From NCBI GenBank assembly GCA_963697545.1, contig CAVOOL010000022.1, positions 12,979 through 76,978 of the forward strand: DNA of 64,000 nt. The letters are read 5' to 3'. The translations under genes and the position numbers were made by a program. Numbering within the stretch: the first letter of the stretch is position 1; the number at the start of each line of letters is the position of its first letter. The notes under the pieces were generated by a model. That model searched no databases. It saw only the letters and a list, made by a program, of their open reading frames with translations, and was not told the DNA's origin. Positions 1 through 64,000 of the stretch are shown here, one piece after another. Origin of the DNA: an uncultured Bacteroidota bacterium. GTDB lineage: Bacteria > Bacteroidota > Bacteroidia > Chitinophagales > Chitinophagaceae.

Positions 1-80
1 GTTACTGTTGTGATCATCAGGTGCTTTACTTTAAACTGTATTTCGGAGTGTGCCGGGTCTATCTTCCATTTAATTGCCAT
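1..80 (-). CDS. YceI family protein, N-terminus only (runs off window edge)
   Basis: Manual translation MAIKWKIDPAHSEIQFKVKHLMITTVT matches the YceI W.iD..HS.i.F.vkH motif; not in ORF track. Confidence 0.8.
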   Translation of the reverse strand, partial: MAIKWKIDPAHSEIQFKVKHLMITTV

Positions 81-114
81 AAAGTTGATTTTTTAAGGTT
101 ACGTAAATTTATAT

Positions 115-128
115 AATGTTATAACATT
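115..128. promoter_or_regulatory. Perfect 14-bp palindrome upstream of yceI, possible operator
   Basis: AATGTTATAACATT is self-complementary and lies 35 nt upstream of the ATG. Confidence 0.35.
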
Positions 129-190
129 GATTTGACATTGTCTGTCATTTTGGGTTACGGATTTATAATCAAAAACCCTACCCTGCTCCG

Positions 191-1069
191 TTAGCCCATT
201 CTTACCGAGGTCATGGTTAATGAACCACCCACCGTTTTATCATTGAAAAAACTAACAGCCTCGTTGTTGTTTTTTAATCCAAGTGTGTATAGAAGCGGCA
301 GGTAATGCTCAGGCGTGGGAATGGAAAGCTGTGCTTCTCTTCCCAGGTTTTGAAAGTTGATCAGTTTATGGTGTTCATTGTTACCGATCAATTCCTTAAA
401 AGTGGTGTTCATTTGAAGAGCCCAGTCGTAACCAAACTCCGGCTCATCTATTTTGTCCCAGGCAACCATTCTTAAGTTGTGTACCATATTGCCGCTTCCT
501 AGAATAAGCACTCCTTTTTTCCGCAGGTTATACAGCTCTTTAGCAAGATCATAATGGTACTGCGGGCTCTTGGTATAATCGATGCTCAGTTGCAATACAG
601 GAATATTGGCGTCGGGATACATATGCCTTACCACTGTCCATGTGCCATGGTCCAAACCCCAGTCATGATCCAGCTCTACTTTCGTGGAAGCGATGATGGC
701 AGTTGTTTCTTTTGCCAGTTCCGGATTGCCGGGAGCAGGATATTGCACATCAAACAAGGCCTGCGGAAAGCCGCCAAAGTCGTGGATGGTTTTTGGAAAA
801 TCCATAGCCGTGATCTTCGTTCCCCTGGTTAGCCAGTGCGCCGAAACCACCAACACCGCTTTGGGCGTTGGAATTTCTTTGGCCAGCTGTTTCCAGTAGT
901 TACTGAAACTATTGTTTTCAATTCCGTTCATAGGTGAACCGTGCCCAATAAATAATACAGGCATCAGGCTCTCCTCTTCTTTTAGATCGCCGGTAAATTT
1001 TTTAAATGCTCCTAAACTTGACATAGCTGTTGCTCCTGCAATAATTTTTACAAAATGTTTTCGATGCAT
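191..1069 (-). CDS. ygiD: 4,5-DOPA extradiol dioxygenase (DODA/LigB family)
   Basis: PVLFIGHGSPMN, SAHW, GLDHG, GSGNMVHNL and PTPEHYLPL motifs. Confidence 0.9.
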   Translation of the reverse strand: MHRKHFVKIIAGATAMSSLGAFKKFTGDLKEEESLMPVLFIGHGSPMNGIENNSFSNYWKQLAKEIPTPKAVLVVSAHWLTRGTKITAMDFPKTIHDFGGFPQALFDVQYPAPGNPELAKETTAIIASTKVELDHDWGLDHGTWTVVRHMYPDANIPVLQLSIDYTKSPQYHYDLAKELYNLRKKGVLILGSGNMVHNLRMVAWDKIDEPEFGYDWALQMNTTFKELIGNNEHHKLINFQNLGREAQLSIPTPEHYLPLLYTLGLKNNNEAVSFFNDKTVGGSLTMTSVRMG

Positions 1070-1183
1070 GACTGAAGTAGGTGTTTATAGTGCGCCTTTC
1101 AGGCTGCATTTCTTAAATCAGTATTCAGTGCAAAGCTACTACGGACACGGGCGGGCACCATTGAGCTAAGCCAAGAAATGGGA

Positions 1184-1197
1184 TTGACATAGATCAA
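1184..1197. promoter_or_regulatory. Fnr/Crp-type box upstream of the dioxygenase promoter
   Basis: TTGAC-atag-ATCAA versus Fnr consensus TTGAT-N4-ATCAA; -7 box TAGCTTTG at 1138-1131 on the minus strand. Confidence 0.5.
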
Positions 1198-1229
1198 GGT
1201 GATTTGTTAACCAATAAATGCCGGAAAAC

Positions 1230-1811
1230 TTACTTCTTTAGCGATACATTTCTGCGGATGCGGCTGAGCGTTTCCGGGGTAATGCCCAGGTAGGAAGCCA
1301 TCATGTGTTGGGGAACCCGTTGCGGAATAGTGGGACAAGAATGTATCAGCTCATTGTACTTTTCTTCTGCCGTACGGCTTAGCGAACTTATCAGCCTTCT
1401 TTGTGTAGCAATTAAACTGTTCTGTAATAAAATACGGAAATAACGTTCCATTTTGGGAACCTTTTCCATCATTTCATCTTCTGCCTGCTTTGATAACAAC
1501 AGCAATTCAGAATCTTCCAGCGCATCAATATTATACACAGAAGGCTCACCGGTCAAAAAGCTGAACTGGTCAGCGATCCACCAGCCTTCAAATGCAAACT
1601 GCATCACATGCTCGCTTCCTTTTTCATCAACGGTATATAAACGAAGCATGCCTTTTTCAACAAAAGCCACGTACTTACAGGGATCACCTTCCTGCAAAAG
1701 ATATTGCCTCTTCCGTATTTTTTTGGGTCTGAAAAAAGACCGGCAGATGTCTTTTTCTTCTTCTGTCAGGTGAACCTTTTCCTCAAACTTGTCAAATAAT
1801 AAGTCAAACAT
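1230..1811 (-). CDS. Crp/Fnr family transcriptional regulator
   Basis: cNMP-binding fold (LLQEGD, FVEKGMLR) and C-terminal HTH (ASYLGITPETLSRIR). Confidence 0.9.
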   Translation of the reverse strand: MFDLLFDKFEEKVHLTEEEKDICRSFFRPKKIRKRQYLLQEGDPCKYVAFVEKGMLRLYTVDEKGSEHVMQFAFEGWWIADQFSFLTGEPSVYNIDALEDSELLLLSKQAEDEMMEKVPKMERYFRILLQNSLIATQRRLISSLSRTAEEKYNELIHSCPTIPQRVPQHMMASYLGITPETLSRIRRNVSLKK

Positions 1812-1878
1812 GAATGGACTTTGTTAAAGGCAAAAATAACGGAGTTCAACAAAGGTGGCACTAATTAAAATTAATAAT

Positions 1879-1971
1879 ATGCTATATCCGGAAAACACAT
1901 TACTATTAACACTGATCATTGGTTTGCTATGGGCATTTTGTAAAAAACAGGCAGGCACTTTTCCCTTTTAA
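1879..1971 (+). CDS. Possible 30-aa single-TM small protein
   Basis: MLYPENTLLLTLIIGLLWAFCKKQAGTFPF with an A-rich upstream region and A at -3; below the ORF-track cutoff. Confidence 0.3.
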   Translation: MLYPENTLLLTLIIGLLWAFCKKQAGTFPF

Positions 1972-2027
1972 GCTTTGCAGTTACGTGATGCTGGTGTCAG
2001 TAAGGAAGCAGTAGCGTCAGGAACCAT

Positions 2028-2160
2028 CGTGAAACGTGAGACGAGAGAGCGACGGAGGCTTCTTTCCCTTCTATCATCTATCAACTACCATCTATCATCC
2101 TCATAGCCGTTTGCTATAAGAGAGCTTTCCCTCACCATTCACCACTCACCACTCACAAAA
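2028..2160 (+). repeat. Dispersed intergenic repeat of about 130 bp, copy 1
   Basis: Near-identical to 6081-6208; core also present inverted at 45899-45990. Confidence 0.9.
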
Positions 2161-2177
2161 TGATCAGCCGCAAAATT

Positions 2178-2207
2178 TTTACCGGTTCATTCCTGCCGTT
2201 TACCGGT
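2178..2207 (+). promoter_or_regulatory. Putative LytTR-binding direct repeats
   Basis: TTTACCGGT twice (2178-2186, 2199-2207) with a 12-bp spacer, upstream of the operon encoding the LytTR regulator. Confidence 0.6.
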
Positions 2208-2282
2208 AAAAAGGCTTCTGATTACCTATCTGCACTTGCCTTAGCCTTAAATGCGTATTTACTTTGGTTAAAATTTAAAATT

Positions 2283-3092
2283 ATGAACGAAGATTTTACA
2301 AACGAAGTGGAAAGACGATGGGCACGTCATGAAAGGAGCAGCCGTCGCGGACGTGTATGGGCCGGTTTTTTCCTGCTACTGGTTGGCGGACTTTTATTGC
2401 TGAAAACTTTAAATGTATTTTTTTTCCCTGCCTGGTTTTTTACATGGCCTGTGTTTCTTGTGGCTATTGGTTTATTCATCGGTGCAAAACATGGCTTTCG
2501 CGGCGGCTTTTGGCTCATCCCGATTTTAATTGGCGGATTGCTTCTGGCCAATGAGGCCGATCCTTCTCTTCGCCTGGACCGGTTCATTGCACCCTTCATC
2601 ATTATAGCCATTGGTCTCGTCTTCATCTTTCGTCCTAAAAGGCATGACTGGCGAAAATGGAAACGGGGCGGAGCTGAATGGCAGGAAGGAAAAACTACTG
2701 CGCCTGTGTCAAATAACGTTGCAGGCGACACAAATGCTTACACCGCAGACCGCAGGGATTTTATAGATGTGACAGCCGTATTTGGCGGCGTGAAAAAAAA
2801 TGTACTGAGTAAAAATTTCCAGGGGGGTGATATAGTGAGCCTTATGGGTGGTTCTGAAATTGACCTGACGCAAGCCGATTTTACCGGAAGAATTACCATT
2901 GATGCAACCAACATTTTTGGCGGCACCAAGCTAATCGTTCCTCCTACATGGGATGTGCAAAGTGACATCACCGCCATCTTTGGTGGCGTGGATGATAAAC
3001 GGCAGATCAGTGGCGTGAACTTAGATCCAAACAAAGTATTAATTCTTGATGGCACCTGTATGTTTGGCGGGATTGAGATCAGAAGTTTCTAA
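2283..3092 (+). CDS. LiaF-like membrane protein (cell-wall antibiotic response; DUF5668/DUF2154 type)
   Basis: Four TM segments then repeated (A/S)(V/I)FGG beta motifs; start taken as MNEDF. Confidence 0.8.
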   Translation: MNEDFTNEVERRWARHERSSRRGRVWAGFFLLLVGGLLLLKTLNVFFFPAWFFTWPVFLVAIGLFIGAKHGFRGGFWLIPILIGGLLLANEADPSLRLDRFIAPFIIIAIGLVFIFRPKRHDWRKWKRGGAEWQEGKTTAPVSNNVAGDTNAYTADRRDFIDVTAVFGGVKKNVLSKNFQGGDIVSLMGGSEIDLTQADFTGRITIDATNIFGGTKLIVPPTWDVQSDITAIFGGVDDKRQISGVNLDPNKVLILDGTCMFGGIEIRSF

Positions 3093-3168
3093 GTGCCCCG
3101 TTTTATAAATGCAGCAATACTTGACAGGGTTGTTGCTAATTTAAATTACCTATCTAAAACATTTGTGT

Positions 3169-3529
3169 ATGAAATGGTATTTGGCAAAAATGGTTTACCG
3201 GATCATTTGCGGAGATGGCCGGCACACCCCACAGTTTGATGAGCAGTTGCGTTTGATAGTGGCAAGCAACGGGAGCGAAGCATTTGACAAGGCTGTTACT
3301 ATGGGTATGAAAGAGCAGGAATCCTTCCTGAATCAAAAGAATGAACTGGGTGCAATGGCAGTTTGTAAATGTTCCGGAAGTGTACCGGTTGAGCAAACTA
3401 ATTGATGGCGCTGAAATTTATTCACGCATCAACGAAGTGGAGGATGCAGAAGCATATACTACTTTCGTGCACAGCAAAGCCGGATCTATCCAGGATAAAC
3501 AGATACAGCAATTGCAGAATTTAATTTAA
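3169..3529 (+). CDS. DUF4288-like protein, one frameshift near 3349
   Basis: MKWYLAK...FDEQLRLI...A..KA joined to VQWQFVNV...DGAEIYS in the next frame. Confidence 0.7.
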
Positions 3530-3533
3530 ATCA

Positions 3534-4589
3534 TTGGCTACTTCACCACTAAAAAAAATGCGCTTCCGGCTGGTATTTGCCATTTGCTGGTGCCTGTGGA
3601 CTCTTCTGCATGCCTTTGTGCTGAACTGGTTTGGTTTTTCCTGGAAAATGGCCATCTGGGATAGTCTTATAAGTAATTTTTTACTGGTAAGTGCATCTAT
3701 TTTAATAACGGTTACACTTCAATTTTATATCCCCCAAAAAAATAAATACGGATATATTTTAGGATTGTGTGTAGCCCTTTCCCTAACATGGCTTTTAATA
3801 AGCCGCAGCATTTTAATTTTTTTATCGGATGATTCAAGAGAATACGCTACATTTTTTTCACAGTCTGTTCCCATTCGTTTGGCTATTGGTTTCCTTATTA
3901 TTGGGTGCATGGCTTTGGTAAGTGTTTTATGGTACACCATCCAGGACCAGCAGGAAATTGAAAAAAGAAAAGCGGAAGCTGAAAAGTTGTCGAAAGAAGC
4001 GGAGCTGTATAAGCTTCGCCAGCAGTTGCAGCCCCATTTTCTTTTTAACAGCCTGAATTCCATCAATGCATTGATTGGTTTGCAGCCGCAGCAAGCCCGG
4101 ACGATGATACAGCAGTTGTCAGACTTTTTAAGAGGTACGTTAAAAAAAGAAGAACATCAATGGACAAGTCTTACTGAGGAATTGCAGCACCTGCAGTTGT
4201 ACCTGGAAATTGAAAAGGTTCGTTTTGGCCACAGGCTTTCTACCAACGTTCAAAACGATGCAGATGACTCTTTGTATCTGCCTGCCATGCTGTTGCAGCC
4301 GGTTGTGGAAAATGCCATCAAATTTGGCTTGTATGATACAACGGATGTCATCACCATCAGCATTGAAGCAAAAAAGGAAGAAAATAACTTAGTCGTCGTG
4401 GTGAAAAATCCATTCGATCCGGAAACCAGTTCTCCTAAAAAAGGAACCGGTTTTGGACTAAGCTCCGTGCAGCGAAGACTGTATTTATTATTTGCCAGGA
4501 ATGACCTGTTGCAAACAGAAGCAAAAGAAAAAGTATTTATTACAACCATTAAAATTCCCCAACCAAATGATCAGGGCACTAATAATTGA
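3534..4589 (+). CDS. LytS/YehU-type sensor histidine kinase
   Basis: Four TM segments, QLQPHFLFNSLN, LQPVVENAIK and GTGFGLSSV motifs. Confidence 0.9.
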   Translation: MATSPLKKMRFRLVFAICWCLWTLLHAFVLNWFGFSWKMAIWDSLISNFLLVSASILITVTLQFYIPQKNKYGYILGLCVALSLTWLLISRSILIFLSDDSREYATFFSQSVPIRLAIGFLIIGCMALVSVLWYTIQDQQEIEKRKAEAEKLSKEAELYKLRQQLQPHFLFNSLNSINALIGLQPQQARTMIQQLSDFLRGTLKKEEHQWTSLTEELQHLQLYLEIEKVRFGHRLSTNVQNDADDSLYLPAMLLQPVVENAIKFGLYDTTDVITISIEAKKEENNLVVVVKNPFDPETSSPKKGTGFGLSSVQRRLYLLFARNDLLQTEAKEKVFITTIKIPQPNDQGTNN

Positions 4590-5310
4590 CGATGAGCCGC
4601 TGGCAAGGTCTATTGTGAAAGAATATTTGCAAAGCTTTTCACAGGTAGAGCTTTTACAGGAATGCGGCGATGGCTTTGAAGGTATAAAAGCCATTATGCA
4701 ACACCAGCCCGATCTTATTTTTTTGGATATACAAATGCCAAAGATCAATGGCTTTGAAATGCTGGAATTAATTGACCAGCCGCCAGCCGTTATTTTCACC
4801 ACAGCGTTTGACGAGTATGCCATCAGGGCTTTTGAAACACATGCGGTAGATTATTTATTAAAACCCTTCAGTAAGGAACGGTTTGATAAGGCGCTGGATA
4901 AATTCTTCAACCAGTCTGTTTTACAAAGCCAAAAAAAAGCCACAGAAGAGTTGCTTCAGTCAACAACAGAAATGACCGCACAACAGGAACGCATTGTGGT
5001 AAAAACCGGTGGTAAGATCCGGATCATACCGGTGCCCGATATCCAGTATCTGGAAGCGGCGGATGATTATGTAAAAATCCATACGGCCGAAGGAAGCTTT
5101 CTGAAGAATAAAACCATGGGCTTTTTTGAAGCCGCTTTGCCTCCCAATGAATTTGTGCGAACGCACCGTTCCTATATCATTAACGTTAAAGAGATCACCC
5201 GGATCGATCCTTATGAAAAGGAAAATCATTTAGCCATTTTAAGATCAGGGGCAAGAATTCCTGTAAGCAAAAATGGTTATGGAAAATTGAAAATGGTGCT
5301 GGGGTTATAA
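4567..5310 (+). CDS. LytTR family response regulator
   Basis: REC domain (IIDDE, FLDIQMP, DYLLKP) plus LytTR domain (FVRTHRSYIIN); start taken as MIRAL. Confidence 0.92.
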   Translation: MIRALIIDDEPLARSIVKEYLQSFSQVELLQECGDGFEGIKAIMQHQPDLIFLDIQMPKINGFEMLELIDQPPAVIFTTAFDEYAIRAFETHAVDYLLKPFSKERFDKALDKFFNQSVLQSQKKATEELLQSTTEMTAQQERIVVKTGGKIRIIPVPDIQYLEAADDYVKIHTAEGSFLKNKTMGFFEAALPPNEFVRTHRSYIINVKEITRIDPYEKENHLAILRSGARIPVSKNGYGKLKMVLGL

Positions 5311-5931
5311 TTCAAACACAATGGGTTTGTTCATTAGTTCAAAAGAGTCGTTGGTTAAACTGGCATTAATGAATTTGATGCCGAAGTTTTTGGTGGTTCC
5401 ATACGATTCATGAATGTGTCCAAACACATGAACCTGGGGATTTATTTCCTGAATGGTGTTTAGCAGGTCTTTGCATCCTACATGACGGTCATTACCGGTC
5501 TGGTCAAGAATTCCAAAAGGCGGCCCATGAGTGATCAATAGATCTGTATCGGAAGGAATCTGCGTCCAGTGCTTTTGTATCTCTCCTCCCCTTGTGCGGT
5601 TAAACGCCCAATTAAAAAATTTAGGTGTTATGGGCGAACCCCAGATGTTGATGCCATTAATGGAAGTGCCGCTGTCATTCAAATAGATAATCCCATCCGG
5701 AATGAGTTTGACAAGGTCCTTCTCTTTTATTTTTTCAAAGAGAAAATCATGGTTGCCGGCAATAAAAATTTTATGTTCAAAGTCTTGTTTGCCAAACCAA
5801 CTGAGGAAATCTTCCACTTCTAATTTTTCTCCCCGGTAAGAAATATCACCTGCATGAATTAATACATCTCCTTTGGGCAATTTCACGCCCCTGTGTCTGG
5901 AATGCGTATCGGCAAGTACTACAAATTTCAA
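5305..5931 (-). CDS. Metallophosphoesterase (calcineurin-like)
   Basis: DTH, HAGD, GNHD, HGPP and GHIHE motifs. Confidence 0.88.
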   Translation of the reverse strand: MKFVVLADTHSRHRGVKLPKGDVLIHAGDISYRGEKLEVEDFLSWFGKQDFEHKIFIAGNHDFLFEKIKEKDLVKLIPDGIIYLNDSGTSINGINIWGSPITPKFFNWAFNRTRGGEIQKHWTQIPSDTDLLITHGPPFGILDQTGNDRHVGCKDLLNTIQEINPQVHVFGHIHESYGTTKNFGIKFINASLTNDSFELMNKPIVFEL

Positions 5932-5948
5932 ATGGCTTTTGCAATTTA

Positions 5949-5977
5949 AAAGCTGTCCCGCATTGCGGGACAGCTTT
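5949..5977 (-). terminator. Strong hairpin, likely intrinsic terminator
   Basis: AAAGCTGTCCCGC-att-GCGGGACAGCTTT. Confidence 0.6.
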
Positions 5978-6030
5978 AGAAATTAATAAATGAATTGCCT
6001 ACAAGTATCTCATCAATGAACTTTTTATAG

Positions 6031-6208
6031 TGTGAGTGGTGAGTGGTAGTGGTGAGTAAAGCCACACTGGTAGCAAACCACGTGAAACGTGAGACGTGAG
6101 ACGGAGGCCTCTTTCTCTTCTGTCATCTATCAACTACCATCTATCATCTTAATAGCCGTCTGGTATAAGAGAGCTTCCCTCACCATTCACCACTGACCAC
6201 TCACAAAA
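6031..6208 (+). repeat. Dispersed repeat copy 2, bounded by inverted heptamer arms
   Basis: GTGAGTG-type arm at 6031-6057 pairs with the TCACCAC-type arm at 6179-6205; 6081-6208 matches 2028-2160. Confidence 0.9.
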
Positions 6209-6227
6209 GGCAGTTGTGCAATGGCTT

Positions 6228-6431
6228 CTATTTTTTTTTCCGGTCTGTTGATTGATTCCTGTTACTTGCCTGGTCTCTTTTTTTGTCTTCTGGTTGAGAT
6301 CTCTTCCCTCCTGTTTTTTCACCATGATTTGATTTTCCGGCATTGGCTGCCTGCCCAAACGGCTGGTTACTTTGATTGCTGGCTCCGCGGCCGGCGCTGC
6401 CACTTTTGTTGTTATCACCTCTTCCCGCCAT
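6228..6431 (-). CDS. Small hydrophilic, probably disordered protein (67 aa)
   Basis: G/S/N/Q/K/R-rich; A-rich leader before the ATG; sigma54-like box upstream. Confidence 0.6.
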   Translation of the reverse strand: MAGRGDNNKSGSAGRGASNQSNQPFGQAANAGKSNHGEKTGGKRSQPEDKKRDQASNRNQSTDRKKK

Positions 6432-6473
6432 GATTTATTTTTTTTATTGTGAATGATAATTAAACTTTATTGC

Positions 6474-6488
6474 GCAGTAATTGTGCCA
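6474..6488 (-). promoter_or_regulatory. sigma54-like -24/-12 promoter
   Basis: TGGCAC-aatta-CTGC. Confidence 0.55.
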
Positions 6489-6502
6489 TTAAAATTTCTA
6501 CG

Positions 6503-8563
6503 ATGTATTGTAAAACCAAACTTCTTTTTAGCTGCTCGTTTCTTTTTGTTTCTTTTTTTACTCAGGCACAGGATTTAGACAGCACCAAGGAAACGCAGTT
6601 GCCGGAGGTAGTGATCAGGGCTTTTGAACAAAACCGCCGGTTAAAGGACGTTCCTGCTGCCATCAATTATGTAGGCAGGCAAACGCTGGAAAGATTTAGT
6701 CCGTCTTCCATTGTAATGGCCGTTAATACAACACCCGGTGTACGCATGGAAGAACGTTCGCCGGGAAGTTTTCGGTTTAACATTCGCGGCAGTTCGTTAC
6801 GTTCGCCATTTGGCGTGAGGAACGTAAAGGTTTACTTCAACGACATTCCCATTACCGATCCCGGCGGAAATACCTACCTCAATCAACTGGGTTATTACAA
6901 CTTCAACTCAATAGAAATTATAAAAGGCCCCGGCAGCAGCTTGTATGGAGCCGGAACGGGAGGCGTGCTGCTTATAGAAAGTATGAGTGAAGCCGAAAAG
7001 CCATCTGTGTTTGCCGAATATGCCATGGGTAGCTATGGGCTGCAAAATATATATGGTGCCGTCACATCCGGTAACGGGAAATGGATCAGCCGGGTTGGCT
7101 TTCAGCATCAGAAAAGTGACGGGTACAGAGATCATTCTGCATTAAAAAGAAACGTACTTAGCTGGAACAGCCTCTTCAAGCCCGATGAAAAACATCAGCT
7201 CAAAACCACTTTTTTATACGGCGATCTTTTTTATGAAACGCCCGGCGCCTTAACGCTGGCGGAGTATAATTCCAACCCGAAAATGGCAAGGCCAGGCGGC
7301 TTTGGCTTTCCTGGTGCTGAACAAGCCAAGGCGTCCATCACGCAAAAAACCTTTATAGCCGGTGCTTCTTACTGGCAACAACTGAGTTCGCAATGGCAAA
7401 ACAAAACGGTTGCTTATGGCATGTTTACAGAATTGCGTAATCCTACTGTTCGCAATTATGGCAAGAGTTCTGAGCCACATATGGGGGCCCGAACCTTTTT
7501 CAAATTTGAACAGCCTTTTACCAATGCAAAATTTAACTGGGATATTGGTGGGGAATGGCAACAGGGGTTGCCTTCGGTAAGTATTCATAAAAATGTGGGC
7601 GGCCAGCCGGATTCGTTACAGAGCTATGATGAAATCAACAACCTGCAATACTTTGTATTTACACAGGCTGTATTGGATGTTAAAGAATGGACAATAACTG
7701 CCGGCGCCAGTTGGAATAAATTAAAAGTAGGCCTGGAACGCTTTCAACCGGCAGCATTAGGCAGACAGTCGCGAAGTTTTTCCAATGAAATAGCACCCCG
7801 GTTTTCTCTTTCCAGAAAACTGAAAGATTTTACCATTTACTCAAGTGTTTCCAAGGGCTTTTCTCCCCCAAGCACCGCCGAGTTAACACCTACAGGTGGC
7901 GCCATAAACTTGGGCTTAAATGCAGAAGAAGGCTTCAACTATGACCTGGGCGTAAAAGCGGGTTTTCAAAACGGATTGTATGTGGATGTGAATGCTTTTA
8001 TTTTTTCTTTGAATAACGCCATTGTGCAAAGAAGAGATGCAGGTGGCGGCGATTATTTTGTGAATGCCGGTAAAAAGCAACATGGAATTGAAACCTATAT
8101 CAGTTATCCTTTTTTGCAGTCCGGTAGTTTTATGGCCAGAAGCTTGTTTTGGGTAAGCCATACCTGGCACGATTTCCATTATAAAAGCTTTAAGCAATTG
8201 AACAGTGATTTTTCCGGAAAGGCCTTGCCTACCGAGGCGCCTCACACCATTTCTACTGGTTTTGATTTTACCGCGAACAATGGATTACTGGGAAATGTGA
8301 CGTATTACTATAGCGGTAAAATTCCATTGAATGATGCCAATACAGAATATGCGGCTGCCTATCATTTACTGGGTGCCAAGTTAGGTTATGAAAAATGGGT
8401 GAAGCAGGCGATGCGGATTAAATTTTTTGCAGGGATAGAAAATTTACTAGATCAAAAATATAGCTTGGGCAATGACATAAATGGCTTTGGTGGCCGCTAC
8501 TACAACGCAGCAGCCGGTAGAAATTATTACGCATCCCTGGTGTTACAATGGAATTATAAATAA
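6503..8563 (+). CDS. TonB-dependent receptor
   Basis: Signal peptide, plug (IEIIKGPGSSLYG) and C-terminal NLLD..Y...GRNYY barrel motif; start taken as MYCKT. Confidence 0.9.
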   Translation: MYCKTKLLFSCSFLFVSFFTQAQDLDSTKETQLPEVVIRAFEQNRRLKDVPAAINYVGRQTLERFSPSSIVMAVNTTPGVRMEERSPGSFRFNIRGSSLRSPFGVRNVKVYFNDIPITDPGGNTYLNQLGYYNFNSIEIIKGPGSSLYGAGTGGVLLIESMSEAEKPSVFAEYAMGSYGLQNIYGAVTSGNGKWISRVGFQHQKSDGYRDHSALKRNVLSWNSLFKPDEKHQLKTTFLYGDLFYETPGALTLAEYNSNPKMARPGGFGFPGAEQAKASITQKTFIAGASYWQQLSSQWQNKTVAYGMFTELRNPTVRNYGKSSEPHMGARTFFKFEQPFTNAKFNWDIGGEWQQGLPSVSIHKNVGGQPDSLQSYDEINNLQYFVFTQAVLDVKEWTITAGASWNKLKVGLERFQPAALGRQSRSFSNEIAPRFSLSRKLKDFTIYSSVSKGFSPPSTAELTPTGGAINLGLNAEEGFNYDLGVKAGFQNGLYVDVNAFIFSLNNAIVQRRDAGGGDYFVNAGKKQHGIETYISYPFLQSGSFMARSLFWVSHTWHDFHYKSFKQLNSDFSGKALPTEAPHTISTGFDFTANNGLLGNVTYYYSGKIPLNDANTEYAAAYHLLGAKLGYEKWVKQAMRIKFFAGIENLLDQKYSLGNDINGFGGRYYNAAAGRNYYASLVLQWNYK

Positions 8564-8637
8564 CACAAATGCACTATCCCCCTACCCGTAAAAATCTGGT
8601 AGATACTACTTATCGGAAGCGAATGGCTCGAATTTGA

Positions 8638-9132
8638 TTATGCCATGGAAGAAGTAACGAGTCTATGTTCCCAGGCTTTATTCTTTTTATGTTTTTTCCT
8701 GTCCAATAGTTTCATGACTCCGGCGGCTACCAATCCACCAATTACATACAATCCAACCGTCATAATTTTGGTTTGAACGGTGCGGCTGCTGTTGTCTTCA
8801 TCAAGGCCAAGGGGTTTTGGTAATAAAACAGCGCCCAGGCCGGCGGCCAGGCCTAAGGCAGCTCCTTTTACCAGGGCATTTTCTTTTTTACCGATACCGG
8901 CAAAACTGTAAAAAAGTGTGTTGCTTATTAAATCACCGGTCAAAGACCAGCCATAAAGTCTACGTTCATTAGGTGTTTTGGCTCCAATAACTTTTAATCC
9001 TTTCGCAATGGCATTCATTCCCATCAAGTCCATCCTTGGCGCATTGGGAATGGCTTTTTTTACTGTTTCGTGTATAAGAGTGAGTGCGGCTGCACCGGCA
9101 ACCCCTCCTTCCAGGGCATATAAAGTTCTCAT
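8638..9132 (-). CDS. Hypothetical membrane protein
   Basis: 164-aa ORF with Ala/Gly-rich hydrophobic helices and an A-rich start. Confidence 0.7.
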   Translation of the reverse strand: MRTLYALEGGVAGAAALTLIHETVKKAIPNAPRMDLMGMNAIAKGLKVIGAKTPNERRLYGWSLTGDLISNTLFYSFAGIGKKENALVKGAALGLAAGLGAVLLPKPLGLDEDNSSRTVQTKIMTVGLYVIGGLVAAGVMKLLDRKKHKKNKAWEHRLVTSSMA

Positions 9133-9167
9133 TTTATAGTATTTTTTATAGCAATCTGAGGTAATTA

Positions 9168-9184
9168 CTTAAAATTCAATGCCA
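9168..9184 (-). promoter_or_regulatory. sigma54-like promoter
   Basis: TGGCAT-tgaat-TTTAAG, 36 nt upstream of the 9132 start. Confidence 0.45.
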
Positions 9185-9255
9185 AGCCAGTTTCAGGCAA
9201 AGAAGACATGAAGTGATGGAAAAATTGTTGAATAGAATTACCAATCGCAGGCCAG

Positions 9256-9337
9256 AAGTCAAAATTCAAAAGCAAAAAGTAAAAGAAGTACTACAACAAA
9301 AGCAGCCTTTGGTGTTTTGATTTTGACTTTAAATTTT
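9256..9337. repeat. Imperfect inverted repeat, AAGTCAAAATTCAAAA family
   Basis: Left arm 9256-9285 and right arm TTTTGATTTTGACTTT; similar to 11195-11266. Confidence 0.7.
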
Positions 9338-9340
9338 AAC

Positions 9341-9694
9341 TCAATACCGCTTCCAGGCCTTTAAATATTTTGAAACATCGTTCAAGTCTTTTTGGGAGAT
9401 CTCATTTTGTTTAAAAGAAGGCATTACCCCCAGCCCATGGCGCATTTGAAAACGCTTAATAAATTGCGGAGCAGGATTTGAATTGATAGCGGGAGCTAAA
9501 CCGCTTTCTCCACCCGGATGGCATTTTTGACAATTAGCCATAAAAACCATTTCACCATTAGCTACGCGTTCATTCTCTGGTATAAATTGCTTTTGTTTGA
9601 TGGGCTCACTTTTCCTGGCAACACATGAAAAAATAAAAACTGAAATTGAGATCATCGCCGCCATCAAAACCAGCACTATCCCATATTTTTTCAT
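9341..9694 (-). CDS. Cytochrome c lipoprotein
   Basis: CQKCH heme motif, distal Met (GVMPSF), lipobox-like FSC. Confidence 0.85.
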   Translation of the reverse strand: MKKYGIVLVLMAAMISISVFIFSCVARKSEPIKQKQFIPENERVANGEMVFMANCQKCHPGGESGLAPAINSNPAPQFIKRFQMRHGLGVMPSFKQNEISQKDLNDVSKYLKAWKRY

Positions 9695-9696
9695 AA

Positions 9697-11151
9697 CTAC
9701 TGCTTTGTGATTTTCCAGATCATGCCTGTGTTTATTTGTGGTTGGGGGCCCTGCTTGCCTGTTTTCATAATGCCAAAATCAACCACGTACAAAGCACTTC
9801 CTGATGGGTTGAATTTTACAGATACCGGTCTTTCCAAACCTCCTTTTTTCAGCATAGTAGCAGGACCATTTCGCTTTCCTTTATTCACTGCAAAATCTCT
9901 AACCACACCTTTATCAATATTTACCCGAACAATTTTAAAGCCAACCGGTGATAGCACTTTGCCTGAACCGGGGGCCATATCGCCAAACTGTGCCACGAAA
10001 GCCTCTCCCTGAAATCCAAACTCTGCACGGCGTGAAAAGTCAAGGCCGTTAGAGGAAGAGTGCACACCAAAAATGGCCGCAGGTTTTGGCGGTGTGCTGG
10101 GGTAATTCTGCATCAGAGGTTTTACATATTCGCTATTAGGAGATTTAAACTCTTCATCGATGGAAATGGGTTTGCCGGCAGAGAAATCGGGCCAGCCATA
10201 CCAGGTTCCCTGTTTAATGTCCCAAAGTACATCGCCGGTTCCCCACACAGGCCGACTGCCTCTCTCATCATAACCATTTTCTGTAACGAACAATCTCCCA
10301 TCGTTTGAAAAGGCCAGGCCAAAAGGATTGCGTAGTCCCCATGCCACTAATTCTACCGCTCCACCATTCAGGGGCATTCGTAAAATTGCTCCTGTGCAGG
10401 GAAGTTTTCCTTTAATAACTTGCCCTTGCGTGGTGGATGTACCAAAGGGAACAAAAGCTCCTGTTGTGCTTTGGTCGTTGACGCTATCGGTTAACACATT
10501 GGCGGAAATATAATTTTGTCCGCTCAGGTAAATGTCTTTGCAGGGAATGTCGTGAAAATCTTTTTTTCTAAGCAGCCAGCCAAATTGTGCATTATCCTCG
10601 CCAACAACTCCCGAATTGGTTGCAGTGCCCTGCCCAAAATAAATATATCCGTCTTTAATTACAGGCCCATTGGTATGATGGTCGCCAACACTTGGTAGAT
10701 TTGAAACAAGTGAAGTAATAGTTCCGTCCTTTGTGATTTTTAAAATACGGCCGCCTTCCATTTCACCGCCTTCGGCTACGTAGAAAGCTCCATCCTCCCA
10801 CACAATTCCTGTCCATGGACCATTGCGTGGGCCTTTGGCAATAGTGGTTGTTTTGCCGTTTGCCTCTACCCTAAGCAATTTCGGTTCGCCCCACACCTCG
10901 CCGTACGAATAACCGGCTTCAATTACATACAAGTTTCCTTCCTCATCAAAAGCTGTAGCTGTGGGAAAATTAAGTCCTGATACAACAGGTTCAATTTTAT
11001 AGCCGGGAGTGAGTGCAATATCATTGGCATTGATGCTGCGCTGCGGCATGTTCTCAATCTGTCCTCCACCGTGAGATCTGCGCATGCGGTAGCAGTTCGC
11101 AAGGCTAAAAGAAAATAATAGCAGAAGAAGGAGGTAAAAGAGCTTTTTCAT
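9697..11151 (-). CDS. Glucose/sorbosone (PQQ-type) dehydrogenase family beta-propeller
   Basis: GDHHTNG, GLRNPFGLAF, YGWP and LERP motifs; lipoprotein-like signal from MKKLF. Confidence 0.85.
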   Translation of the reverse strand: MKKLFYLLLLLLFSFSLANCYRMRRSHGGGQIENMPQRSINANDIALTPGYKIEPVVSGLNFPTATAFDEEGNLYVIEAGYSYGEVWGEPKLLRVEANGKTTTIAKGPRNGPWTGIVWEDGAFYVAEGGEMEGGRILKITKDGTITSLVSNLPSVGDHHTNGPVIKDGYIYFGQGTATNSGVVGEDNAQFGWLLRKKDFHDIPCKDIYLSGQNYISANVLTDSVNDQSTTGAFVPFGTSTTQGQVIKGKLPCTGAILRMPLNGGAVELVAWGLRNPFGLAFSNDGRLFVTENGYDERGSRPVWGTGDVLWDIKQGTWYGWPDFSAGKPISIDEEFKSPNSEYVKPLMQNYPSTPPKPAAIFGVHSSSNGLDFSRRAEFGFQGEAFVAQFGDMAPGSGKVLSPVGFKIVRVNIDKGVVRDFAVNKGKRNGPATMLKKGGLERPVSVKFNPSGSALYVVDFGIMKTGKQGPQPQINTGMIWKITKQ

Positions 11152-11173
11152 GTGCAGCGATTGATGAAAAACG

Positions 11174-11190
11174 CTTAAAAAATTGTGCCA
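11174..11190 (-). promoter_or_regulatory. sigma54-like promoter
   Basis: TGGCAC-aattt-TTTAAG, 23 nt upstream of the 11151 start. Confidence 0.5.
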
Positions 11191-11194
11191 GGGA

Positions 11195-11266
11195 AAAGTC
11201 AATTTCAAAAGTAGAAAGTAAAAAAGAAACCGGTAGCTGCTGTCAGCATTTTTGAATTTTGACTTT
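11195..11266. repeat. Imperfect inverted repeat, same family as 9256-9337
   Basis: AAAGTCAATTTCAAAA ... TTTTGAATTTTGACTTT. Confidence 0.75.
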
Positions 11267-11298
11267 AATGGTTTTATGCATTTAGAAACCAAGCCGAA

Positions 11299-13326
11299 TT
11301 ATTTAATCACCACGCTTCCCAGTTTTTTCGACAGCTCTATTTCCATTTGCTTTAAGTGCAGGTGTGTGAGGAGTAAGGTCTGTTGTTCGGAAGGCTCGGC
11401 CTTTTCCAGGTCAACATGGTTTTGCAGCAACAAACGTTTGATTTTTCGAAGCTTTATATAATTAACGGCACTTTCCACCTCTTCGTTGGTAGTATCTTTT
11501 TGCGTTTTTAAAAAACGCATTAAGTCTTCTTCGTTCTCCGGACGCAGGTTGTCAAGAAAAGCCCTGTAGTCCTGCTGAAACAAACTTTTTTGATATCCCG
11601 TTGACTGGCTTAGCTCTCTTTTCCAGTGCTCGCTTTCTTCATAGGGAAAATAGACAAGGGAAACGGCCAAAGTGCTGATAACCGGATCGGGGTGATAAAG
11701 AAAATAATTTTTTTCCGGCTTGAGGTGATCGGCTAAAACCTGTTTATAGGTATGAATGAATTTAACGATAACCTCGTTGTCGATCAGGTCTTCCTCGGGC
11801 AATTCCGATAAAACATGTTCGGCGATAAGATGCGAGGCGTCCCATTTTTTAAATCCATGTTCCAAAAGAACCCTGGCGATTTCTCTTTCCTGCAGATCAT
11901 CTTTAAAAAGAAGGTTAAAGGTCTGGTCACTGTAATCATTGTCCGCCGCCTTTCTGGCATTTTCTTCAATCACTTTGGCTTCATCAAAGGGAAGCTTGTT
12001 TTCCTGCAGAGAAATGCGGTTGCGGATAAATTTATTGACAAGATTGGTAAACCCTGTTTCATCAATATGCAAAAGCTGGGAAGACTGGCGGATGTAATCC
12101 TGCTGCCGGGTAAAATCTTCTGTTTTATCAATTTTTGAAATCGTTTCAGCGATCTGGTTTACAACCGCTGCTTTCTTATTGGCATCCGTACCGGCATCTT
12201 TCAGAGCTACTTCAATCTGAAAAAGAATGAAATCTTTTTTATTGTGAAGGACAAAATTTTTAAAAGCGTTTGTGCCTACTTTTTTTACATAACTATCCGG
12301 GTCTTCTTTATCGGGGATCAACACCAGTTTTACATTAAGACTTTCTTCCAGCGCCATGTCCAGTCCCCGCATAGCGGCCTTCACGCCTGCTGCATCGCCG
12401 TCATAAATAATAGTAAGGTTCTTTGTGTATTTTTTTATCAGGCGAAGCTGGTCTTGCGTAAGCGAGGTGCCACCGCTGGCTACCACGTTTTCAATGCCCG
12501 CCTGATGCAGCGAGGTTACATCGGTATACCCTTCCACCAGCAAACACTCATCTGCCTTATCAATAGCATGCCGGGCAAAATACGTTCCGTACAGGAGCTT
12601 GCTTTTTACATACAACTCGTTTTCGGGAGTGTTAATATATTTGGGTGCTTTGTCGTTGCTTTTTATCAGCCGTGCGCCAAAGCCAATCACCTTTCCGCTG
12701 TTGTTGTGAATTGGGAAAACAATCCTGTCGCGGTAATTATCCACCAATTGCCCCTGGCGGTCTACTACCAGCCCGGCTTTTTGCAAAAGCTCTGCATTAA
12801 ATTGTTGTGAGATAGCTTCTTTAGAAAAAGCATCCCTTTTATCCGGTGCATAACCCAGTCCAAACTTTTTGATCGTTTCTTCTGTAAATCCCCTTTCCTT
12901 TAAATAAGCCAACCCAATGTTTTGTCCATCCTCTGTTTCAAATAATTGCTTTGCATAAAACTGCTGAGCAAACTGGTTGATAATATACAGGCTTTCAGAG
13001 GTTTGCTGGATCAGCTTTTTTTCAGGAGAGGCTTCTGTTTCCTCAACCTCTACATTGTACCGGTTTGCCAGCCATTTTAAAGCCTCCACATAGGAAAGCT
13101 TTTCATGTTCCATTAAAAAACTGATGGTATTACCACTTTTACCACAGCCAAAACATTTAAAAATTTCTTTGGAAGGCGAAACGGTAAAGGAAGGGGTTTT
13201 CTCATGGTGAAAGGGACAGTTTCCAAGATAATTGGCGCCCCGTCTTTTGAGCTTAACAAAGCTGCCTACTACCTCTATAATATCAATGCGGGAAAGGATC
13301 TGCTGTATGGTGTTCTGTGTAATCAA
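11299..13326 (-). CDS. dnaG: DNA primase
   Basis: CPFH..KTPSF and CFGC zinc finger, KYINTPE, VEGYTDV and YDGDAAG Toprim motifs; TTG start. Confidence 0.97.
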   Translation of the reverse strand: MITQNTIQQILSRIDIIEVVGSFVKLKRRGANYLGNCPFHHEKTPSFTVSPSKEIFKCFGCGKSGNTISFLMEHEKLSYVEALKWLANRYNVEVEETEASPEKKLIQQTSESLYIINQFAQQFYAKQLFETEDGQNIGLAYLKERGFTEETIKKFGLGYAPDKRDAFSKEAISQQFNAELLQKAGLVVDRQGQLVDNYRDRIVFPIHNNSGKVIGFGARLIKSNDKAPKYINTPENELYVKSKLLYGTYFARHAIDKADECLLVEGYTDVTSLHQAGIENVVASGGTSLTQDQLRLIKKYTKNLTIIYDGDAAGVKAAMRGLDMALEESLNVKLVLIPDKEDPDSYVKKVGTNAFKNFVLHNKKDFILFQIEVALKDAGTDANKKAAVVNQIAETISKIDKTEDFTRQQDYIRQSSQLLHIDETGFTNLVNKFIRNRISLQENKLPFDEAKVIEENARKAADNDYSDQTFNLLFKDDLQEREIARVLLEHGFKKWDASHLIAEHVLSELPEEDLIDNEVIVKFIHTYKQVLADHLKPEKNYFLYHPDPVISTLAVSLVYFPYEESEHWKRELSQSTGYQKSLFQQDYRAFLDNLRPENEEDLMRFLKTQKDTTNEEVESAVNYIKLRKIKRLLLQNHVDLEKAEPSEQQTLLLTHLHLKQMEIELSKKLGSVVIK

Positions 13327-13331
13327 GCTGG

Positions 13332-13339
13332 CAAATATA
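13332..13339 (-). promoter_or_regulatory. Bacteroidota -7 promoter box, 5 nt before the dnaG start
   Basis: TATATTTG matches TAnnTTTG. Confidence 0.65.
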
Positions 13340-13359
13340 GGTTTAGACGCTGATGTTCA

Positions 13360-13416
13360 GCTTCGAAGTTTGAATTTAATAACAGCCGCTGCTAAAAGCG
13401 AATTCAAATTTCAAGC
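13360..13416. repeat. Imperfect inverted repeat
   Basis: GCTTCGAAGTTTGAATTT ... GAATTCAAATTTCAAGC. Confidence 0.55.
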
Positions 13417-13450
13417 GATTCCGGAATCATACCGGTTGAACAGGATCAAT

Positions 13451-13467
13451 CGGCACTAAAATTTAAG
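13451..13467 (+). promoter_or_regulatory. sigma54-like promoter
   Basis: CGGCAC-taaaa-TTTAAG upstream of the 13588 ORF and EF-G2. Confidence 0.45.
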
Positions 13468-13587
13468 GTTTTTTGACCAAATAAAAATCTTCTTTTTTAA
13501 AGAAACAGAGGTAATTTAGTACACCATCCTACGCCTATAGGGACAATGAAGTGAAAAGCACATTTTTTAACCTTAAATCTTCATCCC

Positions 13588-13962
13588 ATGGTCCAAACAG
13601 ACATCTCACAGCTTTCAGCTGAGTGCACCGAATGGCGGCAAATTTTACGCAACTACCGCGACGAATTGCAGGAATATCAAAAGGCGCTTCAGGAAACTTG
13701 CCAGAACACTCTCTCAAAAGATGACCTAAGGTGGGTCGAGCACTACGACAACCAATTCCACATCCAGCTTATCAACATTCACGACCTAAAGCAATGCATT
13801 AAAAATCACGAACGAAAGATTCTTTTTCAGGGAGATAATATCTCAGAACAAACGTACACGGATCATGAAAACCTGCTGAATGAGTTTTTGGCCCAGGAAA
13901 ATACCCTTCAGGAACTGCGCAACAGTTTTAAGGGATTTGTCAGCAAGATAAGTTGTTCATAA
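13588..13962 (+). CDS. Hypothetical helical protein
   Basis: 124-aa ORF with coiled-coil-like composition. Confidence 0.75.
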   Translation: MVQTDISQLSAECTEWRQILRNYRDELQEYQKALQETCQNTLSKDDLRWVEHYDNQFHIQLINIHDLKQCIKNHERKILFQGDNISEQTYTDHENLLNEFLAQENTLQELRNSFKGFVSKISCS

Positions 13963-14041
13963 AAATATGAAACATAACCTACTTTTTATACGTACAAGTG
14001 GTATGTAAGAACGTTTATTGCCTCACTTAAAACACTATTTT

Positions 14042-16179
14042 ATGCCAGAGTTTGATACCTCACACGTAAAAAATATTGTTTTGCTGGGCCATGCCGGCTC
14101 TGGCAAAACAACCTTAGCGGAGTGTATGCTTTATGAAGCCGGTTTGATTACCCGCCGCGGTTCTGTTGACGAAAATAATACCGTGGGCGACTATCACCAA
14201 CTGGAACAGGAACGCGGCAATTCTATTTTTTCAAAGCTCATGCATACCAAATGGCGGGGGTATAAAATCAATATACTCGATACGCCGGGTTATGATGATT
14301 TTGTGGGTGAGGTTCTTTCGGCCCTGCGTGTGGCCGATACAGGGTAATGCTTTTAAATGCCGCTATGGGTGTTGAAGTGAGTACTGATATTATCTGGGAT
14401 TATACGGAGCAGTTTAAAACACCAATGATTTTTGCAGTTAATAAACTGGATGATGACCAAGCGGATTTTGATAAAACCGTACAACAGGCTAAAGACCACT
14501 TTGGAAGCAATATAACCGTGGTACAATACCCCCGGCAGCAAGGCGCTGGTTTTCATGAAATTATTGATGTGTTACGAATGACCATGTATAAATTCATGGA
14601 TACAGGTGGTCAAGCCCGAAAAACTCTCCATTCCCGATGAGGAAAAAGAAAAGGCTGAACAATTGCATAAGGAACTGGTAGAAGCCATTGCCAGTAACGA
14701 TGAAGGCTTGATGGAAAAATATTTCGACCAGGGCGAGCTGACCGAAGATGAAATGAGAGAAGGGTTGAAAAAAGGCCATGATCAACCATGACCTGTTTCC
14801 CTTATTTTGTTTGAGTGCCGAACGAAATATGGGCAGCGGACGACTGATGGGATTTATAGATAACGTTTGCCCAAGCGCTAATGAAATGCCGGCGCAAGTG
14901 ACCACCAGCGGCGAAAAACTGCCTTGCGATGCAAATGGCCCTGCCTGCATTTTTATTTATAAGACGATTTCAGAACCACATGTGGGTGACCTCTCTTATT
15001 TTAAGGTTTTTTCAGGCACGATCAAATCCGGGATGGAGTTGGTGAATGAGTCAAACGGCGCTGTAGAAAAAATCAACCAGTTGTTTTTAATGGAAGGAAA
15101 TAAACGCCTTCCGGTTAATGAATTGGTAGCAGGCGATATTGGCGCCACCCTGAAGCTGAGAAATACGCATGTCAACAATACCCTGCACATAAAAGGAAGG
15201 AACTATGAGTTGCCTCCCATAGTGTTTCCTGCATCCAATATGACGGTTTGCATCGAACCGGTTAACAAAGGCGAAGAAGAAAAGCTTGCCCAGGCACTTC
15301 ATCAATTGACGGGAAGAAGATCCTACCCTACTGGTAGAAGTTTCCCAGGAGCTGAAACAAACGCTCATTCATTGCCAGGGCGATATGCATCTGGCCGTTG
15401 CCAAATGGAAAATTGAAAACTTATATAAGGTGCCGGTACGTTTTGGACGGCCACGCATTCCTTACCGCGAAACCATCCGAAAAATGGCAGAAGCCAATTA
15501 CCGGCATAAAAAACAATCAGGCGGCGCGGGGCAGTTCGGTGAAGTATATATGCGGATTGAGCCTTTTTACGAAGGCATGCCCGAGCCTCAGGGATTGACG
15601 GTACGTGGCAGAGAAACTTTTGATTTGGATTGGGGTGGGAAGTTGGTGTTTTATAATTGCATTGTCGGCGGCGCTATAGATGCCCGTTTTCTGCCTTCCA
15701 TCTTAAAAGGGGTGATGGAAAAAATGCAGGAGGGTCCTCTAACGGGTTCTTATGTACGGGATGTGCGGGTTTGTGTTTACGATGGCAAGATGCATCCTGT
15801 TGATTCCAATGATATTTCATTTAAAATAGCCGGTATTATGGCCTTTAAACAGGCTTTCCAGCAAGCTGACCCCCAGGTCTTGGAACCTATCTACGCCGTA
15901 GAGGTTTTGTGTCCGGAAGATCTTACAGGTGCCGTCATGGGCGATTTGCAAAGCCGTCGCGGCCTGGTGGAGGGGATGGATACAGAAGGCCATTTTCAAA
16001 AGATCATTGCAAAAGTTCCACTCTCGGAATTGCACGACTTGTCTTCTTCTCTTCGTTCCATAACCCAGGGAAGAGCCAAGTTCAAAATGCGATATGATAG
16101 TTATCAGCCCATGTCCTTCGAGCTTCAGAAAAAATTGACGGAGGAATACAATAAATCTTCGGTTGAAGTTTTAGCATAA
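14042..16179 (+). CDS. fusA: Elongation factor G paralog (EF-G2 type), four frameshifts near 14345, 14611, 14775 and 15309
   Basis: GHAGSGKT, DTPG and NKLD motifs; PRIPYRETI, HKKQSGGAGQFGEV, DGKMHPVDS, LEPI and GDLQSRRG across five ORF fragments. Confidence 0.92.
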
Positions 16180-16341
16180 CAAAAACATTTCATCCTTAAT
16201 CTTGGCCATCTATAATTTATCTATAGGTAGCTAAGTGTTTTTGTGTATTTCGGCGAGATTTTTTTGGGGATTAGGAAATTTCAAGGTTTTCTTATTAATT
16301 TGAAAACACAAAGCAAACCATCATCCTAAAATCTTCTTCCT

Positions 16342-16593
16342 ATGCATGCCTATTTTCGTAACCATCAGTTGTATCTGGCCGAAAGATCAGAGTGGCTGGA
16401 TCGTCATGTCGTTAAGACCAGTAAGCGAGCTTTAATGAAAATTGAAAGTTGGAAATTAATAGCTCAATCCGGTGACCAGGACAATCAATTAAGATTAGTG
16501 GAAAAATTAGTAAAGGATTCCCTGCTAACGGCCATCCCTAACAAAACAGTCCTCCACAAAGAAGGATTTTACCTGTCCAATCTTAAAAACTAA
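16342..16593 (+). CDS. Hypothetical protein (83 aa)
   Basis: ORF track; followed by a hairpin at 16601-16633. Confidence 0.55.
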   Translation: MHAYFRNHQLYLAERSEWLDRHVVKTSKRALMKIESWKLIAQSGDQDNQLRLVEKLVKDSLLTAIPNKTVLHKEGFYLSNLKN

Positions 16594-16686
16594 TACAACC
16601 CTTACCCTTCCGATACTTCATCGGGAGGGTAAGCCGTTACCTTAGCCACATGAAAAATTCCAATATTTACCATTAAATACTGCCTT

Positions 16687-16953
16687 ATGGGTACATTTTT
16701 ATCCTATGTAGAAACCAGAAGCCACTTCAGTGTTAGCTATCCGTATTATGGATTGTTTGGAACAGCGGATGTAAAATTATTACAAACAGAAGGTGACCCG
16801 CTATTTGAATGTAAGTTGGTGAACGGCGCCATTATGTTATTAAAAAAGATAAGTAACAGCCGGAAGTGGATTGATGTTCAATTAAATAGAGAAACTCCTC
16901 TGTCTTCCGTTATTGGAATGTATATAGATGATTTTATAAAGGAGCCGAAATAA
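16687..16953 (+). CDS. Hypothetical protein (88 aa)
   Basis: ORF track; ends at a terminator. Confidence 0.6.
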   Translation: MGTFLSYVETRSHFSVSYPYYGLFGTADVKLLQTEGDPLFECKLVNGAIMLLKKISNSRKWIDVQLNRETPLSSVIGMYIDDFIKEPK

Positions 16954-16980
16954 AAAAAGAGGGCTTTAACCCTCTTTTTT
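16952..16980. terminator. Bidirectional terminator
   Basis: AAAAAAAGAGGG-ctttaa-CCCTCTTTTTT between convergent genes. Confidence 0.8.
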
Positions 16981-16997
16981 ACTATTGTTTTAAATTT

Positions 16998-17453
16998 TTA
17001 GGCGCTGGCCAATTTGGTTTTGCGCTTTACCACTACTGTTTCTTCTTCAGACTCAAGCTCCTCTAAAAATCCATTCTTTTTGAAATATACCGCATGCCAA
17101 ACATGATCTAAGGAAACCTGCTCTGAGCTTTCATATTCAGCCTCCGCCAGTTTACTCCAGCTACCATCCCTGTTGAGATCTGTAGTAATTTTTGAAGTGA
17201 CCTTAGGATAAGCAACCCATAGCTTGGATCCTTCTTTTAAAGCGGGCATGATATCGTCCAAAATACTATTTAGCTGGCTTTCACTAACGGCAAAGACCAA
17301 AGCAAAATCAATTTTTCTGGAACGCAACAATGGCGTAAGATTCTTAGCGAAAGAAAGCTTACTAAATTGTTTTTCAATTGAAGAAGGAAGACCCTGAATT
17401 AAAATGTTCTTTTCGTTTTTGAGTTGAAGCTTTTCTAAAATTGTTTGTGACAT
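16998..17453 (-). CDS. Hypothetical protein (DUF3052-like)
   Basis: LWVAYPK..S...TDLNRD..W and QVSLD..W motifs. Confidence 0.7.
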   Translation of the reverse strand: MSQTILEKLQLKNEKNILIQGLPSSIEKQFSKLSFAKNLTPLLRSRKIDFALVFAVSESQLNSILDDIMPALKEGSKLWVAYPKVTSKITTDLNRDGSWSKLAEAEYESSEQVSLDHVWHAVYFKKNGFLEELESEEETVVVKRKTKLASA

Positions 17454-17560
17454 ACCGGTTTTACTGTTTTTTTAAACTTGTGAAGTAGTACAAAGGTTTT
17501 TCACACAAACAGGTACGCAAAAGTACGAAAAAAAAGGGTGCTAGCCAAGGAAGCATAAAG

Positions 17561-17595
17561 AAAAAACCCGCCAAGATAAGCATTGGCGGGGATTT
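17561..17595 (-). terminator. Intrinsic terminator after the M48 peptidase gene
   Basis: CCCGCCAA...TTGGCGGG stem with a minus-strand U tract. Confidence 0.7.
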
Positions 17596-17624
17596 CTAAT
17601 AAAATTTTAATCTGGTAAAAGGGT

Positions 17625-18434
17625 TTATTTACCCATGGGCTTATAATACTTCAAAGCCTCAGGCATCCATTTTTTAATATCGGCAATACGTCTTTGATCC
17701 GAAGGGTGATCACTTAAAAACTCCGGCGGACGGGAACCACCAGACTGTGCAGCCATACGCTCCCAGAAGGGAACTGCTTCCTGCGGATTATAACCAGCCA
17801 GAGCTGTCCATATCAAACCATAATGGTCTGCTTCAGACTCATCACCCCTGGAAAATTTCATAATACCCAGCGAAGAGCCCACGCCAAAAGCCTGAAGAAA
17901 TATATTTTGGGTAGTGGAAGGTTTGTTGGATAAGGCTACGGAAAGTGCTGAACCCAAGCCCTGCTGAAGCATTTGCTGGCTCATTCGTGCATTACCATGC
18001 TGGAAGACAGCATGCGTAATTTCGTGGCCCAGAACTACTGCCAGGGCTGCTTCATTTTTTGTATAAGGCAATAAACCGGTATACACTACTATTTTTCCTC
18101 CCGGCATACACCAGGCGTTGGCTTCGTTGTTAGAAACAAGATTATATTCCCATTTGTAGCCTTCTAATTGATTTTGCAACCCCTTTGAAGCAAAGTATTG
18201 TTCAACTGCCTTGGAAAGCCTGAGGCCTACCCTTCTGACCATTTCCGCATCCCGGTCAGCGGAAGCACTTACTACTTTATTTTGTGATAAAAATTGTTGG
18301 TATTGCTGTACCGCCATGGACTGCAATTCTGATTCCGGTAATAATTGAAGATGGCTTTTGCCTGTTATGGGGTTTTTTGAACAGGCCGTAAAAACGCTTA
18401 CGATCAGCAAAAAACTGGTTAATTTCCGCATCAT
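17625..18434 (-). CDS. M48 family metallopeptidase lipoprotein
   Basis: Lipobox FTAC, NAWCMPGGK, HEITH, ESEAD and LSDHPS motifs. Confidence 0.92.
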   Translation of the reverse strand: MMRKLTSFLLIVSVFTACSKNPITGKSHLQLLPESELQSMAVQQYQQFLSQNKVVSASADRDAEMVRRVGLRLSKAVEQYFASKGLQNQLEGYKWEYNLVSNNEANAWCMPGGKIVVYTGLLPYTKNEAALAVVLGHEITHAVFQHGNARMSQQMLQQGLGSALSVALSNKPSTTQNIFLQAFGVGSSLGIMKFSRGDESEADHYGLIWTALAGYNPQEAVPFWERMAAQSGGSRPPEFLSDHPSDQRRIADIKKWMPEALKYYKPMGK

Positions 18435-18526
18435 CTTTTTACTTTTTTAAAGTGAATTCAATGATTATACCAAAGAAGAGATAAGATGGAAGAAAACCCG
18501 GGAGGCTTACTTTCGGTATGTTAAAG

Positions 18527-19172
18527 CTATTTACGGTTCTTGCGGCGGTCGCGGTGCTTTAAGATAGGAACCTTGCTTTCGCTTCCCTTTAATGAGCCTT
18601 CCAATGTTTTTTTGATGCGTAAGAAGGACGAGCATAGCTACGGTAATCGCAAATATGCGGTAAAGCTTTTCGGGTTCATTAAAAATAACAAGGATAAAAA
18701 TGGGGAAAGCGATACTGGCCAAAATAGAGCTTAAGGAAACCCAGCGGGTCAGATAAAGTACCAGAATAAATACGCCGACACAGCATAAGGCAACATTTGG
18801 CTGAATGCCCAGTACCATTCCAAAAAGACAGGCCACGCCTTTTCCTCCTCTGAATTCGGCCCAAACGGGGAAAATATGACCAAGTACGGCAGCAAGACCA
18901 AGGCCTAATTGCATATTGACCAGGTAGATATCATTGTCAAAAGAATCAGGAAGAAAGAAAGCAAGCTTAACAGCAATGATTGCCTTTACCATATCAGCAA
19001 CCATTACAAATGTGCCCCATTTAGGACCCAGTACACGATAGGTATTGGTAGCGCCGGAGTTTCCACTACCATATTCTCTGATATCAAAACCGAAAAAAAT
19101 CTTACTAACCCAAACGGCTGTAGGAATACTTCCAATTAGATAAGCGAGGACAATTAATAAAACCTCATTCAT
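18527..19172 (-). CDS. plsY: Glycerol-3-phosphate acyltransferase, probable frameshift near 18571
   Basis: YLIGSIP, GSGNSGATN, GHIFP..FRGGKGVA and HQKNI motifs; corrected C-terminus ESKVPILKHRDRRKNRK. Confidence 0.93.
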
Positions 19173-19246
19173 AGAATAATGGTTGGTTGAAGCAGAACAA
19201 AAATAATAGAAAATCTCAAAGGATTCATGTTAATTTAAACGCGGCA

Positions 19247-20054
19247 TCAGTTTTTGTTAGTGAATAGTAAGGAGATCCAGTTATTCTTTTCTGTTTGTTT
19301 CACCAGCTCAAGTTCGTTTGCATTACACGCCTGAATAATATCTTCTCCATCGCTGGTCATAAGACCGCTTAATAATAAGTATCCATCTTCGGCTAACATT
19401 TTTTTCAGTTGGGGTAAATATTGAAGAATGACGTTCCGGTTGATGTTGGCTAAAATAATATCAAACGCTTGGTCCGGAAGTATAGACGACAATTGGATGT
19501 CGATATTGCGGCACCCGTTTTTTTCTATATTCTCTTTTGCATTTTCAATGCTCCATATCATCCACATCAATTGCTGAAACCCTTGCTGCGCCTAGTTTTT
19601 CTGCCAATATCGCCAGTATGCCGGTCCCGGTTCCAAAGTCAAACACGGTTTTGCCGGTGAAATCAATTTCTGCCATTTGCTCAATCATCATGTAGGTTGT
19701 AGCATGATGGCCGGTGCCAAAACTCATTTTGGGCGTGATGATGATTTCATGTTCCATGTTTTGTACTGGTTCATGAAAATCGGCTCTTATCGCACAAAAA
19801 TCATCCACGATCACAGGTTGGAAATTACTTTCCCATACCTCGTTCCAGTTTTGTTCTTTTATGGTTGTCATTGTAAACGAGTAATTGTGCAAAAGCCGGT
19901 TTACTTCGTAGCTGTCAAAATTGTTTTCGGCAAAATAGGCGATCAGGCTGTCTTCCGTTTGCTCAAAACCGTTAGCACTTAATTCATCTAACTGGCTGAT
20001 CAGGATCTCTTGTTGTTCTTCATTCGCCTGGATCGTTATCTGGATACTGTTCAT
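19247..20054 (-). CDS. prmA: Ribosomal protein L11 methyltransferase, frameshift near 19555
   Basis: PKMSFGTGHHATT and DFGTGTGILA, then ILANINRN and LLLSG in the second frame. Confidence 0.92.
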
Positions 20055-20067
20055 TGTATAAAATTAA

Positions 20068-20091
20068 AAAGGCTGTCGGTTGACAGCCTTT
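20068..20091 (-). terminator. Terminator after pnp
   Basis: AAAGGCTGTC-ggtt-GACAGCCTTT. Confidence 0.75.
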
Positions 20092-20110
20092 CATTAGAAA
20101 CTAAATATCA

Positions 20111-22401
20111 TTATTGTTCATTCTGATCGGTTCCTGTTTCCCGGGCACTTTCCTGCTGACCTGCCCTGGTTTCTTTCGATCCGTGGCCTTTCTCCACGCT
20201 GTCCTTCAACTCTTTGGCCGTTTCCTTCGCGGGGACGTTCATCTCTTTGCCCTTCCGGCTTCGGCAACAATATTTTTCTGGACAACTTGAATTTACCGGT
20301 TTTTGGATCAGTGCCGGTCAATTTCACTTTTACCTTATCACCTTCGTTTAAAACACCTTCCAGGGTTTCCAAACGCTTCCAGCTTACTTCAGAAATATGC
20401 AACAAACCTTGTTTACCCGGCAAAAATTCAACAAATGCACCATAAGGCATAATGGATTTTACAACGGCTTCGTATTCATCACCAACAGTTGGCACCGCCA
20501 CAATTCCTTTCACCCAGTTGTGCGCCTTGTCTACTTCTTCTTTATCTGTACCAAAGATGCTAACTTCACCCATGTTGTTCTTTTCTTCAATATTGATGGT
20601 AGTACCGGTTTCACGTTGAATTTCCTGGATCACTTTACCACCAGGCCCGATCACCGCGCCAATAAATTCACGGTCAATAAACATTTTCACCATTCTTGGT
20701 GCATGTGGTTTCACATCCGGTCTGGCCTCTGGCTATGCAATTATACATCGCATCCAGAATATGCAATCTTCCGCGACGTGCCTGCTCCAGTGCCTGGCGC
20801 ATCACTTCCATGCTTAAACCATCTACTTTAATATCCATTTGGATACCGCAGATACCATCACGGGTACCGGTTACTTTAAAATCCATATCACCCAGATGAT
20901 CTTCATCACCCAGGATATCGGTCAGTACAGCAAACTTATCCATCTTTGGAGATCAAGACCCATCGCTACACCACCAACGTGTTTTGGAATAGGAACACCT
21001 GCATCCATTAATGCCAAGTGAACCGGCACAAACCGTAGCCATGGAAGAAGAACCATTTGATTCAAGGATATCACTCACTACACGAACTGTATAAGCATAA
21101 TCACCACTTGGCATCATTTGCTTTAGAGAACGCTTCGCCAGGTTACCATGACCTACTTCGCGGCGGCCCGGACCTCTTAAAAATTTTACCTCACCGGTTG
21201 AAAATGGAGGGAAATTATAGTGTAAAATAGAATTTGGAATAATCTGATTTAGCAGCACTTTCAACCAGCAATTCATCTAAAGGAGTACCCAAGGTAACTG
21301 TTGTAAGTGATTGTGTTTCACCTCTTGTGAACAATGCAGCACCATGTGGAGTAGGAAGTACATCTACTTCCATATCCAGTGGACGAACATCTTCCAGACC
21401 TCTTCCATCCAAGCGGATCTTGTCATTTAGGATCATATCCCGAACGACATGATACTGCAGATCGCCAAAATAATTTTTTACCAGTTTTTTAATGTCATCC
21501 GCTATTTCTTCACCTTCAGGAAGATTGGCTTCCTTGGTCAGAGTTTGCTATGATTTCTTCTATAGATTGCATTATATGCTTCTTTGCGTGCAGCTTTTTG
21601 CAGGTTGGCTCTTGAAAATGTCAGCCATTTTATTCTGTAGCCGAGTTCATTCTACCCTTTTCTCCAATAGTCTCATTTGCTTCAGGTTTTGGATAGTCTC
21701 TTTTTCGTAATACACCTACCATATCTCTCAATTCCTGCTGTGCCTTTATCTGAACACGAATGGCATCATGAGCAACTTCCAATGCTTCAATAAGGTCTTC
21801 TTCACTGCATTCCTTTGCTTCGCCTTCCACCATCATAATGTTCTTTTCGGTGGCGGCAATGATAAAATCCATATCTGACTTTTCCATTTCGCTACGGGTC
21901 GGGTTGATTATGAACTGACCATCAATCCGACTAACCCTTACTTCAGAAATAATTTCCTGGATGGGAATGTTAGAAACCGCCAGCGCAGCGGAAGCAGCAA
22001 GACAAGCCATCGCATCGGGCATGATTTCCGATCGGAAGAAATAAGCGTAACAATTACCTGCACTTCGCAGAAATAATCTTCAGGGAAAAGCGGACGTAAG
22101 AGCTCTGTCAATCAGGCGGGAGGTCAATATTTCACAATCGTTGAGCCTTCCTTCTCTTTTAAAGAAAGAACCCGGAATACGACCGGCAGAAGCAAATTTT
22201 TCCATGTAATCTACGCTTAATGGAAAAAAGTCCTGTCCTTCTTTTGGTTCTTCTGTGGCTACTAACGGTAGCTAAAAGAATACAGTTGCCCATTTTTACG
22301 GTAACTGAGCCATCGGCCTGGCGGGCAAGGCGACCGGTTTCCATGGTCACTTCGCGGCCATCGCCTATATCAAATGTTTTACTGAATTTTTGTGATAACA
22401 T
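20111..22401 (-). CDS. pnp: Polynucleotide phosphorylase, at least six frameshifts
   Basis: [53 protein letters not shown] (IGPGGK) and S1 domains across fragments; downstream of rpsO. Confidence 0.95.
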
Positions 22402-22448
22402 AAGTTGATTTTGAGGGGTTAGTGATTGCTGAAAAATAAGACGGTATA

Positions 22449-22487
22449 AAAGCCAAAACCCAACTGATGTTAGTTGGGAGGCGGCTT
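22449..22487 (-). terminator. Hairpin between rpsO and pnp
   Basis: CCCAACT/AGTTGGG stem with flanking AGCC/GGCT. Confidence 0.55.
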
Positions 22488-22506
22488 ATAGTTGTTAATA
22501 GTTGTC

Positions 22507-22776
22507 TTATTTTCTGATGCCCAGTTTCTCAATTAATGAGCGGTAACCCTGAAGGTTATGTTTTTGCAGGTAATTTAACAAGCGACGGCGCTTACCTACC
22601 AGTTGCATTAAACCGCGGTGAGTGGAGAAATCTTTTTTGTTTTGTTGCAGATGAGCTGAGATTTGAGCAATGCGTTCGGTTAACAAAGCAATCTGACCCT
22701 CAATGGAACCTGTGTTGGTTTCTTTTCCGCCGTAAGTAGCGAAGATTCCAGCTTTTTTTTCTTTAGTTAATGACAT
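22507..22776 (-). CDS. rpsO: 30S ribosomal protein S15
   Basis: TGSIEGQIALLT..I, KKDFSTHRGL..LVGKRRRLLNYL and LGIRK motifs. Confidence 0.98.
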   Translation of the reverse strand: MSLTKEKKAGIFATYGGKETNTGSIEGQIALLTERIAQISAHLQQNKKDFSTHRGLMQLVGKRRRLLNYLQKHNLQGYRSLIEKLGIRK

Positions 22777-22891
22777 CTTTAATTTTTTTGAAATTGCATC
22801 CGATTAGATACCTAAGTATATTTTGGCGGCAAAGGTAAGGGAATTTAAAGAAATTTAAACGGAAAAATCGTATTTAAGAAGGACTTAAGAG

Positions 22892-22963
22892 TTTATGAAC
22901 CCGGCAAGAATTACTTTGGCTTCTTCTGCTCGAAGCTGACTACGTTGCGTCGCACTCTTGTAC
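22892..22963 (-). repeat. GTACAAGAGTGCGACGCAAC-family repeat
   Basis: Exact 20-mer at 22944-22963 (minus) plus a tail ending GTTCATAAA. Confidence 0.85.
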
Positions 22964-23057
22964 GCTTTGTTCTAAACTCAGCATAACAGCGAGCTTTCAA
23001 TAAAGTATAAAAGAGGAATTGGACGCCGGCAAAAGCCCGCCGGATTAAATTTGCCGG

Positions 23058-23669
23058 ATGAATGAAATATCTGCCGATACAAAAGCCATTTTGGGTCTTC
23101 AGCTTCCTACCGATCCGCGCTGGGTAAACCTTGCAGAAAAATCATTGGAAGAGGTGTTGACCGACCACGCCTATTGCGAACAGAAAGCGGCCACAACCTG
23201 TATTTCTTTAATTCAGCGCTACAACCAAAAAGAAAAACTGGTAACCCAGCTGGCCCCTATTGTCACAGAAGAATGGGGACATTTCCGGCTGGTGCTGGCG
23301 GAGTTACAAAAGCGGGGCTTAAAACTGGGCCGGCAAAGAAAGGATGAGTATGTAAATGCGCTGGTTCAGTTTTGCCAGACAGGCGGCGCCGAAGAAGGGC
23401 GGCTGTTAGACCAGCTACTGATGATGGCCATGATTGAAGCCCGCAGTTGTGAACGCTTTAAGCGGTTAAGTGAAGGTTTGGAAGATGAATACCTGCGCAA
23501 GTTTTACCGGCGGTTTATGGAAAGCGAAGCCGGCCACTACACCTTGTTTATAGAGCTGGCAGAAACCTATATTGACAAGGAAAAAGTTAGAAAGCGCTGG
23601 AAGGAATGGCTGGACTATGAATCGGAAATAATAAAGAAGCTGGAACTGCGGGGTGACAGAATGCATTGA
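23058..23669 (+). CDS. miaE: tRNA-(ms2io6A)-hydroxylase
   Basis: LTDHAYCEQKAA, EEWGHF, IEARSCERF and SEAGHY motifs. Confidence 0.93.
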   Translation: MNEISADTKAILGLQLPTDPRWVNLAEKSLEEVLTDHAYCEQKAATTCISLIQRYNQKEKLVTQLAPIVTEEWGHFRLVLAELQKRGLKLGRQRKDEYVNALVQFCQTGGAEEGRLLDQLLMMAMIEARSCERFKRLSEGLEDEYLRKFYRRFMESEAGHYTLFIELAETYIDKEKVRKRWKEWLDYESEIIKKLELRGDRMH

Positions 23670-23754
23670 ACGGCGGAATGACAAACAAAAAATTCATTGG
23701 GAATTACCTGTGGCCTTAGAGATCGGCAACTCTATTAAATTGACTTTTCACTAT

Positions 23755-24747
23755 TCACCTTTGAAATAAATCAAGTTCTTTTTCAAAATTCAGGTAGGGA
23801 TACTGCTCTTTTAGTTTACACGTTTTTTGATAAAAGGATTGAAGAAACTTCCGGTGCTGGGCCGAGCCTGCATTGAAAGGCTTGTGTTGAAAGGCAAGGT
23901 TGATAGCATGAATTTCTTCCATTAGTGTTTTGGTGTTTTCATTCATACAGGCATCCACAAACTTTTCCCAAACGTATTGCGTGGCAAAATAATTGGGATG
24001 TACAAGATCTTCTGCATAAAAACGATAGTCACGCAGATCATCAATCACCAGCTCATAAGCAGGAAAATAATACAGCTTTTCAAATTTATCTACCAGGTGG
24101 TGAACCGCATGAATCAACACGGCCTTGCTTCGATTGTTTTCCACCACTCCTTCCCGCAAATGCCTGACAGGGCTGATGGTAAAAATGATCTTTAATTTTT
24201 GATTAAATAAAAACAGCCGGTGAATCATGTTGTCCAGCACCTTTAAAACTTCTTCGATGGTCATTAGCCTTCGGTGAAACCAATCGGCCGGTGCTTTGTG
24301 GTTATTGGCTGCCACCGAACCCACTTTGGCATTACTCGCTTTTTCTGTTAAGGTATAAATCCACGCCGAGCCAAGTGTGATCATGACATGGTCGGCATTT
24401 TTTAAATAGTCATGGGCCTCCTGCGTTGACGTATTGATCTTGTTTACAGTTTCCGGAACGTTCAAGCCGGAAAAGCGGCTGTGATGCTTCCAGCTGTGCC
24501 AGCCTTCATTTAAATTGAATAAATCGTTTTCTGTCAGCCGGGCATTTTCAACATAGCTGGTCAGGGCTTCGGCCACACTTACCGGGTTGAATAAAATGCC
24601 ATTGGGATTTTCCAGTACAGAGAATTTATGCTTCTTTAATTTCTCCCCTATATTTTCGGTAAAGCAGGAGCCGATCAAAAACAATTTATCCTTGTGTGTG
24701 ATTGGCTGCGGCAGCTTTTTTATATCAAATTCAAAATGAAACTTCAT
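23755..24747 (-). CDS. GSCFA domain protein
   Basis: IGSCFTENIG, TISPVRH, YFPAYE and DLVHPN motifs. Confidence 0.9.
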   Translation of the reverse strand: MKFHFEFDIKKLPQPITHKDKLFLIGSCFTENIGEKLKKHKFSVLENPNGILFNPVSVAEALTSYVENARLTENDLFNLNEGWHSWKHHSRFSGLNVPETVNKINTSTQEAHDYLKNADHVMITLGSAWIYTLTEKASNAKVGSVAANNHKAPADWFHRRLMTIEEVLKVLDNMIHRLFLFNQKLKIIFTISPVRHLREGVVENNRSKAVLIHAVHHLVDKFEKLYYFPAYELVIDDLRDYRFYAEDLVHPNYFATQYVWEKFVDACMNENTKTLMEEIHAINLAFQHKPFNAGSAQHRKFLQSFYQKTCKLKEQYPYLNFEKELDLFQR

Positions 24748-24776
24748 TGCGCTAACACAAATTTTTGAAACAGAAA

Positions 24777-25684
24777 TTATACGAATATTTCCGAGGCCAG
24801 TTGCAGGCTTTTTTGCAAGGCTTCTTTATTTAAATTACCAGTGAGCTTTTTTTCTTCCAGATAGGAAATGATGAATTCCGTATTCATATTTCCCACCAGG
24901 TCGTCTTGTGCCATGGGACAGCCGCCAATACCTTTTAAGGCCCCGTCAAAACGCCTGCAGCCGGCATTTACAGCAGCTTCCAGTTTCTCTTTCCAGTTTG
25001 TTGGTGTGGAATGAAGATGAACACCGAAAACAATATCCGGATATTTAGGAATTAAAGAATTTAAGGCAAACGAAATTTGATCAGGCGTTGCCAATCCAAC
25101 GGTGTCTGCCAACGAAATAATTTTAATGTCTCTTTTTACCATTTCATCAGCCCATTTCAATACGATTTCTTCATTGTAATCGTCGCCATACGGGTTGCCA
25201 AATCCCATGCTTAAATAAATAACCAGTTGCTTTTTATTCTGTAAACATAGATTTTGTATCTCCTCTACCCTGGTCAAACTTTCTTCCATGGTACTATTGG
25301 TATTTCGCTGCTGAAAAGTGGGTGAAATGGAAAAGGGAAATCCCAGGTAGGTTATGGCTTCATAAGCCATTGCTTCTTCGGCTCCGCGAACATTTGCTAC
25401 GATAGCCAACAACTTCGATCTTGTATCTTCCAACTTCTAACTTGGCAATAACTTCCCTGGTATCTGCCATTTGCGGAATGGCTTTGGCAGAGACAAAACT
25501 TCCAAAGTCAATGGTATCAAATCCAACCTGTAGCAGGGAATTGATGTATTCAATCTTTTTTTCAGTGGGAATAAAATGCTTCCATCCCTGCATCGCATCC
25601 CTGGGACATTCTATAAGTTGAATTCCCCCTGTCCCCCTAAAGGGGAGACTTAGATCAGTGAAGTGCCTTTTTTATCTCAGACAT
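24777..25684 (-). CDS. Hydroxymethylglutaryl-CoA lyase, frameshift near 25425; start uncertain and inside a repeat element
   Basis: IECPRDAMQG, DFGSFVS..AIPQMADT, GVHLH and GIGGCPMA motifs. Confidence 0.88.
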
Positions 25685-25922
25685 TTATTCATAATTGTAA
25701 TATTACTATGCAAAAAAAATGTATTAGTGAGACTAAAATTCTAAGACTTGCTTGCACAATCTGAATAGCCTTACAGAACGTATAAGAGTGCGACGCAAAA
25801 AGATGAAGTAGCAATACTAGCTCAGTACTAAAAATTAATATTCAGAACTAAAAAATGTTTGAGACGGAAATAAACTAAGCCACCTAAGTCCTAAGTCGGT
25901 CCCCTTTAGGGGGACAGGGGGA
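25624..25922. mobile_element. MITE-like element of about 300 bp with 30-bp inverted ends and an internal AAGAGTGCGACGCAA repeat
   Basis: TCCCCCTGTCCCCCTAAAGGGGA..GACTTAG at 25624-25653 and inverted at 25891-25922; repeat at 25780-25833; no transposase. Confidence 0.65.
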
Positions 25923-26679
25923 GTCGCTGTTTCATGGCTTCGTACAAGATCATTCCTGTGGCAACGGATACATTCAATGATTCAAAATCACCTGTCATAG
26001 GAATCTTGAATTTTTCATCACATACTTTCATCAGGGCCGGATAAATTCCTTTTTCTTCACTGCCCATTATAATGGCAGCCGGTTCTTTAAAGTCAACCTC
26101 AAAGACGTTTTTTGCAGCCGTCATTTCACTGGCTAAAACCTTAATGCCATTTAAATGTAATTCGTCAACGGCTTTCATTAAACTGTTGACGCGGCAAATG
26201 GCAATTTTTTCCAAAGCACCGGCGGAGGTAAGCACGGCATCTTCATTTAAGGCGCCAACGCCTTTGTCAGGAATAATGATGGCCTGTACGCCGGTACAAA
26301 AAGCTGTCCGGGCAATACCGCCAATGTTCCGCACATCCGTAATGCCATCCAGTATTAAAAAAAGCGGTACTTCACCTTTTTCAACCACCCACGAAATTAC
26401 TTGTTGCAAATCCTGGTAATGAACTTTTGAAAGCAAGCCAACACAACCTTCATGGTCTGGTATATTAAAGCTGTTTAGCTTTTCAACAGGCACATAATTA
26501 ACCGGAATATTGTGCTGTGCGGCCAGATTTTTGATCTGGCTGATGGCATCGCCAACTGCCTTTGTGTAGAGATAAATCCGGTCTAAAGCTTTTCCTGATT
26601 GTATGGCTTCAATAAGGGCATTTCTTCCAATAATGAGGGAGCTCTTTTTGGGTCTATGCTGGGGTCTGAAATTTTTCAC
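25906..26679 (-). CDS. rlmB: 23S rRNA (G2251-2'-O)-methyltransferase
   Basis: LDGITDVRNIGGIAR, MGSEEKG and SLNVSVA SPOUT motifs; GTG start. Confidence 0.93.
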   Translation of the reverse strand: MKNFRPQHRPKKSSLIIGRNALIEAIQSGKALDRIYLYTKAVGDAISQIKNLAAQHNIPVNYVPVEKLNSFNIPDHEGCVGLLSKVHYQDLQQVISWVVEKGEVPLFLILDGITDVRNIGGIARTAFCTGVQAIIIPDKGVGALNEDAVLTSAGALEKIAICRVNSLMKAVDELHLNGIKVLASEMTAAKNVFEVDFKEPAAIIMGSEEKGIYPALMKVCDEKFKIPMTGDFESLNVSVATGMILYEAMKQRLPLSP

Positions 26680-26731
26680 CTGTCAAAAGTAAGGCAGTAG
26701 TAAAAGAAAACAGAAGTAATTACGATTAACC

Positions 26732-27216
26732 CTATTGCTTCTTGCTGATAGCCAAAGGAAAAGCGATAAGAAGAAAAAGCACAACAACGCCAACCAGGAT
26801 AAATTTGATGACAGCGCAGTAAAAAACTACTTGCATAACAGAGGGTTGAAACCGGCTGCTAAAAGTCAGTAACATCAGGAAATTTTCCAGGACATCGAAA
26901 CCGGCGGCTGCAACGGCCATTGAAATGGCCCGGTCACTCCAGTTTCCCATTTCAACCTTTGTTTAATGAACCTGATGGCCGCAATAAAAAACCAGGTGTA
27001 GGCAGCAATGAAAAGAAAGTCCAGGAGAATATTTAGTGTAACATTATCAGCGTTCCAGAATAACTGCAACTGGTGTAACCGTTCAGGCGTTTTTGCGAAT
27101 TCCAGGTCGAGGATACCATTTTGACTTACCGGCGTAATCAACGTGCTGCCCTGCCAGCGCATGATAAAAATGCTTGCCAGCAATAGTAAAAAAGAAATGA
27201 GAATGCTTCTTTTCAT
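26732..27216 (-). CDS. Hypothetical membrane protein, frameshift near 26945
   Basis: Two hydrophobic ORFs (LDFLFIAAY; FDVLEN) that join into one four-TM protein. Confidence 0.7.
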
Positions 27217-27230
27217 AGGCTGAAAATTAA

Positions 27231-27256
27231 AAAACCTCTGTCTAAACAGAGGTTTT
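27231..27256 (-). terminator. Terminator after metK
   Basis: AAAACCTCTGT-ctaa-ACAGAGGTTTT. Confidence 0.8.
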
Positions 27257-27276
27257 ATAATGTGGTTGTAAATTAT

Positions 27277-28530
27277 TTATTTAATTCCAAAAGCTTTTTT
27301 CACTTTTGGCACATAATCCAGTTTCTCCCAGGTAAATAATTCAACTTTCTTTTTAACAACTTTTCCATCAGGTGTAGCAAACTCTTTGGTTACCACTTCA
27401 GGTTTACGGCCCATGTGTCCATAAGCTGCTGTTTCGCTGTAAATAGGATTACGCAATTTCAAACGCTGTTCAATAAAGTAAGGACGCATATCAAAAATGC
27501 CTTCTACAATCTTAGCAATTTCGCCATCACTTAAGTCCACTTTTGCCGTGCCATAAGTATTTACATTCATACTGGTTGGCTGGGCAACACCAATAGCATA
27601 GGAAACCTGCACCAGTACTTCATCGCAAACACCGGCAGCAACCAGGTTTTTGGCAATGTGACGTGTAGCATAAGCAGCCGAGCGGTCAACTTTTGAAGGA
27701 TCTTTTCCGCTAAAAGCACCACCACCATGTGCACCTTTTCCACCATAGGTATCAACAATGATTTTACGGCCGGTTAATCCTGTATCGCCATGCGGACCAC
27801 CGATTACAAACTTACCGGTTGGGTTGATATGGTATTTAATATTGTTGTTGAAAAGCTTAGCGTATTTTTTGTATTTGGCTTTTACACGTGGGATTAAAAT
27901 ATTGATGATATCTTTTTTGATTTGCTCCAGCATTTTTGCTTCTGTACCAAAATCATCATGCTGGGTAGAAACCACAATGGCATCAATGCGCACCGGGCGG
28001 TTATTGTCATCATATTCCAGGGTCACCTGGCTTTTTGCATCAGGACGCAAATATTTAATTTGCTTATTCTCACGGCGTAATGCAGCCAGTTCCTGTAAAA
28101 GTTTATGGGCAAGATCTAATGCCAAGGGCATGTAGTCTTCTGTTTCATTGGTGGCATAACCAAACATCATTCCCTGGTCGCCGGCACCTTGTTCTTCTTT
28201 TTTCTTTTTGTCAACACCCTGGTTAATATCAGCTGATTGTTCATGAATAGCAGAAAGAATACCGCAGGAATTAGCTTCAAACATATATTCGCTTTTGGTA
28301 TAACCAATTTTGCGAATTACCTCGCGGGCAATTTCCTGTACATCCAGATAAGCCTTTGACTTTACTTCACCTGCTAATACAACCTGTCCTGTAGTAACCA
28401 GTGTTTCGCAGGCAACTTTTGAATTAGGATCAAATGCTAAGAAATTATCAATCAATGCATCGGAGATCTGGTCGGCAACTTTATCCGGGTGTCCTTCCGA
28501 TACGCTTTCTGATGTAAATAAATAAGGCAT
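27277..28530 (-). CDS. metK: S-adenosylmethionine synthetase
   Basis: [19 protein letters not shown] and [16 protein letters not shown] motifs. Confidence 0.98.
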
Positions 28531-28570
28531 GAAACAAAAAATTGTTATGGTTAGAAATAAAAATCGGGTG

Positions 28571-28578
28571 CAAAGATA
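28571..28578 (-). promoter_or_regulatory. -7 promoter box of metK
   Basis: TATCTTTG, 40 nt before the ATG. Confidence 0.65.
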
Positions 28579-28593
28579 ACACCCGGCTATTAA

Positions 28594-30052
28594 TTATAGA
28601 TTGGAATAAATGATGCGTAAGCGTAAGCGCTGGGAGTCGTCTGTATAAGAACCTCCTGCCAGCACCACACGGCCTTCGGCTATGTTATTGAGCACAGGAA
28701 TGCTTCCAAATCCTGTTTTGTTTAAAGCTGCTTATAAAACCAGGCGCATATTCAGAAGCTCTTAACGGAGCAAATAAACGTAAGGTGTCGGTAGGTTCGT
28801 GCCGGGTAATAACGCCTTGCACAAACCGGGTAATGTTAAACGTGTATTTGCCGGATTTAAGGTTGCCTCCAAACGTAGCAAAATCAAGGCTATTCATTCC
28901 TATGGTCAAATCCCGGTAGAGTAAAAATGCTGTATCAGGTGTTCCATTGCCTTTTCTGTCAAGAAAAAGGCGCGATGGCGGAGTGAATATATTTTCCGAT
29001 GCAGAAGGAATTGCTGTGGCAATCAATTCGGCTCTGTGAATGACTTTGTTACCTAATGAGCTAAGATCCGGAATCAATACGGAGGCATAAGCGCCGGAAG
29101 GAGCTGATTGCAAATAAATCTTATCATCGGAAGCCGCGCCGTTATTTTGATAGCTTGCCCAACCGCCGGACGGTGTTTGTTTTATATAATTTGCCTGTCC
29201 GTGAACCGAATGAACAAAGTCAGTATGCAAAGTATCTTCTGTGCCATTAGAATGCTTAATTCTAAAATAAAAAGTAAGTTTGGTTTTAGCGGTATTGGCA
29301 AGATTAAAATAAGACAATACGTTACCGCTGTTATCAGCCTTCACTGCAAAGCCTGCAAATAATCTTCTGAAGTTATCGCCGCTTGAAGAATCCTTATAAT
29401 AAATTCCGCTGGCGGATGTATCACCGTTTAAAAACCGTGTTGCCAGGGAGTTGTTTAATTTAATCCGCACCACGTTCGCTTCCCTGGCTGTTGTGGTATC
29501 TGTTTTTATGGTAATGGAATCTTTTAAAGAGCTGACACTAAAAGTTTTGGAGCCTAATTCCGATCCAGTAGTAGCAAAATCAGTTGCCGGATCAGCATAA
29601 CGGTAAAGGCTGTCGGCACTAAAGCCTGCATTGGGATCGATCTCATAAACCCTTAAGGTTTGAAGGCCACTCATCGTATCGCCATAACCACCCTGGTAAG
29701 CCAAAGAAAGAACTATAGAGTCCATAACTAAAGTTGAATCTTTGTGTACAAAAGGGTAAACCCCAAGTACTGCCGGCACAATATTAAAATGAAAATTGGC
29801 ATGTGTTTGTCCAAACTCCGGATCATTTAGATCACCTGCGGCTACATAGTCGTTGGGTAACACCTTTGTGGTATCATTAAAACGCAGGTTATTGGTAACC
29901 GTGTTTAAAGCAACTTCAAACGTATTTACATTGTCAACTGCCGGAATCAGGTCGCCACCCAGATCTGTAGCTTCATTAATTTTTTTGCAGGAAACAGTGC
30001 CGATGATAATAAATAAAGCCGCGAGGGAAAAGACCGAAGTGTACTTCTTCAC
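28594..30052 (-). CDS. DUF4270 family lipoprotein, frameshift near 28720
   Basis: Lipobox TVSC; DSIVLSLAY; corrected C-terminus GRVVLAGG...RLRLRIIYSNL; usual position next to the glgA-like gene. Confidence 0.8.
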
Positions 30053-30078
30053 AAATAAAGATTAAAGCAGATTGAAAA

Positions 30079-30894
30079 TTACTTGCTTGCAAGATCGTTA
30101 TACAGTTGTAAATAGTCTGTTAAATCAGACTCCGCATTATAAGGCAAGGTTTTTTTGCCGCGGACTTTCGAAAACTCATCTACCAGTTTCTTATCAATCT
30201 TCTCTGCTCCAAAAGTAATCGCATCAGCATACGTTGCACCACCACGGAACATCGCAATGTTGTTTGCCTCTTTATAAGGTTCCAGGTCTTTTTCTTTTAT
30301 AGAAGGATGGATCAGTGCTTTTTGCAAAAAGTCGGAACCGAGTTTTTCTTTGAACGTAGTTTGCCCGATCGTAAATACAATTTTACTGTGCGCAAACACG
30401 GGTTCTTTTTTGTAAACGGTTTTTAAATAAGCAGGAATCAGGCCTGTCATCCAGCCGCTGCAGTGAATAATATCAGGAGGCCATCCAAATTTTTTCACTG
30501 TTTCCAGGGCGCCTTTGCAAAAGAAAATCGTTCTTAAGCCATTATCGTCATACCATTTCTCATTTTCATCAGTGAAAATGTATTTTCTTTTAAAAAGATC
30601 TTCATTATCTAAAAAATATACCTGCAAGCGGGCATTGGGTAAAGACGCCACTTTAATTTGCAGGGGAAAATCTTCATTGTCAATGGAAACGTTAATACCC
30701 GAAAGACGCACCACTTCGTGCAGGCGATGACGGCGTTCATTGATGGCTCCAAAGCGGGGCATAATGCACCGGACTTCAAAACCACTATCGTTGGATTTTA
30801 TTGCCAGCTTGTTTACAACTTCTGAAAATTCCGTCAATTCGAGATAGGGAGACATTTCATTGGCAATGAATAAAATTCTTTTCTTTGCTGACAT
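30079..30894 (-). CDS. Glycogen/starch synthase N-terminal-domain-only protein (GT5-like)
   Basis: RILFIANEMSP, MPRFG, VYFLDN and DIIHC motifs; no C-terminal GT1 domain. Confidence 0.85.
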   Translation of the reverse strand: MSAKKRILFIANEMSPYLELTEFSEVVNKLAIKSNDSGFEVRCIMPRFGAINERRHRLHEVVRLSGINVSIDNEDFPLQIKVASLPNARLQVYFLDNEDLFKRKYIFTDENEKWYDDNGLRTIFFCKGALETVKKFGWPPDIIHCSGWMTGLIPAYLKTVYKKEPVFAHSKIVFTIGQTTFKEKLGSDFLQKALIHPSIKEKDLEPYKEANNIAMFRGGATYADAITFGAEKIDKKLVDEFSKVRGKKTLPYNAESDLTDYLQLYNDLASK

Positions 30895-30982
30895 TGTTAC
30901 CGTTTTAAACTCAGGAAAAAGGTGTGCAAAGTTAACCATTTCTTGTTAAACCCGGCATTCATCGTTTCTGTAATTACCCAGT

Positions 30983-31825
30983 ATGATCATTTTTAAGCAG
31001 GCAAAACAACTGACCCAGCACTTAGAACAGCAAAGAAAAAATGATAAAAAAACGGGCTTTGTGCCCACTATGGGCGCCTTGCATAAGGGCCATCTTTCGC
31101 TTATTGAAGCATCTAAGCCGGCTAACGGCCTAACGGTTTGCAGCATATTTGTAAACCCTACACAATTCAATAATCCTGAGGATTTTAAACACTATCCGAT
31201 AACCATAGAAAAAGATATAGAACAATTAATTACCGCAGGCTGCGACATACTTTTTCTGCCCCCGGTTGAAGAGATTTATCCGCCCGGCCATGAAAAAAAA
31301 CAATTCGACCTGGGGGCTATTGAAAACAGGCTGGAAGGCTTTTATCGTCCAGGTCATTTCCAGGGAGTTTGCGAGGTGGTGGACAAGATGTTGGAAATTA
31401 TTAATCCAAACAATCTGTATATGGGGCAAAAGGATTTTCAGCAATGCATGGTAGTAAAAAAACTATTGGAACTAACCGGAAAAGACGAGCGGATTCGGTT
31501 AAACATCATTCCTACAATGAGGGAAGCCGACGGTCTTGCCATGAGCAGCCGCAACCTCCGGTTAAACAGCGCAGAAAAAAATACAGCAACTGCTATTTAT
31601 AAAGAACTGGAACTCATTAAAGCCAATTTCCATTCTCAGCCCTTCGATCAATTAAAACAGTCGGCTAAAGTACATTTGGAAGATAAAGGTTTTGTGGTGG
31701 ATTATGTGGAAATAGCAAACAGGAACGATCTGGCTCCCGCACTAAATTCGGATGAACCCTGTGTGGCTTTAATTGCTGCCACCCTTGGCCAAATCCGTTT
31801 AATAGATAATCTTCTTTTGAATTAA
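30983..31825 (+). CDS. panC: Pantoate--beta-alanine ligase
   Basis: [42 protein letters not shown] and RLIDN motifs. Confidence 0.97.
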
Positions 31826-31863
31826 CAAAGACTTCACGTCCTTCAATTACCTTTGCACCCGCT

Positions 31864-32208
31864 ATGAATATCGCAGTATTAAAATCAAAGGTTCACCGCG
31901 CCGTTATTACCGAAGCAAACTTGCATTATGTAGGCAGCCTCACACTTGACCAGGACATTATGGATGCAGCCAACATGATCGAAAATGAGAAGGTGACGAT
32001 CGTAAATGTCAATAATGGCGAACGCCTGGATACCTATCTTATCAAGGGAAAACGGGGCTCCGGTGTTTGCTGCCTTAATGGCCCTGCCGCCCGTAAAGGA
32101 ATGGTTGGCGATGTTGTGGTAATTATTTCCTACGCTTCCATGTCATTCGAAGAAGCAAAAAACTTCAAGCCCTGGATTGTCTTTCCAAAGGAAGGAAACA
32201 GGCTCTGA
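31864..32208 (+). CDS. panD: Aspartate 1-decarboxylase
   Basis: KSKVHRA, YVGS (cleavage site) and CLNGPAAR motifs. Confidence 0.97.
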
Positions 32209-32475
32209 AAAATATTGAACGGGAACAGGAGTCTTGAATAAAAGAAGGTAAATCATCCGCTTTATTTCTGGTAGTTGATCAATAAATAATTTTACTACTC
32301 AATGTTGCGGTGAGGTGTAATTTCCTGCAACAGTCTCTCCTTTCGCCGCATTAAAATTTACCATTGTACATGAGGCAACCTTACTAACAAAACTCAGGCT
32401 GTACTATCTTTTCGGATTGTTCCGCACTTGTTCTTATGGCCAATATTTAATATTCCTTCGGTATCTTCGAACGGC

Positions 32476-33528
32476 ATGAAGAAGTCCATTCTTACCATAC
32501 TTCAATATACTTTTTTCCTGGGACTGGGAATACTGTTTGTCTGGCTTTCCATCAAGAATATCAACGAGTCGCAGTGGGAGCAAATTAAAGATGCCCTGCG
32601 CAGGGCAAAACACTGGCTGATCATACCGGTAATTGGTTTTTTGCTTTTGAGCCATTACAGCAGGGCATTGCGTTGGAAAATATTAATGGAGCCGATGGGC
32701 TACCGGCCCAGTACCTTCAATACATTTGCGGCTGTAATGATCGGCTACCTGGTCAATGCCGGTGTGCCCCGTCTTGGCGAAGTGGTAAAATGCACCCTCC
32801 TCTCCCGCTATGAAAAAGTAAGGGCTGACCGGTTGGTTGGAACTATTGTAATGGAACGGGCTGTTGATCTGGTAAGCCTCATCATTATATTTATCCTGGC
32901 CTTAATTTTCCAGGGACATGTAATTGGTAATTATGTAAAGAATACTTTCGGTGATTTTTTTACGGATCAAACGGGTCATGCGTCTGTAAGAAAGATCATC
33001 ATTGTATTAACGGCGCTTGTTGTTTTCTTTACCATCGTTTATTTTTTACTAAAACGTTTTGGACACATTGATGCTGTTGGTAAAATTAAAAATGTAATTA
33101 AAGGTGTGCTGCATGGACTGAGCAGCATTCGTTTTATCAAACACAAAGGGCTCTTTCTTTTTCACTCCATACTTATCTGGACGCTGTATTTGGCAAGTAC
33201 TACCGTAGGCATTTATGCCCTGCAGGAAACCGAACATTTGGGCATTGGCGGCGGATTGACAACCTTGGCTGTCGGCAGTGTGGGAATGGTTTTAACCCCG
33301 GGTGGTATTGGCGCCTATCCTCTGCTGGTGGCAAAACTCATGGGCCTGTATGGCCTTGATGAGGATACGATCGGCAATGCCCTGGGATGGCTTTTATGGT
33401 CGGTGCAAACAATCATCGTGATTGGCGGCGGCGTCATTTTTTCCGGACTATTTTCTTATCACAATAAAAAACGACAAGCTCTTGAAACCCGGCAACAGTA
33501 TTCAGAACAAAATATTGACTCTAAGTGA
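32476..33528 (+). CDS. Lysylphosphatidylglycerol synthase TM (flippase-like) protein
   Basis: SRALRW, PRLGEVVKC, ERAVD and TPGGIGAY motifs; start taken as MKKS. Confidence 0.88.
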   Translation: MKKSILTILQYTFFLGLGILFVWLSIKNINESQWEQIKDALRRAKHWLIIPVIGFLLLSHYSRALRWKILMEPMGYRPSTFNTFAAVMIGYLVNAGVPRLGEVVKCTLLSRYEKVRADRLVGTIVMERAVDLVSLIIIFILALIFQGHVIGNYVKNTFGDFFTDQTGHASVRKIIIVLTALVVFFTIVYFLLKRFGHIDAVGKIKNVIKGVLHGLSSIRFIKHKGLFLFHSILIWTLYLASTTVGIYALQETEHLGIGGGLTTLAVGSVGMVLTPGGIGAYPLLVAKLMGLYGLDEDTIGNALGWLLWSVQTIIVIGGGVIFSGLFSYHNKKRQALETRQQYSEQNIDSK

Positions 33529-33973
33529 CCTGCAACGCAGAATAGCCCAGTGGCGGCTGCTTGGTAAAACCGTTGCGTTTACCAATGGTTGTTTCGACAT
33601 TTTGCATCCAGGACATATTGCTTCTTTGCTTGAAGCTTCCAGTCATGCCGATTACCTGGTAGTGGGATTGAACGCCGATGCTTCAGTAAAAGGTTTAAAA
33701 GGCGAAAACAGACCCGTGAATGATGAGCAATCAAGAGCCCTGATCCTGGCTTCTTTGGCAATGGTAGATGCCGTGGTGATTTTTTCCGAACCTACTCCAC
33801 TGGAGTTGATAAAAGCCATCCGGCCCGATGTGCTGGTAAAAGGAGGTGATTATAAAGTAGAAGATATTGCAGGTGCAAAGGAAGTGATAGCCTGGGGCGG
33901 ACAAGTCATTATCAATCCTATTGTAAAAGGATTTTCCACCACTTCCATTATTAACAAACTCCAAAATAAATAG
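33482..33973 (+). CDS. rfaE2: D-glycero-beta-D-manno-heptose 1-phosphate adenylyltransferase
   Basis: FTNGCFDILHPGH, GLNADASV, RP and KGGDY motifs; TTG start assumed. Confidence 0.9.
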   Translation: MKPGNSIQNKILTLSDLQRRIAQWRLLGKTVAFTNGCFDILHPGHIASLLEASSHADYLVVGLNADASVKGLKGENRPVNDEQSRALILASLAMVDAVVIFSEPTPLELIKAIRPDVLVKGGDYKVEDIAGAKEVIAWGGQVIINPIVKGFSTTSIINKLQNK

Positions 33974-34032
33974 TGGTCTAAAACTTGAGTACAGATGTTG
34001 CGTATATTTATCACAGATACGAAACATTCTAC

Positions 34033-36120
34033 ATGACAAATCCCAAACGCAAGACCATTCCAAGAGATATAAGCTGGCTTTCTTTCAATGCTCGTGTGTT
34101 GCAGGAGGCCGCTGATCCCAGTGTGCCGCTGCGTGAACGGATTCGTTTTCTGGGGATTTTTTCCAACAATCTTGATGAGTTTTTTCGTGTACGGGTGGCT
34201 ACCCTTAAACGCATGATCCAATACGGCAGCAAGGCCAAAATGCATTTGGAAATTAATCCCGAGAGTATCCTGGAAGAAATTCAAATCACCGTATTAAATC
34301 AGCAGAGTGAATTCGACCGCATTTGGGACGGAATTTTACAGGAATTAAGAGAACAGAAGATCTTTTTGATAACCGAAAAAGAACTGAATACTGAGCAAAA
34401 AGATTTTGTGCAGCGCTATTATGAAGAAGAAGTAAGTGCCAATGTTATTCCCCTCATGATTGAAAGCATCCAGGAACTACCCTTTCTCAGGGATAAATCT
34501 ATTTATCTTGGAGTAGTGATGTGGAAAAAGGAAAGTGCTTTAAAGAGAATGTATTCCATTATTGAAATTCCTACCCGGTTCATGAGCCGGTTTGTTCTTC
34601 TGCCTTCGCCCGACAATGAATGCCATATTATTTTGCTGGAAGATGTAATACGGTTCAACCTTCCCGAGATCTTCAGTTATTTTGGTTATGATCAGTATCA
34701 ATCGGCTGTATTTAAATTAACCCGGGATGCGGAAATTGATATTGATAATGATATTTCTACCACGCTCATTCAAAAAATTGAAAAGGGATTAAAAAACCGC
34801 CGCAAGGGAAAACCTGTTCGTTTTATTTATGATAAGGAAATGGACCCGGGCTTGCTGGAATACCTGATCCGGAAATTCAATCTTTCCAAAAGAGATAATA
34901 TCATTCCCGGCTCACGCATTCACAACTTCAGGCAGTTTATGGATTTTCCCAAAGAAGTGTTTCATAATGAAAGCAAAAGCCGCAAACCCTTCGACCATCC
35001 TTTATTAATTGAAAACCGGGTTACAGACGTGGTTATGCAACGGGATGTGATGCTGCACTTCCCCTATCATTCCTTTAATGCGGTTATCGATCTTTTGCGT
35101 GAAGCGGCTATTGATCCGGATGTGACCTCCATAAAAATAACAGCCTATCGTTTGGCACAGCAATCCAAGATCGTTAATGCATTGATCAATGCCGTTAGAA
35201 ATGGAAAGCAGGTAACGGTTATGCTGGAAGTAAGAGCCCGGTTTGATGAAGAAGCCAACCTGGCCTGGAAGGTGCGGCTGGAAGATGAAGGCGTAAAAGT
35301 TTTGATTGGCATTCCCAATATGAAGGTGCATGCCAAACTTTGTGTCATCCGAAAGCGGGTGCAGGATCGTATTGTTCAATACGGTTTTGTAAGCACAGGT
35401 AATTTAAATGAAGACACGGCAAAGGTGTATGCCGATCACTGCCTGCTCACGTCCAACAGAAATATACTGTCCGACGTGAACCGTATTTTTAATTATATAG
35501 AACATTATAAAACAGGCACGCATTTTTTAAAAGCCTGTTCCACCTTAATTCCAAGCCCGAACTTTGCAAGAAAGGAAATTGTAAAACTGATTCGTACGGA
35601 AATAAGAAATGCTCAAAAGAAAGGCCGCGGTATGATCACCGCCAAAATGAATTCTTTTTCGGATGATGAGCTCATTAATGAATTGTATGAAGCAGCAAGA
35701 TCCGGTGTTGAGGTCAATCTTATCATAAGAGGCATTTTTTGCATGTTCTCGGAAAATGAAAAATTTATTAAACCGGTCAGGGCCATCAGTATTGTAGATG
35801 AATACCTCGAGCATGCAAGGGTCTGGGTGTTCCATAACGGGGGAAAGGAAAAAATATTCATTTCATCAGCCGACTGGATGGTAAGAAATCTGGATCATCG
35901 TGTGGAAGCCACCTGCCCTGTTTTTGATGACCGGATCAAACAGGAGTTAAAAGATATCCTGGACATTCAACTGCACGATAATGTAAAAGCAAGGTGGCTG
36001 AACAATGATTTAAGCAATGAGTATGTAAGTACCGATGGAGAAAGAATACGTTCGCAGGTAGAAACCTATTTTTATTTACACCAAAAAATAGAAATTCCAG
36101 TTGAGATTAGCAGCAATTGA
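34033..36120 (+). CDS. ppk1: Polyphosphate kinase 1
   Basis: RDISWLSFNARVL, SNNLDEFF, LHFPYHSF, VHAKL and SSADWMVRNLDHRVE motifs. Confidence 0.97.
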   Translation: MTNPKRKTIPRDISWLSFNARVLQEAADPSVPLRERIRFLGIFSNNLDEFFRVRVATLKRMIQYGSKAKMHLEINPESILEEIQITVLNQQSEFDRIWDGILQELREQKIFLITEKELNTEQKDFVQRYYEEEVSANVIPLMIESIQELPFLRDKSIYLGVVMWKKESALKRMYSIIEIPTRFMSRFVLLPSPDNECHIILLEDVIRFNLPEIFSYFGYDQYQSAVFKLTRDAEIDIDNDISTTLIQKIEKGLKNRRKGKPVRFIYDKEMDPGLLEYLIRKFNLSKRDNIIPGSRIHNFRQFMDFPKEVFHNESKSRKPFDHPLLIENRVTDVVMQRDVMLHFPYHSFNAVIDLLREAAIDPDVTSIKITAYRLAQQSKIVNALINAVRNGKQVTVMLEVRARFDEEANLAWKVRLEDEGVKVLIGIPNMKVHAKLCVIRKRVQDRIVQYGFVSTGNLNEDTAKVYADHCLLTSNRNILSDVNRIFNYIEHYKTGTHFLKACSTLIPSPNFARKEIVKLIRTEIRNAQKKGRGMITAKMNSFSDDELINELYEAARSGVEVNLIIRGIFCMFSENEKFIKPVRAISIVDEYLEHARVWVFHNGGKEKIFISSADWMVRNLDHRVEATCPVFDDRIKQELKDILDIQLHDNVKARWLNNDLSNEYVSTDGERIRSQVETYFYLHQKIEIPVEISSN

Positions 36121-36995
36121 TATAGGAAGCAACGCCGCCCGTTTATTAATTAACGATGTGATTATCGGCCCGCAGGGGCGGCCTGAGTTTGTAAAGCTGA
36201 CACTGGTACGGGTTCCCTTGCGACTGGGCTTTGATGTATTTGAACGCGGCGAGATCTCAAGGGAAAAAGAAGAAATGCTTGTTAAAACCATTAAATCGTA
36301 CAAGCTTCTTATTGATGTTTACAATGTAAAGAATTATATCACGGCCGCCACCTCTGCCATGCGTGACGCTGCTAATGCAAAGCAAATCCTGCAGCATGTA
36401 CAAAAAGGAAACCGGCATAGATATTAAAGTTATCAGCGGCGAAGACGAGGCTTCTTACATTTATGAAAACCACGTAGCAGAAAATTTAAGCAACCAGGAA
36501 TCCTATCTCTATATAGATGTGGGCGGCGGCAGCACAGAACTTACTTTTTTTAGCGATGGAAAGCTGGCTGCCAAACGGTCCTTCAATATCGGTACCATCA
36601 GGCTTTTAAAAAACCAGGTAACGGAAGAGAACTGGAATGAAATGAAAATCTTCATCAAGGAAAGAAGGACAGGTTTCCATCATATTACAGCGATTGGTTC
36701 GGGCGGCAACATCAATAAAGTGTTTTCACTTTCCAAGCGCAAGGAAGGCAAACCCCTGACGCTGGATTTGCTCCGGGATTATTATAAAGAGTTCAGCAGT
36801 CTTTCCCTGGCACAACGCATTACTCTGTATCGCCTTCGCGAAGACCGGGCAGATGTCATTGTGCCTGCGCTGCTCATTTATATCAATGTCATGCGCTGGG
36901 CCGATGCAGGTGAAATTTTTGTTCCAAAGATTGGCCTGGCCGATGGGCTGATTCATATTTTATATGATAGAGTGAAGCATGCAAAGCATGTGTAA
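36101..36995 (+). CDS. ppx: Exopolyphosphatase (Ppx/GppA family), frameshift near 36410
   Basis: AAIDIGSNAARL, ATSAMR, DVGGGSTE and RADVI motifs. Confidence 0.9.
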
Positions 36996-37035
36996 AGAAA
37001 GTATGTAACAAGCATCGTCTCTTTGTTCATCGTCT

Positions 37036-37372
37036 GTTGCGTCGCACTCTTGTACGTTCGGTAATGCTAATGGGCAAGAGAAAATGAACCACAGCGAACA
37101 CAGAGGAGCACAGAGATTTAAAACATGTTCTCTCGCCGTGTTCTCCGTGTCCGCTGTGGTTAAAAATTGGCTACCAAACATCCATAACAACCTTTGCTAA
37201 GGGTAAGACATTCCATTTCTTCAAGAAATGGAATGTCTCTTTTAAAATTTCTGTGATCTCTGTGTACACCTCCGTGGCTCTCTGTGGGCCAAAAAAGATG
37301 AATAGAATTGTTGCAGTTGAAGAGTGCGACGCAACGAAAGCTAAATAGCAGCCATGCAGCTTAGTTCATAAA
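37036..37372. repeat. Composite palindromic repeat island
   Basis: Outward-facing AAGAGTGCGACGCAAC copies at 37036-37055 and 37316-37335; ACCACAG/CTGTGGT hairpin at 37087-37161; perfect 15-bp stem at 37206-37238. Confidence 0.85.
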
Positions 37373-37400
37373 TTCCTAACTTGCCCCTCAAATTTTATAA

Positions 37401-38219
37401 ATGAGCGCCAATACTCCGGAGGTAAAACGGATTACCACCAACACACTGCAAAAGATGAAAGCATCCGGAACAAAAATTTCGATGCTTACCGCTTATGATT
37501 TTTCTTTCGCCGGTTTGTTTGATGCCGCAGGCATTGATGTTCTTCTGGTTGGGGATTCTGCGTCCAACGTCATGGCCGGACATGAAACCACGCTTCCCAT
37601 TACCTTAGACCAGATGATCTATCATGCTTCTTCCGTTATCCGTGGCGTCAAGCGCTGCCTGGTAGTCGTGGACCTGCCGTTCGGTTCTTACCAATCAAAT
37701 AGCGATATAGCCCTGGCTTCTGCCGTTCGTATTATGAAAGAAACGGGAGCCCATGCCGTTAAACTGGAAGGCGGGGAAGAGATATTGGAATCGGTACGAA
37801 AAATTATAGGCGCTGGTATCCCGGTAATGGCGCATTTGGGATTAACGCCCCAATCTATTTATAAATTTGGTACCTATAATGTTCGGGCAAAAGAAGAAGC
37901 CGAAGCCAACAAATTGCGCAAGGATGCGAAACTTTTGGAAGAAACGGGTTGCTTCGCTGTGGTGCTGGAAAAAATTCCTGCCAACCTGGCTAAAGAAGTT
38001 TCTGAAAGCCTGCACATTCCTACCATTGGCATTGGCGCCGGTAAATATTGCGACGGGCAGGTATTGGTCATGCATGATATGTTAGGGATCAATACGGAAT
38101 TCAAGCCACGTTTTCTTCGCCAGTATTTAAATATTCATGAGCAGGCAACAAAAGCCGTGCAGCAGTATATTGACGATGTAAAATCAAACAACTTTCCCAG
38201 CGACGCCGAATCCTATTAA
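37401..38219 (+). CDS. panB: 3-methyl-2-oxobutanoate hydroxymethyltransferase
   Basis: [32 protein letters not shown] and GIGAG motifs. Confidence 0.97.
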
Positions 38220-38267
38220 TCCTGCTTCGGGTTTGTGCCTTATTTTTGCGCCGATTTGAAAAAGGAT

Positions 38268-40236
38268 ATGAGAAATTTGATTGCAATAGGAACGCTTGGT
38301 TTTTTATTTTTAAAAGGCTTTACAACATTTGCACAGGAGCTTCCGTTGCAGGCCCGGGACAAAAATACTTCTGTTAACTCCGATCTTGACCCTGTCACCA
38401 TTACCGCTTCTTTAACACCGGAAAGGGTTTCAAGGACAGGCCGCAATGTGTATATCATTAAAGGAGAAAAATTTTATAACCTTCCCGTTCATTCCGTTGA
38501 TGAATTATTGAGATACATTCCCGGCGTGGAAGTGCAGGCCCGCGGCCCAATGGGTTCGCAAAGCGATATTGTTTTGCGTGGAGGAACGTTTCAACAGGTG
38601 CTGGTGATATTGGATGGCGTTCGCCTGAACGATGCCAACACGGGGCATTTCACCAGTTATATACCCATTGCCCCTGCCGAAATTGAACGGATAGAAGTTT
38701 TAAAAGGCGCTTCTTCTGCCATTTACGGCTCCGAAGCTGTAGGCGGGGTTATTCATATTGTAACAAAAGCATTTAGCGCAAAGCAGGGTGCTGCTTCCTC
38801 AAGTGCTATGGCGCAGCTAAGTGCCGGCGAATACGGATTGTTCAATGCCAGTGCCGGAGGCTTTGTTAATAATGGCAAAACCGCTGTTGGCTTTGGTGGT
38901 GCTTACCAACAATGCCACCGGACAACAACAAAGAGGCATCAAGGGATTTTTTCATAACCACACGGGTTCTGTTTCGGTAAATCATTTTTTTAATGAGCGC
39001 TGGCAATTAGCCCTTCGCTCCTCTTATGATGACCGGAAATTCGCCGCACAAAACTTCTACACCACCTTTGCTTCCGACACGGCGGATGAACAGGTAAAAA
39101 CCTTTTGGAATCAATTACAACTCACCTATAGTTCTGAAAAAAATAGTATCCGGTTGAATGCCGGTTATAAAAACCTGGATGACCGTTATGCCTTTAATGG
39201 AGCTTCTGCGCCCAATCAAAGTAAGAGTGATCTGTTCCAGGCCTTGTTGACCGACGAATGGAAGGTGCAGACAAAAACCACTCTTGTTTCAGGTGTGCAA
39301 TTCATTAATAAAAAGATCAGTTCCAACGACAGGGGCCATCATAATATTGACCAGGCAGCCGCCTTCGCTGTTTTAAATCAGCAACTGGGTGAAAACTTTT
39401 TTGTGTCGCCTGCTGCACGAATGGAATGGAATGAACGATCGGGCTGGGAATTTGTGCCGCAGATCAATTTGTCTTACCGGGAAGATCAACTGCAAGTAAG
39501 AGCAAGTGCTGGAAAAACCATACGGGACGCCGATTTTACAGAACGGTTCAACAATTATAATAAGAGCCTGGTAACCAGTGGACGAATTGGAAACCCTGAC
39601 CTGAATGCTGAACGGTCGTTTAGCTATGAAGCTGGAATGGATTATTTCGCAGCAACCAATTTAAAAATATCAGCCACTTTTTTTCAGCGTAATCATTCAA
39701 GATTGATTGACTACGTTACCACACCTTATAGCCAGATGCCCCGTAAGGAAAACTTATCTCCGGCCGGAACCTATGCCCTGGCAAAAAATATTTCTGAGGT
39801 AAATACAACCGGGGTTGAAACCGATATCCAGTTTTCAAAAGACCTGGGCGCAAAACAACAATTGTGGGCTACTGCCGGCTTTGTATGGCTCAGGAGCAAA
39901 AGCAGTGATACAATCCCGTCTTTTTATATTTCCTCTCATGCCCGGTACTTAGCTAATTTCAATGTTCAGTATTCGAATAAGTGGTTTTCGCTTAGTGTAA
40001 ATGGTTTGTATAAGGACCGTCAGCCTCAAACGGCTTCCGGCGCTATTGCAAAACTGTCTAAGGACTATTTTGTTTTGAATGCGAAAGCCGAAGGCTTTTT
40101 GGTACAAAATAAATTAAGTGCCTTTGTAGAAGTGGATAATTTGTTTAACAAAAATTACACTGATCTGTTGGGCTCTCAAATGCCCGGAAGATGGTTTATG
40201 GGCGGAATGAAAATATCTTTATCAAAATTAAAATAA
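38268..40236 (+). CDS. TonB-dependent receptor (BtuB-like), frameshift near 38890
   Basis: Plug (LILDG, IERIEVLKGASSAIYG) plus barrel ending DNLFNKNY...PGRWF. Confidence 0.88.
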
Positions 40237-40243
40237 GAAAATC

Positions 40244-41770
40244 ATGCAGGATATATTGAAACAATTAGGCATAACAGCTAAAAACACGGGAACCTCTACC
40301 GGGGCTGAATGGATTGAAAGCAAAGGAAAACTGATTACCTCCTACTCTCCTGTTGATGGAAAAAAAATTGCAGATATAGTTTGTGCCGATGCCGAATCAT
40401 ACGAGCAGGCGATTACGGCTGCACAGAAAGCATTTTTGGACTGGCGCCTGTGGCCTTCGCCTAAACGTGGTGAAATGGTGCGGCAGGTAGCCGAAGCCCT
40501 GAGGGAAAACAAAGAAGCATTGGGCAAACTGGTTTCTTATGAAATGGGTAAAAGCTTGCAGGAAGGTTATGGCGAAGTGCAGGAAATGATCGACATCTGC
40601 GATTTTGCGGTGGGCTTATCACGCCAGCTTCATGGGCTTACCATGCACAGCGAACGTCCCGGTCACAGAATGTACGAGCAATGGCATCCGCTGGGGATTG
40701 TAGGCATTATTTCTGCTTTTAATTTCCCGGTTGCTGTGTGGAGCTGGAATGCTATGCTGGCCTGGGTTTGCGGCGATGTGTGTATCTGGAAACCATCGGA
40801 AAAAACACCACTATGTGGTATTGCCTGCCAAAATATAATTGCGGAAGTGTTCAGGAAAAATAATGTGCCGGAAGGCGTGTGCAATTTGGTTATTGGCGAA
40901 AGAGAGTTGGGAGAAAAAATTGCCAATGATAACAGGATTCCCCTGGTGTCGGCAACCGGTTCTACACGCATGGGCAAGGCCGTTGGCGCTGCCGTTGGCG
41001 CAAGACTGGGAAGATCGTTGTTGGAACTGGGCGGTAACAATGCGATTATTATTTCAAAAGATGCCGACCTTGACATGTCGTTGATCGGTTGTGTATTTGG
41101 TGCGGTTGGTACCGCAGGACAGCGTTGTACCACTACACGTCGCCTGATCATTCATGAAGAAGTGTATGACCGGTTTAAAGAAAAGCTGGTGAATGCATAT
41201 AAGCAATTACGTATCGGTGATCCGCTGGATGAAAAAAACCATGTGGGACCGTTGATTGATAAAGGAGCTGTTGAAATGTATTTACAGGCTATAGAAAAAT
41301 GCAAACAGGAAGGCGGCAATTTTGTGGTGGAAGGCGGTGCCTTGGCGGGTGATGGTTATGAAAGCGGCTGTTATGTAAAACCTTGTATAGCAGAAGCGCA
41401 ACCACATTTTCAAATTGTGCAGCACGAAACCTTTGCTCCTATTTTATATTTATTAAAGTATAAAACATTGGAAGAAGCCATTGCAATTCAAAATGGCGTA
41501 CCACAGGGCTTGTCTTCTTCTATAATGACACTAAACCTTCGCGAAGCGGAACAATTCCTTTCGGTAGCGGGCAGTGATTGTGGCATTGCAAACGTAAATA
41601 TTGGAACCTCCGGCGCAGAGATCGGCGGGGCATTTGGCGGCGAAAAGGAAACCGGCGGCGGAAGAGAAAGCGGCAGCGATGCCTGGAGAATTTACATGCG
41701 CAGGCAAACCAATACCATCAATTACAGCACAAGTTTGCCGTTGGCACAGGGAATTAAGTTTGACTTATAG
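40244..41770 (+). CDS. Aldehyde dehydrogenase, ALDH7/piperideine-6-carboxylate dehydrogenase type
   Basis: ISAFNFP, WKPSEKT, LELGGNNA, GQRCT, ETFAP and FGGEKETGGGRESG motifs. Confidence 0.92.
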   Translation: MQDILKQLGITAKNTGTSTGAEWIESKGKLITSYSPVDGKKIADIVCADAESYEQAITAAQKAFLDWRLWPSPKRGEMVRQVAEALRENKEALGKLVSYEMGKSLQEGYGEVQEMIDICDFAVGLSRQLHGLTMHSERPGHRMYEQWHPLGIVGIISAFNFPVAVWSWNAMLAWVCGDVCIWKPSEKTPLCGIACQNIIAEVFRKNNVPEGVCNLVIGERELGEKIANDNRIPLVSATGSTRMGKAVGAAVGARLGRSLLELGGNNAIIISKDADLDMSLIGCVFGAVGTAGQRCTTTRRLIIHEEVYDRFKEKLVNAYKQLRIGDPLDEKNHVGPLIDKGAVEMYLQAIEKCKQEGGNFVVEGGALAGDGYESGCYVKPCIAEAQPHFQIVQHETFAPILYLLKYKTLEEAIAIQNGVPQGLSSSIMTLNLREAEQFLSVAGSDCGIANVNIGTSGAEIGGAFGGEKETGGGRESGSDAWRIYMRRQTNTINYSTSLPLAQGIKFDL

Positions 41771-41809
41771 AGAAATCTCTATATTTTGTGTCCATACACT
41801 AATTGTCCT

Positions 41810-43285
41810 ATGAGAAAGTTTAGTCTGTATTTGGTTGCACTGTTTTTGTGTATGGCTGCAAAAGCGCAGTTTACAGTGGCTGTTGTTGGCGGCCCGCAGT
41901 TCACTTCGGTAACTCCGGCTTTTATGTTGCATCCTGACACGGTTTCTAAAAATTCAATGACACGGTCGGGTATAAACATTGGTTTCATAGCCCAGATTCC
42001 ATTGGATCAAAAACAATCTCTTTTCTTCAGGACTGGTGTGATGTACTCAGAAAAAGGGTCAAAGGTTGTGCAGGGTTTTGATACAAGCAAGGTTGATATT
42101 GTAGCAAAACAAAGCCTGCTCCAGGCAACAAGCGATTTAAGCGTAAACTATATTGATGCGCCATTTAACCTGGTTTATAAACTGCCGATAAAAGGAAAAA
42201 CAAAGTTTATTATTGGTGCTGGCCTGCAGGCTTCTTTATTTTATAACGGCAAAACGAATTTTAGTACTGTAAAAGTTAAGAAGGTCCACCGTGATTCTGC
42301 GGTCAAATATGAATACAAAGAAACAATTGATGAAGACTTGCTTGTTGGCAAAGGTGAAGCCAGGTATAAAACGGTGCACCTCTCAGCCAATGCCCTGGCT
42401 GGTTTCGAGTTTGGAAGAGTGTTTCTCACGGCCAACTACAGTAATGCCCTGACCAGTTTTTATATGGCCAATGGCCAGTCGTTTAAATTCAAAACCATAG
42501 GCGCCCATCTTGGTATTTTCCTGGGCAACCGCCACGTAAAAAAAGAAACTGTGAAAACGGTGATACAGGATACGGATGGCGATGGAATACCCGATGAACA
42601 AGATGCTTGTCCTACATTGGCCGGAACTGCATTAACAAAAGGTTGTCCGGACAGAGACGGCGATGGCATTGCCGATAAAGATGATGAGTGCCCCGATGTG
42701 GCCGGCCTCCTGCAATACAAGGGATGTCCTGTTATAGATACAGATGGCGATGGCATAATCGACCGGGAAGACAAATGCCCATTTGTAGCCGGCTCAAAAA
42801 AATATCAGGGTTGCCCCATCCCCGATACAGACAATGACGGCGTAAACGACGAGGAAGACCAGTGTCCTGAAGTTGCCGGAACTAAGGAAAATAATGGATG
42901 TCCCCAGATCACAAAAGAAGAGGAAGAAAAAATTACAAAAGAAGAGGAAGAAAAAGTAGCGCAGGTCGCAAAGCAAATACAATTTGAATTTGGCAAGGCA
43001 GAGTTATCGCCTTCATCACATGCCGTGCTGGATGAAGTAGTGGATGTTTTAAAAAACAACCCGACATCCAAGATCACAATTGAAGGACACACCTCGGGTG
43101 CCAATAGCGAGTCGAATATGAAACTGTCGCAAAAACGGGCTGAAAGCGTTAAGAGGTATTTTGTCTCCAAAGGAATTGTTGCGGATCGGATAACCGCAAT
43201 AGGCTATGGATCAACAAGGCCATTAAACCCTGACAGCCAAAAAGAAAATCAGGAAGACCGCCGGGTGGAATTAATTATATTGTAA
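41810..43285 (+). CDS. OmpA family protein with beta-barrel, TSP3 repeats and peptidoglycan-binding domain
   Basis: Four DxDxDG..D..D.CP repeats; IEGHT, LSQKRA..V and RRVE motifs. Confidence 0.92.
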   Translation: MRKFSLYLVALFLCMAAKAQFTVAVVGGPQFTSVTPAFMLHPDTVSKNSMTRSGINIGFIAQIPLDQKQSLFFRTGVMYSEKGSKVVQGFDTSKVDIVAKQSLLQATSDLSVNYIDAPFNLVYKLPIKGKTKFIIGAGLQASLFYNGKTNFSTVKVKKVHRDSAVKYEYKETIDEDLLVGKGEARYKTVHLSANALAGFEFGRVFLTANYSNALTSFYMANGQSFKFKTIGAHLGIFLGNRHVKKETVKTVIQDTDGDGIPDEQDACPTLAGTALTKGCPDRDGDGIADKDDECPDVAGLLQYKGCPVIDTDGDGIIDREDKCPFVAGSKKYQGCPIPDTDNDGVNDEEDQCPEVAGTKENNGCPQITKEEEEKITKEEEEKVAQVAKQIQFEFGKAELSPSSHAVLDEVVDVLKNNPTSKITIEGHTSGANSESNMKLSQKRAESVKRYFVSKGIVADRITAIGYGSTRPLNPDSQKENQEDRRVELIIL

Positions 43286-43505
43286 ACGAAAAAACAGATC
43301 GGACTTCTTTATGATCACCGATTTTCTTTACGATTTATTGATCAAACCGGCTTTTCCCGTTGATATGCATATTCTTTTACTCATCGGTGCTTAAAATGTT
43401 GAAATCTTAACAAATTCCGGCAAACCACTTGTCATGTTTTTAACAACTTACTTTAAGTGGTTTCTTATTTTTACAAATACTCCAATTTTTACTAAATAAT
43501 ATCAA

Positions 43506-45176
43506 ATGATTAAAACGATTAAGCGTTCCGTACTGATGACCCTGGTTATGGCCATTTGCTTGACCTCCTTTGGCCAATCGTCTAAAAAATCAGCTTCCAA
43601 TGGCTGGCACCTGAAAGACAAGGAAAAAGACGGGTATTATGGAATTAGTATGGATAAGGCTTACCAACTCGTTAAAAACAAAAAAAGCCAAACAGTTATA
43701 GTGGCCGTTATTGATTCAGGCATTGACACTACACATGAAGACCTGAAACCTATACTTTGGACGAACCCCAAAGAAATTCCGGGCAATGGTATTGATGATG
43801 ACGGCAACGGATATGTAGATGATGTACATGGCTGGAACTTTTTAGGTGGTCGCGATGGACAAAATGTAGAGAAAGACTCTTATGAAGCCGCACGTCTTTA
43901 CCACATGTATAAAGACCGTTTTGAAACGATCACAGATTCTTCTTCCCTGAATAAAGAAGACCGGGAATTGTATGAAACCTGGTTGAGGGCAAAAAAAGAT
44001 GTAACCAAGGGGGTAGATCAGAATGAACTTTTCTTTATTAAAAGACTGTTTCCTGCCTTAAAAAAAGGGGACTCAGCCATCAGGAAAGAGTTGGGTAAAG
44101 AAGAGTATGACGGTAACGACCTTAAAAATTACAAGCCCACTGATAAAGACGCCACCGTAACCCGCAATGTGATACTGAACATTTGCGAAGGCAATAACAA
44201 CAATTTTGAAATTACCAATAAGGAAATACTGGATGGTATTGAAAGCGATATTCAAAAAGCCGAAGCGGTAGATACGGCTCCAAAGGATTATCGTGGCGAA
44301 ATTGTAAAAGACAATCCCGACGACATCAATGACAAGTTTTATGGTAATAATGATATTATGACGAGTACAGCTATGCACGGCACACACGTTTCGGGGATTA
44401 TTGGCGCTGTTCGTAATAATGGAAAAGGTATAGATGGTATTGCCGATAACGTTCGTATTATGATGATCCGTGCGGTTCCGGATGGCGATGAGCATGATAA
44501 GGATATAGCCCTGGCTATCCGCTATGCTGTTGACAATGGCGCAAAAGTGATCAACATGAGCTTTGGAAAATATTATTCTCCGCAAAAACAGTGGGTTGAC
44601 GATGCTGTAAAATATGCTGAAAGCAAAGGTGTACTGTTGGTAGCAGCTGCCGGTAACGAAGCTTACCTGGTAGATACCATGCCGCATTATCCGTCTCCGA
44701 TCTTGCTGGATCATAAAAAAGTTTCCAACTGGATTATGGTTGGCGCAAGCGGCGATCCTACCAATGGCGGGCTGGTAGCTTCCTTCTCTAATTTTGGGAA
44801 AAAAGAAGTGGATGTTTTCGCTCCTGGTGTAAATATTTATTCAACCGTTCCCGGAGGTAACACCTATAGAAATTTATCCGGAACCAGTATGGCCTCTCCT
44901 GTTACAGCGGGTGTAGCAGCTTTTATCATGAGCTACTATCCTACTCTTACGGCGCAGCAGGTAAAAGAGGTAATCGAGAAAAGTGCTGTAGCGCCTTCTA
45001 TTAAGGCCACTGAACCAAACTCCGATAAAGAAGTTCCTTTATCGGAACTCAGTAAGACCGGCGGAGTAATCAATGCCTATGAGGCCGCTAAGTTAGCCGC
45101 TGCTATGACAGGCCAGGGGGAGACGACGCAACCGGTAAAAACAAAAATTAAAGTAAAGAAAGCCAAAAGAGCATAA
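43506..45176 (+). CDS. S8 (subtilisin-like) serine peptidase
   Basis: Catalytic triad VIDSG, HGTHVSG and GTSMASP; signal peptide. Confidence 0.95.
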   Translation: MIKTIKRSVLMTLVMAICLTSFGQSSKKSASNGWHLKDKEKDGYYGISMDKAYQLVKNKKSQTVIVAVIDSGIDTTHEDLKPILWTNPKEIPGNGIDDDGNGYVDDVHGWNFLGGRDGQNVEKDSYEAARLYHMYKDRFETITDSSSLNKEDRELYETWLRAKKDVTKGVDQNELFFIKRLFPALKKGDSAIRKELGKEEYDGNDLKNYKPTDKDATVTRNVILNICEGNNNNFEITNKEILDGIESDIQKAEAVDTAPKDYRGEIVKDNPDDINDKFYGNNDIMTSTAMHGTHVSGIIGAVRNNGKGIDGIADNVRIMMIRAVPDGDEHDKDIALAIRYAVDNGAKVINMSFGKYYSPQKQWVDDAVKYAESKGVLLVAAAGNEAYLVDTMPHYPSPILLDHKKVSNWIMVGASGDPTNGGLVASFSNFGKKEVDVFAPGVNIYSTVPGGNTYRNLSGTSMASPVTAGVAAFIMSYYPTLTAQQVKEVIEKSAVAPSIKATEPNSDKEVPLSELSKTGGVINAYEAAKLAAAMTGQGETTQPVKTKIKVKKAKRA

Positions 45177-45195
45177 GATAATCTTGATAAATTTG

Positions 45196-45224
45196 ATCCC
45201 GGCAGTATTGCCGGGATTTTTTTT
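45196..45224 (+). terminator. Intrinsic terminator
   Basis: ATCCCGGCA stem followed by a T tract. Confidence 0.8.
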
Positions 45225-45241
45225 ACCTCAAAATAACTGTT

Positions 45242-45772
45242 ATGGCAAATGTTGATCTTTCAAGAGTATATGAATATTACCACCGGTACATTAATCAGGT
45301 TACCGAAGATGATTTGACAAAAGCTTTTCAAAAACATCAAACAGAGCTGGTCTCTACTTTAACAGCAATTCCGGATGAAAAATGGAATTACCGCTATGCA
45401 GAGGGGAAATGGTCCATCAAAGAACTTGTACAGCACGTTATTGACGGGGAAAGAATATTTTGCTACAGGGCTTTATGTTTTGCAAGAAAGGATAAAACGC
45501 CACTACCGGGCTTTGATGAAAACACCTATGCAGAGGCATCAAAAGCAGACAAAAGATCGAAAGAAGATCTTATAGAAGAACTGAAAACTGTTCAAAGGTC
45601 ATCAGCGCAAATGTTTGCTTCTTTTGATGAAGAACAACTGAACGAAGATGGCGTAGCCAACGGTAAGCCGGTATATGTAAAAGCACTTGGTTTCATTCTT
45701 ATTGGCCATGCCTTGCATCATAAAAATATACTTACGGAAAGATATCTAAAGGATAGCGCCATTGCTGTCTAG
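45242..45772 (+). CDS. DinB family protein
   Basis: RYAEGKWSIKELVQHVID.ER and GHALHH motifs. Confidence 0.88.
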   Translation: MANVDLSRVYEYYHRYINQVTEDDLTKAFQKHQTELVSTLTAIPDEKWNYRYAEGKWSIKELVQHVIDGERIFCYRALCFARKDKTPLPGFDENTYAEASKADKRSKEDLIEELKTVQRSSAQMFASFDEEQLNEDGVANGKPVYVKALGFILIGHALHHKNILTERYLKDSAIAV

Positions 45773-45790
45773 GAAATGATTGCCATAAAA

Positions 45791-45827
45791 TGAAAAGGGC
45801 ACTGCGTGATAACAGTGCCCTTTTTCA
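45791..45827 (+). terminator. Intrinsic terminator
   Basis: TGAAAAGGGCACTG...CAGTGCCCTTTTTCA. Confidence 0.8.
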
Positions 45828-45898
45828 TTTCCCATCCTTTTGAAGATTTGCCAGAATAACAGATCTATTGATGGCGAATGATACATTTTGATAAACTG

Positions 45899-45990
45899 AT
45901 ACCAAACGGCTATCGATATGGCAGATGGTAGATGATAGATGACAGAAGGGAAAGAGGCCGCTGCTTCTGTCTCACGTCTGCCGCCTCACG
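45899..45990 (-). repeat. Dispersed repeat copy 3 (core only, inverted)
   Basis: Reverse complement gives ACGTGAGAC...GGCCTCTTTCCCTTCTGTCATCTATCATCTACCATCT...ATAGCCGTTTGGTAT. Confidence 0.8.
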
Positions 45991-46038
45991 ATGTTGCCTT
46001 GCCAGCGATTTGATATGAGAAAGAGGCATCCGCATAAA

Positions 46039-46065
46039 AAACCACCCGCTAGATGCGGGTGGTTT
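46039..46065 (-). terminator. Terminator after the C-terminal protease gene
   Basis: AAACCACCCGC-tagat-GCGGGTGGTTT. Confidence 0.8.
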
Positions 46066-46084
46066 ATATTTTTAATAGGCTTTT

Positions 46085-48260
46085 TTAGAAGGTCTTTACT
46101 GCTCCTTTTCCTTTTGCAATATTTTGCTGGTTCACAATATCGTTCACCACTTTTATAGCCTGGTCAACATATACATCTTTACTGATGTTACTCAGCCATT
46201 GTTTGTAACGTTCAGTTTTGTCCTTATCCTCAGATACATAGCGTTGTTCATCCTGCTTTAAGAAGGAAGCCTGCATGTTTGTATTCATTTTCACCAGCTT
46301 TTCAATATCCTTCACAGCATTACGGGTGATTTTTTGGTCTTTCTTATATTGGTCAATTTGCAAAGAATATACCTTATCATCCTGCTTGGCCAACAGATCC
46401 GTTTTTTCTTTGATCAGTTTAAATACGGAGTCGCTGGCAACTCTTGCTGTTACCTAAGTTCTTAATGGTTTGAAGATCATAACCCGGCTGCCAGGTCTTG
46501 TACTGCGCTTTTGCAATCTCATCATATGGCAGGGCATTGGTATTATCTCTTTCCCTCAATTTCAAATATTCATAATAATCCGGAATTATTACATCAGGCA
46601 CTACGCCTTTTAATTGCGTAGAGCCACCACTGATCCGGTAGAACTTCTGCAGGGTCAGTTTTAATGAACCTAAGTCTGAGTTCGTAGATAAAAAATTAGA
46701 GGAAGGATCCAGACCAATAGGGCGTTGTACGGTTCCTTTACCATAAGTGCTGGTGCTTCCAATGACCACACCGCGGCCATAATCCTGTATGGCGGCAGCA
46801 AAAATTTCAGAAGCCGAAGCACTGAATTCATTTACCATCACGGCCAACGGGCCATCATATAAAACACCGCCATCCTTATCACGCATTACCTGTGGCTGTC
46901 CTTCCCTGTCCTTCACCTGCACAATCGGGCCCTGGTCAATAAACAACCCGGCTATCTGTATCACATCGTAAAGCGAACCGCCGCCATTATTGCGCAGGTC
47001 AATGACGATTCCATCAACCTTTTCTTCTTTTAATTTCTTTACTTCGGCAGCCACATCCAGGGAACTGCGGTGGGGATCGTTAGGGTCATCAAAATTGGCA
47101 TAGAACTCCGGCAGGAAAATATAACCCACTTTTGAAGTGCCCTCGTTGATCACGGCACTTCTTACATAAGTTTCATCCTGTACAATCTTATCTCTTATCA
47201 GCGACACGTTTTTCAAGGTGCCGTCTTTTTTTCTTAATGTAAGATTTACTTCTGATCCCTTTTTGCCGCGAATGATCTTAACCGCATCGGTTACATCGAA
47301 ACCGGTTAGCTCCACAGGAGCTTCTTTGCCTTGCGCCACTTTTGCCACGATATCTCCCACTTCTATCTGTTCGGATTTTTGAGCCGGACCGCCAGGCAGC
47401 ACACTGGCAATTTTAATATTGCCTTCATCGTACGTTAACTGGGCGCCTATGCCGTAAAAAGAACCGCTGAGCTGCTCGTCAAAATATCTTTTATCTACCG
47501 GAGGAAAAAATTCGGTGTACGGATCCATCATAGAAGTTATGGTGTTTACATACACACTGAACTTTTCATCGTCGTTGAATTTTAAGCGATAGCGCTCAAA
47601 AATCCGGTCCATAGCAATTCTTACCTTGTCTCTTGCTTCTTTTTCCAGCTCCGCATCTGTTTTCACCACAAAGCCTTCCTTGCCTTTATTGCTTTCCCTG
47701 GCTTCCTGCAGGTCAACAAAACGTTGCAGGGTTAAATATTTTAAACGCTTACGCCAACCTTCACGCCTTTCGGCCTCGGACGAAGCAAATTTTGTTTTCT
47801 TGGGATCTGTAACAATGGTTTCGTTCACTGAAAAATCAAATGGTTTGGTCAGAAGGTCTTTGTAAAGAAGAGAAGCTTCCTCTGCCCTTTTATCAAAAAT
47901 CTTACCTGCTTCCAGGAAAAATTCCACCGGGGCGCCTTTGATCTCGTCATCAATTTTGGTAGAATATTTTTCCAGGGAAGCAATATCGCTTTGCAGGAAA
48001 ATATTCTTTTCCGGATCTAACTCTTCAAAGTATTTGGCATAAACTTTTTTTGAAAACTCGTCATTGATGTCTTTGGGGCTGTAATGGCCCTGTGCCAAAA
48101 TTTCACCAACGATCTGCAGAATTTTTTCATACTTGGAGGGGGGTAGGGATTTGTTAGTGGTTCCCATGGTATTGAATGCCAGAAAAATGCCAGCTATCAC
48201 CATTACCAGTACTATTGGAAGTCTTTTCATATCTAACATGTATTTAAGTGCCTTAGGCAT
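46085..48260 (-). CDS. prc: Carboxy-terminal processing protease (Prc/Tsp, S41), frameshift near 46455
   Basis: PDZ (GIGA), DLRNNGGGSL, SASASEI, TYGKGTVQ and STQLKGV motifs; C-terminal DVYVDQA. Confidence 0.9.
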
Positions 48261-48520
48261 GGTATCAAATTTAGCGTAAAAAAAATGCTTTGAAAATATT
48301 GTTTTCCCCTTTAACAAACGTTTTTGACAGACGGAAAGTTTTGTATGATAAGTGCATTATAATAGATTAAACATCTTTCAGCTTCCTGTTTTATCTGCCA
48401 TTAATTGTACCAATTTGTATTTTGGATGCGGATTTTTATAGCGTTCCAGAATTTGTTTGAAATTTTTGAAATAAGAAGAATATAAATTCAACTTCATTTC
48501 ATTATTTTTGCACCCCACAC

Positions 48521-48595
48521 GGTGATTGTAGCTCAGTTGGTTAGAGCACCAGATTGTGGTTCTGGGGGTCGTGGGTTCGAGCCCCATCAGTCACC
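48521..48595 (+). tRNA. tRNA-His(GUG)
   Basis: Cloverleaf with G-1, acceptor GTGATTG/CAGTCAC, D arm GCTC/GAGC, anticodon arm CCAGA-TTGTGGT-TCTGG and TTCGA loop; CCA not encoded; -7 box at 48503-48510. Confidence 0.97.
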
Positions 48596-48596
48596 C

Positions 48597-48623
48597 AAGC
48601 CTCCTTTCAAAGGAGGCTTTTTT
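48597..48623 (+). terminator. Terminator after the tRNA
   Basis: AAGCCTCCTTT-c-AAAGGAGGCTTTTTT. Confidence 0.85.
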
Positions 48624-48743
48624 ATTGGCTTCCGCTGAAAGGTATTTTTGACCACTTATCCTGTTTATTGTTAAATAAGGTTAACGAGCTATACTCGGCA
48701 ATGTCTCATACTTACCTTTGCATCCGCAAACAAATAAACGCAC

Positions 48744-51362
48744 ATGAGAAAATTAATAGGCTTAGTGATTTTAGGTTTTTTATCACTCCAGGCAGGGGCT
48801 CAATTTCCTTCGGGTCAAATGCGGGGCAATGGCCAGGCTCCTCCAACCGGACGGTTTTATGGTAAAGTGGTAGATGCGGCCAATAAGGGCATCGAAGCGG
48901 TCTCCGTTACTTTAGTTACTAACAAATTTGATTCGGCTACAAAAGCGCAAAAGGAAGTTATTGTAGCAGGAATGCTCACTACCAGTACGGGTGATTTTAG
49001 CCTGGAAAATGTTCCTCTTTTTGGAAAATATAAACTACGCCTGACAGGTATTGGATATACGCAGCAGGAAAAACAGGTTGGTTTTGAAATGCCTAACAGA
49101 AATGGTGCCGGCAATGATCCCTCCGCCATGCTGAGTGCTTTAGATAAAGACCTGGGAAATATTAAGCTGGAGATTGATGATAAAATTTTAAGCGGCGTGA
49201 CCGTTACGGCTTCAAAGCCTTTACTGCAAATGGGTATTGACCGCAAAATATTTAACGTAGATAAGAACATCACTTCTGCCGGCGGTTCGGCCGTGGATAT
49301 CATGAAAAATGTTCCTTCGGTGAATGTGGATATTGATGGAAACGTTACGCTGCGCAACAGTGCTCCGCAGATATTTGTGGACGGTCGTCCTACCAATTTA
49401 ACGCTGGAGCAAATTCCGGCCGATGCCATTGAAAGCGTGGAGATCATCACAAATCCTTCCGCAAAGTTTGATGCCTCCGGTGGTACAGCCGGTATTTTAA
49501 ATATTGTATTGAAGAAGAACAAGCGGGTAGGTTATAGTGGTAATCTTAGAGCGAATGTGGATTCACGTGGAAGAGTTGGCGGCGGCGGCGACATCAATAT
49601 TCGCCAGAACAAGATCAACTTTTTTGCCAGTGGCATGTATAACCAGCGCAAATCTCTGGGCAGCGGAACTACCAAAAGAGAGAACCTGGGTTATAAACCA
49701 AGTATTTCCGACCAATATGATAATTCCGAATTCAGCGGCGCTTTTGGTTTTGGAAGAGCCGGTTTCGATTATTTTATTGACAACAGGAATACCCTGACCG
49801 TAAGCGGAAGTTTTGCCAGAGGCGGGATGAATCCCGAAACAAGGAGTGATATCTTCACTGATGTGCAAAGCAATGGCAGCATTGATTCTTTGCAGGAAAG
49901 AACTTCACGTTCTAAGAACCGTTTCAGAAATATGGGTTCACAGGTAAGCTTTAAGCATAATTTTCCAAAAGCCGGACGTGAGTGGACGGCTGATATAACC
50001 TATAATAAAGGAAAAAATAACAATGAGGCTTTTATAGGATCCGACTTTTTTTCATTGCAATCGGGCAAGGCATTCGACCGTTCCTATAATCAACAGCAAA
50101 TAGGTTCTGGTAATAATGAAAATTTTATTTTCCAGACAGACTATTCCAACCCCATAAATGATAAATCAAAATTTGAGGTTGGCGCCAGGGCTTCTATACG
50201 TACCGTAAACAGTGGTACCAATTATTATATTGTAAATGCTAATGGCGGCAAAACTCCTTTGGCCGGCCAGGATGTTGTTTACGACAGCAAGGACAGGGTG
50301 TATGCAGCATACGCTACCTTTTCAAGCCGCATAAAGAATTTTGGATACCAGTTAGGTTTAAGGGCGGAAAGTTCAGATTATGAAGGCCTGCTGGTGAATA
50401 AAAACCAGAATTTTAATATTGAGTTCCCGATCAGTTTGTTCCCAAGCATGTTTTTAAGTCAAAAGCTGAACGAAACAAGCGAATTACAATTTAATTACAG
50501 CCGAAGGATTAACCGGCCGAACTTCTGGCAATTATTTCCTTTTACCGACATTTCTGATTCGATAAACGTAAGCCGTGGTAATCCTGGTTTGAATCCTGAG
50601 TTCACTAATTCATTGGAACTTTCGTATTCAAAATCATTTGAAAACAGGGACAATCTTCTGGCTTCTGTTTATTTCAAAAATACAAATGACCTCATCACCC
50701 GTTTTCAACAAAGGGAGTTTGTGCCGGCATTTGAGGACAGTGCCATTGTTACTTCTTACATAAATGCAAACCGCAGTTATGTAACAGGGCTGGAACTGAT
50801 CGGAAAAAATAAAATAACCAAATGGTGGGACCTGACAACGAATGCCAACCTGTTTACTTCAAAAATTGATTTAAACAACGAGCCTGACCCCGACCAGTTT
50901 GTAAGCTATTTTTTCAAGATCAATAACACCATTAAACTGCCTAAGAATTTTTCCCTGCAGGTGTCGGGTGATTACCAATCGAAGATCATTTCTTCTCCTG
51001 GTGGCCGTGGCGGTGGCGGCGGTGGTGGTATGTTTGGCGGCGGTGGCATGTTTGGTGGTGGTAATTCATCTGCCCAGGGCTATATCCGTCCCAACTATGG
51101 TGTGGACGCTGCCATCCGGTTTGAATTTTTGAAAGAAAAGAAAGCCTCCATTTCTTTAAATGTGAATGATATTTTCCGTACAAGAAAATATGATGCGTAT
51201 TCGGCTTCTTCCTTCTTTATTCAGAATTCAGTACGCAGAAGAGATGCCCAGGTGTTTCGCCTGAACTTTAACTGGCGCTTTGGAAAGTTTGATGCTAATT
51301 TATTCAAACGTAAAAACACAAAAGCGGAAAACCCTGTTGATATGGGCAATATGAACATGTAA
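48744..51362 (+). CDS. TonB-dependent receptor / outer-membrane beta-barrel protein
   Basis: N-terminal carboxypeptidase-like domain, plug (IESVEIITNPSAKFDA) and barrel ending FNWRFG. Confidence 0.9.
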   Translation: MRKLIGLVILGFLSLQAGAQFPSGQMRGNGQAPPTGRFYGKVVDAANKGIEAVSVTLVTNKFDSATKAQKEVIVAGMLTTSTGDFSLENVPLFGKYKLRLTGIGYTQQEKQVGFEMPNRNGAGNDPSAMLSALDKDLGNIKLEIDDKILSGVTVTASKPLLQMGIDRKIFNVDKNITSAGGSAVDIMKNVPSVNVDIDGNVTLRNSAPQIFVDGRPTNLTLEQIPADAIESVEIITNPSAKFDASGGTAGILNIVLKKNKRVGYSGNLRANVDSRGRVGGGGDINIRQNKINFFASGMYNQRKSLGSGTTKRENLGYKPSISDQYDNSEFSGAFGFGRAGFDYFIDNRNTLTVSGSFARGGMNPETRSDIFTDVQSNGSIDSLQERTSRSKNRFRNMGSQVSFKHNFPKAGREWTADITYNKGKNNNEAFIGSDFFSLQSGKAFDRSYNQQQIGSGNNENFIFQTDYSNPINDKSKFEVGARASIRTVNSGTNYYIVNANGGKTPLAGQDVVYDSKDRVYAAYATFSSRIKNFGYQLGLRAESSDYEGLLVNKNQNFNIEFPISLFPSMFLSQKLNETSELQFNYSRRINRPNFWQLFPFTDISDSINVSRGNPGLNPEFTNSLELSYSKSFENRDNLLASVYFKNTNDLITRFQQREFVPAFEDSAIVTSYINANRSYVTGLELIGKNKITKWWDLTTNANLFTSKIDLNNEPDPDQFVSYFFKINNTIKLPKNFSLQVSGDYQSKIISSPGGRGGGGGGGMFGGGGMFGGGNSSAQGYIRPNYGVDAAIRFEFLKEKKASISLNVNDIFRTRKYDAYSASSFFIQNSVRRRDAQVFRLNFNWRFGKFDANLFKRKNTKAENPVDMGNMNM

Positions 51363-51383
51363 GTTTCTTAATCATCTTTATAG

Positions 51384-51409
51384 AGCTCTCCTTTCGGGAG
51401 AGCTTTTTT
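51384..51409 (+). terminator. Intrinsic terminator
   Basis: AGCTCTCC-tttc-GGGAGAGCTTTTTT. Confidence 0.8.
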
Positions 51410-51436
51410 ATTTTATACTAATTACTTTTGAGAACC

Positions 51437-52444
51437 ATGTACCAATTTGCACTTATTGGCTGCGGAAGGATAGCCCGGAGGCACGCAGAAAATATACAAA
51501 TCATTGGCAAACTGAAAGCTGTTTGTGATACCATTCCCGAAAGGGCTGATGCATTGGCTAAGCAATATAATTGTGCTGCTTACTATTCTATTGATGATTT
51601 GTTGAAACAGGAAACCGAGATTGATGTAGTATCTGTTTGCACACCAAACGGGCTTCATGCTGAACATTCGATTAAATCATTGCAGGCTGGCAAGCATGTT
51701 TTGTGCGAAAAGCCTTTATGTCTTACTACAGCTGCTGCCTGGCAAATCATCGAGACTGAAAAATTTTCAAGGTGTCATTTATTTGTTGTAAAATCAAACC
51801 GCTACAATCCTATTTTGTTGCAGTTAAAAGACCTGATGGATCACAATAAACTCGGAAAAATTTATAGTTTTCACCTGAGTTGTTTATGGAACCGTCCTGC
51901 GGAATATTATACCGACTGGCACGGTAAACTGTTTCCCGATGGCGGAACTTTATATACGCAGTTCAGTCATTATATAGATGCCGTGATCAGCTTATTTGGA
52001 GAAATGCAGCAGGTAAAAGGCTTCAGAAAAAACCTGGCACATAGTTCCTGTATCGAATTTGAGGATACCGGCGTAGCTTCTCTTTATATGAAGGGCGGAG
52101 CTCTTGGTTCTTTGCACTGGTCTGTCAATGCGTATAAGAAAAACCACGAAATAGCCCTGACCATTATAGCCGAGAAAGGCACTATTCGGATTGGCGGAGA
52201 GTACTTGAACGAAGTGCAATACCAGTTAATGGAAAGTGATAATGAGTTTGCAGTGCCGCAGAATTTATCGAATGATTATTCTATTTATAAAGGGTCAATG
52301 AGCAATCATACCGAAGTGTACCGTCATTTACTGAAAACCCTGAACAAAGAAGATGCTGGTTTTGCCAATGCCTACGACGGACTAAAAACGGTAGAAGCCA
52401 TTGAAAAGATTTATAAGGCCATGGATTGTTCAACGGGGAATTGA
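51437..52444 (+). CDS. Gfo/Idh/MocA oxidoreductase (likely nucleotide-sugar dehydrogenase)
   Basis: IGCGRIA, CTPNGLH, HVLCEKP, GGTLY and HYID motifs. Confidence 0.9.
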   Translation: MYQFALIGCGRIARRHAENIQIIGKLKAVCDTIPERADALAKQYNCAAYYSIDDLLKQETEIDVVSVCTPNGLHAEHSIKSLQAGKHVLCEKPLCLTTAAAWQIIETEKFSRCHLFVVKSNRYNPILLQLKDLMDHNKLGKIYSFHLSCLWNRPAEYYTDWHGKLFPDGGTLYTQFSHYIDAVISLFGEMQQVKGFRKNLAHSSCIEFEDTGVASLYMKGGALGSLHWSVNAYKKNHEIALTIIAEKGTIRIGGEYLNEVQYQLMESDNEFAVPQNLSNDYSIYKGSMSNHTEVYRHLLKTLNKEDAGFANAYDGLKTVEAIEKIYKAMDCSTGN

Positions 52445-52518
52445 CAATTTGATTTTCTTTCAGTACCATTACTTTGACAATCGACTAAGCTGTTCCATCA
52501 TTCAAAAAACTCTGCCTG

Positions 52519-53613
52519 TTGAAGCGTATTTATTTTACTGTAACCAACGATCTTTCCTTCGACCAGCGCATGCACCGCATTTGTGGCTCATTGGCAGAAG
52601 CGGGTTATGAGGTTACACTGGTAGGCAGGCAACTTGGAACTTCTTTACCACTTCAACCAAAAAGCTTCCGCCAAAAAAGAATAAGTTGTTTTTTTAACAA
52701 AGGATTTTTGTTTTATGCAGAATATAACCTGCGGCTTTTCTTTTTTCTTCTCAACAAAAGAATGGATGCTATTTGCGCTATTGATCTCGATACTATCCTA
52801 CCCTGTTTGTTTATTTCAAAACTGAAAGACATTCCCCGGGTGTATGACGCACATGAATATTTTACAGAATTAAAAGAAGTGCGTACAAGGCCCCTTGTAA
52901 AAAAGGTTTGGTTAGGCATAGAACGTTTTGCCGTGCCTAAATATCATTACGGATACACGGTTAGCGATGGACTGGCAGAAGAATTTCGGAAAAAATACCA
53001 AAGAGATTATAAAGTGGTCAGGAATCTGCCCGTATTAAAAGAACAGCTTCCTGTCAAAAAAGAAAATAAATTTTTATTGTTCCAGGGAGCGGTTAATGAG
53101 GCAAGAGGTTTTGAATATCTTATTCCCGCCATGAAATCCGTGAACTATAAACTGGTTATTTGTGGTGATGGAAATTTCATGGGGCAACTGAAAGAATTGA
53201 TCCGTCAGAATAATGTAGCAGGCAAAGTAGAATTAACAGGCATGCTATTGCCGGAAGAACTCAGAAAGATTGCTCAAAAAGCCACTTTGGGTATCGGTTT
53301 GGCTGAAAAGGAAGGACTGAACCAGTTTCTGGCCCTGCCCAATAAATTTTTTGAGTACATGCATGCTGGCCTGCCGCAAGTTGCCATGAATTATCCCGAG
53401 TACAAAAAAATAAACGATCAATTTAGAGTAGCGGTTTTGCTGGATGGTCTTTTGGTGGAAGAAATAAGTGTCGCGATCAATCATTTAATGGAAAATGATG
53501 CAGCGCTGAAAGAGTTGCATCAAAATTGTTTAAAAGCAAGAGAAGTTTATTGCTGGCAAAACGAAGAAAAAGAGCTGATTAAATTTTATCAAAGCATTTT
53601 TAAAAGTGAGTGA
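52519..53613 (+). CDS. GT4-type glycosyltransferase
   Basis: DQRMHRI, VYDAHEYF, RGFE and PNKFFEYMHAGLP motifs. Confidence 0.88.
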   Translation: MKRIYFTVTNDLSFDQRMHRICGSLAEAGYEVTLVGRQLGTSLPLQPKSFRQKRISCFFNKGFLFYAEYNLRLFFFLLNKRMDAICAIDLDTILPCLFISKLKDIPRVYDAHEYFTELKEVRTRPLVKKVWLGIERFAVPKYHYGYTVSDGLAEEFRKKYQRDYKVVRNLPVLKEQLPVKKENKFLLFQGAVNEARGFEYLIPAMKSVNYKLVICGDGNFMGQLKELIRQNNVAGKVELTGMLLPEELRKIAQKATLGIGLAEKEGLNQFLALPNKFFEYMHAGLPQVAMNYPEYKKINDQFRVAVLLDGLLVEEISVAINHLMENDAALKELHQNCLKAREVYCWQNEEKELIKFYQSIFKSE

Positions 53614-54721
53614 ATACATACATATCGTTTGTCTGGACGCCCCTTCCCCGCCCAACTATGGCGGCGCCATTGATATGTACTATAAGATCACGGCTCTGGC
53701 GGGCCTGGGAAAAAAAATCATTCTTCATTATTTTGATTATAACCAAAAAAGAAGCGCAGATCTTTTAAAAGAGTATTGTGTAGAAATACATTCTTACCAT
53801 CGGAAAAGCTTTGTCGGCTCTTTTTCCTTTTCCTCTCCTTACATTGTAAATTCCAGGGTGAATCACCCCCTGATTGAGCGATTGAATGCAGACAACTATC
53901 CTATTCTTTTAGAAGGACTTCATTGCACAGGAATTTTGCCTTATCTCCATAACAGGATAAGAGTGGTGATACGAATGCACAATGAAGAAGTGAATTATTA
54001 TAAGAGTCTGGCAGCAGTAGAAAACAACCTGTTTAAAAAAAGCTATTTTTTGATTGAAGCTGCCCTTTTAAAAAAATATCAAAAAAAACTGAAAAAGGAA
54101 ATAAAACTGGCTTGTCTTTCAGAAACCGACATCAATTCTTTCCGGAAGGATTTTGGCTTTTTAAACCTGCATTTTGTTCCCTGCTTTATTCCCTGGCAAA
54201 CTGTAAGATCTCAACCTGGAAAAGGCACTTATTGCCTGTATCACGGGAATCTGGCGGTAGCTGAAAATGAAGCGGCGGCTAGCTGGCTGATGCAAAATGT
54301 TTTCAGCAAGATCAATATTCCGTTTGTTATTGCAGGAAACGGTATTTCAAAAAAATTAAGAGCAGTAGTTGACAAGTATAAAAACTGCAGGCTGGTTTAT
54401 AACCTGCCTGCCGATGAATTAGACAGCCTGATCCGTGATGCGCATATAAACATTCTTCCTTCAAAAAATAATACCGGCGTTAAGTTAAAAGTATTGCATG
54501 CTTTATTTGAAGGCCGGTTTTGCATTACCAATACAAGTGGAATCAAAGGAAGTACTATCGGCTCGGGAGTTCATATTGCCAACGAGCCGGAAGAGTACAT
54601 CACGCTGATTCAAAAATTATTTGAACAGGAGTTTACACAACAGCATGCAGAAGAAAGACAGAGCATACAGGCACTGTACAATAATAAAAGGAATGCACAA
54701 AAGCTTAGTGAACTATGGTAG
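53606..54721 (+). CDS. Glycosyltransferase (GT4-like)
   Basis: PPNYGGAID, HNEE..YY and TGVKLKVLHAL motifs. Confidence 0.82.
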   Translation: MSEYIHIVCLDAPSPPNYGGAIDMYYKITALAGLGKKIILHYFDYNQKRSADLLKEYCVEIHSYHRKSFVGSFSFSSPYIVNSRVNHPLIERLNADNYPILLEGLHCTGILPYLHNRIRVVIRMHNEEVNYYKSLAAVENNLFKKSYFLIEAALLKKYQKKLKKEIKLACLSETDINSFRKDFGFLNLHFVPCFIPWQTVRSQPGKGTYCLYHGNLAVAENEAAASWLMQNVFSKINIPFVIAGNGISKKLRAVVDKYKNCRLVYNLPADELDSLIRDAHINILPSKNNTGVKLKVLHALFEGRFCITNTSGIKGSTIGSGVHIANEPEEYITLIQKLFEQEFTQQHAEERQSIQALYNNKRNAQKLSELW

Positions 54722-55391
54722 CATTATCGTGTACCCTGCCGGCTTCTGTTTTCACCATGCGTGCCGGGAATTTCTGTATCACAATATAATCATGCGTGGC
54801 CATTACCACGGAGGTACCATAGTCTCTTGCAATATGAATTAAAAGATTCATGATCTCATCTGAAGTTTCAGGATCCAGGTTTCCTGTCGGCTCATCTGCC
54901 AGTATCAGTTTGGGAGAATTTAACAGGGCCCTGGCGATATCTACTCTTTGCTGTTCACCGCCGCTCATTTCAAAAGGCATTTTAAAACCTTTCGATCTCA
55001 GGCCAACCTTATCAAGCACATCGGCAATTTTTTCGTTCATCAGCTTTTCATCTTTCCAGCCAATAGCTTTTAAAACAAATTTGAGGTTTTCATTAACATT
55101 CCGGTCGGTCAGCAATTGAAAATCCTGGAAGATCACTCCCATATTTCTTCTTAAATAAGGCACGGTTTTCCACGTTAGTTTGCGAACGTCATACCCTACC
55201 ACCGTAGCCTCTCCTTCTTTTAAAGGCAGCTCGCCATATAAGGTTTTTAAGAGGCTTGATTTTCCGGTACCGGTTTTTCCTACCAGGTAAACGAACTCAC
55301 CCTTGTCCACAGAAAGATTTACATCTTCCAAAACCAAATTATCACCCTGGTAAATATTGGCGCTCCTGATATCAATAATTTTTTCCGACAT
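54705..55391 (-). CDS. ftsE: Cell-division ABC ATPase FtsE-like
   Basis: [26 protein letters not shown] and [11 protein letters not shown] motifs. Confidence 0.85.
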
Positions 55392-55454
55392 CCCACAAAT
55401 TTATTTGCTGCAAAATAACGTAAGAAAGAACAAGGGCCAAGCCAATAATTTTAA

Positions 55455-55490
55455 AACTAAAAAATTAGTTGTTTAACTAAATAATTAGTT
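55455..55490. promoter_or_regulatory. Tandem palindromic operators, probably for BlaI
   Basis: AACTAA-aaaa-TTAGTT and AACTAA-ataa-TTAGTT, 20 bp apart, just upstream of the blaI-like gene. Confidence 0.7.
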
Positions 55491-55516
55491 ATAACTTGGA
55501 TTTACAATTCTATTGC

Positions 55517-55879
55517 ATGAAGATACTCACCAAAGCAGAAGAACAGGTAATGCAAATTGTCTGGAAATTAAAGGAAGGTTTTATCCGTGATATTATGGAA
55601 GCGCTGCCTCCTCCAAAGCCGCACCAGAATACTGTAGCTACCATGCTTAAAATTTTGGTTGAAAAAGAGTTTGTAGGCATCCGGGTGTTTGGCAGGCAAC
55701 ACCAGTATTACCCGCTCATTAGCAAGGACACTTATTCAAAGGCCAGTATTAAGGCTTTGGTGAAAAGCTATTTTGGCGGCTCGTTCAGCGAAGCGGTTTC
55801 TTTTATGGTGAAGGAAAATAACATCAGTCTTGAAGACCTGGAAACCTTATTGCAACAACTCAAAAAAGGAAAAAAATGA
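55517..55879 (+). CDS. BlaI/MecI/CopY family repressor
   Basis: LTKAEEQVMQIVW, TVATMLKILVEK, YYPLIS and FGGS motifs. Confidence 0.92.
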   Translation: MKILTKAEEQVMQIVWKLKEGFIRDIMEALPPPKPHQNTVATMLKILVEKEFVGIRVFGRQHQYYPLISKDTYSKASIKALVKSYFGGSFSEAVSFMVKENNISLEDLETLLQQLKKGKK

Positions 55880-58400
55880 TAGCATTGGCTTATTACCTTC
55901 TGAAAGTGATTGTATGCTCAGGCGTTCTTTTTTTATATTACCATCTTGCACTGCGCAACAAGGTCTTTCACCAGTGGAACCGTTTTTATTTGTTGGCCAT
56001 CGTGGTTCTTTCCCTCCTGGTGCCGGTGCTGCAATTTCATTTCATCTATACTGAAGATGCATCCAGCCGCACCATACAATTATTACGGGTGGTACAATCC
56101 GCTGATAATTATATGGAAACGATCTATATACAAAATCATCGTTCCTTGACAACCGCGCAGTGGCTGAGTATTGTTTATGCAGGCATATCCGCTATCATCC
56201 TGGCAGCAGTGGTCCGGTCGTTATTTAAAATATATTTTATTGTAAGACGGCATAAAGTTCAATTGGTGAACCAGATCAGGTTTGTTGCTACGCAAGAGCG
56301 GGGAACACCCTTTTCATTCTTCCGCTATATTTTCTGGAACGAAAAAATTGATATTAATACCCCAACAGGACAGCAAATCTTTCAGCATGAACTGGTGCAT
56401 GTAAAAGAGGCCCACACCTTCGATAAACTTTTTCTGCAGGTAATCCTGATTTTATTCTGGTGCAATCCTTTCTTTTGGCTGATTCGAAGGGAACTGCAAT
56501 TGATCCATGAATTTATTGCCGATAAAAAAGCCGTACAGCATCATGATACGGCAGCATTTGCTGCCATGATACTGCAGTCAGCCTATCCGCACCAGTTCAG
56601 CAGCTATTACGAATCCAATTTTTCCAATCATCCTATAAAACGAAGACTCCTTATGCTTACGAAAATTCAAAACCCACGGATTAATTACATAAGCCGCATT
56701 CTGGCTTTGCCTTTGATTGCTTTTACAGTATTAGCTTTCACGTTCCGCACAAAAAACAGCAGAACAATCATTCCTCTTGACAAGGAAATTACTGTTGTTA
56801 TCGATGCAGGACATGGAAGAATGGCGAACGGATTAATGAACGGTGCCAAAGCCGAAGGTGTTTATGAAGACGATATTGTATTGGCTCTAGCCAAAAAAGT
56901 AGCAGAAACGAATGCCAATAATAAAATCAATATTGTGTTGACAAGAACATCTGCTGAAAATGTGGATTTGAGTAAGCGAGTGGAAATTGCAAAAGAAAAG
57001 AAGGCCGATCTTTTCATTTCTTCAGCTTCATGTGGGGGCATCAAAAGATGACGCAAATATTAATGGAATCGAATTACTTGTATCTAGCAAAAACACTGTT
57101 TTTCAACAACAAAGTCAATTATTGGCTTCTGTGTTAAAAGAAGAATTAGCCACCGTTTATACTACTTTTCCTGAGTTGAGAAAACGTCAAGTTGGCTCTT
57201 GGGTACTTGATAAAAATGTTTGCCCTTCTGTGTTAATAGAATGCGGTTATGTAACCAATGAAAAAGACAGGGGCTTCATCACTGGTGAGGCCAATCAAAA
57301 ACTGATAGCGGAAAAAATAGTAACCGCTATTGAAAGGTATGCGGCTGCACTTGAAAAAGGTTTGATTATGCAAAACCCAACAGACACCTTGCCGCAAAAA
57401 GCCGGAAGGGGAATCAAGGCCATTAATATAAATAGAAATTCAGGCATGATCACCATATCAAATGCCGATGGGTCAAGCGATGCTTTAAGTATAGAGGAGG
57501 CAAAACAGAAAAAGCTGATCAGTGAAAACGTCACAACTACACAAACCACAATAAAGCAATGGAGCAGCAAAGAACCTCTATTATTTGGATGGGAAAGAAT
57601 TCACCGGCGGTCTAAACAAATTAGACCCAAATATAATCGAGTCTGTAAGGGTTTTGAAAAATCAATCCGCCATTTCAAAATATGGTGAAAAGGGTAAGAA
57701 CGGAGTAATTGAGATATTTACAAAGACTGAAAATAACATTTCAGACACAGTACCCAAAAACACGCCGGTTTTTAAAAAACCTGAGGTCGAAGCCTCCGTG
57801 GATAAAAATGAATGGAGAAGTTTTTTAGAAAAGAATCTTCAATCGGTTATTGAAAATGCTGCGAAAGAAGGAATGCCTCCTGGACAATACACCGTTAACA
57901 TCAGATTTATTGTAAAGAAAGACGGCAACATAACAGATTTTAAAGCGTTGAATGATCCCGGTTACGGCCTTGTGCAAAAGCTTTTAGAGATCATACCAAA
58001 TTCTCCCAAATGGAAGCCCGCCAAACAAAATGGCAAAGCTGTAAACTCCTACCATACGCAGCCCATAACATTTGTTATTGCTGATTGCAGCGATTCAGAA
58101 GATACCAATCCGTCGGTTAACGGTTTGCCTGTCACAGATGTTAATGAACTTAAATCAAGGAGCATTCATGATTTAATACAAGTAAGCAAAAAAGATGAAA
58201 TCCTGTCTTTTACATTAACGGTTGATACAGACGAAGGCGATGTTGCTACCCTGAATCATTCCGGAAACGAATACACAGCAAAAGACAGATGGTTTATAGA
58301 CAAATACATCAAGTCAAACAAGCTTTTTACAGTCGATTATATACTTGTTAAGCGAGACGGTAAAGAAACCAAAATCCCATCAAAAATTTACAGATTATAA
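55876..58400 (+). CDS. M56 (BlaR1-like) peptidase fused to Amidase_3, plug-like and TonB C-terminal domains; frameshifts near 57015 and 57580
   Basis: FSFF, HELVH and LIHEFIAD (M56); DAGHG, LHV and IECG (amidase); SVRVLK..SAISKYG.KG.NGVIEI (plug-like); RFIVKKDG..KWKPAKQNGK (TonB_C). Confidence 0.85.
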
Positions 58401-59572
58401 TTGATCGTATTTTTTGAAAGGCGTATTTCCAATTCTTTATTCCCTTCTTCTACCCTTCCAATCACCTGTGCATCCATACCAAATCCAGTTGCAATGCTGA
58501 TCATGCGGTCAGCATTTTTTTCATCGGTATAGATCTCCAGCCGGCAGCCCATATTAAACACCTGGTACATTTCCTTATCATCGGCGCCGCTGGCCTGCTG
58601 AATAATGTTGAAGATTTCGGGAGCCGCAAATAAATTGTCTTTCACAACCTTTACATTGTCCGGTACGTATTTCATGCACTTGGTTTGTCCTCCGCCGCTG
58701 CAATGGATCAATCCATCCACCGCATCAAACTGCTCTTCCAAAATTTGCTTTACCACAGGTGCAAAGGTTCTTGTTGGCGAAAGAATCAGCTTGCCAATAT
58801 TGGTTTTGAACGTTTCGTTTTTAAAACCAATATTTATTTCATCCGTCAATCTGTGTTTTCCAATATAAACTACATCGTCGTTTAACGACGGCTCAAAGGT
58901 TTCCGGAAAGTTTTGTGCATAATATTTATTCAACACATCATGCCGGGCACTGGTCAGACCGTTACTGCCAATACCGCTGTTGTATTCGCTTTCGTAAGAT
59001 GATTTGCCATAACTGGCCAACCCCACTATCACATTACCGGGTTTTATTTTTTCATTGGTAATGATCTTTTCTTTCGGCCATCTTGCCGCCATCGTTCCAT
59101 TTACCGCAATGGTTCGCACCACATCGCCCACGTCAGCGGTTTCGCCACCCAAAAAAGCAATATCCACATCAAAATCCTGCATGGTATCAAAAAACTCCTG
59201 CGTGCCTTCAATCAATGCCTGCAGCACCTCGCCGGGAATTAAATTTTTATTCCGGTCAATAGAAGAAGAGAATAATAATTTATCATAAATACCTACGCAC
59301 AACAGGTCATCCAGGTTCATCACGATGGCATCCTGTGCAATGCCCTTCCAAACAGACAGATCGCCGGTTTCTTTCCAGTATAGATAGGCCAGGATGCTTT
59401 TAGTGCCGGCGCCATCGGCATGCATCACGTTTATCCAGGCTTCGTCATTCCCCAATACATCCTTATAGATCTTGCAAAATGCTTTTGGATAAAGCCCTTT
59501 ATCAATGTTTTTTGTAGCGGCGTGAACTTCTTCTTTCTGGGCGGAAACTCCTCTTTTGGAATACAATGACAT
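58388..59572 (-). CDS. purM: AIR synthase (phosphoribosylformylglycinamidine cyclo-ligase), Bacteroidota type
   Basis: HADGAGTK, MNLDDL, GGETADVG, SNGLTSARH and FNMG motifs; start taken as MSLYS. Confidence 0.9.
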   Translation of the reverse strand: MSLYSKRGVSAQKEEVHAATKNIDKGLYPKAFCKIYKDVLGNDEAWINVMHADGAGTKSILAYLYWKETGDLSVWKGIAQDAIVMNLDDLLCVGIYDKLLFSSSIDRNKNLIPGEVLQALIEGTQEFFDTMQDFDVDIAFLGGETADVGDVVRTIAVNGTMAARWPKEKIITNEKIKPGNVIVGLASYGKSSYESEYNSGIGSNGLTSARHDVLNKYYAQNFPETFEPSLNDDVVYIGKHRLTDEINIGFKNETFKTNIGKLILSPTRTFAPVVKQILEEQFDAVDGLIHCSGGGQTKCMKYVPDNVKVVKDNLFAAPEIFNIIQQASGADDKEMYQVFNMGCRLEIYTDEKNADRMISIATGFGMDAQVIGRVEEGNKELEIRLSKNTINYNL

Positions 59573-59590
59573 GGCGCAAAGATAGAAGAA

Positions 59591-59716
59591 GTTTATAGTT
59601 TGTGGTTTGTAGTTTATAGTTGATGTAGAACAATGCATGTCTTTGATAAGTGGCGCAAGAAATGGCAAGATTCTGGCTTTGGAAGAACTACAAACCACAA
59701 ACTAAAAACTACAAAC
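59591..59716. repeat. Heptamer-based inverted repeat between the divergent purM and ribF promoters
   Basis: The reverse complement of 59591-59614 (AACTACAAACCACAAACTATAAAC) matches 59686-59709 at 23 of 24 positions. Confidence 0.85.
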
Positions 59717-59735
59717 TGTTATTATCTTCGCGGCC

Positions 59736-60656
59736 ATGCTGGTTCACCGGACGATTGAGAATTTACCACCGTTTAGAAATGCTGTGATCACAATTGGCAC
59801 ATTCGACGGCGTGCACGAAGGACATAAAAAAATCATTGCTGCGCTGATCGCTGAGGCAAAAACCATTAATGGCGAGTCGGTGATCATTACATTTGATCCG
59901 CATCCCCGTAAGATCGTTGAGCCGGACAAGCCGCTGCAATTGATCAACACGCTGGAGGAAAAAACAGAATTGCTTGCCAAAACAGGAATTGATCATCTGG
60001 TTATTGTCCCCTTTACTCCCGGCTTTGCCGAACAGTCAGCCGAACAATACATAAAGGACTTTCTCATTGATAATTTTCACCCGGCCACCATTATCATTGG
60101 CTACGATCATCATTTTGGTAAGGGAAGAAAAGGAAATTACAAATTGCTGGAAGAAAAAGCTCCTGTTTTTAATTATACACTGCTGGAAATACCAAAACAT
60201 ATCCTGGATGAAATTGGCGTAAGTTCTACCAAGATCAGGAATGCCTTGCTGGCAAGTGATATTGAAACGGCTAACAAACTTTTGGGTTATGATTTCTTTT
60301 TTGAAGGAAAAGTGGTGGAAGGCGACAAGTTAGGCCGGCAATTGGGTTATCCTACGGCTAACCTGGAATATACCGATAAGGAAAAAATTCATTTGGGCCA
60401 TGGTGTGTATGCCGTGTATGTTGAGATCAATGGCGTTGTAAAAAAAGGAATGCTAAGCATTGGCAACCGGCCCACACTGCTTCATTCCGATGAAAAAATA
60501 GAGGTGAATATTTTTGATTGGGACGAAGAAATTTATGGACAAACGCTTAGGGTGATTGTAAAAAAATACTTACGCGGGCAGGAGAAATATGATTCCCTTG
60601 AGGAATTGATCCGGCAATTGCATAAGGATAAGGAAGACAGTTTGTCCTGTTTGTAA
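59736..60656 (+). CDS. ribF: Bifunctional riboflavin kinase/FAD synthetase
   Basis: GTFDGVHEGH, FDPHP, GYDHHFG, VSSTKIR, GRQLGYPTAN and RPT motifs. Confidence 0.97.
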   Translation: MLVHRTIENLPPFRNAVITIGTFDGVHEGHKKIIAALIAEAKTINGESVIITFDPHPRKIVEPDKPLQLINTLEEKTELLAKTGIDHLVIVPFTPGFAEQSAEQYIKDFLIDNFHPATIIIGYDHHFGKGRKGNYKLLEEKAPVFNYTLLEIPKHILDEIGVSSTKIRNALLASDIETANKLLGYDFFFEGKVVEGDKLGRQLGYPTANLEYTDKEKIHLGHGVYAVYVEINGVVKKGMLSIGNRPTLLHSDEKIEVNIFDWDEEIYGQTLRVIVKKYLRGQEKYDSLEELIRQLHKDKEDSLSCL

Positions 60657-60720
60657 GAAATGATTTGTGCAAGTTTTATAAGCAGGATTCGATAATTTAT
60701 TTTGGCTTCAGCTGATGAAA

Positions 60721-61109
60721 TTTTTGATTACCGGCTGCATGGCTACTATGGAACTTCTGTTGCGCTGCGTCCGGCTAATGACGGATCGCACTCTTGTACT
60801 GTAACAATTCTATGCAACAAGACCTCGGAGGTTTTAGAAACCTCCGAGGTCTTCAGGTTTAGTCCACAGATCCCTCGTGCCTCGGGATGACAAGGTTGAA
60901 GCGATACTGATTTCAATCACTCCAACTATCAGAATAACTGCTAAAAAGATATCGCTGTTTGTCATGCTGACGAAGGAAGCATCTATGGCTAATACAATAA
61001 GGAATATTGCCTGTGGTAGTGCACTTTCAGTGTTGCTGAATAGAAAACCTTGCGTACAAGAGTGCGACGCAACGAAGGTTAAATAGTAGTAACACGGCTT
61101 AGTACAAAA
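60721..61109. repeat. Composite palindromic repeat island
   Basis: Outward-facing CAAGAGTGCGA copies (minus, ending 60799; plus, 61054-61073); hairpin AAGACCTCGGAGGTTT-taga-AACCTCCGAGGTCTT at 60819-60853; GGGATGACA...TGTCATGCTG pair. Confidence 0.85.
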
Positions 61110-61144
61110 TCATACGGCACATTTACTCAAAGTACCGTCCCCAA

Positions 61145-62146
61145 TTAAGCCGCAATCATTTTCACCACCATCTCCTTCAACAGGTCAGCGTCTTCGGTTC
61201 CGGCATCGTTAACGCCAATGTTCCGCAAATTATATTCATGCAAAAGCAGTAATACTTTTTCTATTTCGTGGTGGCTGAATTTCATAGCGGTTTGCACATA
61301 ATCTTTAACAAAAAAGGCATGCACCCCAATGGCGGCGGCCACAGATTTTTCATCCCGTGCCGGAACAGAATAAACCATCAGCACCTTGCTAAAAAAATTA
61401 TACAGCGAAGGAAAGATCAATTGCAGCGGCGCTGCTTTCGGATTAGCCCCGAAGTATTGAATAATGCGAACCGCTTTGTAAAGATCTTTGGCGGCAATAG
61501 CCTGCTGCAATTCAAAAACATTGAACTCTTTGCTGATGCCTACAAAATTTTCAATATCATCTTCCGTAATATTTTTACGGTTCGTAAGGTTCAGCACCAG
61601 TTTATCCACTTCATTATTTAACCGGCTCAGGTCATTGCCAATATGATCGATTAACAGGAACAAAGCTTTGTTGGAAATAGAATAGCCCTTCGATTTTATC
61701 AGTTCACTTGTCCATTCGGGCAGGGCATTATCATACATTTTTTTTGTAGTATATAACACAGCTTTATCCTTAAGGATTTTAGCCAGCTTGGTCCGCCCGT
61801 CAAGCTTTTTATTTTTATAGGCCACAAAAAATAAGGTAGAAGAAAGCGGTTTTTCAATATAGCTTTCCAGCTTATCAATATCCTTCATGCTTTGTGCTTC
61901 TTTAAGGATCACCACCTGCCTTTCAGAGAACATGGGATAACGTTTGCAGGAATTTACAACATCGGTCCAGGCGGCGTCTCTTCCATAAAATACGGTAAGA
62001 TTAAAACCGGCTTCACTTTCTGTTAAAATTTTGTTTTCGGCATAGTGAATTACCTGGTCAATAAAGTATTCTTCCTCTCCTTCCAGCCAATAAACCGGCT
62101 TGAAATTCTGTTTCTTCAAATCATTTATTATCTTTTCGGCGCTCAT
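61145..62146 (-). CDS. holA: DNA polymerase III delta subunit
   Basis: PVYWLEGEEEYFID, FNLTVFYG, YPMFSERQVVILKEAQ and SKEFNVFELQ motifs; start taken as MSAEK. Confidence 0.93.
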   Translation of the reverse strand: MSAEKIINDLKKQNFKPVYWLEGEEEYFIDQVIHYAENKILTESEAGFNLTVFYGRDAAWTDVVNSCKRYPMFSERQVVILKEAQSMKDIDKLESYIEKPLSSTLFFVAYKNKKLDGRTKLAKILKDKAVLYTTKKMYDNALPEWTSELIKSKGYSISNKALFLLIDHIGNDLSRLNNEVDKLVLNLTNRKNITEDDIENFVGISKEFNVFELQQAIAAKDLYKAVRIIQYFGANPKAAPLQLIFPSLYNFFSKVLMVYSVPARDEKSVAAAIGVHAFFVKDYVQTAMKFSHHEIEKVLLLLHEYNLRNIGVNDAGTEDADLLKEMVVKMIAA

Positions 62147-62180
62147 AGTATAAAGGCTTAAAAATGGCTCAATTTTTTTC

Positions 62181-62195
62181 TGGCACGGTTTTCGA
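62181..62195 (+). promoter_or_regulatory. sigma54-like promoter
   Basis: TGGCAC-ggttt-TCGA upstream of the 62280 ORF. Confidence 0.4.
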
Positions 62196-62279
62196 ACAAG
62201 GTGCCTCAAACTCAAAAATAAGTTTTCGACCTAACCAATAAAAATCAAATATCGTTTAACTCAAAACCCCCTTTCAACG

Positions 62280-63269
62280 ATGGCAAATACAAATTATCCT
62301 TCTGCTGAAAATTCACAAAATCCCAATCGCCCGGAGAGAAACAACAACTCTACCAAGAACATTCTGATTGGTGTTTTAGCGGCCTTTCTTTTAGGAACGT
62401 GGGCTTATTTCTTATATGATAAGAATGATTCCACCAAGCAAATCCAGGTTAAGACAGCGGAAGTCAGCACTGCAATGACTGCAAAAGATTCTGTTCAGTT
62501 ATTGTATAACGATGCCCTGACAAGATTGGATTCCATTACAGGCAGCAACAATAACCTTAGCGGACAGTTAAGTGATCGTCAGTCCGACATCACCAAACTG
62601 AAAAACGAGATCAACCGCATCATGAGGGATAAGAATGCGACTGCTGCTGATTACAGAAAAGCAAAATCTCTTATCTCTGAATTAAATGGTAAGATTGCCA
62701 ACCTTGAAATGGAAGTAGCCCGGTTAAGTGGTGAAAACCAGCAATTGGCTGCTACCAACACCCATTTAACACAAGAGAGGAATGTATTGCAAACGAATCT
62801 GCAAACAACTACTGCCGAAAAAGAAGAATTAGCTTCTACAGTAGATGTAGCTTCTACCTTTACCGCCTCTAATATCCAGATCACGCCGATCCACGAAAAA
62901 AAGAACGGTAAAGAAAAAGTAACAACCACAGCAAAGCGTGTAGATAAATTAGTTGTTTCTTTTGATGTAGAGAACCGTGTGGCTCGTTCTGGTCCTGCAG
63001 ATATGTATGTGATCGTTACGGGTCCTGATGGTAAAGTGATTAATGATCCAAACCTGGGCTCATCTACGTTAACTACACGTAATGATGGTGACAAACCTTA
63101 TACGTTTAAAACTACAGCAGAATACGAGCAGGGCACACGCAAAACGGTTTCAGTTCCGTTGCGTCAAAACAATTTCCAAACCGGTGATTACAAAATTGAA
63201 GTATATCAAAACGGTTTTAAAATAGCTGAGGGTGTAAGAACCCTGAAAAAAGGTGGTTTATTCGGTTAA
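62280..63269 (+). CDS. Membrane-anchored coiled-coil protein with a C-terminal beta domain
   Basis: One TM helix (ILIGVLAAFLLGTWAYFLY), a long heptad region and a beta-rich tail (GDYKIEVY). Confidence 0.8.
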   Translation: MANTNYPSAENSQNPNRPERNNNSTKNILIGVLAAFLLGTWAYFLYDKNDSTKQIQVKTAEVSTAMTAKDSVQLLYNDALTRLDSITGSNNNLSGQLSDRQSDITKLKNEINRIMRDKNATAADYRKAKSLISELNGKIANLEMEVARLSGENQQLAATNTHLTQERNVLQTNLQTTTAEKEELASTVDVASTFTASNIQITPIHEKKNGKEKVTTTAKRVDKLVVSFDVENRVARSGPADMYVIVTGPDGKVINDPNLGSSTLTTRNDGDKPYTFKTTAEYEQGTRKTVSVPLRQNNFQTGDYKIEVYQNGFKIAEGVRTLKKGGLFG

Positions 63270-63289
63270 TTCTCAATTCGAACTCCTAC

Positions 63290-63328
63290 AAAAAAAGCCG
63301 TCTCAGTTTAGCTGGGACGGCTTTTTTT
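63290..63328. terminator. Bidirectional terminator
   Basis: AAAAAAAGCCGTCTCAG-ttta-GCTGGGACGGCTTTTTTT. Confidence 0.8.
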
Positions 63329-63350
63329 GTAAAAAGAGTTGTATTAACTT

Positions 63351-64000
63351 TTATTGTGGTACGCAGCACCTGGTCAATTTTGTGCAGTACCCCGTTGATA
63401 TAGTTTTGATCACTTGTGGCCCCCGGCAATGGATTAATAAGAATATTGGAGGCAGTAGCATTCGCTGCTCCTTTCACCGTAGCTGCCGTAACGCCGGTAG
63501 CACCAAACGTAGCCTGTACGGCTACACCCGGATGTGTCGGAATGACGCTGTTCAGCAAGGTAGGCGTGTTAGTAGCAGTGGTTGGAAGATTTACGCTGAA
63601 AGCTCTTGCTCCCAACAGGTGGTACACAACAATTCCTTTAACTGTTTGCAGCAGTCAATACGCTGAATAAATCTGGGTTTTGAAATACAGCCGGAGTGGA
63701 AGCAATGGTTGTGGCTTGTCCCTGAGCAATGGCAGGCGCCTGTGCAGCTGCCAGGGCTGGAGCTTGTGCGGCTGCCTGATCCGGTGTAGCACCACCTGCA
63801 ATCAATTGCTGTGTGATGACAGGGATCAGCTGCTGTGTAACAACAGGTATCAAAGCCTGCGTGATTTGTGCGGTCAGTACCTGCTGAAAGGCGGTATTGG
63901 TTGGCGCAAATACCGTAAGGTTTGCAGCAGGATTTAACAAAGCTCCCATTAAAGAGGTGGCGGCGGTAGAACCGCTATCTGCTCTTAATATGGCTGCTTT
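63351..64000 (-). CDS. Fasciclin (FAS1) domain protein, C-terminal part; frameshifts near 63635 and 63360
   Basis: LTVFAPTNTAF (H1) and NGVLHKIDQVL (H2); corrected end VLRPQ-stop lies just before the terminator. Confidence 0.85.

Follow-up and report, generated by a model that had tools for sequence, protein, structure and literature searches.

The repeat copies in the window

The window (the whole 64-kb stretch of DNA that was analysed) contains six copies of a short intergenic repeat, each built around a 20-nt core, GTACAAGAGTGCGACGCAAC, that hardly changes from copy to copy. Exactly six copies are found where 0.01 matches would be expected by chance at up to 3 mismatches, and none of 100 shuffled versions of the window reaches 5 matches. 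A profile HMM and a covariance model (CM), the latter run with filters off, each recover only these six; the match that ranks next has E = 0.34. An earlier reading of the sequence alone (the sequence-only reading) had located all six correctly, although its description of the fifth had to be changed.

The first copy (c1, 22892-22996, minus strand; HMM E = 1e-12, CM 52.4 bits) is found between the divergent genes rpsO and miaE. It has its head at 22964-22996, an exact core at 22944-22963 and a tail that is longer than usual and ends in GCCGGGTTCATAAA at 22892-22905. It is positioned upstream of the rpsO -7 box (TACCTTTG, 22829-22836), meaning that it is outside the rpsO mRNA. The second copy (c2, 25747-25835, plus strand; HMM E = 1.6e-7, CM 58.5 bits) has the core GTATAAGAGTGCGACGCAAA at 25780-25799, with 2 mismatches, and its tail faces the 3' end of a SpoU-type methyltransferase gene (25906-26679, minus strand).

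The remaining copies form two head-to-head pairs. In the first pair, whose members are 260 nt apart, the tail of c3 (36998-37088, minus strand; HMM E = 9e-16, CM 63.1 bits; exact core at 37036-37055) adjoins the ppx stop codon (36995) with a gap of 2 nt, while the tail of c4 (37283-37373, plus strand; HMM E = 6e-17, CM 75 bits; core GTTGAAGAGTGCGACGCAAC at 37316-37335, 2 mismatches) ends 27 nt ahead of the panB start codon (37401). In the second pair, 254 nt apart, the tail of c5 (60721-60832, minus strand) faces the ribF 3' end (60656) and the tail of c6 (61021-61111, plus strand; HMM E = 1.4e-19, CM 83.5 bits; exact core at 61054-61073) faces the holA 3' end (61145, minus strand). The sequence-only reading took c5 for a partial copy at 60786-60799, but its core is complete and spans 60759-60799, split by a 21-nt insertion (in order, GAGTGCGA, TCCGTCATTAGCCGGACGCAG and CGCAAC) that extends the central stem. 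Even though c5 was left out of model building, it scores 52.4 bits with the CM; its fold has -6.5 kcal/mol (z = -1.5).

The unit and its core

The unit is about 91 nt long and asymmetric. Its 33-nt head (TTGCTGAATAGAAT-like) is loosely conserved; the 20-nt core comes next, followed by a 38-nt tail with the terminal sequence GCCGGGTWCAWAAAAA. The conserved tail with a TAG motif that had been described earlier is real: a TAG-rich part is followed by GCCGGG-N2-CA and an A run. The head carries a conserved motif of its own, TGCTGAATAGAAT, 15-25 nt upstream of the core, which had been overlooked. Besides this core there is a second allele, GTACAAGTGAGTGACACAAC, which can be written GTACAAG(T/G)GAGTGACACAAC, and both alleles are present in many genera.

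Taking all pairs of copies, the heads are 33% and the tails 38-42% identical while the core is fixed, although the conservation of the core among the related loci is partly ascertained since these were fetched via the exact 20-mer. Cores with 0, 1, 2 and 3 mismatches are found in 143, 33, 19 and 9 copies, respectively, without a tail of decayed copies; any copy whose core had decayed would escape notice, as the flanks by themselves give too weak a signal. The core is non-coding. An in-frame ATG is present in only 18% of the copies and the third codon positions are fixed to the same degree as the others, in agreement with the earlier suggestion that VQECDAT peptides in this region are spurious.

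The sequence-only reading also proposed that a mini-hairpin in the core is under selection, and this part of its description is weakly supported. The standard hairpin, TGC-GAC-GCA, has a 3-bp stem with -0.8 kcal/mol as DNA (z = +0.2). RNAalifold applied to 150 copies gives 0 pairs and no consensus fold, no long-range covariation was found in the element, and the mean folding z is -0.25 for the forward and +0.1 for the reverse strand. On the other hand, the pair C12:G16 is replaced by T:A in 15 of the 150 copies and is never left unpaired, which is one type of compensatory pair. Two of six core insertion variants extend the same stem, but their DNA-fold z values are only -1.5 and -1.8.

Abundance and distribution

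At least 120 stretches of DNA, from 72 assemblies of Chitinophagaceae, contain the exact 20-mer, covering about 10 named genera between which the flanking genes of the carriers are only 65-80% identical. The density of 6 copies per 64 kb in the window is matched by one extra copy per 7.9 kb over 865 kb of related loci, close to the one copy per 10 kb estimated before; the element is thus present about once every 8-10 kb, between genes, in many genera of this soil bacterial family. The CM finds 220 matches in 790 kb (window and loci). Altogether 235 copies were located in 929 kb and all of them are intergenic, as the 13 apparent overlaps with ORFs are start-codon over-calls. Contigs from soil and root metagenomes show 10-30x depth spikes on the core, and copies are also present in contigs of wastewater metatranscriptomes. 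The sequence-only reading was right to see a genuine and abundant intergenic repeat family.

The element has no counterpart in Rfam 15: at gathering thresholds only tRNA-His was found in the window and there was no match in four loci, while a permissive scan of 36900-37450 returned noise only. Plasmid and phage collections gave no match to the element and the literature searched contains no description of it. This is an undescribed family of interspersed intergenic elements of the Chitinophagaceae.

Polarity with respect to genes

The element has a preferred orientation relative to its neighbours. The gap on the tail side is smaller than the gap on the head side in 130 of 186 copies (p = 6e-8), i.e. 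the tail faces the nearest ORF, and gaps of at most 10 nt are found 44 times on the tail side and 17 times on the head side. These distances are approximate because ORFs were called crudely, by taking the longest frame of 100 aa or more. One gene missed in this way is rpsO, and the head of c1 is actually nearer to a gene. Among 25 pairs of copies no more than 300 nt apart, 23 are head-to-head. A tail that points to the nearest ORF, combined with head-to-head pairs within a spacer, means that genes are bracketed by tails pointing inward; guaB, pgk, atpD, the DAHP synthase gene and pgl are among the genes bracketed in this way. The neighbouring genes share no common functional theme. The median spacer is 299 nt with the element and 74.5 nt without it, and the expanded spacers that carry the element also hold other junk-like repeats. 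With respect to the polarity, we propose that the unstructured, A-rich tail is tolerated right beside start and stop codons, whereas the head side would be occupied by promoters, terminators and other repeats.

The closeness to codons could also mean that the element acts at the RNA level, as a part of mRNAs that is sense in 5' UTRs and antisense in 3' UTRs, where it would be a site for an RNA-binding protein, or where the perfect 20-nt core would let the two kinds of transcript anneal mutually or to a trans RNA. Where the tail ends 0-10 nt from a start codon, which is often the case, there is no room for a Bacteroidetes -33/-7 promoter, so these copies must be transcribed as leader. An unstructured sequence with an A-rich 3' end suits a leader, reverse-complement copies are found directly after stop codons and ahead of terminator hairpins (c3, c5), 20 fixed bases suggest base pairing, and copies do appear in the metatranscriptome contigs. 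However, both orientations are found between co-directional genes (65 vs 55), c1 is not part of the rpsO mRNA, and there is neither a conserved fold nor long-range covariation. In addition, strand is not recorded for the RNA contigs, some of which may derive from DNA, and the window organism was found in no RNA run. We consider the RNA-level explanation unlikely.

Bracketing as such might be the function. The element could be a purely host cis-acting site without mobility, either an operator or a boundary element, the latter in the form of an insulator, a polar roadblock or a topological barrier such as a gyrase or nucleoid-protein site. The inward tails on both sides of the genes listed above, the core that is fixed across genera and the lack of decayed copies would all be expected of such a site. 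The element also recurs beside orthologous genes across species (prfC, transaldolase, DEAD-box helicase, holA/ribF). Nevertheless, the neighbours lack a functional theme and the element keeps company with other junk-like repeats. What also speaks against immobility are orthologous spacers of sister species that are filled in one and empty in the other: a 247-nt spacer at locus L005 corresponds to -4 nt at L093, where the flanking genes overlap, and 414 nt at L117 corresponds to 18 nt at L082. The rpsO flanks in the window likewise differ from those in L051. Together with the signs of copying discussed below, this leaves the immobile host site with a low probability.

Signs of duplication

Similar copies share exactly the segment from -33 to +38 around the core, i.e. 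a unit with discrete ends. The copies in L068 and L081 are 90.6% identical, the pair in L038 is 85% identical, and the pair in L096 has heads that are 100% identical. Pairs with high flank identity are 3-8 times commoner within genomes than between genomes, and one MAG contains three copies with the same 21-nt core insertion, a variant that has been propagated. The mode of copying is less evident. Head and tail similarity between copies are uncorrelated (r = 0.03), which gives a mosaic pattern that fits poorly to simple copy-and-paste of whole units. The ends of eight well-matched pairs, which include no pair of close strains, show no visible target-site duplication, and in a comparison of the two ends of the same copy the similarity is only marginally above that of permuted pairs (5.88 vs 5.74 of 8). 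Terminal inverted repeats are missing, since the head (TTGCTGAATAG...) shows no complementarity to the end of the tail (...GCCGGGTWCAWAAAAA). In the 865 kb no transposase was found among the neighbouring genes or the genes bracketed by copies, nor was there a multi-copy protein family, and no mobilising enzyme or core-binding protein was identified.

Two other modes of spread can be weighed against these data. A retro-type, SINE-like element would move through an RNA intermediate and its A-rich 3' end would prime at T-rich targets beside genes. The unit is indeed asymmetric, its A-rich 3' end being sharp and variable in length and its 5' end ill-defined, it has no TIRs and no palindrome, and its tail junctions are at A/T-rich sequence beside start and stop codons. 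In contrast, no reverse transcriptase gene was found near copies, target duplication was not seen, and there is no 5'-truncated series, since the core and the greater part of the head are retained in every copy. To our knowledge such an element has no bacterial precedent, and we regard this origin as very improbable.

The other mode is molecular drive, in which the core would be favoured in uptake or recombination like the DUS/USS uptake sequences, so that biased transfer and not a local function would keep it identical across species. A short exact core common to the whole family with few "dialect" alleles, hundreds of copies per genome (by extrapolation), inverted pairs in the spacers of convergent genes and flanks that are unrelated between copies are in line with this. 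But the unit is longer (about 91 nt) and has a head and a tail of its own, the ORF-directed polarity is unexpected from uptake bias, and copies, at 1 per 8 kb, are some ten times sparser than DUS/USS. We know of no description of natural competence in Chitinophagaceae, and we find uptake-like drive quite improbable.

The RAYT of the Chitinophagaceae

The sequence-only reading called the family REP-like and suggested looking for a RAYT/HUH gene flanked by the motif. In the strict sense of the term, the element would be a classical REP/REPIN and would owe its mobility to the RAYT, a Y1 HUH transposase, that these bacteria encode. Chitinophagaceae have a single conserved RAYT of Bacteroidetes subclass 2.6, the cognate repeats of which were called "atypical" in a published survey (PMC6006769). 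A RAYT-like gene with the YIHQNP motif is present in the L099 locus (its match to NF047646, E = 4.8e-14, does not reach the curated cutoff) and has homologues in L121-L128. At these nine loci the RAYT is flanked by GTGTCNGACGYC palindromes and not by the core, and no copy of the element is found within 4 kb of any RAYT; conversely, neither the window nor any of the other 119 loci contains the GTGTCNGACGYC palindrome. GTAG/CGTC was not found at the foot of the hairpin: the core begins with GTAC, and CGTC is found inside the reverse-complement core but not at a hairpin foot.

The element does resemble a REP/REPIN population in being extragenic, of high copy number, long-lived, vertically inherited and arranged in inverted doublets, and the words TGACGC and TGACAC in the RAYT palindrome resemble the two core alleles. 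However, it lacks a palindrome of REP size, having nothing beyond the 3-bp stem, and the arms of the head-to-head doublets do not pair outside the family consensus. A strict REP assignment is therefore not supported, and mobilisation by this RAYT is largely refuted and highly improbable.

A proposed resident element with a putative docking site

These data establish the family along with its unit ends, abundance, strictly intergenic location and polarity, as well as the contrast of a fixed core with nearly random flanks, the similarity of copies inside one genome, and orthologous spacers that are filled or empty. The mechanism is more conjectural. We tentatively favour, at something short of even chances, a resident element of the REP/BIME-like type that is old and duplicative, its core being a putative docking site of a sequence-specific factor. 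Long residence is supported by the exact 20-mer in 72 assemblies with diverged flanking genes, by the low flank identity, by both core alleles in many genera, and by the ribF-holA spacer, where the element is present in three genera. It would be a non-autonomous DNA element that is, or once was, duplicated as a discrete unit and then became a long-term resident, inherited mostly vertically as REP/BIME are. The core would remain constant because a trans-acting factor docks on it, most likely a protein that reads the duplex or the small palindrome TGCGACGCA, and this factor could be an enzyme responsible for copying the element or else a host protein making use of it. Purifying selection, and not a drive, would be what keeps the core. 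It should be noted that 20 fixed bases (40 bits) exceed the normal need of a protein site, which hints at nucleic-acid pairing or at a homogenising drive. A less likely option, of rather low probability, is that the family represents a new class of interspersed element, with an invariant 20-nt recognition core in two alleles, a gene-bracketing polarity and no palindrome or inverted-repeat ends, which would be copied from its A-rich 3' end (through an RNA or single-strand intermediate) or would act as a polar boundary or insulator that a dedicated sequence-specific factor reads.

Comparison with known repeat systems

It is useful to compare the element with the short repeats of other bacteria. 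The MIRUs of mycobacteria are 40-100 nt units in operon spacers, set tight against stop and start codons in a similar way. They are, however, tandem, keep one orientation to transcription and contain small ORFs overlapping the stop and start codons beside them, whereas the present element has no conserved ORF and occurs singly or in inverted pairs, in either orientation. The DUS of Neisseria and the USS of Pasteurellaceae also have a short exact core across a bacterial family, variant dialects, weakly conserved flanking positions and inverted pairs between convergent genes. The element differs from them in being about ten times rarer, exclusively intergenic, longer and directed towards genes. 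Bacterial MITEs (Correia/NEMIS, ERIC/IRU, BOX, RUP) are discrete non-coding units of around 100 nt with many intergenic copies, presence/absence differences between relatives and possible co-transcription with neighbouring genes. The element shares these features, but it lacks TIRs, neither a target-site duplication nor a related autonomous IS was found, and its copies are extremely diverged outside the 20-nt core, whereas MITE copies are uniformly similar.

The REP/BIME sequences of enterobacteria and pseudomonads, including REPIN-RAYT systems, contain an imperfect palindrome of 20-40 nt with a GTAG/CGTC foot, which is missing here. The doublets of the element form no hairpin, the RAYT has another cognate palindrome, and the asymmetric unit has a head and a tail that are well defined and is oriented towards ORFs. 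In other respects the two are alike: both are short and extragenic, reach hundreds of copies, are long-lived in their lineage and alternate in orientation between neighbouring copies. Both carry loose extra motifs beside the conserved part, occupy UTR-proximal and within-operon positions, and maintain a conserved master sequence with few mutated neighbours.

Copies in the window and anatomy of the repeat

All six positions that the sequence-only reading had listed for the 20-mer GTACAAGAGTGCGACGCAAC were recovered by sequence match in the window, where 0.01 matches are expected by chance. The core is exact at 22944-22963 (-), 37036-37055 (-) and 61054-61073 (+), and carries two mismatches at 25780-25799 (+) and 37316-37335 (+). 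The sixth copy had been located correctly but taken for a partial one; its core is in fact complete, occupying 60759-60799 (-) as GAGTGCGA-TCCGTCATTAGCCGGACGCAG-CGCAAC, i.e. split by a 21-nt interruption. A profile HMM (201 copies) and a covariance model run with the filters off both returned the same six copies and nothing else in the window, the next best match having an E value of 0.34. The copies, referred to as c1 to c6 by position, all lie between genes, in agreement with the earlier description of the family as intergenic.

Alignment of the six window copies, and then of about 200 copies from related genomes, reveals an asymmetric unit that consists of a head (aaTGCTGAATAgaat and about 8 nt after it), the core, and a tail (gAAaGCTtaATAGtAGTA ... 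aGCCGGGtaCAtAAAAA). In the copy pairs that are still similar (L068/L081 at 90.6%, the L038 pair at 85%, L096, L050 and L002/L050; these handles denote loci from related genomes), similarity begins 33-37 nt 5' of the core and ends 32-40 nt 3' of it. We take the unit to be about 91 nt long because the identity of these pairs starts and stops at those limits.

Distribution and density

In a scan with one genome per species the exact 20-mer was found in at least 120 stretches. Among the matches listed there are 72 assemblies, all of them Chitinophagaceae, Chitinophagales or unclassified Bacteroidota with a single exception, a 1.4-kb contig binned as a gammaproteobacterium. The named genera among these matches are Segetibacter, Ferruginibacter, Flavisolibacter, Flavihumibacter, Lacibacter, Foetidibacter, Pinibacter, Limnovirga and Ilyomonas, and MAGs labelled Chitinophaga are also present. 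Window genes share 65-77% DNA identity with the syntenic loci of carrier genomes, which places the window organism as a soil or root relative of these carriers. Once one seed per locus is discounted, a further copy turns up every 7.9 kb of the loci; the window itself carries 6 copies in its 64 kb, and the loci of the MAG JBBRDW are the densest, with 41 copies over 95 kb. On metagenome contigs from soil and roots, depth rises at the core to 10-30 times that of the adjoining sequence and the contigs end there, which made a comparison with empty sites on such contigs uninformative. No match to the element was found in the plasmid and phage collections.

A fixed core between variable flanks

Compared without gaps, copies agree at 33% of head positions and at 38-42% of tail positions, even within one genome, and similarity of the head does not predict similarity of the tail (r = 0.03). 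The core is intact or nearly so, with 143, 33, 19 and 9 copies having 0, 1, 2 and 3 mismatches, respectively. These loci were retrieved through a perfect core match, and a copy whose core had decayed would have escaped detection because its flanks are weak. Even with that ascertainment, an intact core beside saturated flanks cannot result from uniform decay.

An excess of copies at 4-5 mismatches represents a second allele, GTACAAG(T/G)GAGTGACACAAC. Type-2 cores have the same head and tail as type 1 and occur alongside it in many genera. What separates the two alleles is a compensatory change in the small central palindrome, C12:G16 to T:A, which is found in 15 of 150 copies and never unpaired, these counts being of sequences and not of independent events; type 2 no longer has the outer T10:A18 pair. 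Six copies have insertions of 16-25 nt at the palindrome. The sequence-only reading had seen selection on structure here. The compensatory pair speaks for it, as do the insertions in c5 and L034 that lengthen the same stem, but their DNA-fold z-scores are only -1.5 and -1.8 and the other four insertion copies are no more stable than shuffled sequences. Selection on the hairpin is possible, though not established. Three occurrences of a third word resembling the core, TGAAAGGATTGCGACGCAAC, were noted (L010 3357, L031 5211, L074 6646); it shares TTGCGACGCAAC and may be another relative of the element family.

Coding potential and structure

The VQECDAT frame that runs through the core was rejected as a coding peptide, as it shows neither a conserved start nor synonymous-site variation. 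An in-frame ATG is present in only 18% of the copies, the frame is as open as the other two with no difference in upstream open length, third codon positions of the core are fixed like the others, and the common variants are non-synonymous. A catalogued RNA family was ruled out with Rfam 15 at gathering and permissive thresholds: only tRNA-His was found in the window, nothing in four of the loci, and the permissive scan gave noise. A conserved RNA or DNA fold was likewise discarded. RNAalifold found at most a 3-bp TGC-GAC-GCA hairpin, and no pairs at all on 150 copies aligned with the covariance model; mutual information in the element alignment is local only, and folding energies equal those of shuffles (z = -0.25 forward, +0.1 reverse). 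The canonical Bacteroidetes promoter (TTTG ... TAnnTTTG) showed no positional enrichment in or before the unit. Unstranded metatranscriptome contigs do contain copies of the element, and a search for RNA runs of the window organism found none. We regard an element that acts at the RNA level in untranslated regions as unlikely.

Position and polarity relative to genes

With crude ORF calls (longest ORF of at least 100 aa) and hence approximate distances, the nearest ORF lies on the tail side in 130 of the 186 copies (p = 6e-8), the median gap to an ORF is 57 nt at the tail and 123 nt at the head, and an ORF comes within 10 nt of the unit end at the tail of 44 copies and at the head of 17. Where copies seemed to overlap an ORF (13 cases), the start codon had been called too far upstream, e.g. 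at glmS and trpB. In convergent genes the stop codon most often lies 38-42 nt from the core, so that TTA, CTA or TCA stands directly 3' of the A run, and start codons are often positioned within 5-10 nt past that run (ilvD, trpB and a gene in L009). Tails point toward gene ends in 111 cases and toward gene starts in 76, therefore the element has no fixed relation to the direction of transcription. The simplest explanation of the polarity would be tolerance: the unstructured, A-rich tail would fit against start and stop codons, and the head side would be occupied by promoters, terminators and other repeats.

Neighbouring copies are arranged tail-to-tail across a gene 49 times, head-to-head 46 times and in direct orientation 19 times, and 23 of the 25 pairs less than 300 nt apart are head-to-head with cores typically 72-122 nt from each other. 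Genes are thus bracketed, with the tails inward. The bracketed genes are ordinary ones such as guaB, pgk, atpD, a DAHP synthase gene, pgl and a response regulator gene, and c1 and c2 enclose miaE, a GSCFA-family gene and an HMGL-like gene. A composite transposon or inverton, as a reading of the inverted pairs, was dismissed because the enclosed genes are housekeeping genes. The bracketing might also bring to mind a purely host boundary or operator site; given in addition the signs of copying described below, we find such a site about as unlikely as an RNA-level role in untranslated regions.

Within the window, c3 abuts the ppx stop codon and c4 precedes panB; the tails of c5 and c6 point at ribF and holA, and that of c2 at a SpoU methylase gene. 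The exception is c1, which lies upstream of a Bacteroidetes-type -7 box of rpsO (TACCTTTG, 22829-22836 (-), between c1 and rpsO and conserved in L051).

Several features of the surrounding sequence deserve mention. In the window pnp (PNPase; 19545-22022 (-)) is split into several ORFs (S1/KH 20118-20714, RNase_PH 20953-21276 and RNase_PH_C 21630-22022, all on the - strand), and ppx into 36101-36427 and 36363-36995 (+); the splits are frameshifts, either assembly errors or pseudogenes. Other repeat or hairpin families share the spacers of the element (37087-37161, 37252-37290, 37206-37243, 60820-60852, 60873-60896, 60960-60983 and 25898-25916). They include a long hairpin built from CACAGAGG-type words, hairpins resembling terminators, and two words, CCTCGGGATGACA and GTCATGCTGACGAAGGAAGCATC, that are widespread in Bacteroidota. 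A tiny ORF, MTASATILSKRYKK, is located in L097 at 6180-6235 (-) between tail-to-tail copies 136 nt apart, and short frames ending in ...KK-stop against tails were seen in L019 (about 5900-5950) and downstream of copies in L068 and L086.

Signs of copying, turnover and inheritance

In pairs of similar copies the unit begins and stops at discrete limits, flanks of high identity are found within genomes 3-8 times as often as between them, and one MAG contains three copies with the same insertion-bearing core. In L050 a type-1 and a type-2 copy, at 428 (+) and 5166 (-), have nearly identical tails, and in L011 (4238-4300) the two types stand head-to-head with 25 nt between the cores; taken together, these cases show that the alleles are mosaic or exchange parts. 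Orthologous spacers hold the element in one species and lack it in another. The one upstream of ilvD is 247 nt long in L005 and the same genes overlap by 4 nt in L093, another orthologous spacer measures 414 nt in L117 vs 18 nt in L082, and the element is upstream of rpsO in the window and downstream of it in L051. Other repeat families are also found in filled spacers; in L005, at about 6945-6985, a tandem run of the word GAATCAAT and a GTCATTGCAAGCAGCGCGAAGCAA-type repeat fill the expanded ilvD spacer, which L093 lacks.

On the other hand, the ribF-holA spacer harbours the element in three genera, and several orthologous genes (prfC, transaldolase, a DEAD-box helicase) are flanked by a copy on a matching side in each of two species. 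This points to copies that are old and inherited, or to sites that are preferred, orthologous copies such as those of ribF-holA showing no copy-specific similarity beyond the consensus that would separate common descent from re-insertion.

Partner search and possible mechanism

A RAYT-like gene is present in L099 at 5109-5742 (-), read through one frameshift. Its homologues occur widely among Chitinophagaceae, as a single gene at one conserved place, sprA-ruvA-fabH-RAYT, and lie around 4001-4600 in the RAYT loci L121-L128. The L099 gene matches NCBIfam REP_Tyr_transpos with E = 4.8e-14, below the curated cutoff, and has the NHFH and YIHQNP motifs of Bacteroidetes subclass 2.6 (PMC6006769). These RAYT-like genes are flanked by a palindrome of their own, GTGTCTGACGCC-N-GGCGTCTGACAC, which forms a tandem array in L127 (4585-4725) and appears nowhere else in the 120 core-bearing loci or the window, and the RAYT loci contain no copy of the element. 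The defining test of a classical RAYT-REP system thus came out negative in nine loci, and we hold such a system to be highly improbable in spite of the spread of RAYT genes in the family. REPIN hairpins were rejected as well, the doublet arms being dissimilar. The words TGACGC and TGACAC in the RAYT palindrome faintly echo the two core alleles.

Within 865 kb of loci no gene family recurs beside the copies and no multi-copy transposase-like family is present; neither these nor the nine RAYT loci yielded a partner protein or enzyme. A direct repeat or target duplication (GCTGAATAG in the head vs GCTTAATAG in the tail) was abandoned since the excess within the same copy is only marginal. A retro-type element primed from the A-rich end would suit the asymmetry of the unit; we consider it a remote candidate.

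We favour an old, duplicative, non-autonomous element that would have become established in spacers and whose core would be under constraint because some factor reads it. In our opinion it is plausible, though short of probable, that this reader is a sequence-specific protein, be it the enzyme that copies the element or one of the host's own factors, and a weak point is that 40 bits of fixed sequence exceed what a protein site usually needs.

Comparison with known repeat families

The literature searched for the sequence and for Chitinophagaceae repeats contained nothing on it and, judged by that literature, Rfam 15 and the plasmid and phage collections, this is an undescribed family of bacterial interspersed intergenic repeats. 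To our knowledge, bacterial genomes rarely retain repeats for long, and each of the few persisting families (REP/REPIN, DUS/USS, Correia) has led to the recognition of dedicated machinery or of a host function. The present element fills a sizeable share of the spacers across many genera of the Chitinophagaceae, a soil and rhizosphere family of ecological importance, with 20 bases fixed and the rest nearly randomised, and finding the reader of the core would uncover either a novel way of mobilising DNA or a novel factor that organises Bacteroidota genomes on a global scale. In practical terms, the core breaks metagenome assemblies, the element creates false ORFs and over-extended start codons, and the core could be used to mark or type Chitinophagaceae.

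It is instructive to set the element beside the known systems. It differs from MITEs in having no terminal inverted repeats, no target-site duplication that we could see and no parent IS found in the 865 kb of loci. Its likeness to DUS/USS is confined to the family-wide exact core, and we see uptake-sequence-like drive as improbable, if slightly less so than retro-type copying. Its behaviour comes closest to that of REP/BIME populations, which are set apart from it by their structure and their RAYT but resemble it in being extragenic, persistent and orientation-alternating, and in having a master sequence.

Follow-up and report, generated by a model that had tools for sequence, protein, structure and literature searches.

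In a contig of an uncultured Chitinophagaceae bacterium, a short inverted-repeat element lies between rlmB and an HMG-CoA-lyase-like gene, both on the minus strand. The initial annotation, made from the sequence alone, suggested that the ends of this element had become coding sequence on both sides. The question raised by this locus is whether an inserted repeat can provide the end of one gene and the beginning of the next. We analyzed the window, which is the whole stretch of 64,000 nucleotides containing the locus, together with related genomic and metagenomic sequences. The features concerned are as follows.

25906..26679, minus strand: rlmB (23S rRNA Gm2251 methyltransferase), TIGR00186 match, intact
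25624..25922, minus strand: whole element, 299 bp, with 23-nt perfect inverted ends
25891..25922, minus strand: rlmB-side arm, CTCCCCCTGTCCCCCTAAAGGGGACCGACTTAG, coding for the rlmB tail LPLSP and TAA (25908-25906)
25759..25840, plus strand: conserved core module, GCTGAATAG..GTATAAGAGTGCGACGCAA..GTAGCA..GCTCAGTAC
25654..25692, minus strand: leader region with two ATGs and an A6 run (25668-25673)
25624..25653, minus strand: lyase-side arm, outward reading ...DLSLPFRGTGG fused straight to IQLIECP
24777..25623, minus strand: HMG-CoA-lyase-like gene, in two frames as assembled (25440-25623 and 24777-25433)

Structure of the inverted-repeat element

The inverted-repeat element, initially put at 300 bp, proved to be 299 bp long, and its arms (25624-25646 and 25900-25922; 23 nt, 100% complementary) were separated by 253 nt. 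The arm 23-mer occurred only at these two sites in the 64 kb (0 expected from shuffles), and they formed the only arm pair in the window. The length of 30 bp first given for the inverted ends was roughly right, since the two ends remained similar up to ~32 nt (apart from a 2-nt indel) and, less clearly, up to ~75 nt, but perfect complementarity was confined to 23 nt. Read in the direction of the genes (minus strand), the element was polar, with a stop-bearing arm followed by an AT-rich interior with the conserved core, an ATG leader and the second arm. In the predicted fold of the sense RNA, the two arms paired over 31 bp (MFE -103 kcal/mol, z -6.7).

The 299 bp contained no ORF of note. A gene for DUF559, a Vsr-like PD-(D/E)XK endonuclease carried by larger copies of the repeat family described below, was not found in the window. 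Rfam returned chance-level matches only for the element and, elsewhere in the window, only a tRNA. A scan for sigma-70 promoters and terminators, which is uninformative for Bacteroidota, yielded 3 weak promoter-like sites (1.6 expected) and 0 terminators.

A copy of AAGAGTGCGACGCAA was present in the element at 25784-25798, and the window contained 5 copies (0.11 expected). The initial annotation had taken this CAAGAGTGCGACGCAA-family copy to be nested inside the element. The copy is indeed present, but it is a recurrent part of the ~280-bp family members of several genera and is not nested. The whole core module (25759..25840) is common to the ~280-bp elements of other genera, which share interior sequence including the AAGAGTGCGACGCAA core.

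The module also stands alone in the window. AAGAGTGCGACGCAA cores with a ~50-nt tail were located outside arm pairs at 22945-22959, 37037-37051, 37320-37334 and 61058-61072; those at 37037 and 37320 form an inverted pair around other hairpin repeats.

Termination of rlmB within the element

The rlmB gene reads into the arm and takes its stop codon from it (...QRLPLSP-TAA), as the initial annotation stated. The 3' end is ...AMKQR-LPLSP-TAA, in which the last five codons and the stop (25908-25906) lie within the arm. RlmB scored 175.1 bits against the TIGR00186 RlmB equivalog (cut-off 160.15). Further, the SpoU_methylase profile was matched at positions 2-142 of 142, and the complete SpoU domain extends to residue 246 of the 257 residues. 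In the inward direction, one arm frame contains stop codons (TAA in the loop and TAG in ACTTAG). Because of these stop codons, rlmB ends in LPLSP*, and termination within the arm leaves its catalytic domain intact.

Empty and filled sites at the junction in relatives

The closest relatives form a recombining group with ~88-95% nucleotide identity. According to the initial annotation, the proposal would fail if relatives lacking the element had the same gene termini, and we found the termini to be different. In two relatives (L001 and L212) the site is empty: rlmB ends in ...AMKQR-LFEK*, followed by 13 nt and then by ATG-FNHSA-IQLIECP, that is, a lyase beginning MFNHSA-IQLIECP. Among 80 further metagenome loci, those with the two genes adjacent most commonly had a junction of 26 nt, the stop of rlmB and the ATG of the lyase sharing bases (ATGA). 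Such a stop/start overlap is the classic arrangement for translational coupling. Because relatives hold empty sites or the ATGA overlap, the element can be seen to have replaced 26-46 bp of the junction. The last four codons of rlmB, its stop, any spacer and the first five to seven codons of the lyase were lost at insertion. Thus, in the lineage of the window, the stop/start junction of the co-transcribed rlmB-lyase pair was replaced by the element.

Filled sites were also found. In L002 this position is occupied by the orthologous element, with 84% identity over 312 nt, and L211 and L213 have the same arm type and left boundary with different interiors. Further, contigs of four soil/rhizosphere runs pass from the lyase gene or rlmB into the arm. 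In L002, which is a clean assembly, loss of a G from the arm has produced an in-frame TAG four codons ahead of VQLIECP, and the lyase is without a canonical start, indicating that the arrangement can also be broken. The lyase gene of L002 could be inactive, or ATA could be its start codon. The two arms of L214 are decayed repeats; nevertheless, the old TAG still terminates rlmB (...QRSPLFAGGET*), and a TTG within the element is still the start of the lyase. A borrowed stop and leader retained in a decayed element is as expected of sequence that has turned into coding sequence.

Lyases with arm-derived leaders were scattered on a poorly resolved tree of mosaic lineages, suggesting either that the junction was hit more than once or that an old polymorphism was spread by recombination. 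We also considered whether all 271-aa lyase homologues contain the element. This was rejected, and L006 and L011 simply have mis-called starts.

Two other variable features were observed at this locus. The lyase N-terminus of L005 (3001-3050) contains a short tandem repeat, CAACCAGT x3, read as QPVNQ.., so that the first few lyase codons are freely variable among relatives. Directly upstream of rlmB, an Xre-like antitoxin gene and a RES-domain toxin gene are present in L002 (474-1399), L003 (1001-1926), L005 (1286-2212) and L213 (111-1036); the pair is missing from the window and L001, which have a 145-aa gene there instead.

A repeat family of Chitinophagaceae

The arm belongs to a unit of ~32 nt consisting of (G/T)CCCCCTG, a TCCCCC-N4-GGGGGA hairpin with a constant stem and a variable loop, and ACTTAG(R)T. 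A genome scan with the arm pattern detected more than 117 stretches, and all matches listed were from Chitinophagaceae or Chitinophagales. The carriers include the cultured strains Flavisolibacter longurius BT320 and Flaviaesturariibacter amylovorans JCM 17919. Family statistics were obtained from 8-kb loci around the pattern matches. Among the matches listed, there were ~35 inverted arm pairs, 110-810 bp apart and mostly 230-300 bp. In soil metagenomes, the summed depth was 2400-6700 for the arm and 90-460 for the core stretch, compared with ~15 for the flanks. We consider it probable that the element of the window belongs to a family of small mobile elements that is widespread in Chitinophagaceae and whose members are probably non-autonomous.

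Some arms were amplified locally. L118 contains four tandem copies of the 32-nt arm unit at 4143-4270 (CCCCCTGTCCCCCTAAAGGGGAGACTTAGAAA), and partial arm duplications were observed in L030, L052, L064, L074 and L098.

A locally evolved, non-mobile structured intergenic region, that is, a REP-like pair of terminator or stabiliser hairpins overlapping both genes, would account for the strong RNA fold, for the position of arms at the 3' ends of ORFs, as in REP sequences, and for the lack of target-site duplications. However, presence and absence differ among very close relatives, in which the empty site is ancestral in form. Near-identical arms also occur at hundreds of unrelated loci across genera, ~280-bp copies share interior sequence, and some copies carry an endonuclease gene. 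This reading is already largely refuted by the empty sites, and we regard it as very improbable.

Stop codons and leaders supplied by family members

The relationship between arm and upstream gene seen in rlmB was common in the family. Among the matches listed, an inward ORF of at least 100 codons was found at 107 of 158 arms. It ended at most 12 nt before the arm in 61 of the 107 and within the arm in 30, either at +14 (PLSP*, as in rlmB) or at +26 (PLSPxGGT*); only 4 ORFs read deeper into the element. The PLSP* tail was found at 9 other arms and PLSPxGGT* at 15 (again among the matches listed). Because only one of the three inward frames holds a stop, these stops within the arm represent a strong bias.

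In the outward direction, six arms among the matches listed had ATG[AT]CNGA[AG] 45-75 nt inside the end. The window is the sixth, at 61 nt and not 60. In all five others, also among the matches listed, the ATG is 59-60 nt inside and in frame with ORFs of 193-520 codons. These five are as follows.

L097: leader MSEQNKEGVSLSLPSRGTGG, 520-codon EmrB-like MFS gene, located after an HlyD-family gene
L064: leader MSEKKKENIDLSSPTGGQGA, LeuD, located behind a 496-residue ORF of LeuC size
L036: leader of the L097/L064 kind, tryptophan 2,3-dioxygenase (TDO)
L020: arm leader, nitronate monooxygenase (NMO)
L031: arm leader, metallo-beta-lactamase-fold (MBL) protein

In L097, LSLPSRGTGG precedes the MFS gene in the same peptide frame as the arm of the window. 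In F. longurius BT320, the predicted arm leaders are MTEERAGNTNLSSPTGGQGA- (NMO) and MSEEQNSNNHLSSPTGGQGA- (TDO). The leader-led ORFs are real genes: Pfam matches start directly behind the leader, at residues 22-36, in NMO, TDO, LeuD and MFS, and at residue 63 in MBL. Further, the lyase homologues P0041, P0071, P0084, P0090 and P0095 have arm-derived leaders fused to LIECP (for example, MPNNNKESLNLSSPTGAQGA-, MKQFQKNKEITNLSPPIGRQGA- and MQQQNSKDNSNPSSISGGQGA-). The leader pattern extends over 20 codons, M-S/T-E-...-LS(L/S)P-x-(R/G)G(T/Q)G(G/A). Thus, at the level of sequence, a leader that opens ~60 nt inside the element and runs through the arm into the downstream gene is present in five other genes and several lyase homologues. 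An ATG in the GTGG frame was found at 25 of 165 arms among the matches listed, indicating that the leader belongs to a subset of copies and not to every arm.

Tryptophan 2,3-dioxygenase with an arm-derived leader was observed in two genera (L031:5595-6800 and L036:3835-4938). The enzyme of L036 also has an arm-coded tail, ..GFGPLSPG*, and that of L031 has an in-frame GC-rich repeat insert in the middle of the protein, ..VSPPPGEPEGA...

The start of the lyase gene in the window

As assembled, the lyase gene of the window gave no full-length match to PRK05692 / PF00682 in a single frame; profile positions 13-70 and 79-281 of 300 were matched by separate fragments whose frames differ. The gene is intact in relatives (284-287 aa). 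In agreement with the initial annotation, the conserved N-terminus begins at the left end of the element without a start. The lyase frame upstream reads *KRHFTDLSLPFRGTGG-IQLIECPRDAMQG, and it contains no ATG, GTG or TTG between the TAA at 25674-25672 and Met13. ATG#1 (25692-25690) is in the lyase frame and is stopped by this TAA at codon 7, and ATG#2 (25684-25682, MSEIKK...) lies 61 nt away from the boundary and is out of frame by a single surplus base. When the A6 run (25668-25673) is shortened by one A, the reading becomes MSEIKRHFTDLSLPFRGTGG-IQLIECP, as had been predicted. The corrected leader MSEIKRHFTDLSLPFRGTGG is equal to that of L097 in length and pattern, and its motif ATGTCTGAG agrees with the leaders of L097, L064 and L036. 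The second, internal frameshift near 25430-25438 consists of one extra base in the window, and the contig of every relative is one base shorter there. The initial annotation had overlooked this frameshift, ATG#1 and the many single-base insertions described next.

Single-base differences of this kind were frequent. When compared with L001, the window had ~24 single-base insertions in ~10.5 kb of aligned coding sequence (~30 over a 13-kb region) and a handful of deletions, and many of the insertions were duplicates of the neighbouring base. About 20 of them were in PNPase, which is split into 5 ORFs. No such coding indels were detected between L002 and L001. Given the ~24 insertions in ~10.5 kb, both frame problems of the lyase gene are probably errors. 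On balance, we favor the reading that both arose in assembly and that the real gene encodes MSEIKRHFTDLSLPFRGTGG-IQLIECP. The true sequence would then be A5 instead of A6, without the extra base near 25430-25438, and the lyase would be made as MSEIKRHFTDLSLPFRGTGG-IQLIECP... The earlier proposal that start and leader peptide both come from the element is supported by the five other elements and the lyase homologues; in the window, the in-frame reading needs a one-base correction. Given the assembly error rate, neither programmed +1 frameshifting (at A_AAA_AAG) nor read-through of the TAA that stops ATG#1 is needed, although both are conceivable. The window was not found in public sequencing runs (at most a share of 0.15 of the sampled words was matched, owing to relatives), and the interior of the element was in none of the public runs searched.

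The insertions relative to L001 were located at 18531-21276 and also at 26732-27216, 28727, 23771 and 19557, and affected the 145-aa gene beside rlmB, GSCFA, PrmA and a 485-aa gene as well. With so many single-base insertions in conserved genes, frame-based findings anywhere in the window need caution.

The frame problems could also be taken at face value. The element would be real and the lyase dead in the window, its start lost by the insertion and the internal frameshift a true later lesion, and only rlmB would benefit. The window as assembled, with no in-frame start and a frameshift near 25430-25438, agrees with this, as does the L002 copy, a clean assembly with an in-frame TAG and no usable start. 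However, single-base frame calls in the window are unreliable, since the neighbouring housekeeping genes contain ~24 insertions of one base (~20 in PNPase), and the extra base is missing from every relative. An in-frame leader is present in other family members and in lyase homologues, and the dN/dS of the lyase on the branch of the window was ~0.08 (S 10, N 3), similar to that of neighbouring genes. Because the lineages are recombination mosaics, this low value, based on few changes, need not reflect evolution after the insertion. We consider a dead lyase rather unlikely.

In another reading, the lyase is alive and the ATG of the element is unused, the start being ATT at 25623-25621, ATA three codons on, or Met13. 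The ATT sits exactly at the boundary in the window, ATA-GAA-TGT is common to the window and L002, and gene callers chose Met13 in L002 and L009. Further, the leader itself begins with TTG in L009 and L214, indicating that non-ATG starts do occur here. A start at Met13, however, would cut off the invariant ECPRD motif, which in HMGL-like enzymes we take to hold the catalytic Arg and the metal-binding Asp. The 20-codon leader, matching that of L097 in length and pattern, also argues against a start outside the element. A start at the boundary would have a GC-rich hairpin immediately upstream, and such a hairpin should be unfavourable, since mRNA structure tunes translation initiation in Bacteroidota (PMC6847099). 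A start of this kind is therefore quite improbable, and we retain translation from the ATG of the element as the preferred reading.

A lyase homologue beginning MSEIKLIECP (P0004) raised the further possibility that MSEIK is the lyase's own start, kept after insertion. This was rejected: the Ser codon differs (TCT vs AGT), the extended inverted repeat includes this segment, with GTCTCAAACATTT as its mirror image at the other end, and unrelated genes carry the same ATGTC(A/T)GA(A/G) leader.

If the leader is used, a selfish repeat can enter the tightest parts of bacterial genomes without killing either neighbour. Repeat DNA would further become permanent protein, as PLSP C-tails and as 20-residue leaders (LeuD, EmrB-like, TDO, NMO and the lyase). 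Gene callers mis-start or truncate such genes, as in the lyases called from Met13 in L002 and L009, and repeats of this family break metagenome assemblies.

Comparison with known repeat systems

REPINs are short doublets tied to RAYT transposases. Like Correia elements (CREE/NEMIS) and REP/REPIN sequences, the family described here is multi-copy, hairpin-forming, co-transcribed with its neighbours and enriched at gene ends, and a hairpin is present in each arm. In contrast to Correia elements, which are Neisseria-specific and have a TA target duplication, the family has no detected target duplication.

The element agrees with a classical bacterial MITE in size and termini (299 bp, no transposase gene, 23-nt TIRs) and in its presence at many unrelated sites (>117 stretches, ~35 inverted pairs and the metagenome depth). 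Unlike in a MITE, no consistent direct repeat indicating target-site duplication was found at 34 arm pairs; instead, 26-46 bp of the target are missing. In Geobacter uraniireducens, the Chunjie MITE (Chen et al. 2008) is described as lying within an operon that was left undisturbed by the insertion (PMC10969869, PMC3184786). In those accounts, Chunjie resembles the present family in its MITE size, terminal inverted repeats and very stable RNA fold, and has 9-bp direct repeats (target duplications) and 21-bp AT-rich TIRs, whereas no direct repeats were detected here and the arms are GC-rich hairpins.

Neisseria REP2 and the Borrelia IR are dispersed repeats from which the downstream gene receives an ATG initiation codon; a promoter and a ribosome-binding site, neither of which was evident in the present element, have also been ascribed to them (PMC3184786). 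The delivery of translation signals, including the ATG, is shared with the present family; REP2 and the Borrelia IR, however, lack terminal inverted repeats and do not provide the gene upstream with a stop.

Rickettsia palindromic elements (RPEs; Ogata et al. 2000) are short palindromic repeats inside coding sequence that are translated within host proteins (PMC10969869). The likeness to RPEs drawn in the initial annotation holds for the way of working and fails for membership. At the ORF level, open frames run through arms into and out of genes, and the arms are readable in host ORFs as PLSP*, LSLPFRGTGG and LSSPFGGQGA (the last in MetH). In contrast, sequence, taxon (Bacteroidota) and architecture are unrelated to those of RPEs: all matches listed were from Chitinophagaceae/Chitinophagales, and Rfam gave no match. 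Further, whereas RPEs are inserted in the middle of proteins, the present family lies mostly at gene boundaries, where it gives stop and start codons, and some copies carry a DUF559 nuclease gene. By its sequence, taxon, lack of any detected target duplication or transposase, and DUF559 association, the family is not a member of the systems compared here (RPE, Chunjie and REP2/IR).

DUF559 copies and insertion

No transposase was seen with the arms of the family. L095 contains a free-standing DUF559 gene (PF04480, E 2e-32) between inverted arms, and the 530-bp copy of L059 contains a decayed DUF559 remnant. DUF559 modules also precede a like-oriented arm in L044, L061 and eleven MetH loci. The link of DUF559 to the family is an association only. 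The nuclease might drive mobility via break repair, and with such repair-based insertion both the deletion of target DNA and the lack of a target duplication would be accounted for. Homing endonucleases are known to include a Vsr-like family (PMC2677866). The DUF559 copies resemble the genes of this family in invasive insertion in conserved genes (between arms, and in MetH); unlike Vsr-like homing genes, they involve no intein or intron, and the arms occupy hundreds of sites compared with one homing site.

The element would be compatible with translation on both sides, offering a stop inward and an ATG with a leader outward. The arm-to-arm RNA stem may tie initiation of the lyase to translation of rlmB; one could speculate that ribosomes finishing rlmB within the 5' arm would open this stem. 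We tentatively propose that a translation-transparent, endonuclease-linked family can occupy overlapping stop/start junctions within operons, and even loops in essential proteins (for example, MetH), that are closed to ordinary transposons, that its ends become fixed as coding sequence, and that the arm-to-arm stem may rebuild the coupling, although we hold this combined model to be less than evenly probable. Since cultured strains carry the family, the start, the stop and the role of DUF559 are directly testable.

In MetH, a DUF559 (Vsr-like) module of ~165 aa was found in frame in a loop of the activation domain (L026:3200-6475), and likewise in L016, L053, L057, L077, L085, L089, L108, L113, L124 and L128. 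The insert consists of DUF559, then an arm read as ..NLSSPFGGQGA, and then D(F/Y)xGAFAVT. This arrangement is conserved across several genera and resembles nuclease insertion without an intein. In the MetH of L089, DUF559 lies between two direct arms.

Follow-up and report, generated by a model that had tools for sequence, protein, structure and literature searches.

Bacterial interspersed mosaic elements (BIMEs) were reportedly described by Gilson et al. in 1991 as structures built from REP, or palindromic, units in Enterobacteria. The units of BIMEs are REP hairpins that are bound by IHF, gyrase or Pol I. Composed of such REP/palindromic units, the BIMEs of Enterobacteria (PMC2817692) offer a first point of comparison for the locus reported here, a repeat island, referred to as island 2, in a Flavisolibacter-like genome. 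Both are intergenic mosaics in which a conserved unit is found alternating or inverted and is separated by a few other short motifs, and in both, singlets and doublets coexist in hundreds of copies, often between convergent genes. Unlike REPs, hairpins of 20-40 nt that carry a GTAG/CGTC tag (PMC3733652), the unit found here is ~85 nt long and non-palindromic. The two systems also differ in that the internal motifs found here are independent palindromic repeat families, there is no link to RAYTs and the host belongs to the Bacteroidota.

The REPIN-RAYT systems of Pseudomonas and Enterobacteria (PMC3116915, PMC3337134) provide a second comparison, sharing with the present family inverted doublets, an abundance of decayed or solo copies, long-term persistence within a lineage and absence from some relatives. 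However, the doublet arms examined here are only ~60% alike and have no conserved hairpin, the units do not flank RAYT genes, several unit-rich genomes have no RAYT gene at all, and the copies show no clustering about a master sequence (nearest neighbor ~74%). A third group comprises modular or nested MITEs, such as Correia in Neisseria, ERIC/IRU in Enterobacteria and BOX in Streptococcus pneumoniae (PMC3184786, PMC10969869). Like these, the elements described here are non-coding, 150-450 bp long and bounded by terminal inverted repeats, show presence/absence polymorphism between relatives and have modular interiors (compare BOX A-Bn-C), and MITEs, too, often lack a known transposase. In contrast to MITEs, no parent IS was found and no target-site duplication is visible at ends that are not exactly definable, the ~85-nt terminal repeats combine a single invariant core with diverged sequence elsewhere, solo "ends" are more numerous than complete elements (120 vs 38 pairs), and the distribution is family-wide and includes carriage by phages.

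Island 2 is an ordinary member of an interspersed repeat family of the REP/BIME/MITE type. The reading that we prefer, with a probability of about 0.6, is that the island is an inserted non-coding composite in which palindromic cargo is nested within a head-to-head doublet, that it descends as a whole unit and that the core of its arms may be recognized in trans. Neither the core sequence in a relevant context nor a comparable Chitinophagaceae repeat was found in the literature, and the unit family is apparently undescribed.

Architecture of Island 2

The window, i.e., the whole 64,000-nt stretch of DNA that was analyzed, lies in a genome designated G000. Island 2 occupies window positions 60717-61114, a 398-nt non-coding block in the 488-nt gap between the convergent genes ribF and holA. 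On its left, ribF (59736-60656, plus strand), taken from the ORF list, encodes a bifunctional FAD synthetase/riboflavin kinase (Pfam FAD_syn, 7.6e-47; Flavokinase, 2.1e-39), and 61 nt separate its stop codon from the start of the island. On its right, holA (61145-62215, minus strand) encodes the delta subunit of DNA polymerase III (Pfam DNA_pol3_delta, 3.9e-14; DNA_pol3_delta_C, 9.3e-8).

The island is bracketed by two arms, each consisting of one ~85-nt unit. The left arm (60717-60811, minus strand; nhmmer match C22:73694-73789) is of an "alpha" subtype with the inner end ...GAATTGTTACAGTAC and was aligned with 103 other units and with the arms of the related composites termed class D below. 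It is longer than a plain unit owing to a 21-nt hairpin insert (TCCGTCATTAGCCGGACGCAG on the unit strand) at 60765-60785 (minus strand), which the sequence and the catalogue of core variants place at the center of the core palindrome TGCG-A-CGCA. The right arm (61032-61112, plus strand), of a "beta" subtype (GCTGAATAG...CCTTGCGTACAAGAGTGCGACGCAAC...TAGTACAAAA), was identified with nhmmer (57.8 bits) and by alignments. A preliminary description of the locus had reported a minus and then a plus copy of the bracketing repeat, and the 11-mer CAAGAGTGCGA, the core of each arm, is indeed found by sequence match at 60786-60796 (minus strand) and 61057-61067 (plus strand); the separation given there, about 290 bp, was approximate, the measured distance being 271 bp from start to start. 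At up to one mismatch, CAAGAGTGCGA occurs six times in the window, against 0.82 expected, a count that was reached in 0 of 100 shuffles. The likeness of the two arms extends beyond the 11-mer, over 38 nt at 74% complementarity and, further out, over 22 nt at 77%.

Between the arms, the cargo consists of palindromic modules. Module 1 (60819-60853), described earlier as a near-perfect hairpin, pairs perfectly over 16 bp around a 3-nt loop, AAGACCTCGGAGGTTT-tag-AAACCTCCGAGGTCTT. Module 2 is split into two halves, which the sequence and the class-D alignment define as CCACAGATCCCTCGTGCCTCGGGATGACAA at 60864-60893 (plus strand), with an internal ATCCC/GGGAT hairpin, and a diverged inverted copy, TTGTCATGCTGACGAAGGAAGCATCTATGG, at 60959-60988 (minus strand); in the other class-D copies, this right half reads TGTCATCCCGAGGCACGAGGGATCTGTGG. 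The motifs singled out previously within these halves, AGATCCCTCGTGCCTCGGGATGACA at 60868-60892 and TGTCATGCTGACGAAGGAAGCATCT at 60960-60984, are both present, and together they form a 30-nt inverted repeat that is 73% complementary. According to the same alignment, the spacer between the halves (60894-60958) is poorly conserved, and a segment specific to class D, ACAATAAGGAATATTGCC...GTAGTGCA..., at 60993-61031 is conserved in all six class-D composites. Island 2 encodes no protein, and a shared reading frame is absent among the aligned class-D copies, which are disrupted by indels.

The ~85-Nucleotide Unit

The unit with the CAAGAGTGCGA core is present in 196 copies in the 3.05-Mb Flavisolibacter-like genome (22 contigs). 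The catalogue was compiled with a profile built from copies in the genome, which retrieved 156 units, and with a refined profile, which retrieved 196. The consensus can be written as tGCTgAATAGaaTT....GTACAAGAGTGCGACGCAAC.gAAGCtt.ATAG.AG......GCyGGtwACAwAA, or in outline as GCTGAATAG...GTACAAGAGTGCGACGCAAC...AAGC..ATAG...GCYGGTWACAWAA. By crude ORF calls, 185 of the 196 units lie outside called ORFs. They are found upstream or downstream of genes in either orientation, and their orientation relative to the neighboring gene is random (89 same vs 96 opposite). Beyond the outer end of the unit, the G content is mildly low in both gene contexts (0.14-0.17 vs 0.20), and no Bacteroidota promoter box (TTG/TAnnTTTG) was seen by eye on either strand of the unit.

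Within this genome, the core of 11-20 nt is nearly invariant, with an identity of 0.78, a value pulled down by insert variants, against 0.555 in the periphery; part of this conservation is an effect of ascertainment, since copies were retrieved via the core. The median nearest-neighbor identity among units is 0.74, and near-identical recent copies are absent. Together with a periphery that is only 55.5% identical, this value indicates that there have been no recent bursts. As judged from their sequences, such old and diverged copies would fit long persistence or a host function at least as well as active transposition.

The core itself has dyad symmetry. The palindrome TGCG-A-CGCA is found in 101 units, and a variant, GTG-A-CAC, in 30; in the variant, symmetry is kept by paired C>T and G>A changes, and intermediates are almost nil. 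An inserted hairpin of 14-21 nt (e.g., TCCGCCGGTAGTCGGACGCAG or TCCGAAGCTTCGGA) interrupts the core palindrome exactly at its center in 27 of the 196 units, among them the left arm of island 2. At a small scale, these inserts mirror the nesting of palindrome within palindrome seen in whole islands. The symmetry weakly suggests that a small stem or dyad at the core may have some role, the pattern amounting to essentially one covariation event. Across 43 units from five genomes, RNAalifold gave -0.41 kcal/mol and only a 3-bp mini-stem, TGC-GAC-GCA, i.e., no conserved pairing, and a mutual-information scan of 104 units from this genome detected no Watson-Crick covariation. A closing stem between the 5' and 3' ends of the unit, suspected by eye, was supported by neither method.

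Head-to-Head Pairing of Units

The arrangement of neighboring units follows a strict rule. All 38 neighbor pairs less than 500 bp apart are minus-plus, that is, head to head with the GCTGAATAG ends inward (P ~ 1e-23, assuming four equally likely orientations), and the same rule holds for 7 of 7 pairs in three other genera. Core-to-core spacing ranges from 125 to 345 bp (median 177), with the main mass at 125-230 bp and a second group of 10 pairs at 262-345 bp that includes island 2 at 271 bp. Whole elements with paired arms, which are imperfectly inverted and ~85 nt long each, measure 237-450 bp. This uniform orientation and confined spacing make the pair arrangement strongly non-random. The preliminary description had proposed a genome-wide survey of pairs and anticipated a peak of spacing near 260-300 bp; both orientation and spacing proved non-random, and the single peak did not appear.

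The two arms of one element are otherwise no more similar than arms taken from different elements. Identity between the left and right arms of an element is 0.60, against a background of 0.61-0.62, which indicates that pairing between the arms is not a conserved feature of the family.

Gain and Retention of Elements among Relatives

Comparison with related genomes shows that island 2 is an addition to its site. In 10 congeners, orthologues of holA adjoin ribF in the same convergent arrangement, separated by a spacer of 10-70 nt that contains no unit, in place of the 488 nt found here; the island was therefore gained in this lineage. Metagenomic contigs with ~94% identity extend from ribF to within the left arm of island 2, which implies that near relatives carry it. 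The site of a second island in the window, island 1, upstream of panB, is likewise empty in 11 congeners. At that site, the closest congener, G002, has what appears to be a degenerate 3' half of a unit. A search of metagenome contigs for excision or empty-site joints was discarded, as the listed joints were cross-matches between repeat copies in short, repeat-ridden contigs. Among 31 pairs, no direct repeat was consistently present in the outer flanks, which are A/T-rich, and the relatives are too diverged to fix exact ends.

Some sites, on the other hand, are occupied in more than one species. A solo unit at G000 C6:48301 is shared with G015 at an orthologous site, and the doublet at G000 C11:54958-55228 is shared with G001, where the arms align and the cargo is unalignable; the left arm of this doublet is about 80% alike as estimated by eye, not computed. 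Two such retentions across species could reflect purifying selection, which would favor a role in the host.

Within the genus, 15 of 18 congeners contain the core, and copy numbers per genome run from 0 to about 140. In a survey of the Chitinophagaceae that used one genome per genus, and in which a reversed-pattern control gave 0-2 matches, it was present in 47 of 81 genera; 17 of these had 20 copies or more, the highest count being about 490. The core was absent from all 12 genomes that represented other families of the order. The relatives of the window bear the names Flavisolibacter, Huijunlia and Paraflavisolibacter, and the unit consensus is essentially identical in four genera. No KOPS-like replication-strand polarity was apparent, in that no strand switch was seen by eye among the listed positions on the complete G015 chromosome.

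The units are also found in phages. The exact core 20-mer occurs in seven IMG/VR phage contigs, and the two contigs that were checked encode terminase, portal, capsid, sheath and tube proteins and have units between the structural genes in both orientations. These units are located at L156 4618-4693 and 7606-7702 and at L152 3926 and 7543, where they fill the spacers between cement/Gp37, tail tube or portal genes and the neighboring genes, abutting the upstream stop and the downstream start.

These observations bear on the main rival reading, which holds that each unit is a BIME-like site for a conserved chromosomal protein, such as a nucleoid-associated protein, a topoisomerase or a regulator, and is maintained by selection in the host; doublets would then mark boundaries between transcription units, and their cargo would be incidental. 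Such a site would explain why the 11-20-nt core stays invariant across four genera as the remainder drifts, why the copies are old with no recent bursts and why orthologous copies are retained between species whose flanking proteins are 65-81% identical. It would also fit the strictly intergenic position of the units, 57-84 nt off ORF ends, and their presence between the structural genes of phages of the family. However, a site serving the host would not be expected to vary in copy number as widely as the unit does (0 to about 490 across genera, 0 to about 140 inside the genus), to be lacking in three congeners and 34 sampled genera, or to take a random orientation with respect to neighboring genes. 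In addition, both islands of the window are lineage-specific gains at spacers that are tight in all relatives examined. We therefore consider a host-maintained binding site unlikely, albeit the alternative to be taken most seriously.

Nested Cargo and Descent of the Composites

The cargo of the 38 pairs falls into classes of 21, 7, 6, 2, 1 and 1 members. Island 2 belongs to class D, with six copies, and island 1 to the class with 21 members. Island 1 (37000-37374) has the same minus-plus bracket, and its cargo consists of CACAGAG-type repeats and a GACATTCC...GGAATGTC hairpin followed by a run of T. The earlier impression of two islands with a common bracket and differing contents is thus borne out by their assignment to separate cargo classes.

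Members of class D share one internal order, namely arm, 16-bp hairpin, ATCCC...GGGAT module, variable spacer, inverted module, class-specific segment and arm, and the copies that were aligned, five of the six, match from end to end. The arms follow their cargo: arms of the same class and the same side are 0.68 identical, those of opposite sides 0.61, and none of 2000 permutations reached this difference. Arm subtype thus tracks both cargo class and side, which implies that the arm-cargo-arm composites descend as whole units. The modules are also concentrated near the units. The family of the 16-bp hairpin has 23 loci in this genome, 16 of them within 400 bp of a unit, and for the cargo modules the proportion of copies no more than 400 bp from a unit is 43-100%, depending on the module, while such zones make up ~6% of the genome. 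A further 18 single arms have cargo-like sequence on their inner side.

Outside this genome, the association loosens. Most of the loci examined in other species have the class-D modules or the 16-bp hairpin without arms, and G015, with about 140 units, has none of the class-D cargo. In the genus G095, empty doublets were found in which the arms abut, with gaps of -6 to 23 nt between profile matches. They are located at L160 5078-5241, L160 10241-10410 and L177 19399-19537. The empty doublet is the simplest form of the element, and none was seen in the window's own genome. As for the direction of nesting, the cargo may enter doublets, or the units may land beside hairpins.

The proposal that paired units carry or attract other miniature elements therefore needs qualification: the contents are palindromic families that elsewhere occur solo, as proposed, and the co-descent of arm and cargo speaks against arbitrary passengers. 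It also speaks against a pure pile-up, in which a permissive gap would have received arms and cargo as separate insertions of unrelated elements, with no identity as a composite. Such a history would account for cargo modules without arms in other genomes, for the lack of class-D cargo among the many units of G015 and for the different cargo at the doublet orthologous between G000 and G001. Yet the single orientation of all 38 pairs, the concentration of cargo copies within 400 bp of units, the arm subtypes specific to side and class, and the common internal order of the aligned class-D copies would all have to be coincidental, and we regard a pile-up as very unlikely.

A further suggestion, that the ATCCC...GGGAT modules are of a type that flanks GIY-YIG nuclease genes, was not borne out in this genome, where none of the 18 module copies lies within 600 bp of a called ORF matching GIY-YIG. 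A single small GIY-YIG gene of ~85 aa (MYKVYVLYSGKYNKIYIGYTGNLEERL...) is located outside the window at G000 C21:34600-35080 and is not among the neighbors of the 18 module copies. It lies between two copies of a tRNA 3' end (GGAGGTTCGATCCCTCCCTTCGCAACA) and looks inserted into, or as though it duplicates, the end of a tRNA gene.

Possible Mobility of the Elements

With respect to mobility, the elements have the traits of MITEs in being small and non-coding, having terminal inverted repeats and showing presence/absence polymorphism at orthologous sites. No autonomous element or transposase with these arms was found, and the inspected minus-plus pairs 0.5-4 kb apart in G000, G015, G095 and G086 enclose ordinary or orphan genes; nor was any other partner protein for the units identified. 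In the window, solo units at 22908-22991 (minus strand) and 25762-25845 (plus strand) stand 2.8 kb apart. A transposon bounded by these units, 22950(-)/25783(+), was considered and rejected, as the 2.8 kb between them contain three ordinary-looking ORFs and no transposase-like one. Near the first of these units, the gene for polynucleotide phosphorylase (window 21630-22401, minus strand) seems to be split into an 80-aa N-terminal ORF and a 130-aa ORF, possibly through a frameshift or an assembly error, or because the gene is a pseudogene. In G015, minus-plus arms 560-890 bp apart at L109 535-1262 and L110 562-1610 enclose single orphan ORFs of ~110 and 147-237 aa with no Pfam match, which may be protein-coding cargo or a coincidence.

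A true REPIN-RAYT system would provide a mechanism of transposition, the arms being REPs and the doublet a REPIN that one of the genome's Y1 (IS200-like/RAYT) transposases would move in the form of a single-stranded hairpin. The inverted doublets and common singlets recall REPIN populations, and the term "REPIN-like", applied to the islands earlier, is apt as far as this inverted-doublet architecture goes; it does not extend to a conserved hairpin, co-variation of the arms or flanking by RAYT genes. This genome has three or four Y1_Tnp genes, three of them clear, but no unit lies within 3 kb of any of them. One RAYT-like Y1 gene, at G000 C7:112370-113190 outside the window, is flanked by its own REP, AATCCCGAAGGGATGTTATTACTATAGAA, in two direct and two inverted copies; this REP, of which there are about ten in the genome, is unrelated to the ~85-nt unit. 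Similarly, no core was found within ~2 kb of 12 Y1 loci fetched from seven high-copy genomes. Conversely, several genomes that are 99-100% complete contain 22-68 copies of the unit and no Y1_Tnp gene, namely G007 (50 copies), G071 (68), G073 (43), G077 (30) and G111 (22).

Across the 81 genera, Y1 genes and copy number show a weak positive association (Spearman 0.35; Fisher P = 0.046); genome size and the overall load of mobile elements are probable confounders. Linkage to a RAYT was rejected on the basis of the unit-free flanks of Y1 genes and of the Y1-free, unit-rich genomes. As the unit also has no REP-type hairpin and likeness between the arms of a doublet is limited to about 60%, movement by a RAYT is highly improbable.

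The 398-nt block folds as a single long nested hairpin (-80 kcal/mol with DNA parameters; z = -10.1 vs shuffles), a trivial outcome of nested inverted repeats. At the gathering threshold, Rfam matches in the window are limited to tRNA; in 60650-61150, the best match is His_leader, with an E-value of 0.14 and a score well below its gathering score, and none is convincing at E <= 1. No terminator-like site was found in 60500-61300, and the one promoter-like site, fewer than in shuffles, is outside island 2. There is no evidence that island 2 is a structured RNA. That the nested hairpin is a bidirectional terminator or an RNA stabilizer, or that the units are small RNA genes, is scarcely plausible: the strong fold, the position of the island between convergent genes and, in another cargo class, the GACATTCC...GGAATGTC hairpin followed by Ts would agree with such a signal, but conserved pairing is absent from both sets of aligned units, complementarity between arms is not maintained, and units stand in either orientation around genes and in both orientations inside a phage structural operon.

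A Model for the Composite Elements

Under the preferred reading of island 2 as an inserted composite, the basic element would be a head-to-head doublet of ~85-nt units, the center of which becomes filled by other small palindromic families, and the nested forms would then propagate as wholes. We infer that the core could be recognized by a trans-acting DNA-binding or DNA-cutting protein, other than a RAYT, that moves or maintains the units, probably acting on pairs. Recognition by such a protein would account for the constancy of the core, for the single orientation of pairs and for the turnover of copies. The dyad center of the doublet may, moreover, be a preferred site for the insertion or growth of palindromes, and carriage by phages could provide for horizontal spread of the units.

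A more far-reaching version can be put forward tentatively. Here, the units would be the oriented sites of a family-wide, non-RAYT protein that acts on head-to-head pairs, the dyad center would attract palindromes, and the system, borne by phages, would build and remodel much of the intergenic DNA throughout the family. In this full form the proposal is a doubtful one, though it deserves consideration.

Implications for Chitinophagaceae Genomes

Most of what has been worked out about repeats of the REP/BIME/REPIN and MITE types comes from Proteobacteria, Neisseria and streptococci, and the present family adds a high-copy example from the Bacteroidota. It shares the architecture of REP, BIME and MITE repeats and departs from their defining features in that its unit is not a hairpin, a RAYT is lacking and target duplications are not visible. 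Its composites also show several independent palindromic families nested in an orderly fashion inside one bracket. In practical terms, the elements inflate intergenic spacers and create spurious small ORFs, so that masking is advisable for annotators, and they break short-read assemblies, in which contigs end in arms. If a specific protein does recognize the core, it would represent a new player in the organization or mobility of Chitinophagaceae genomes.
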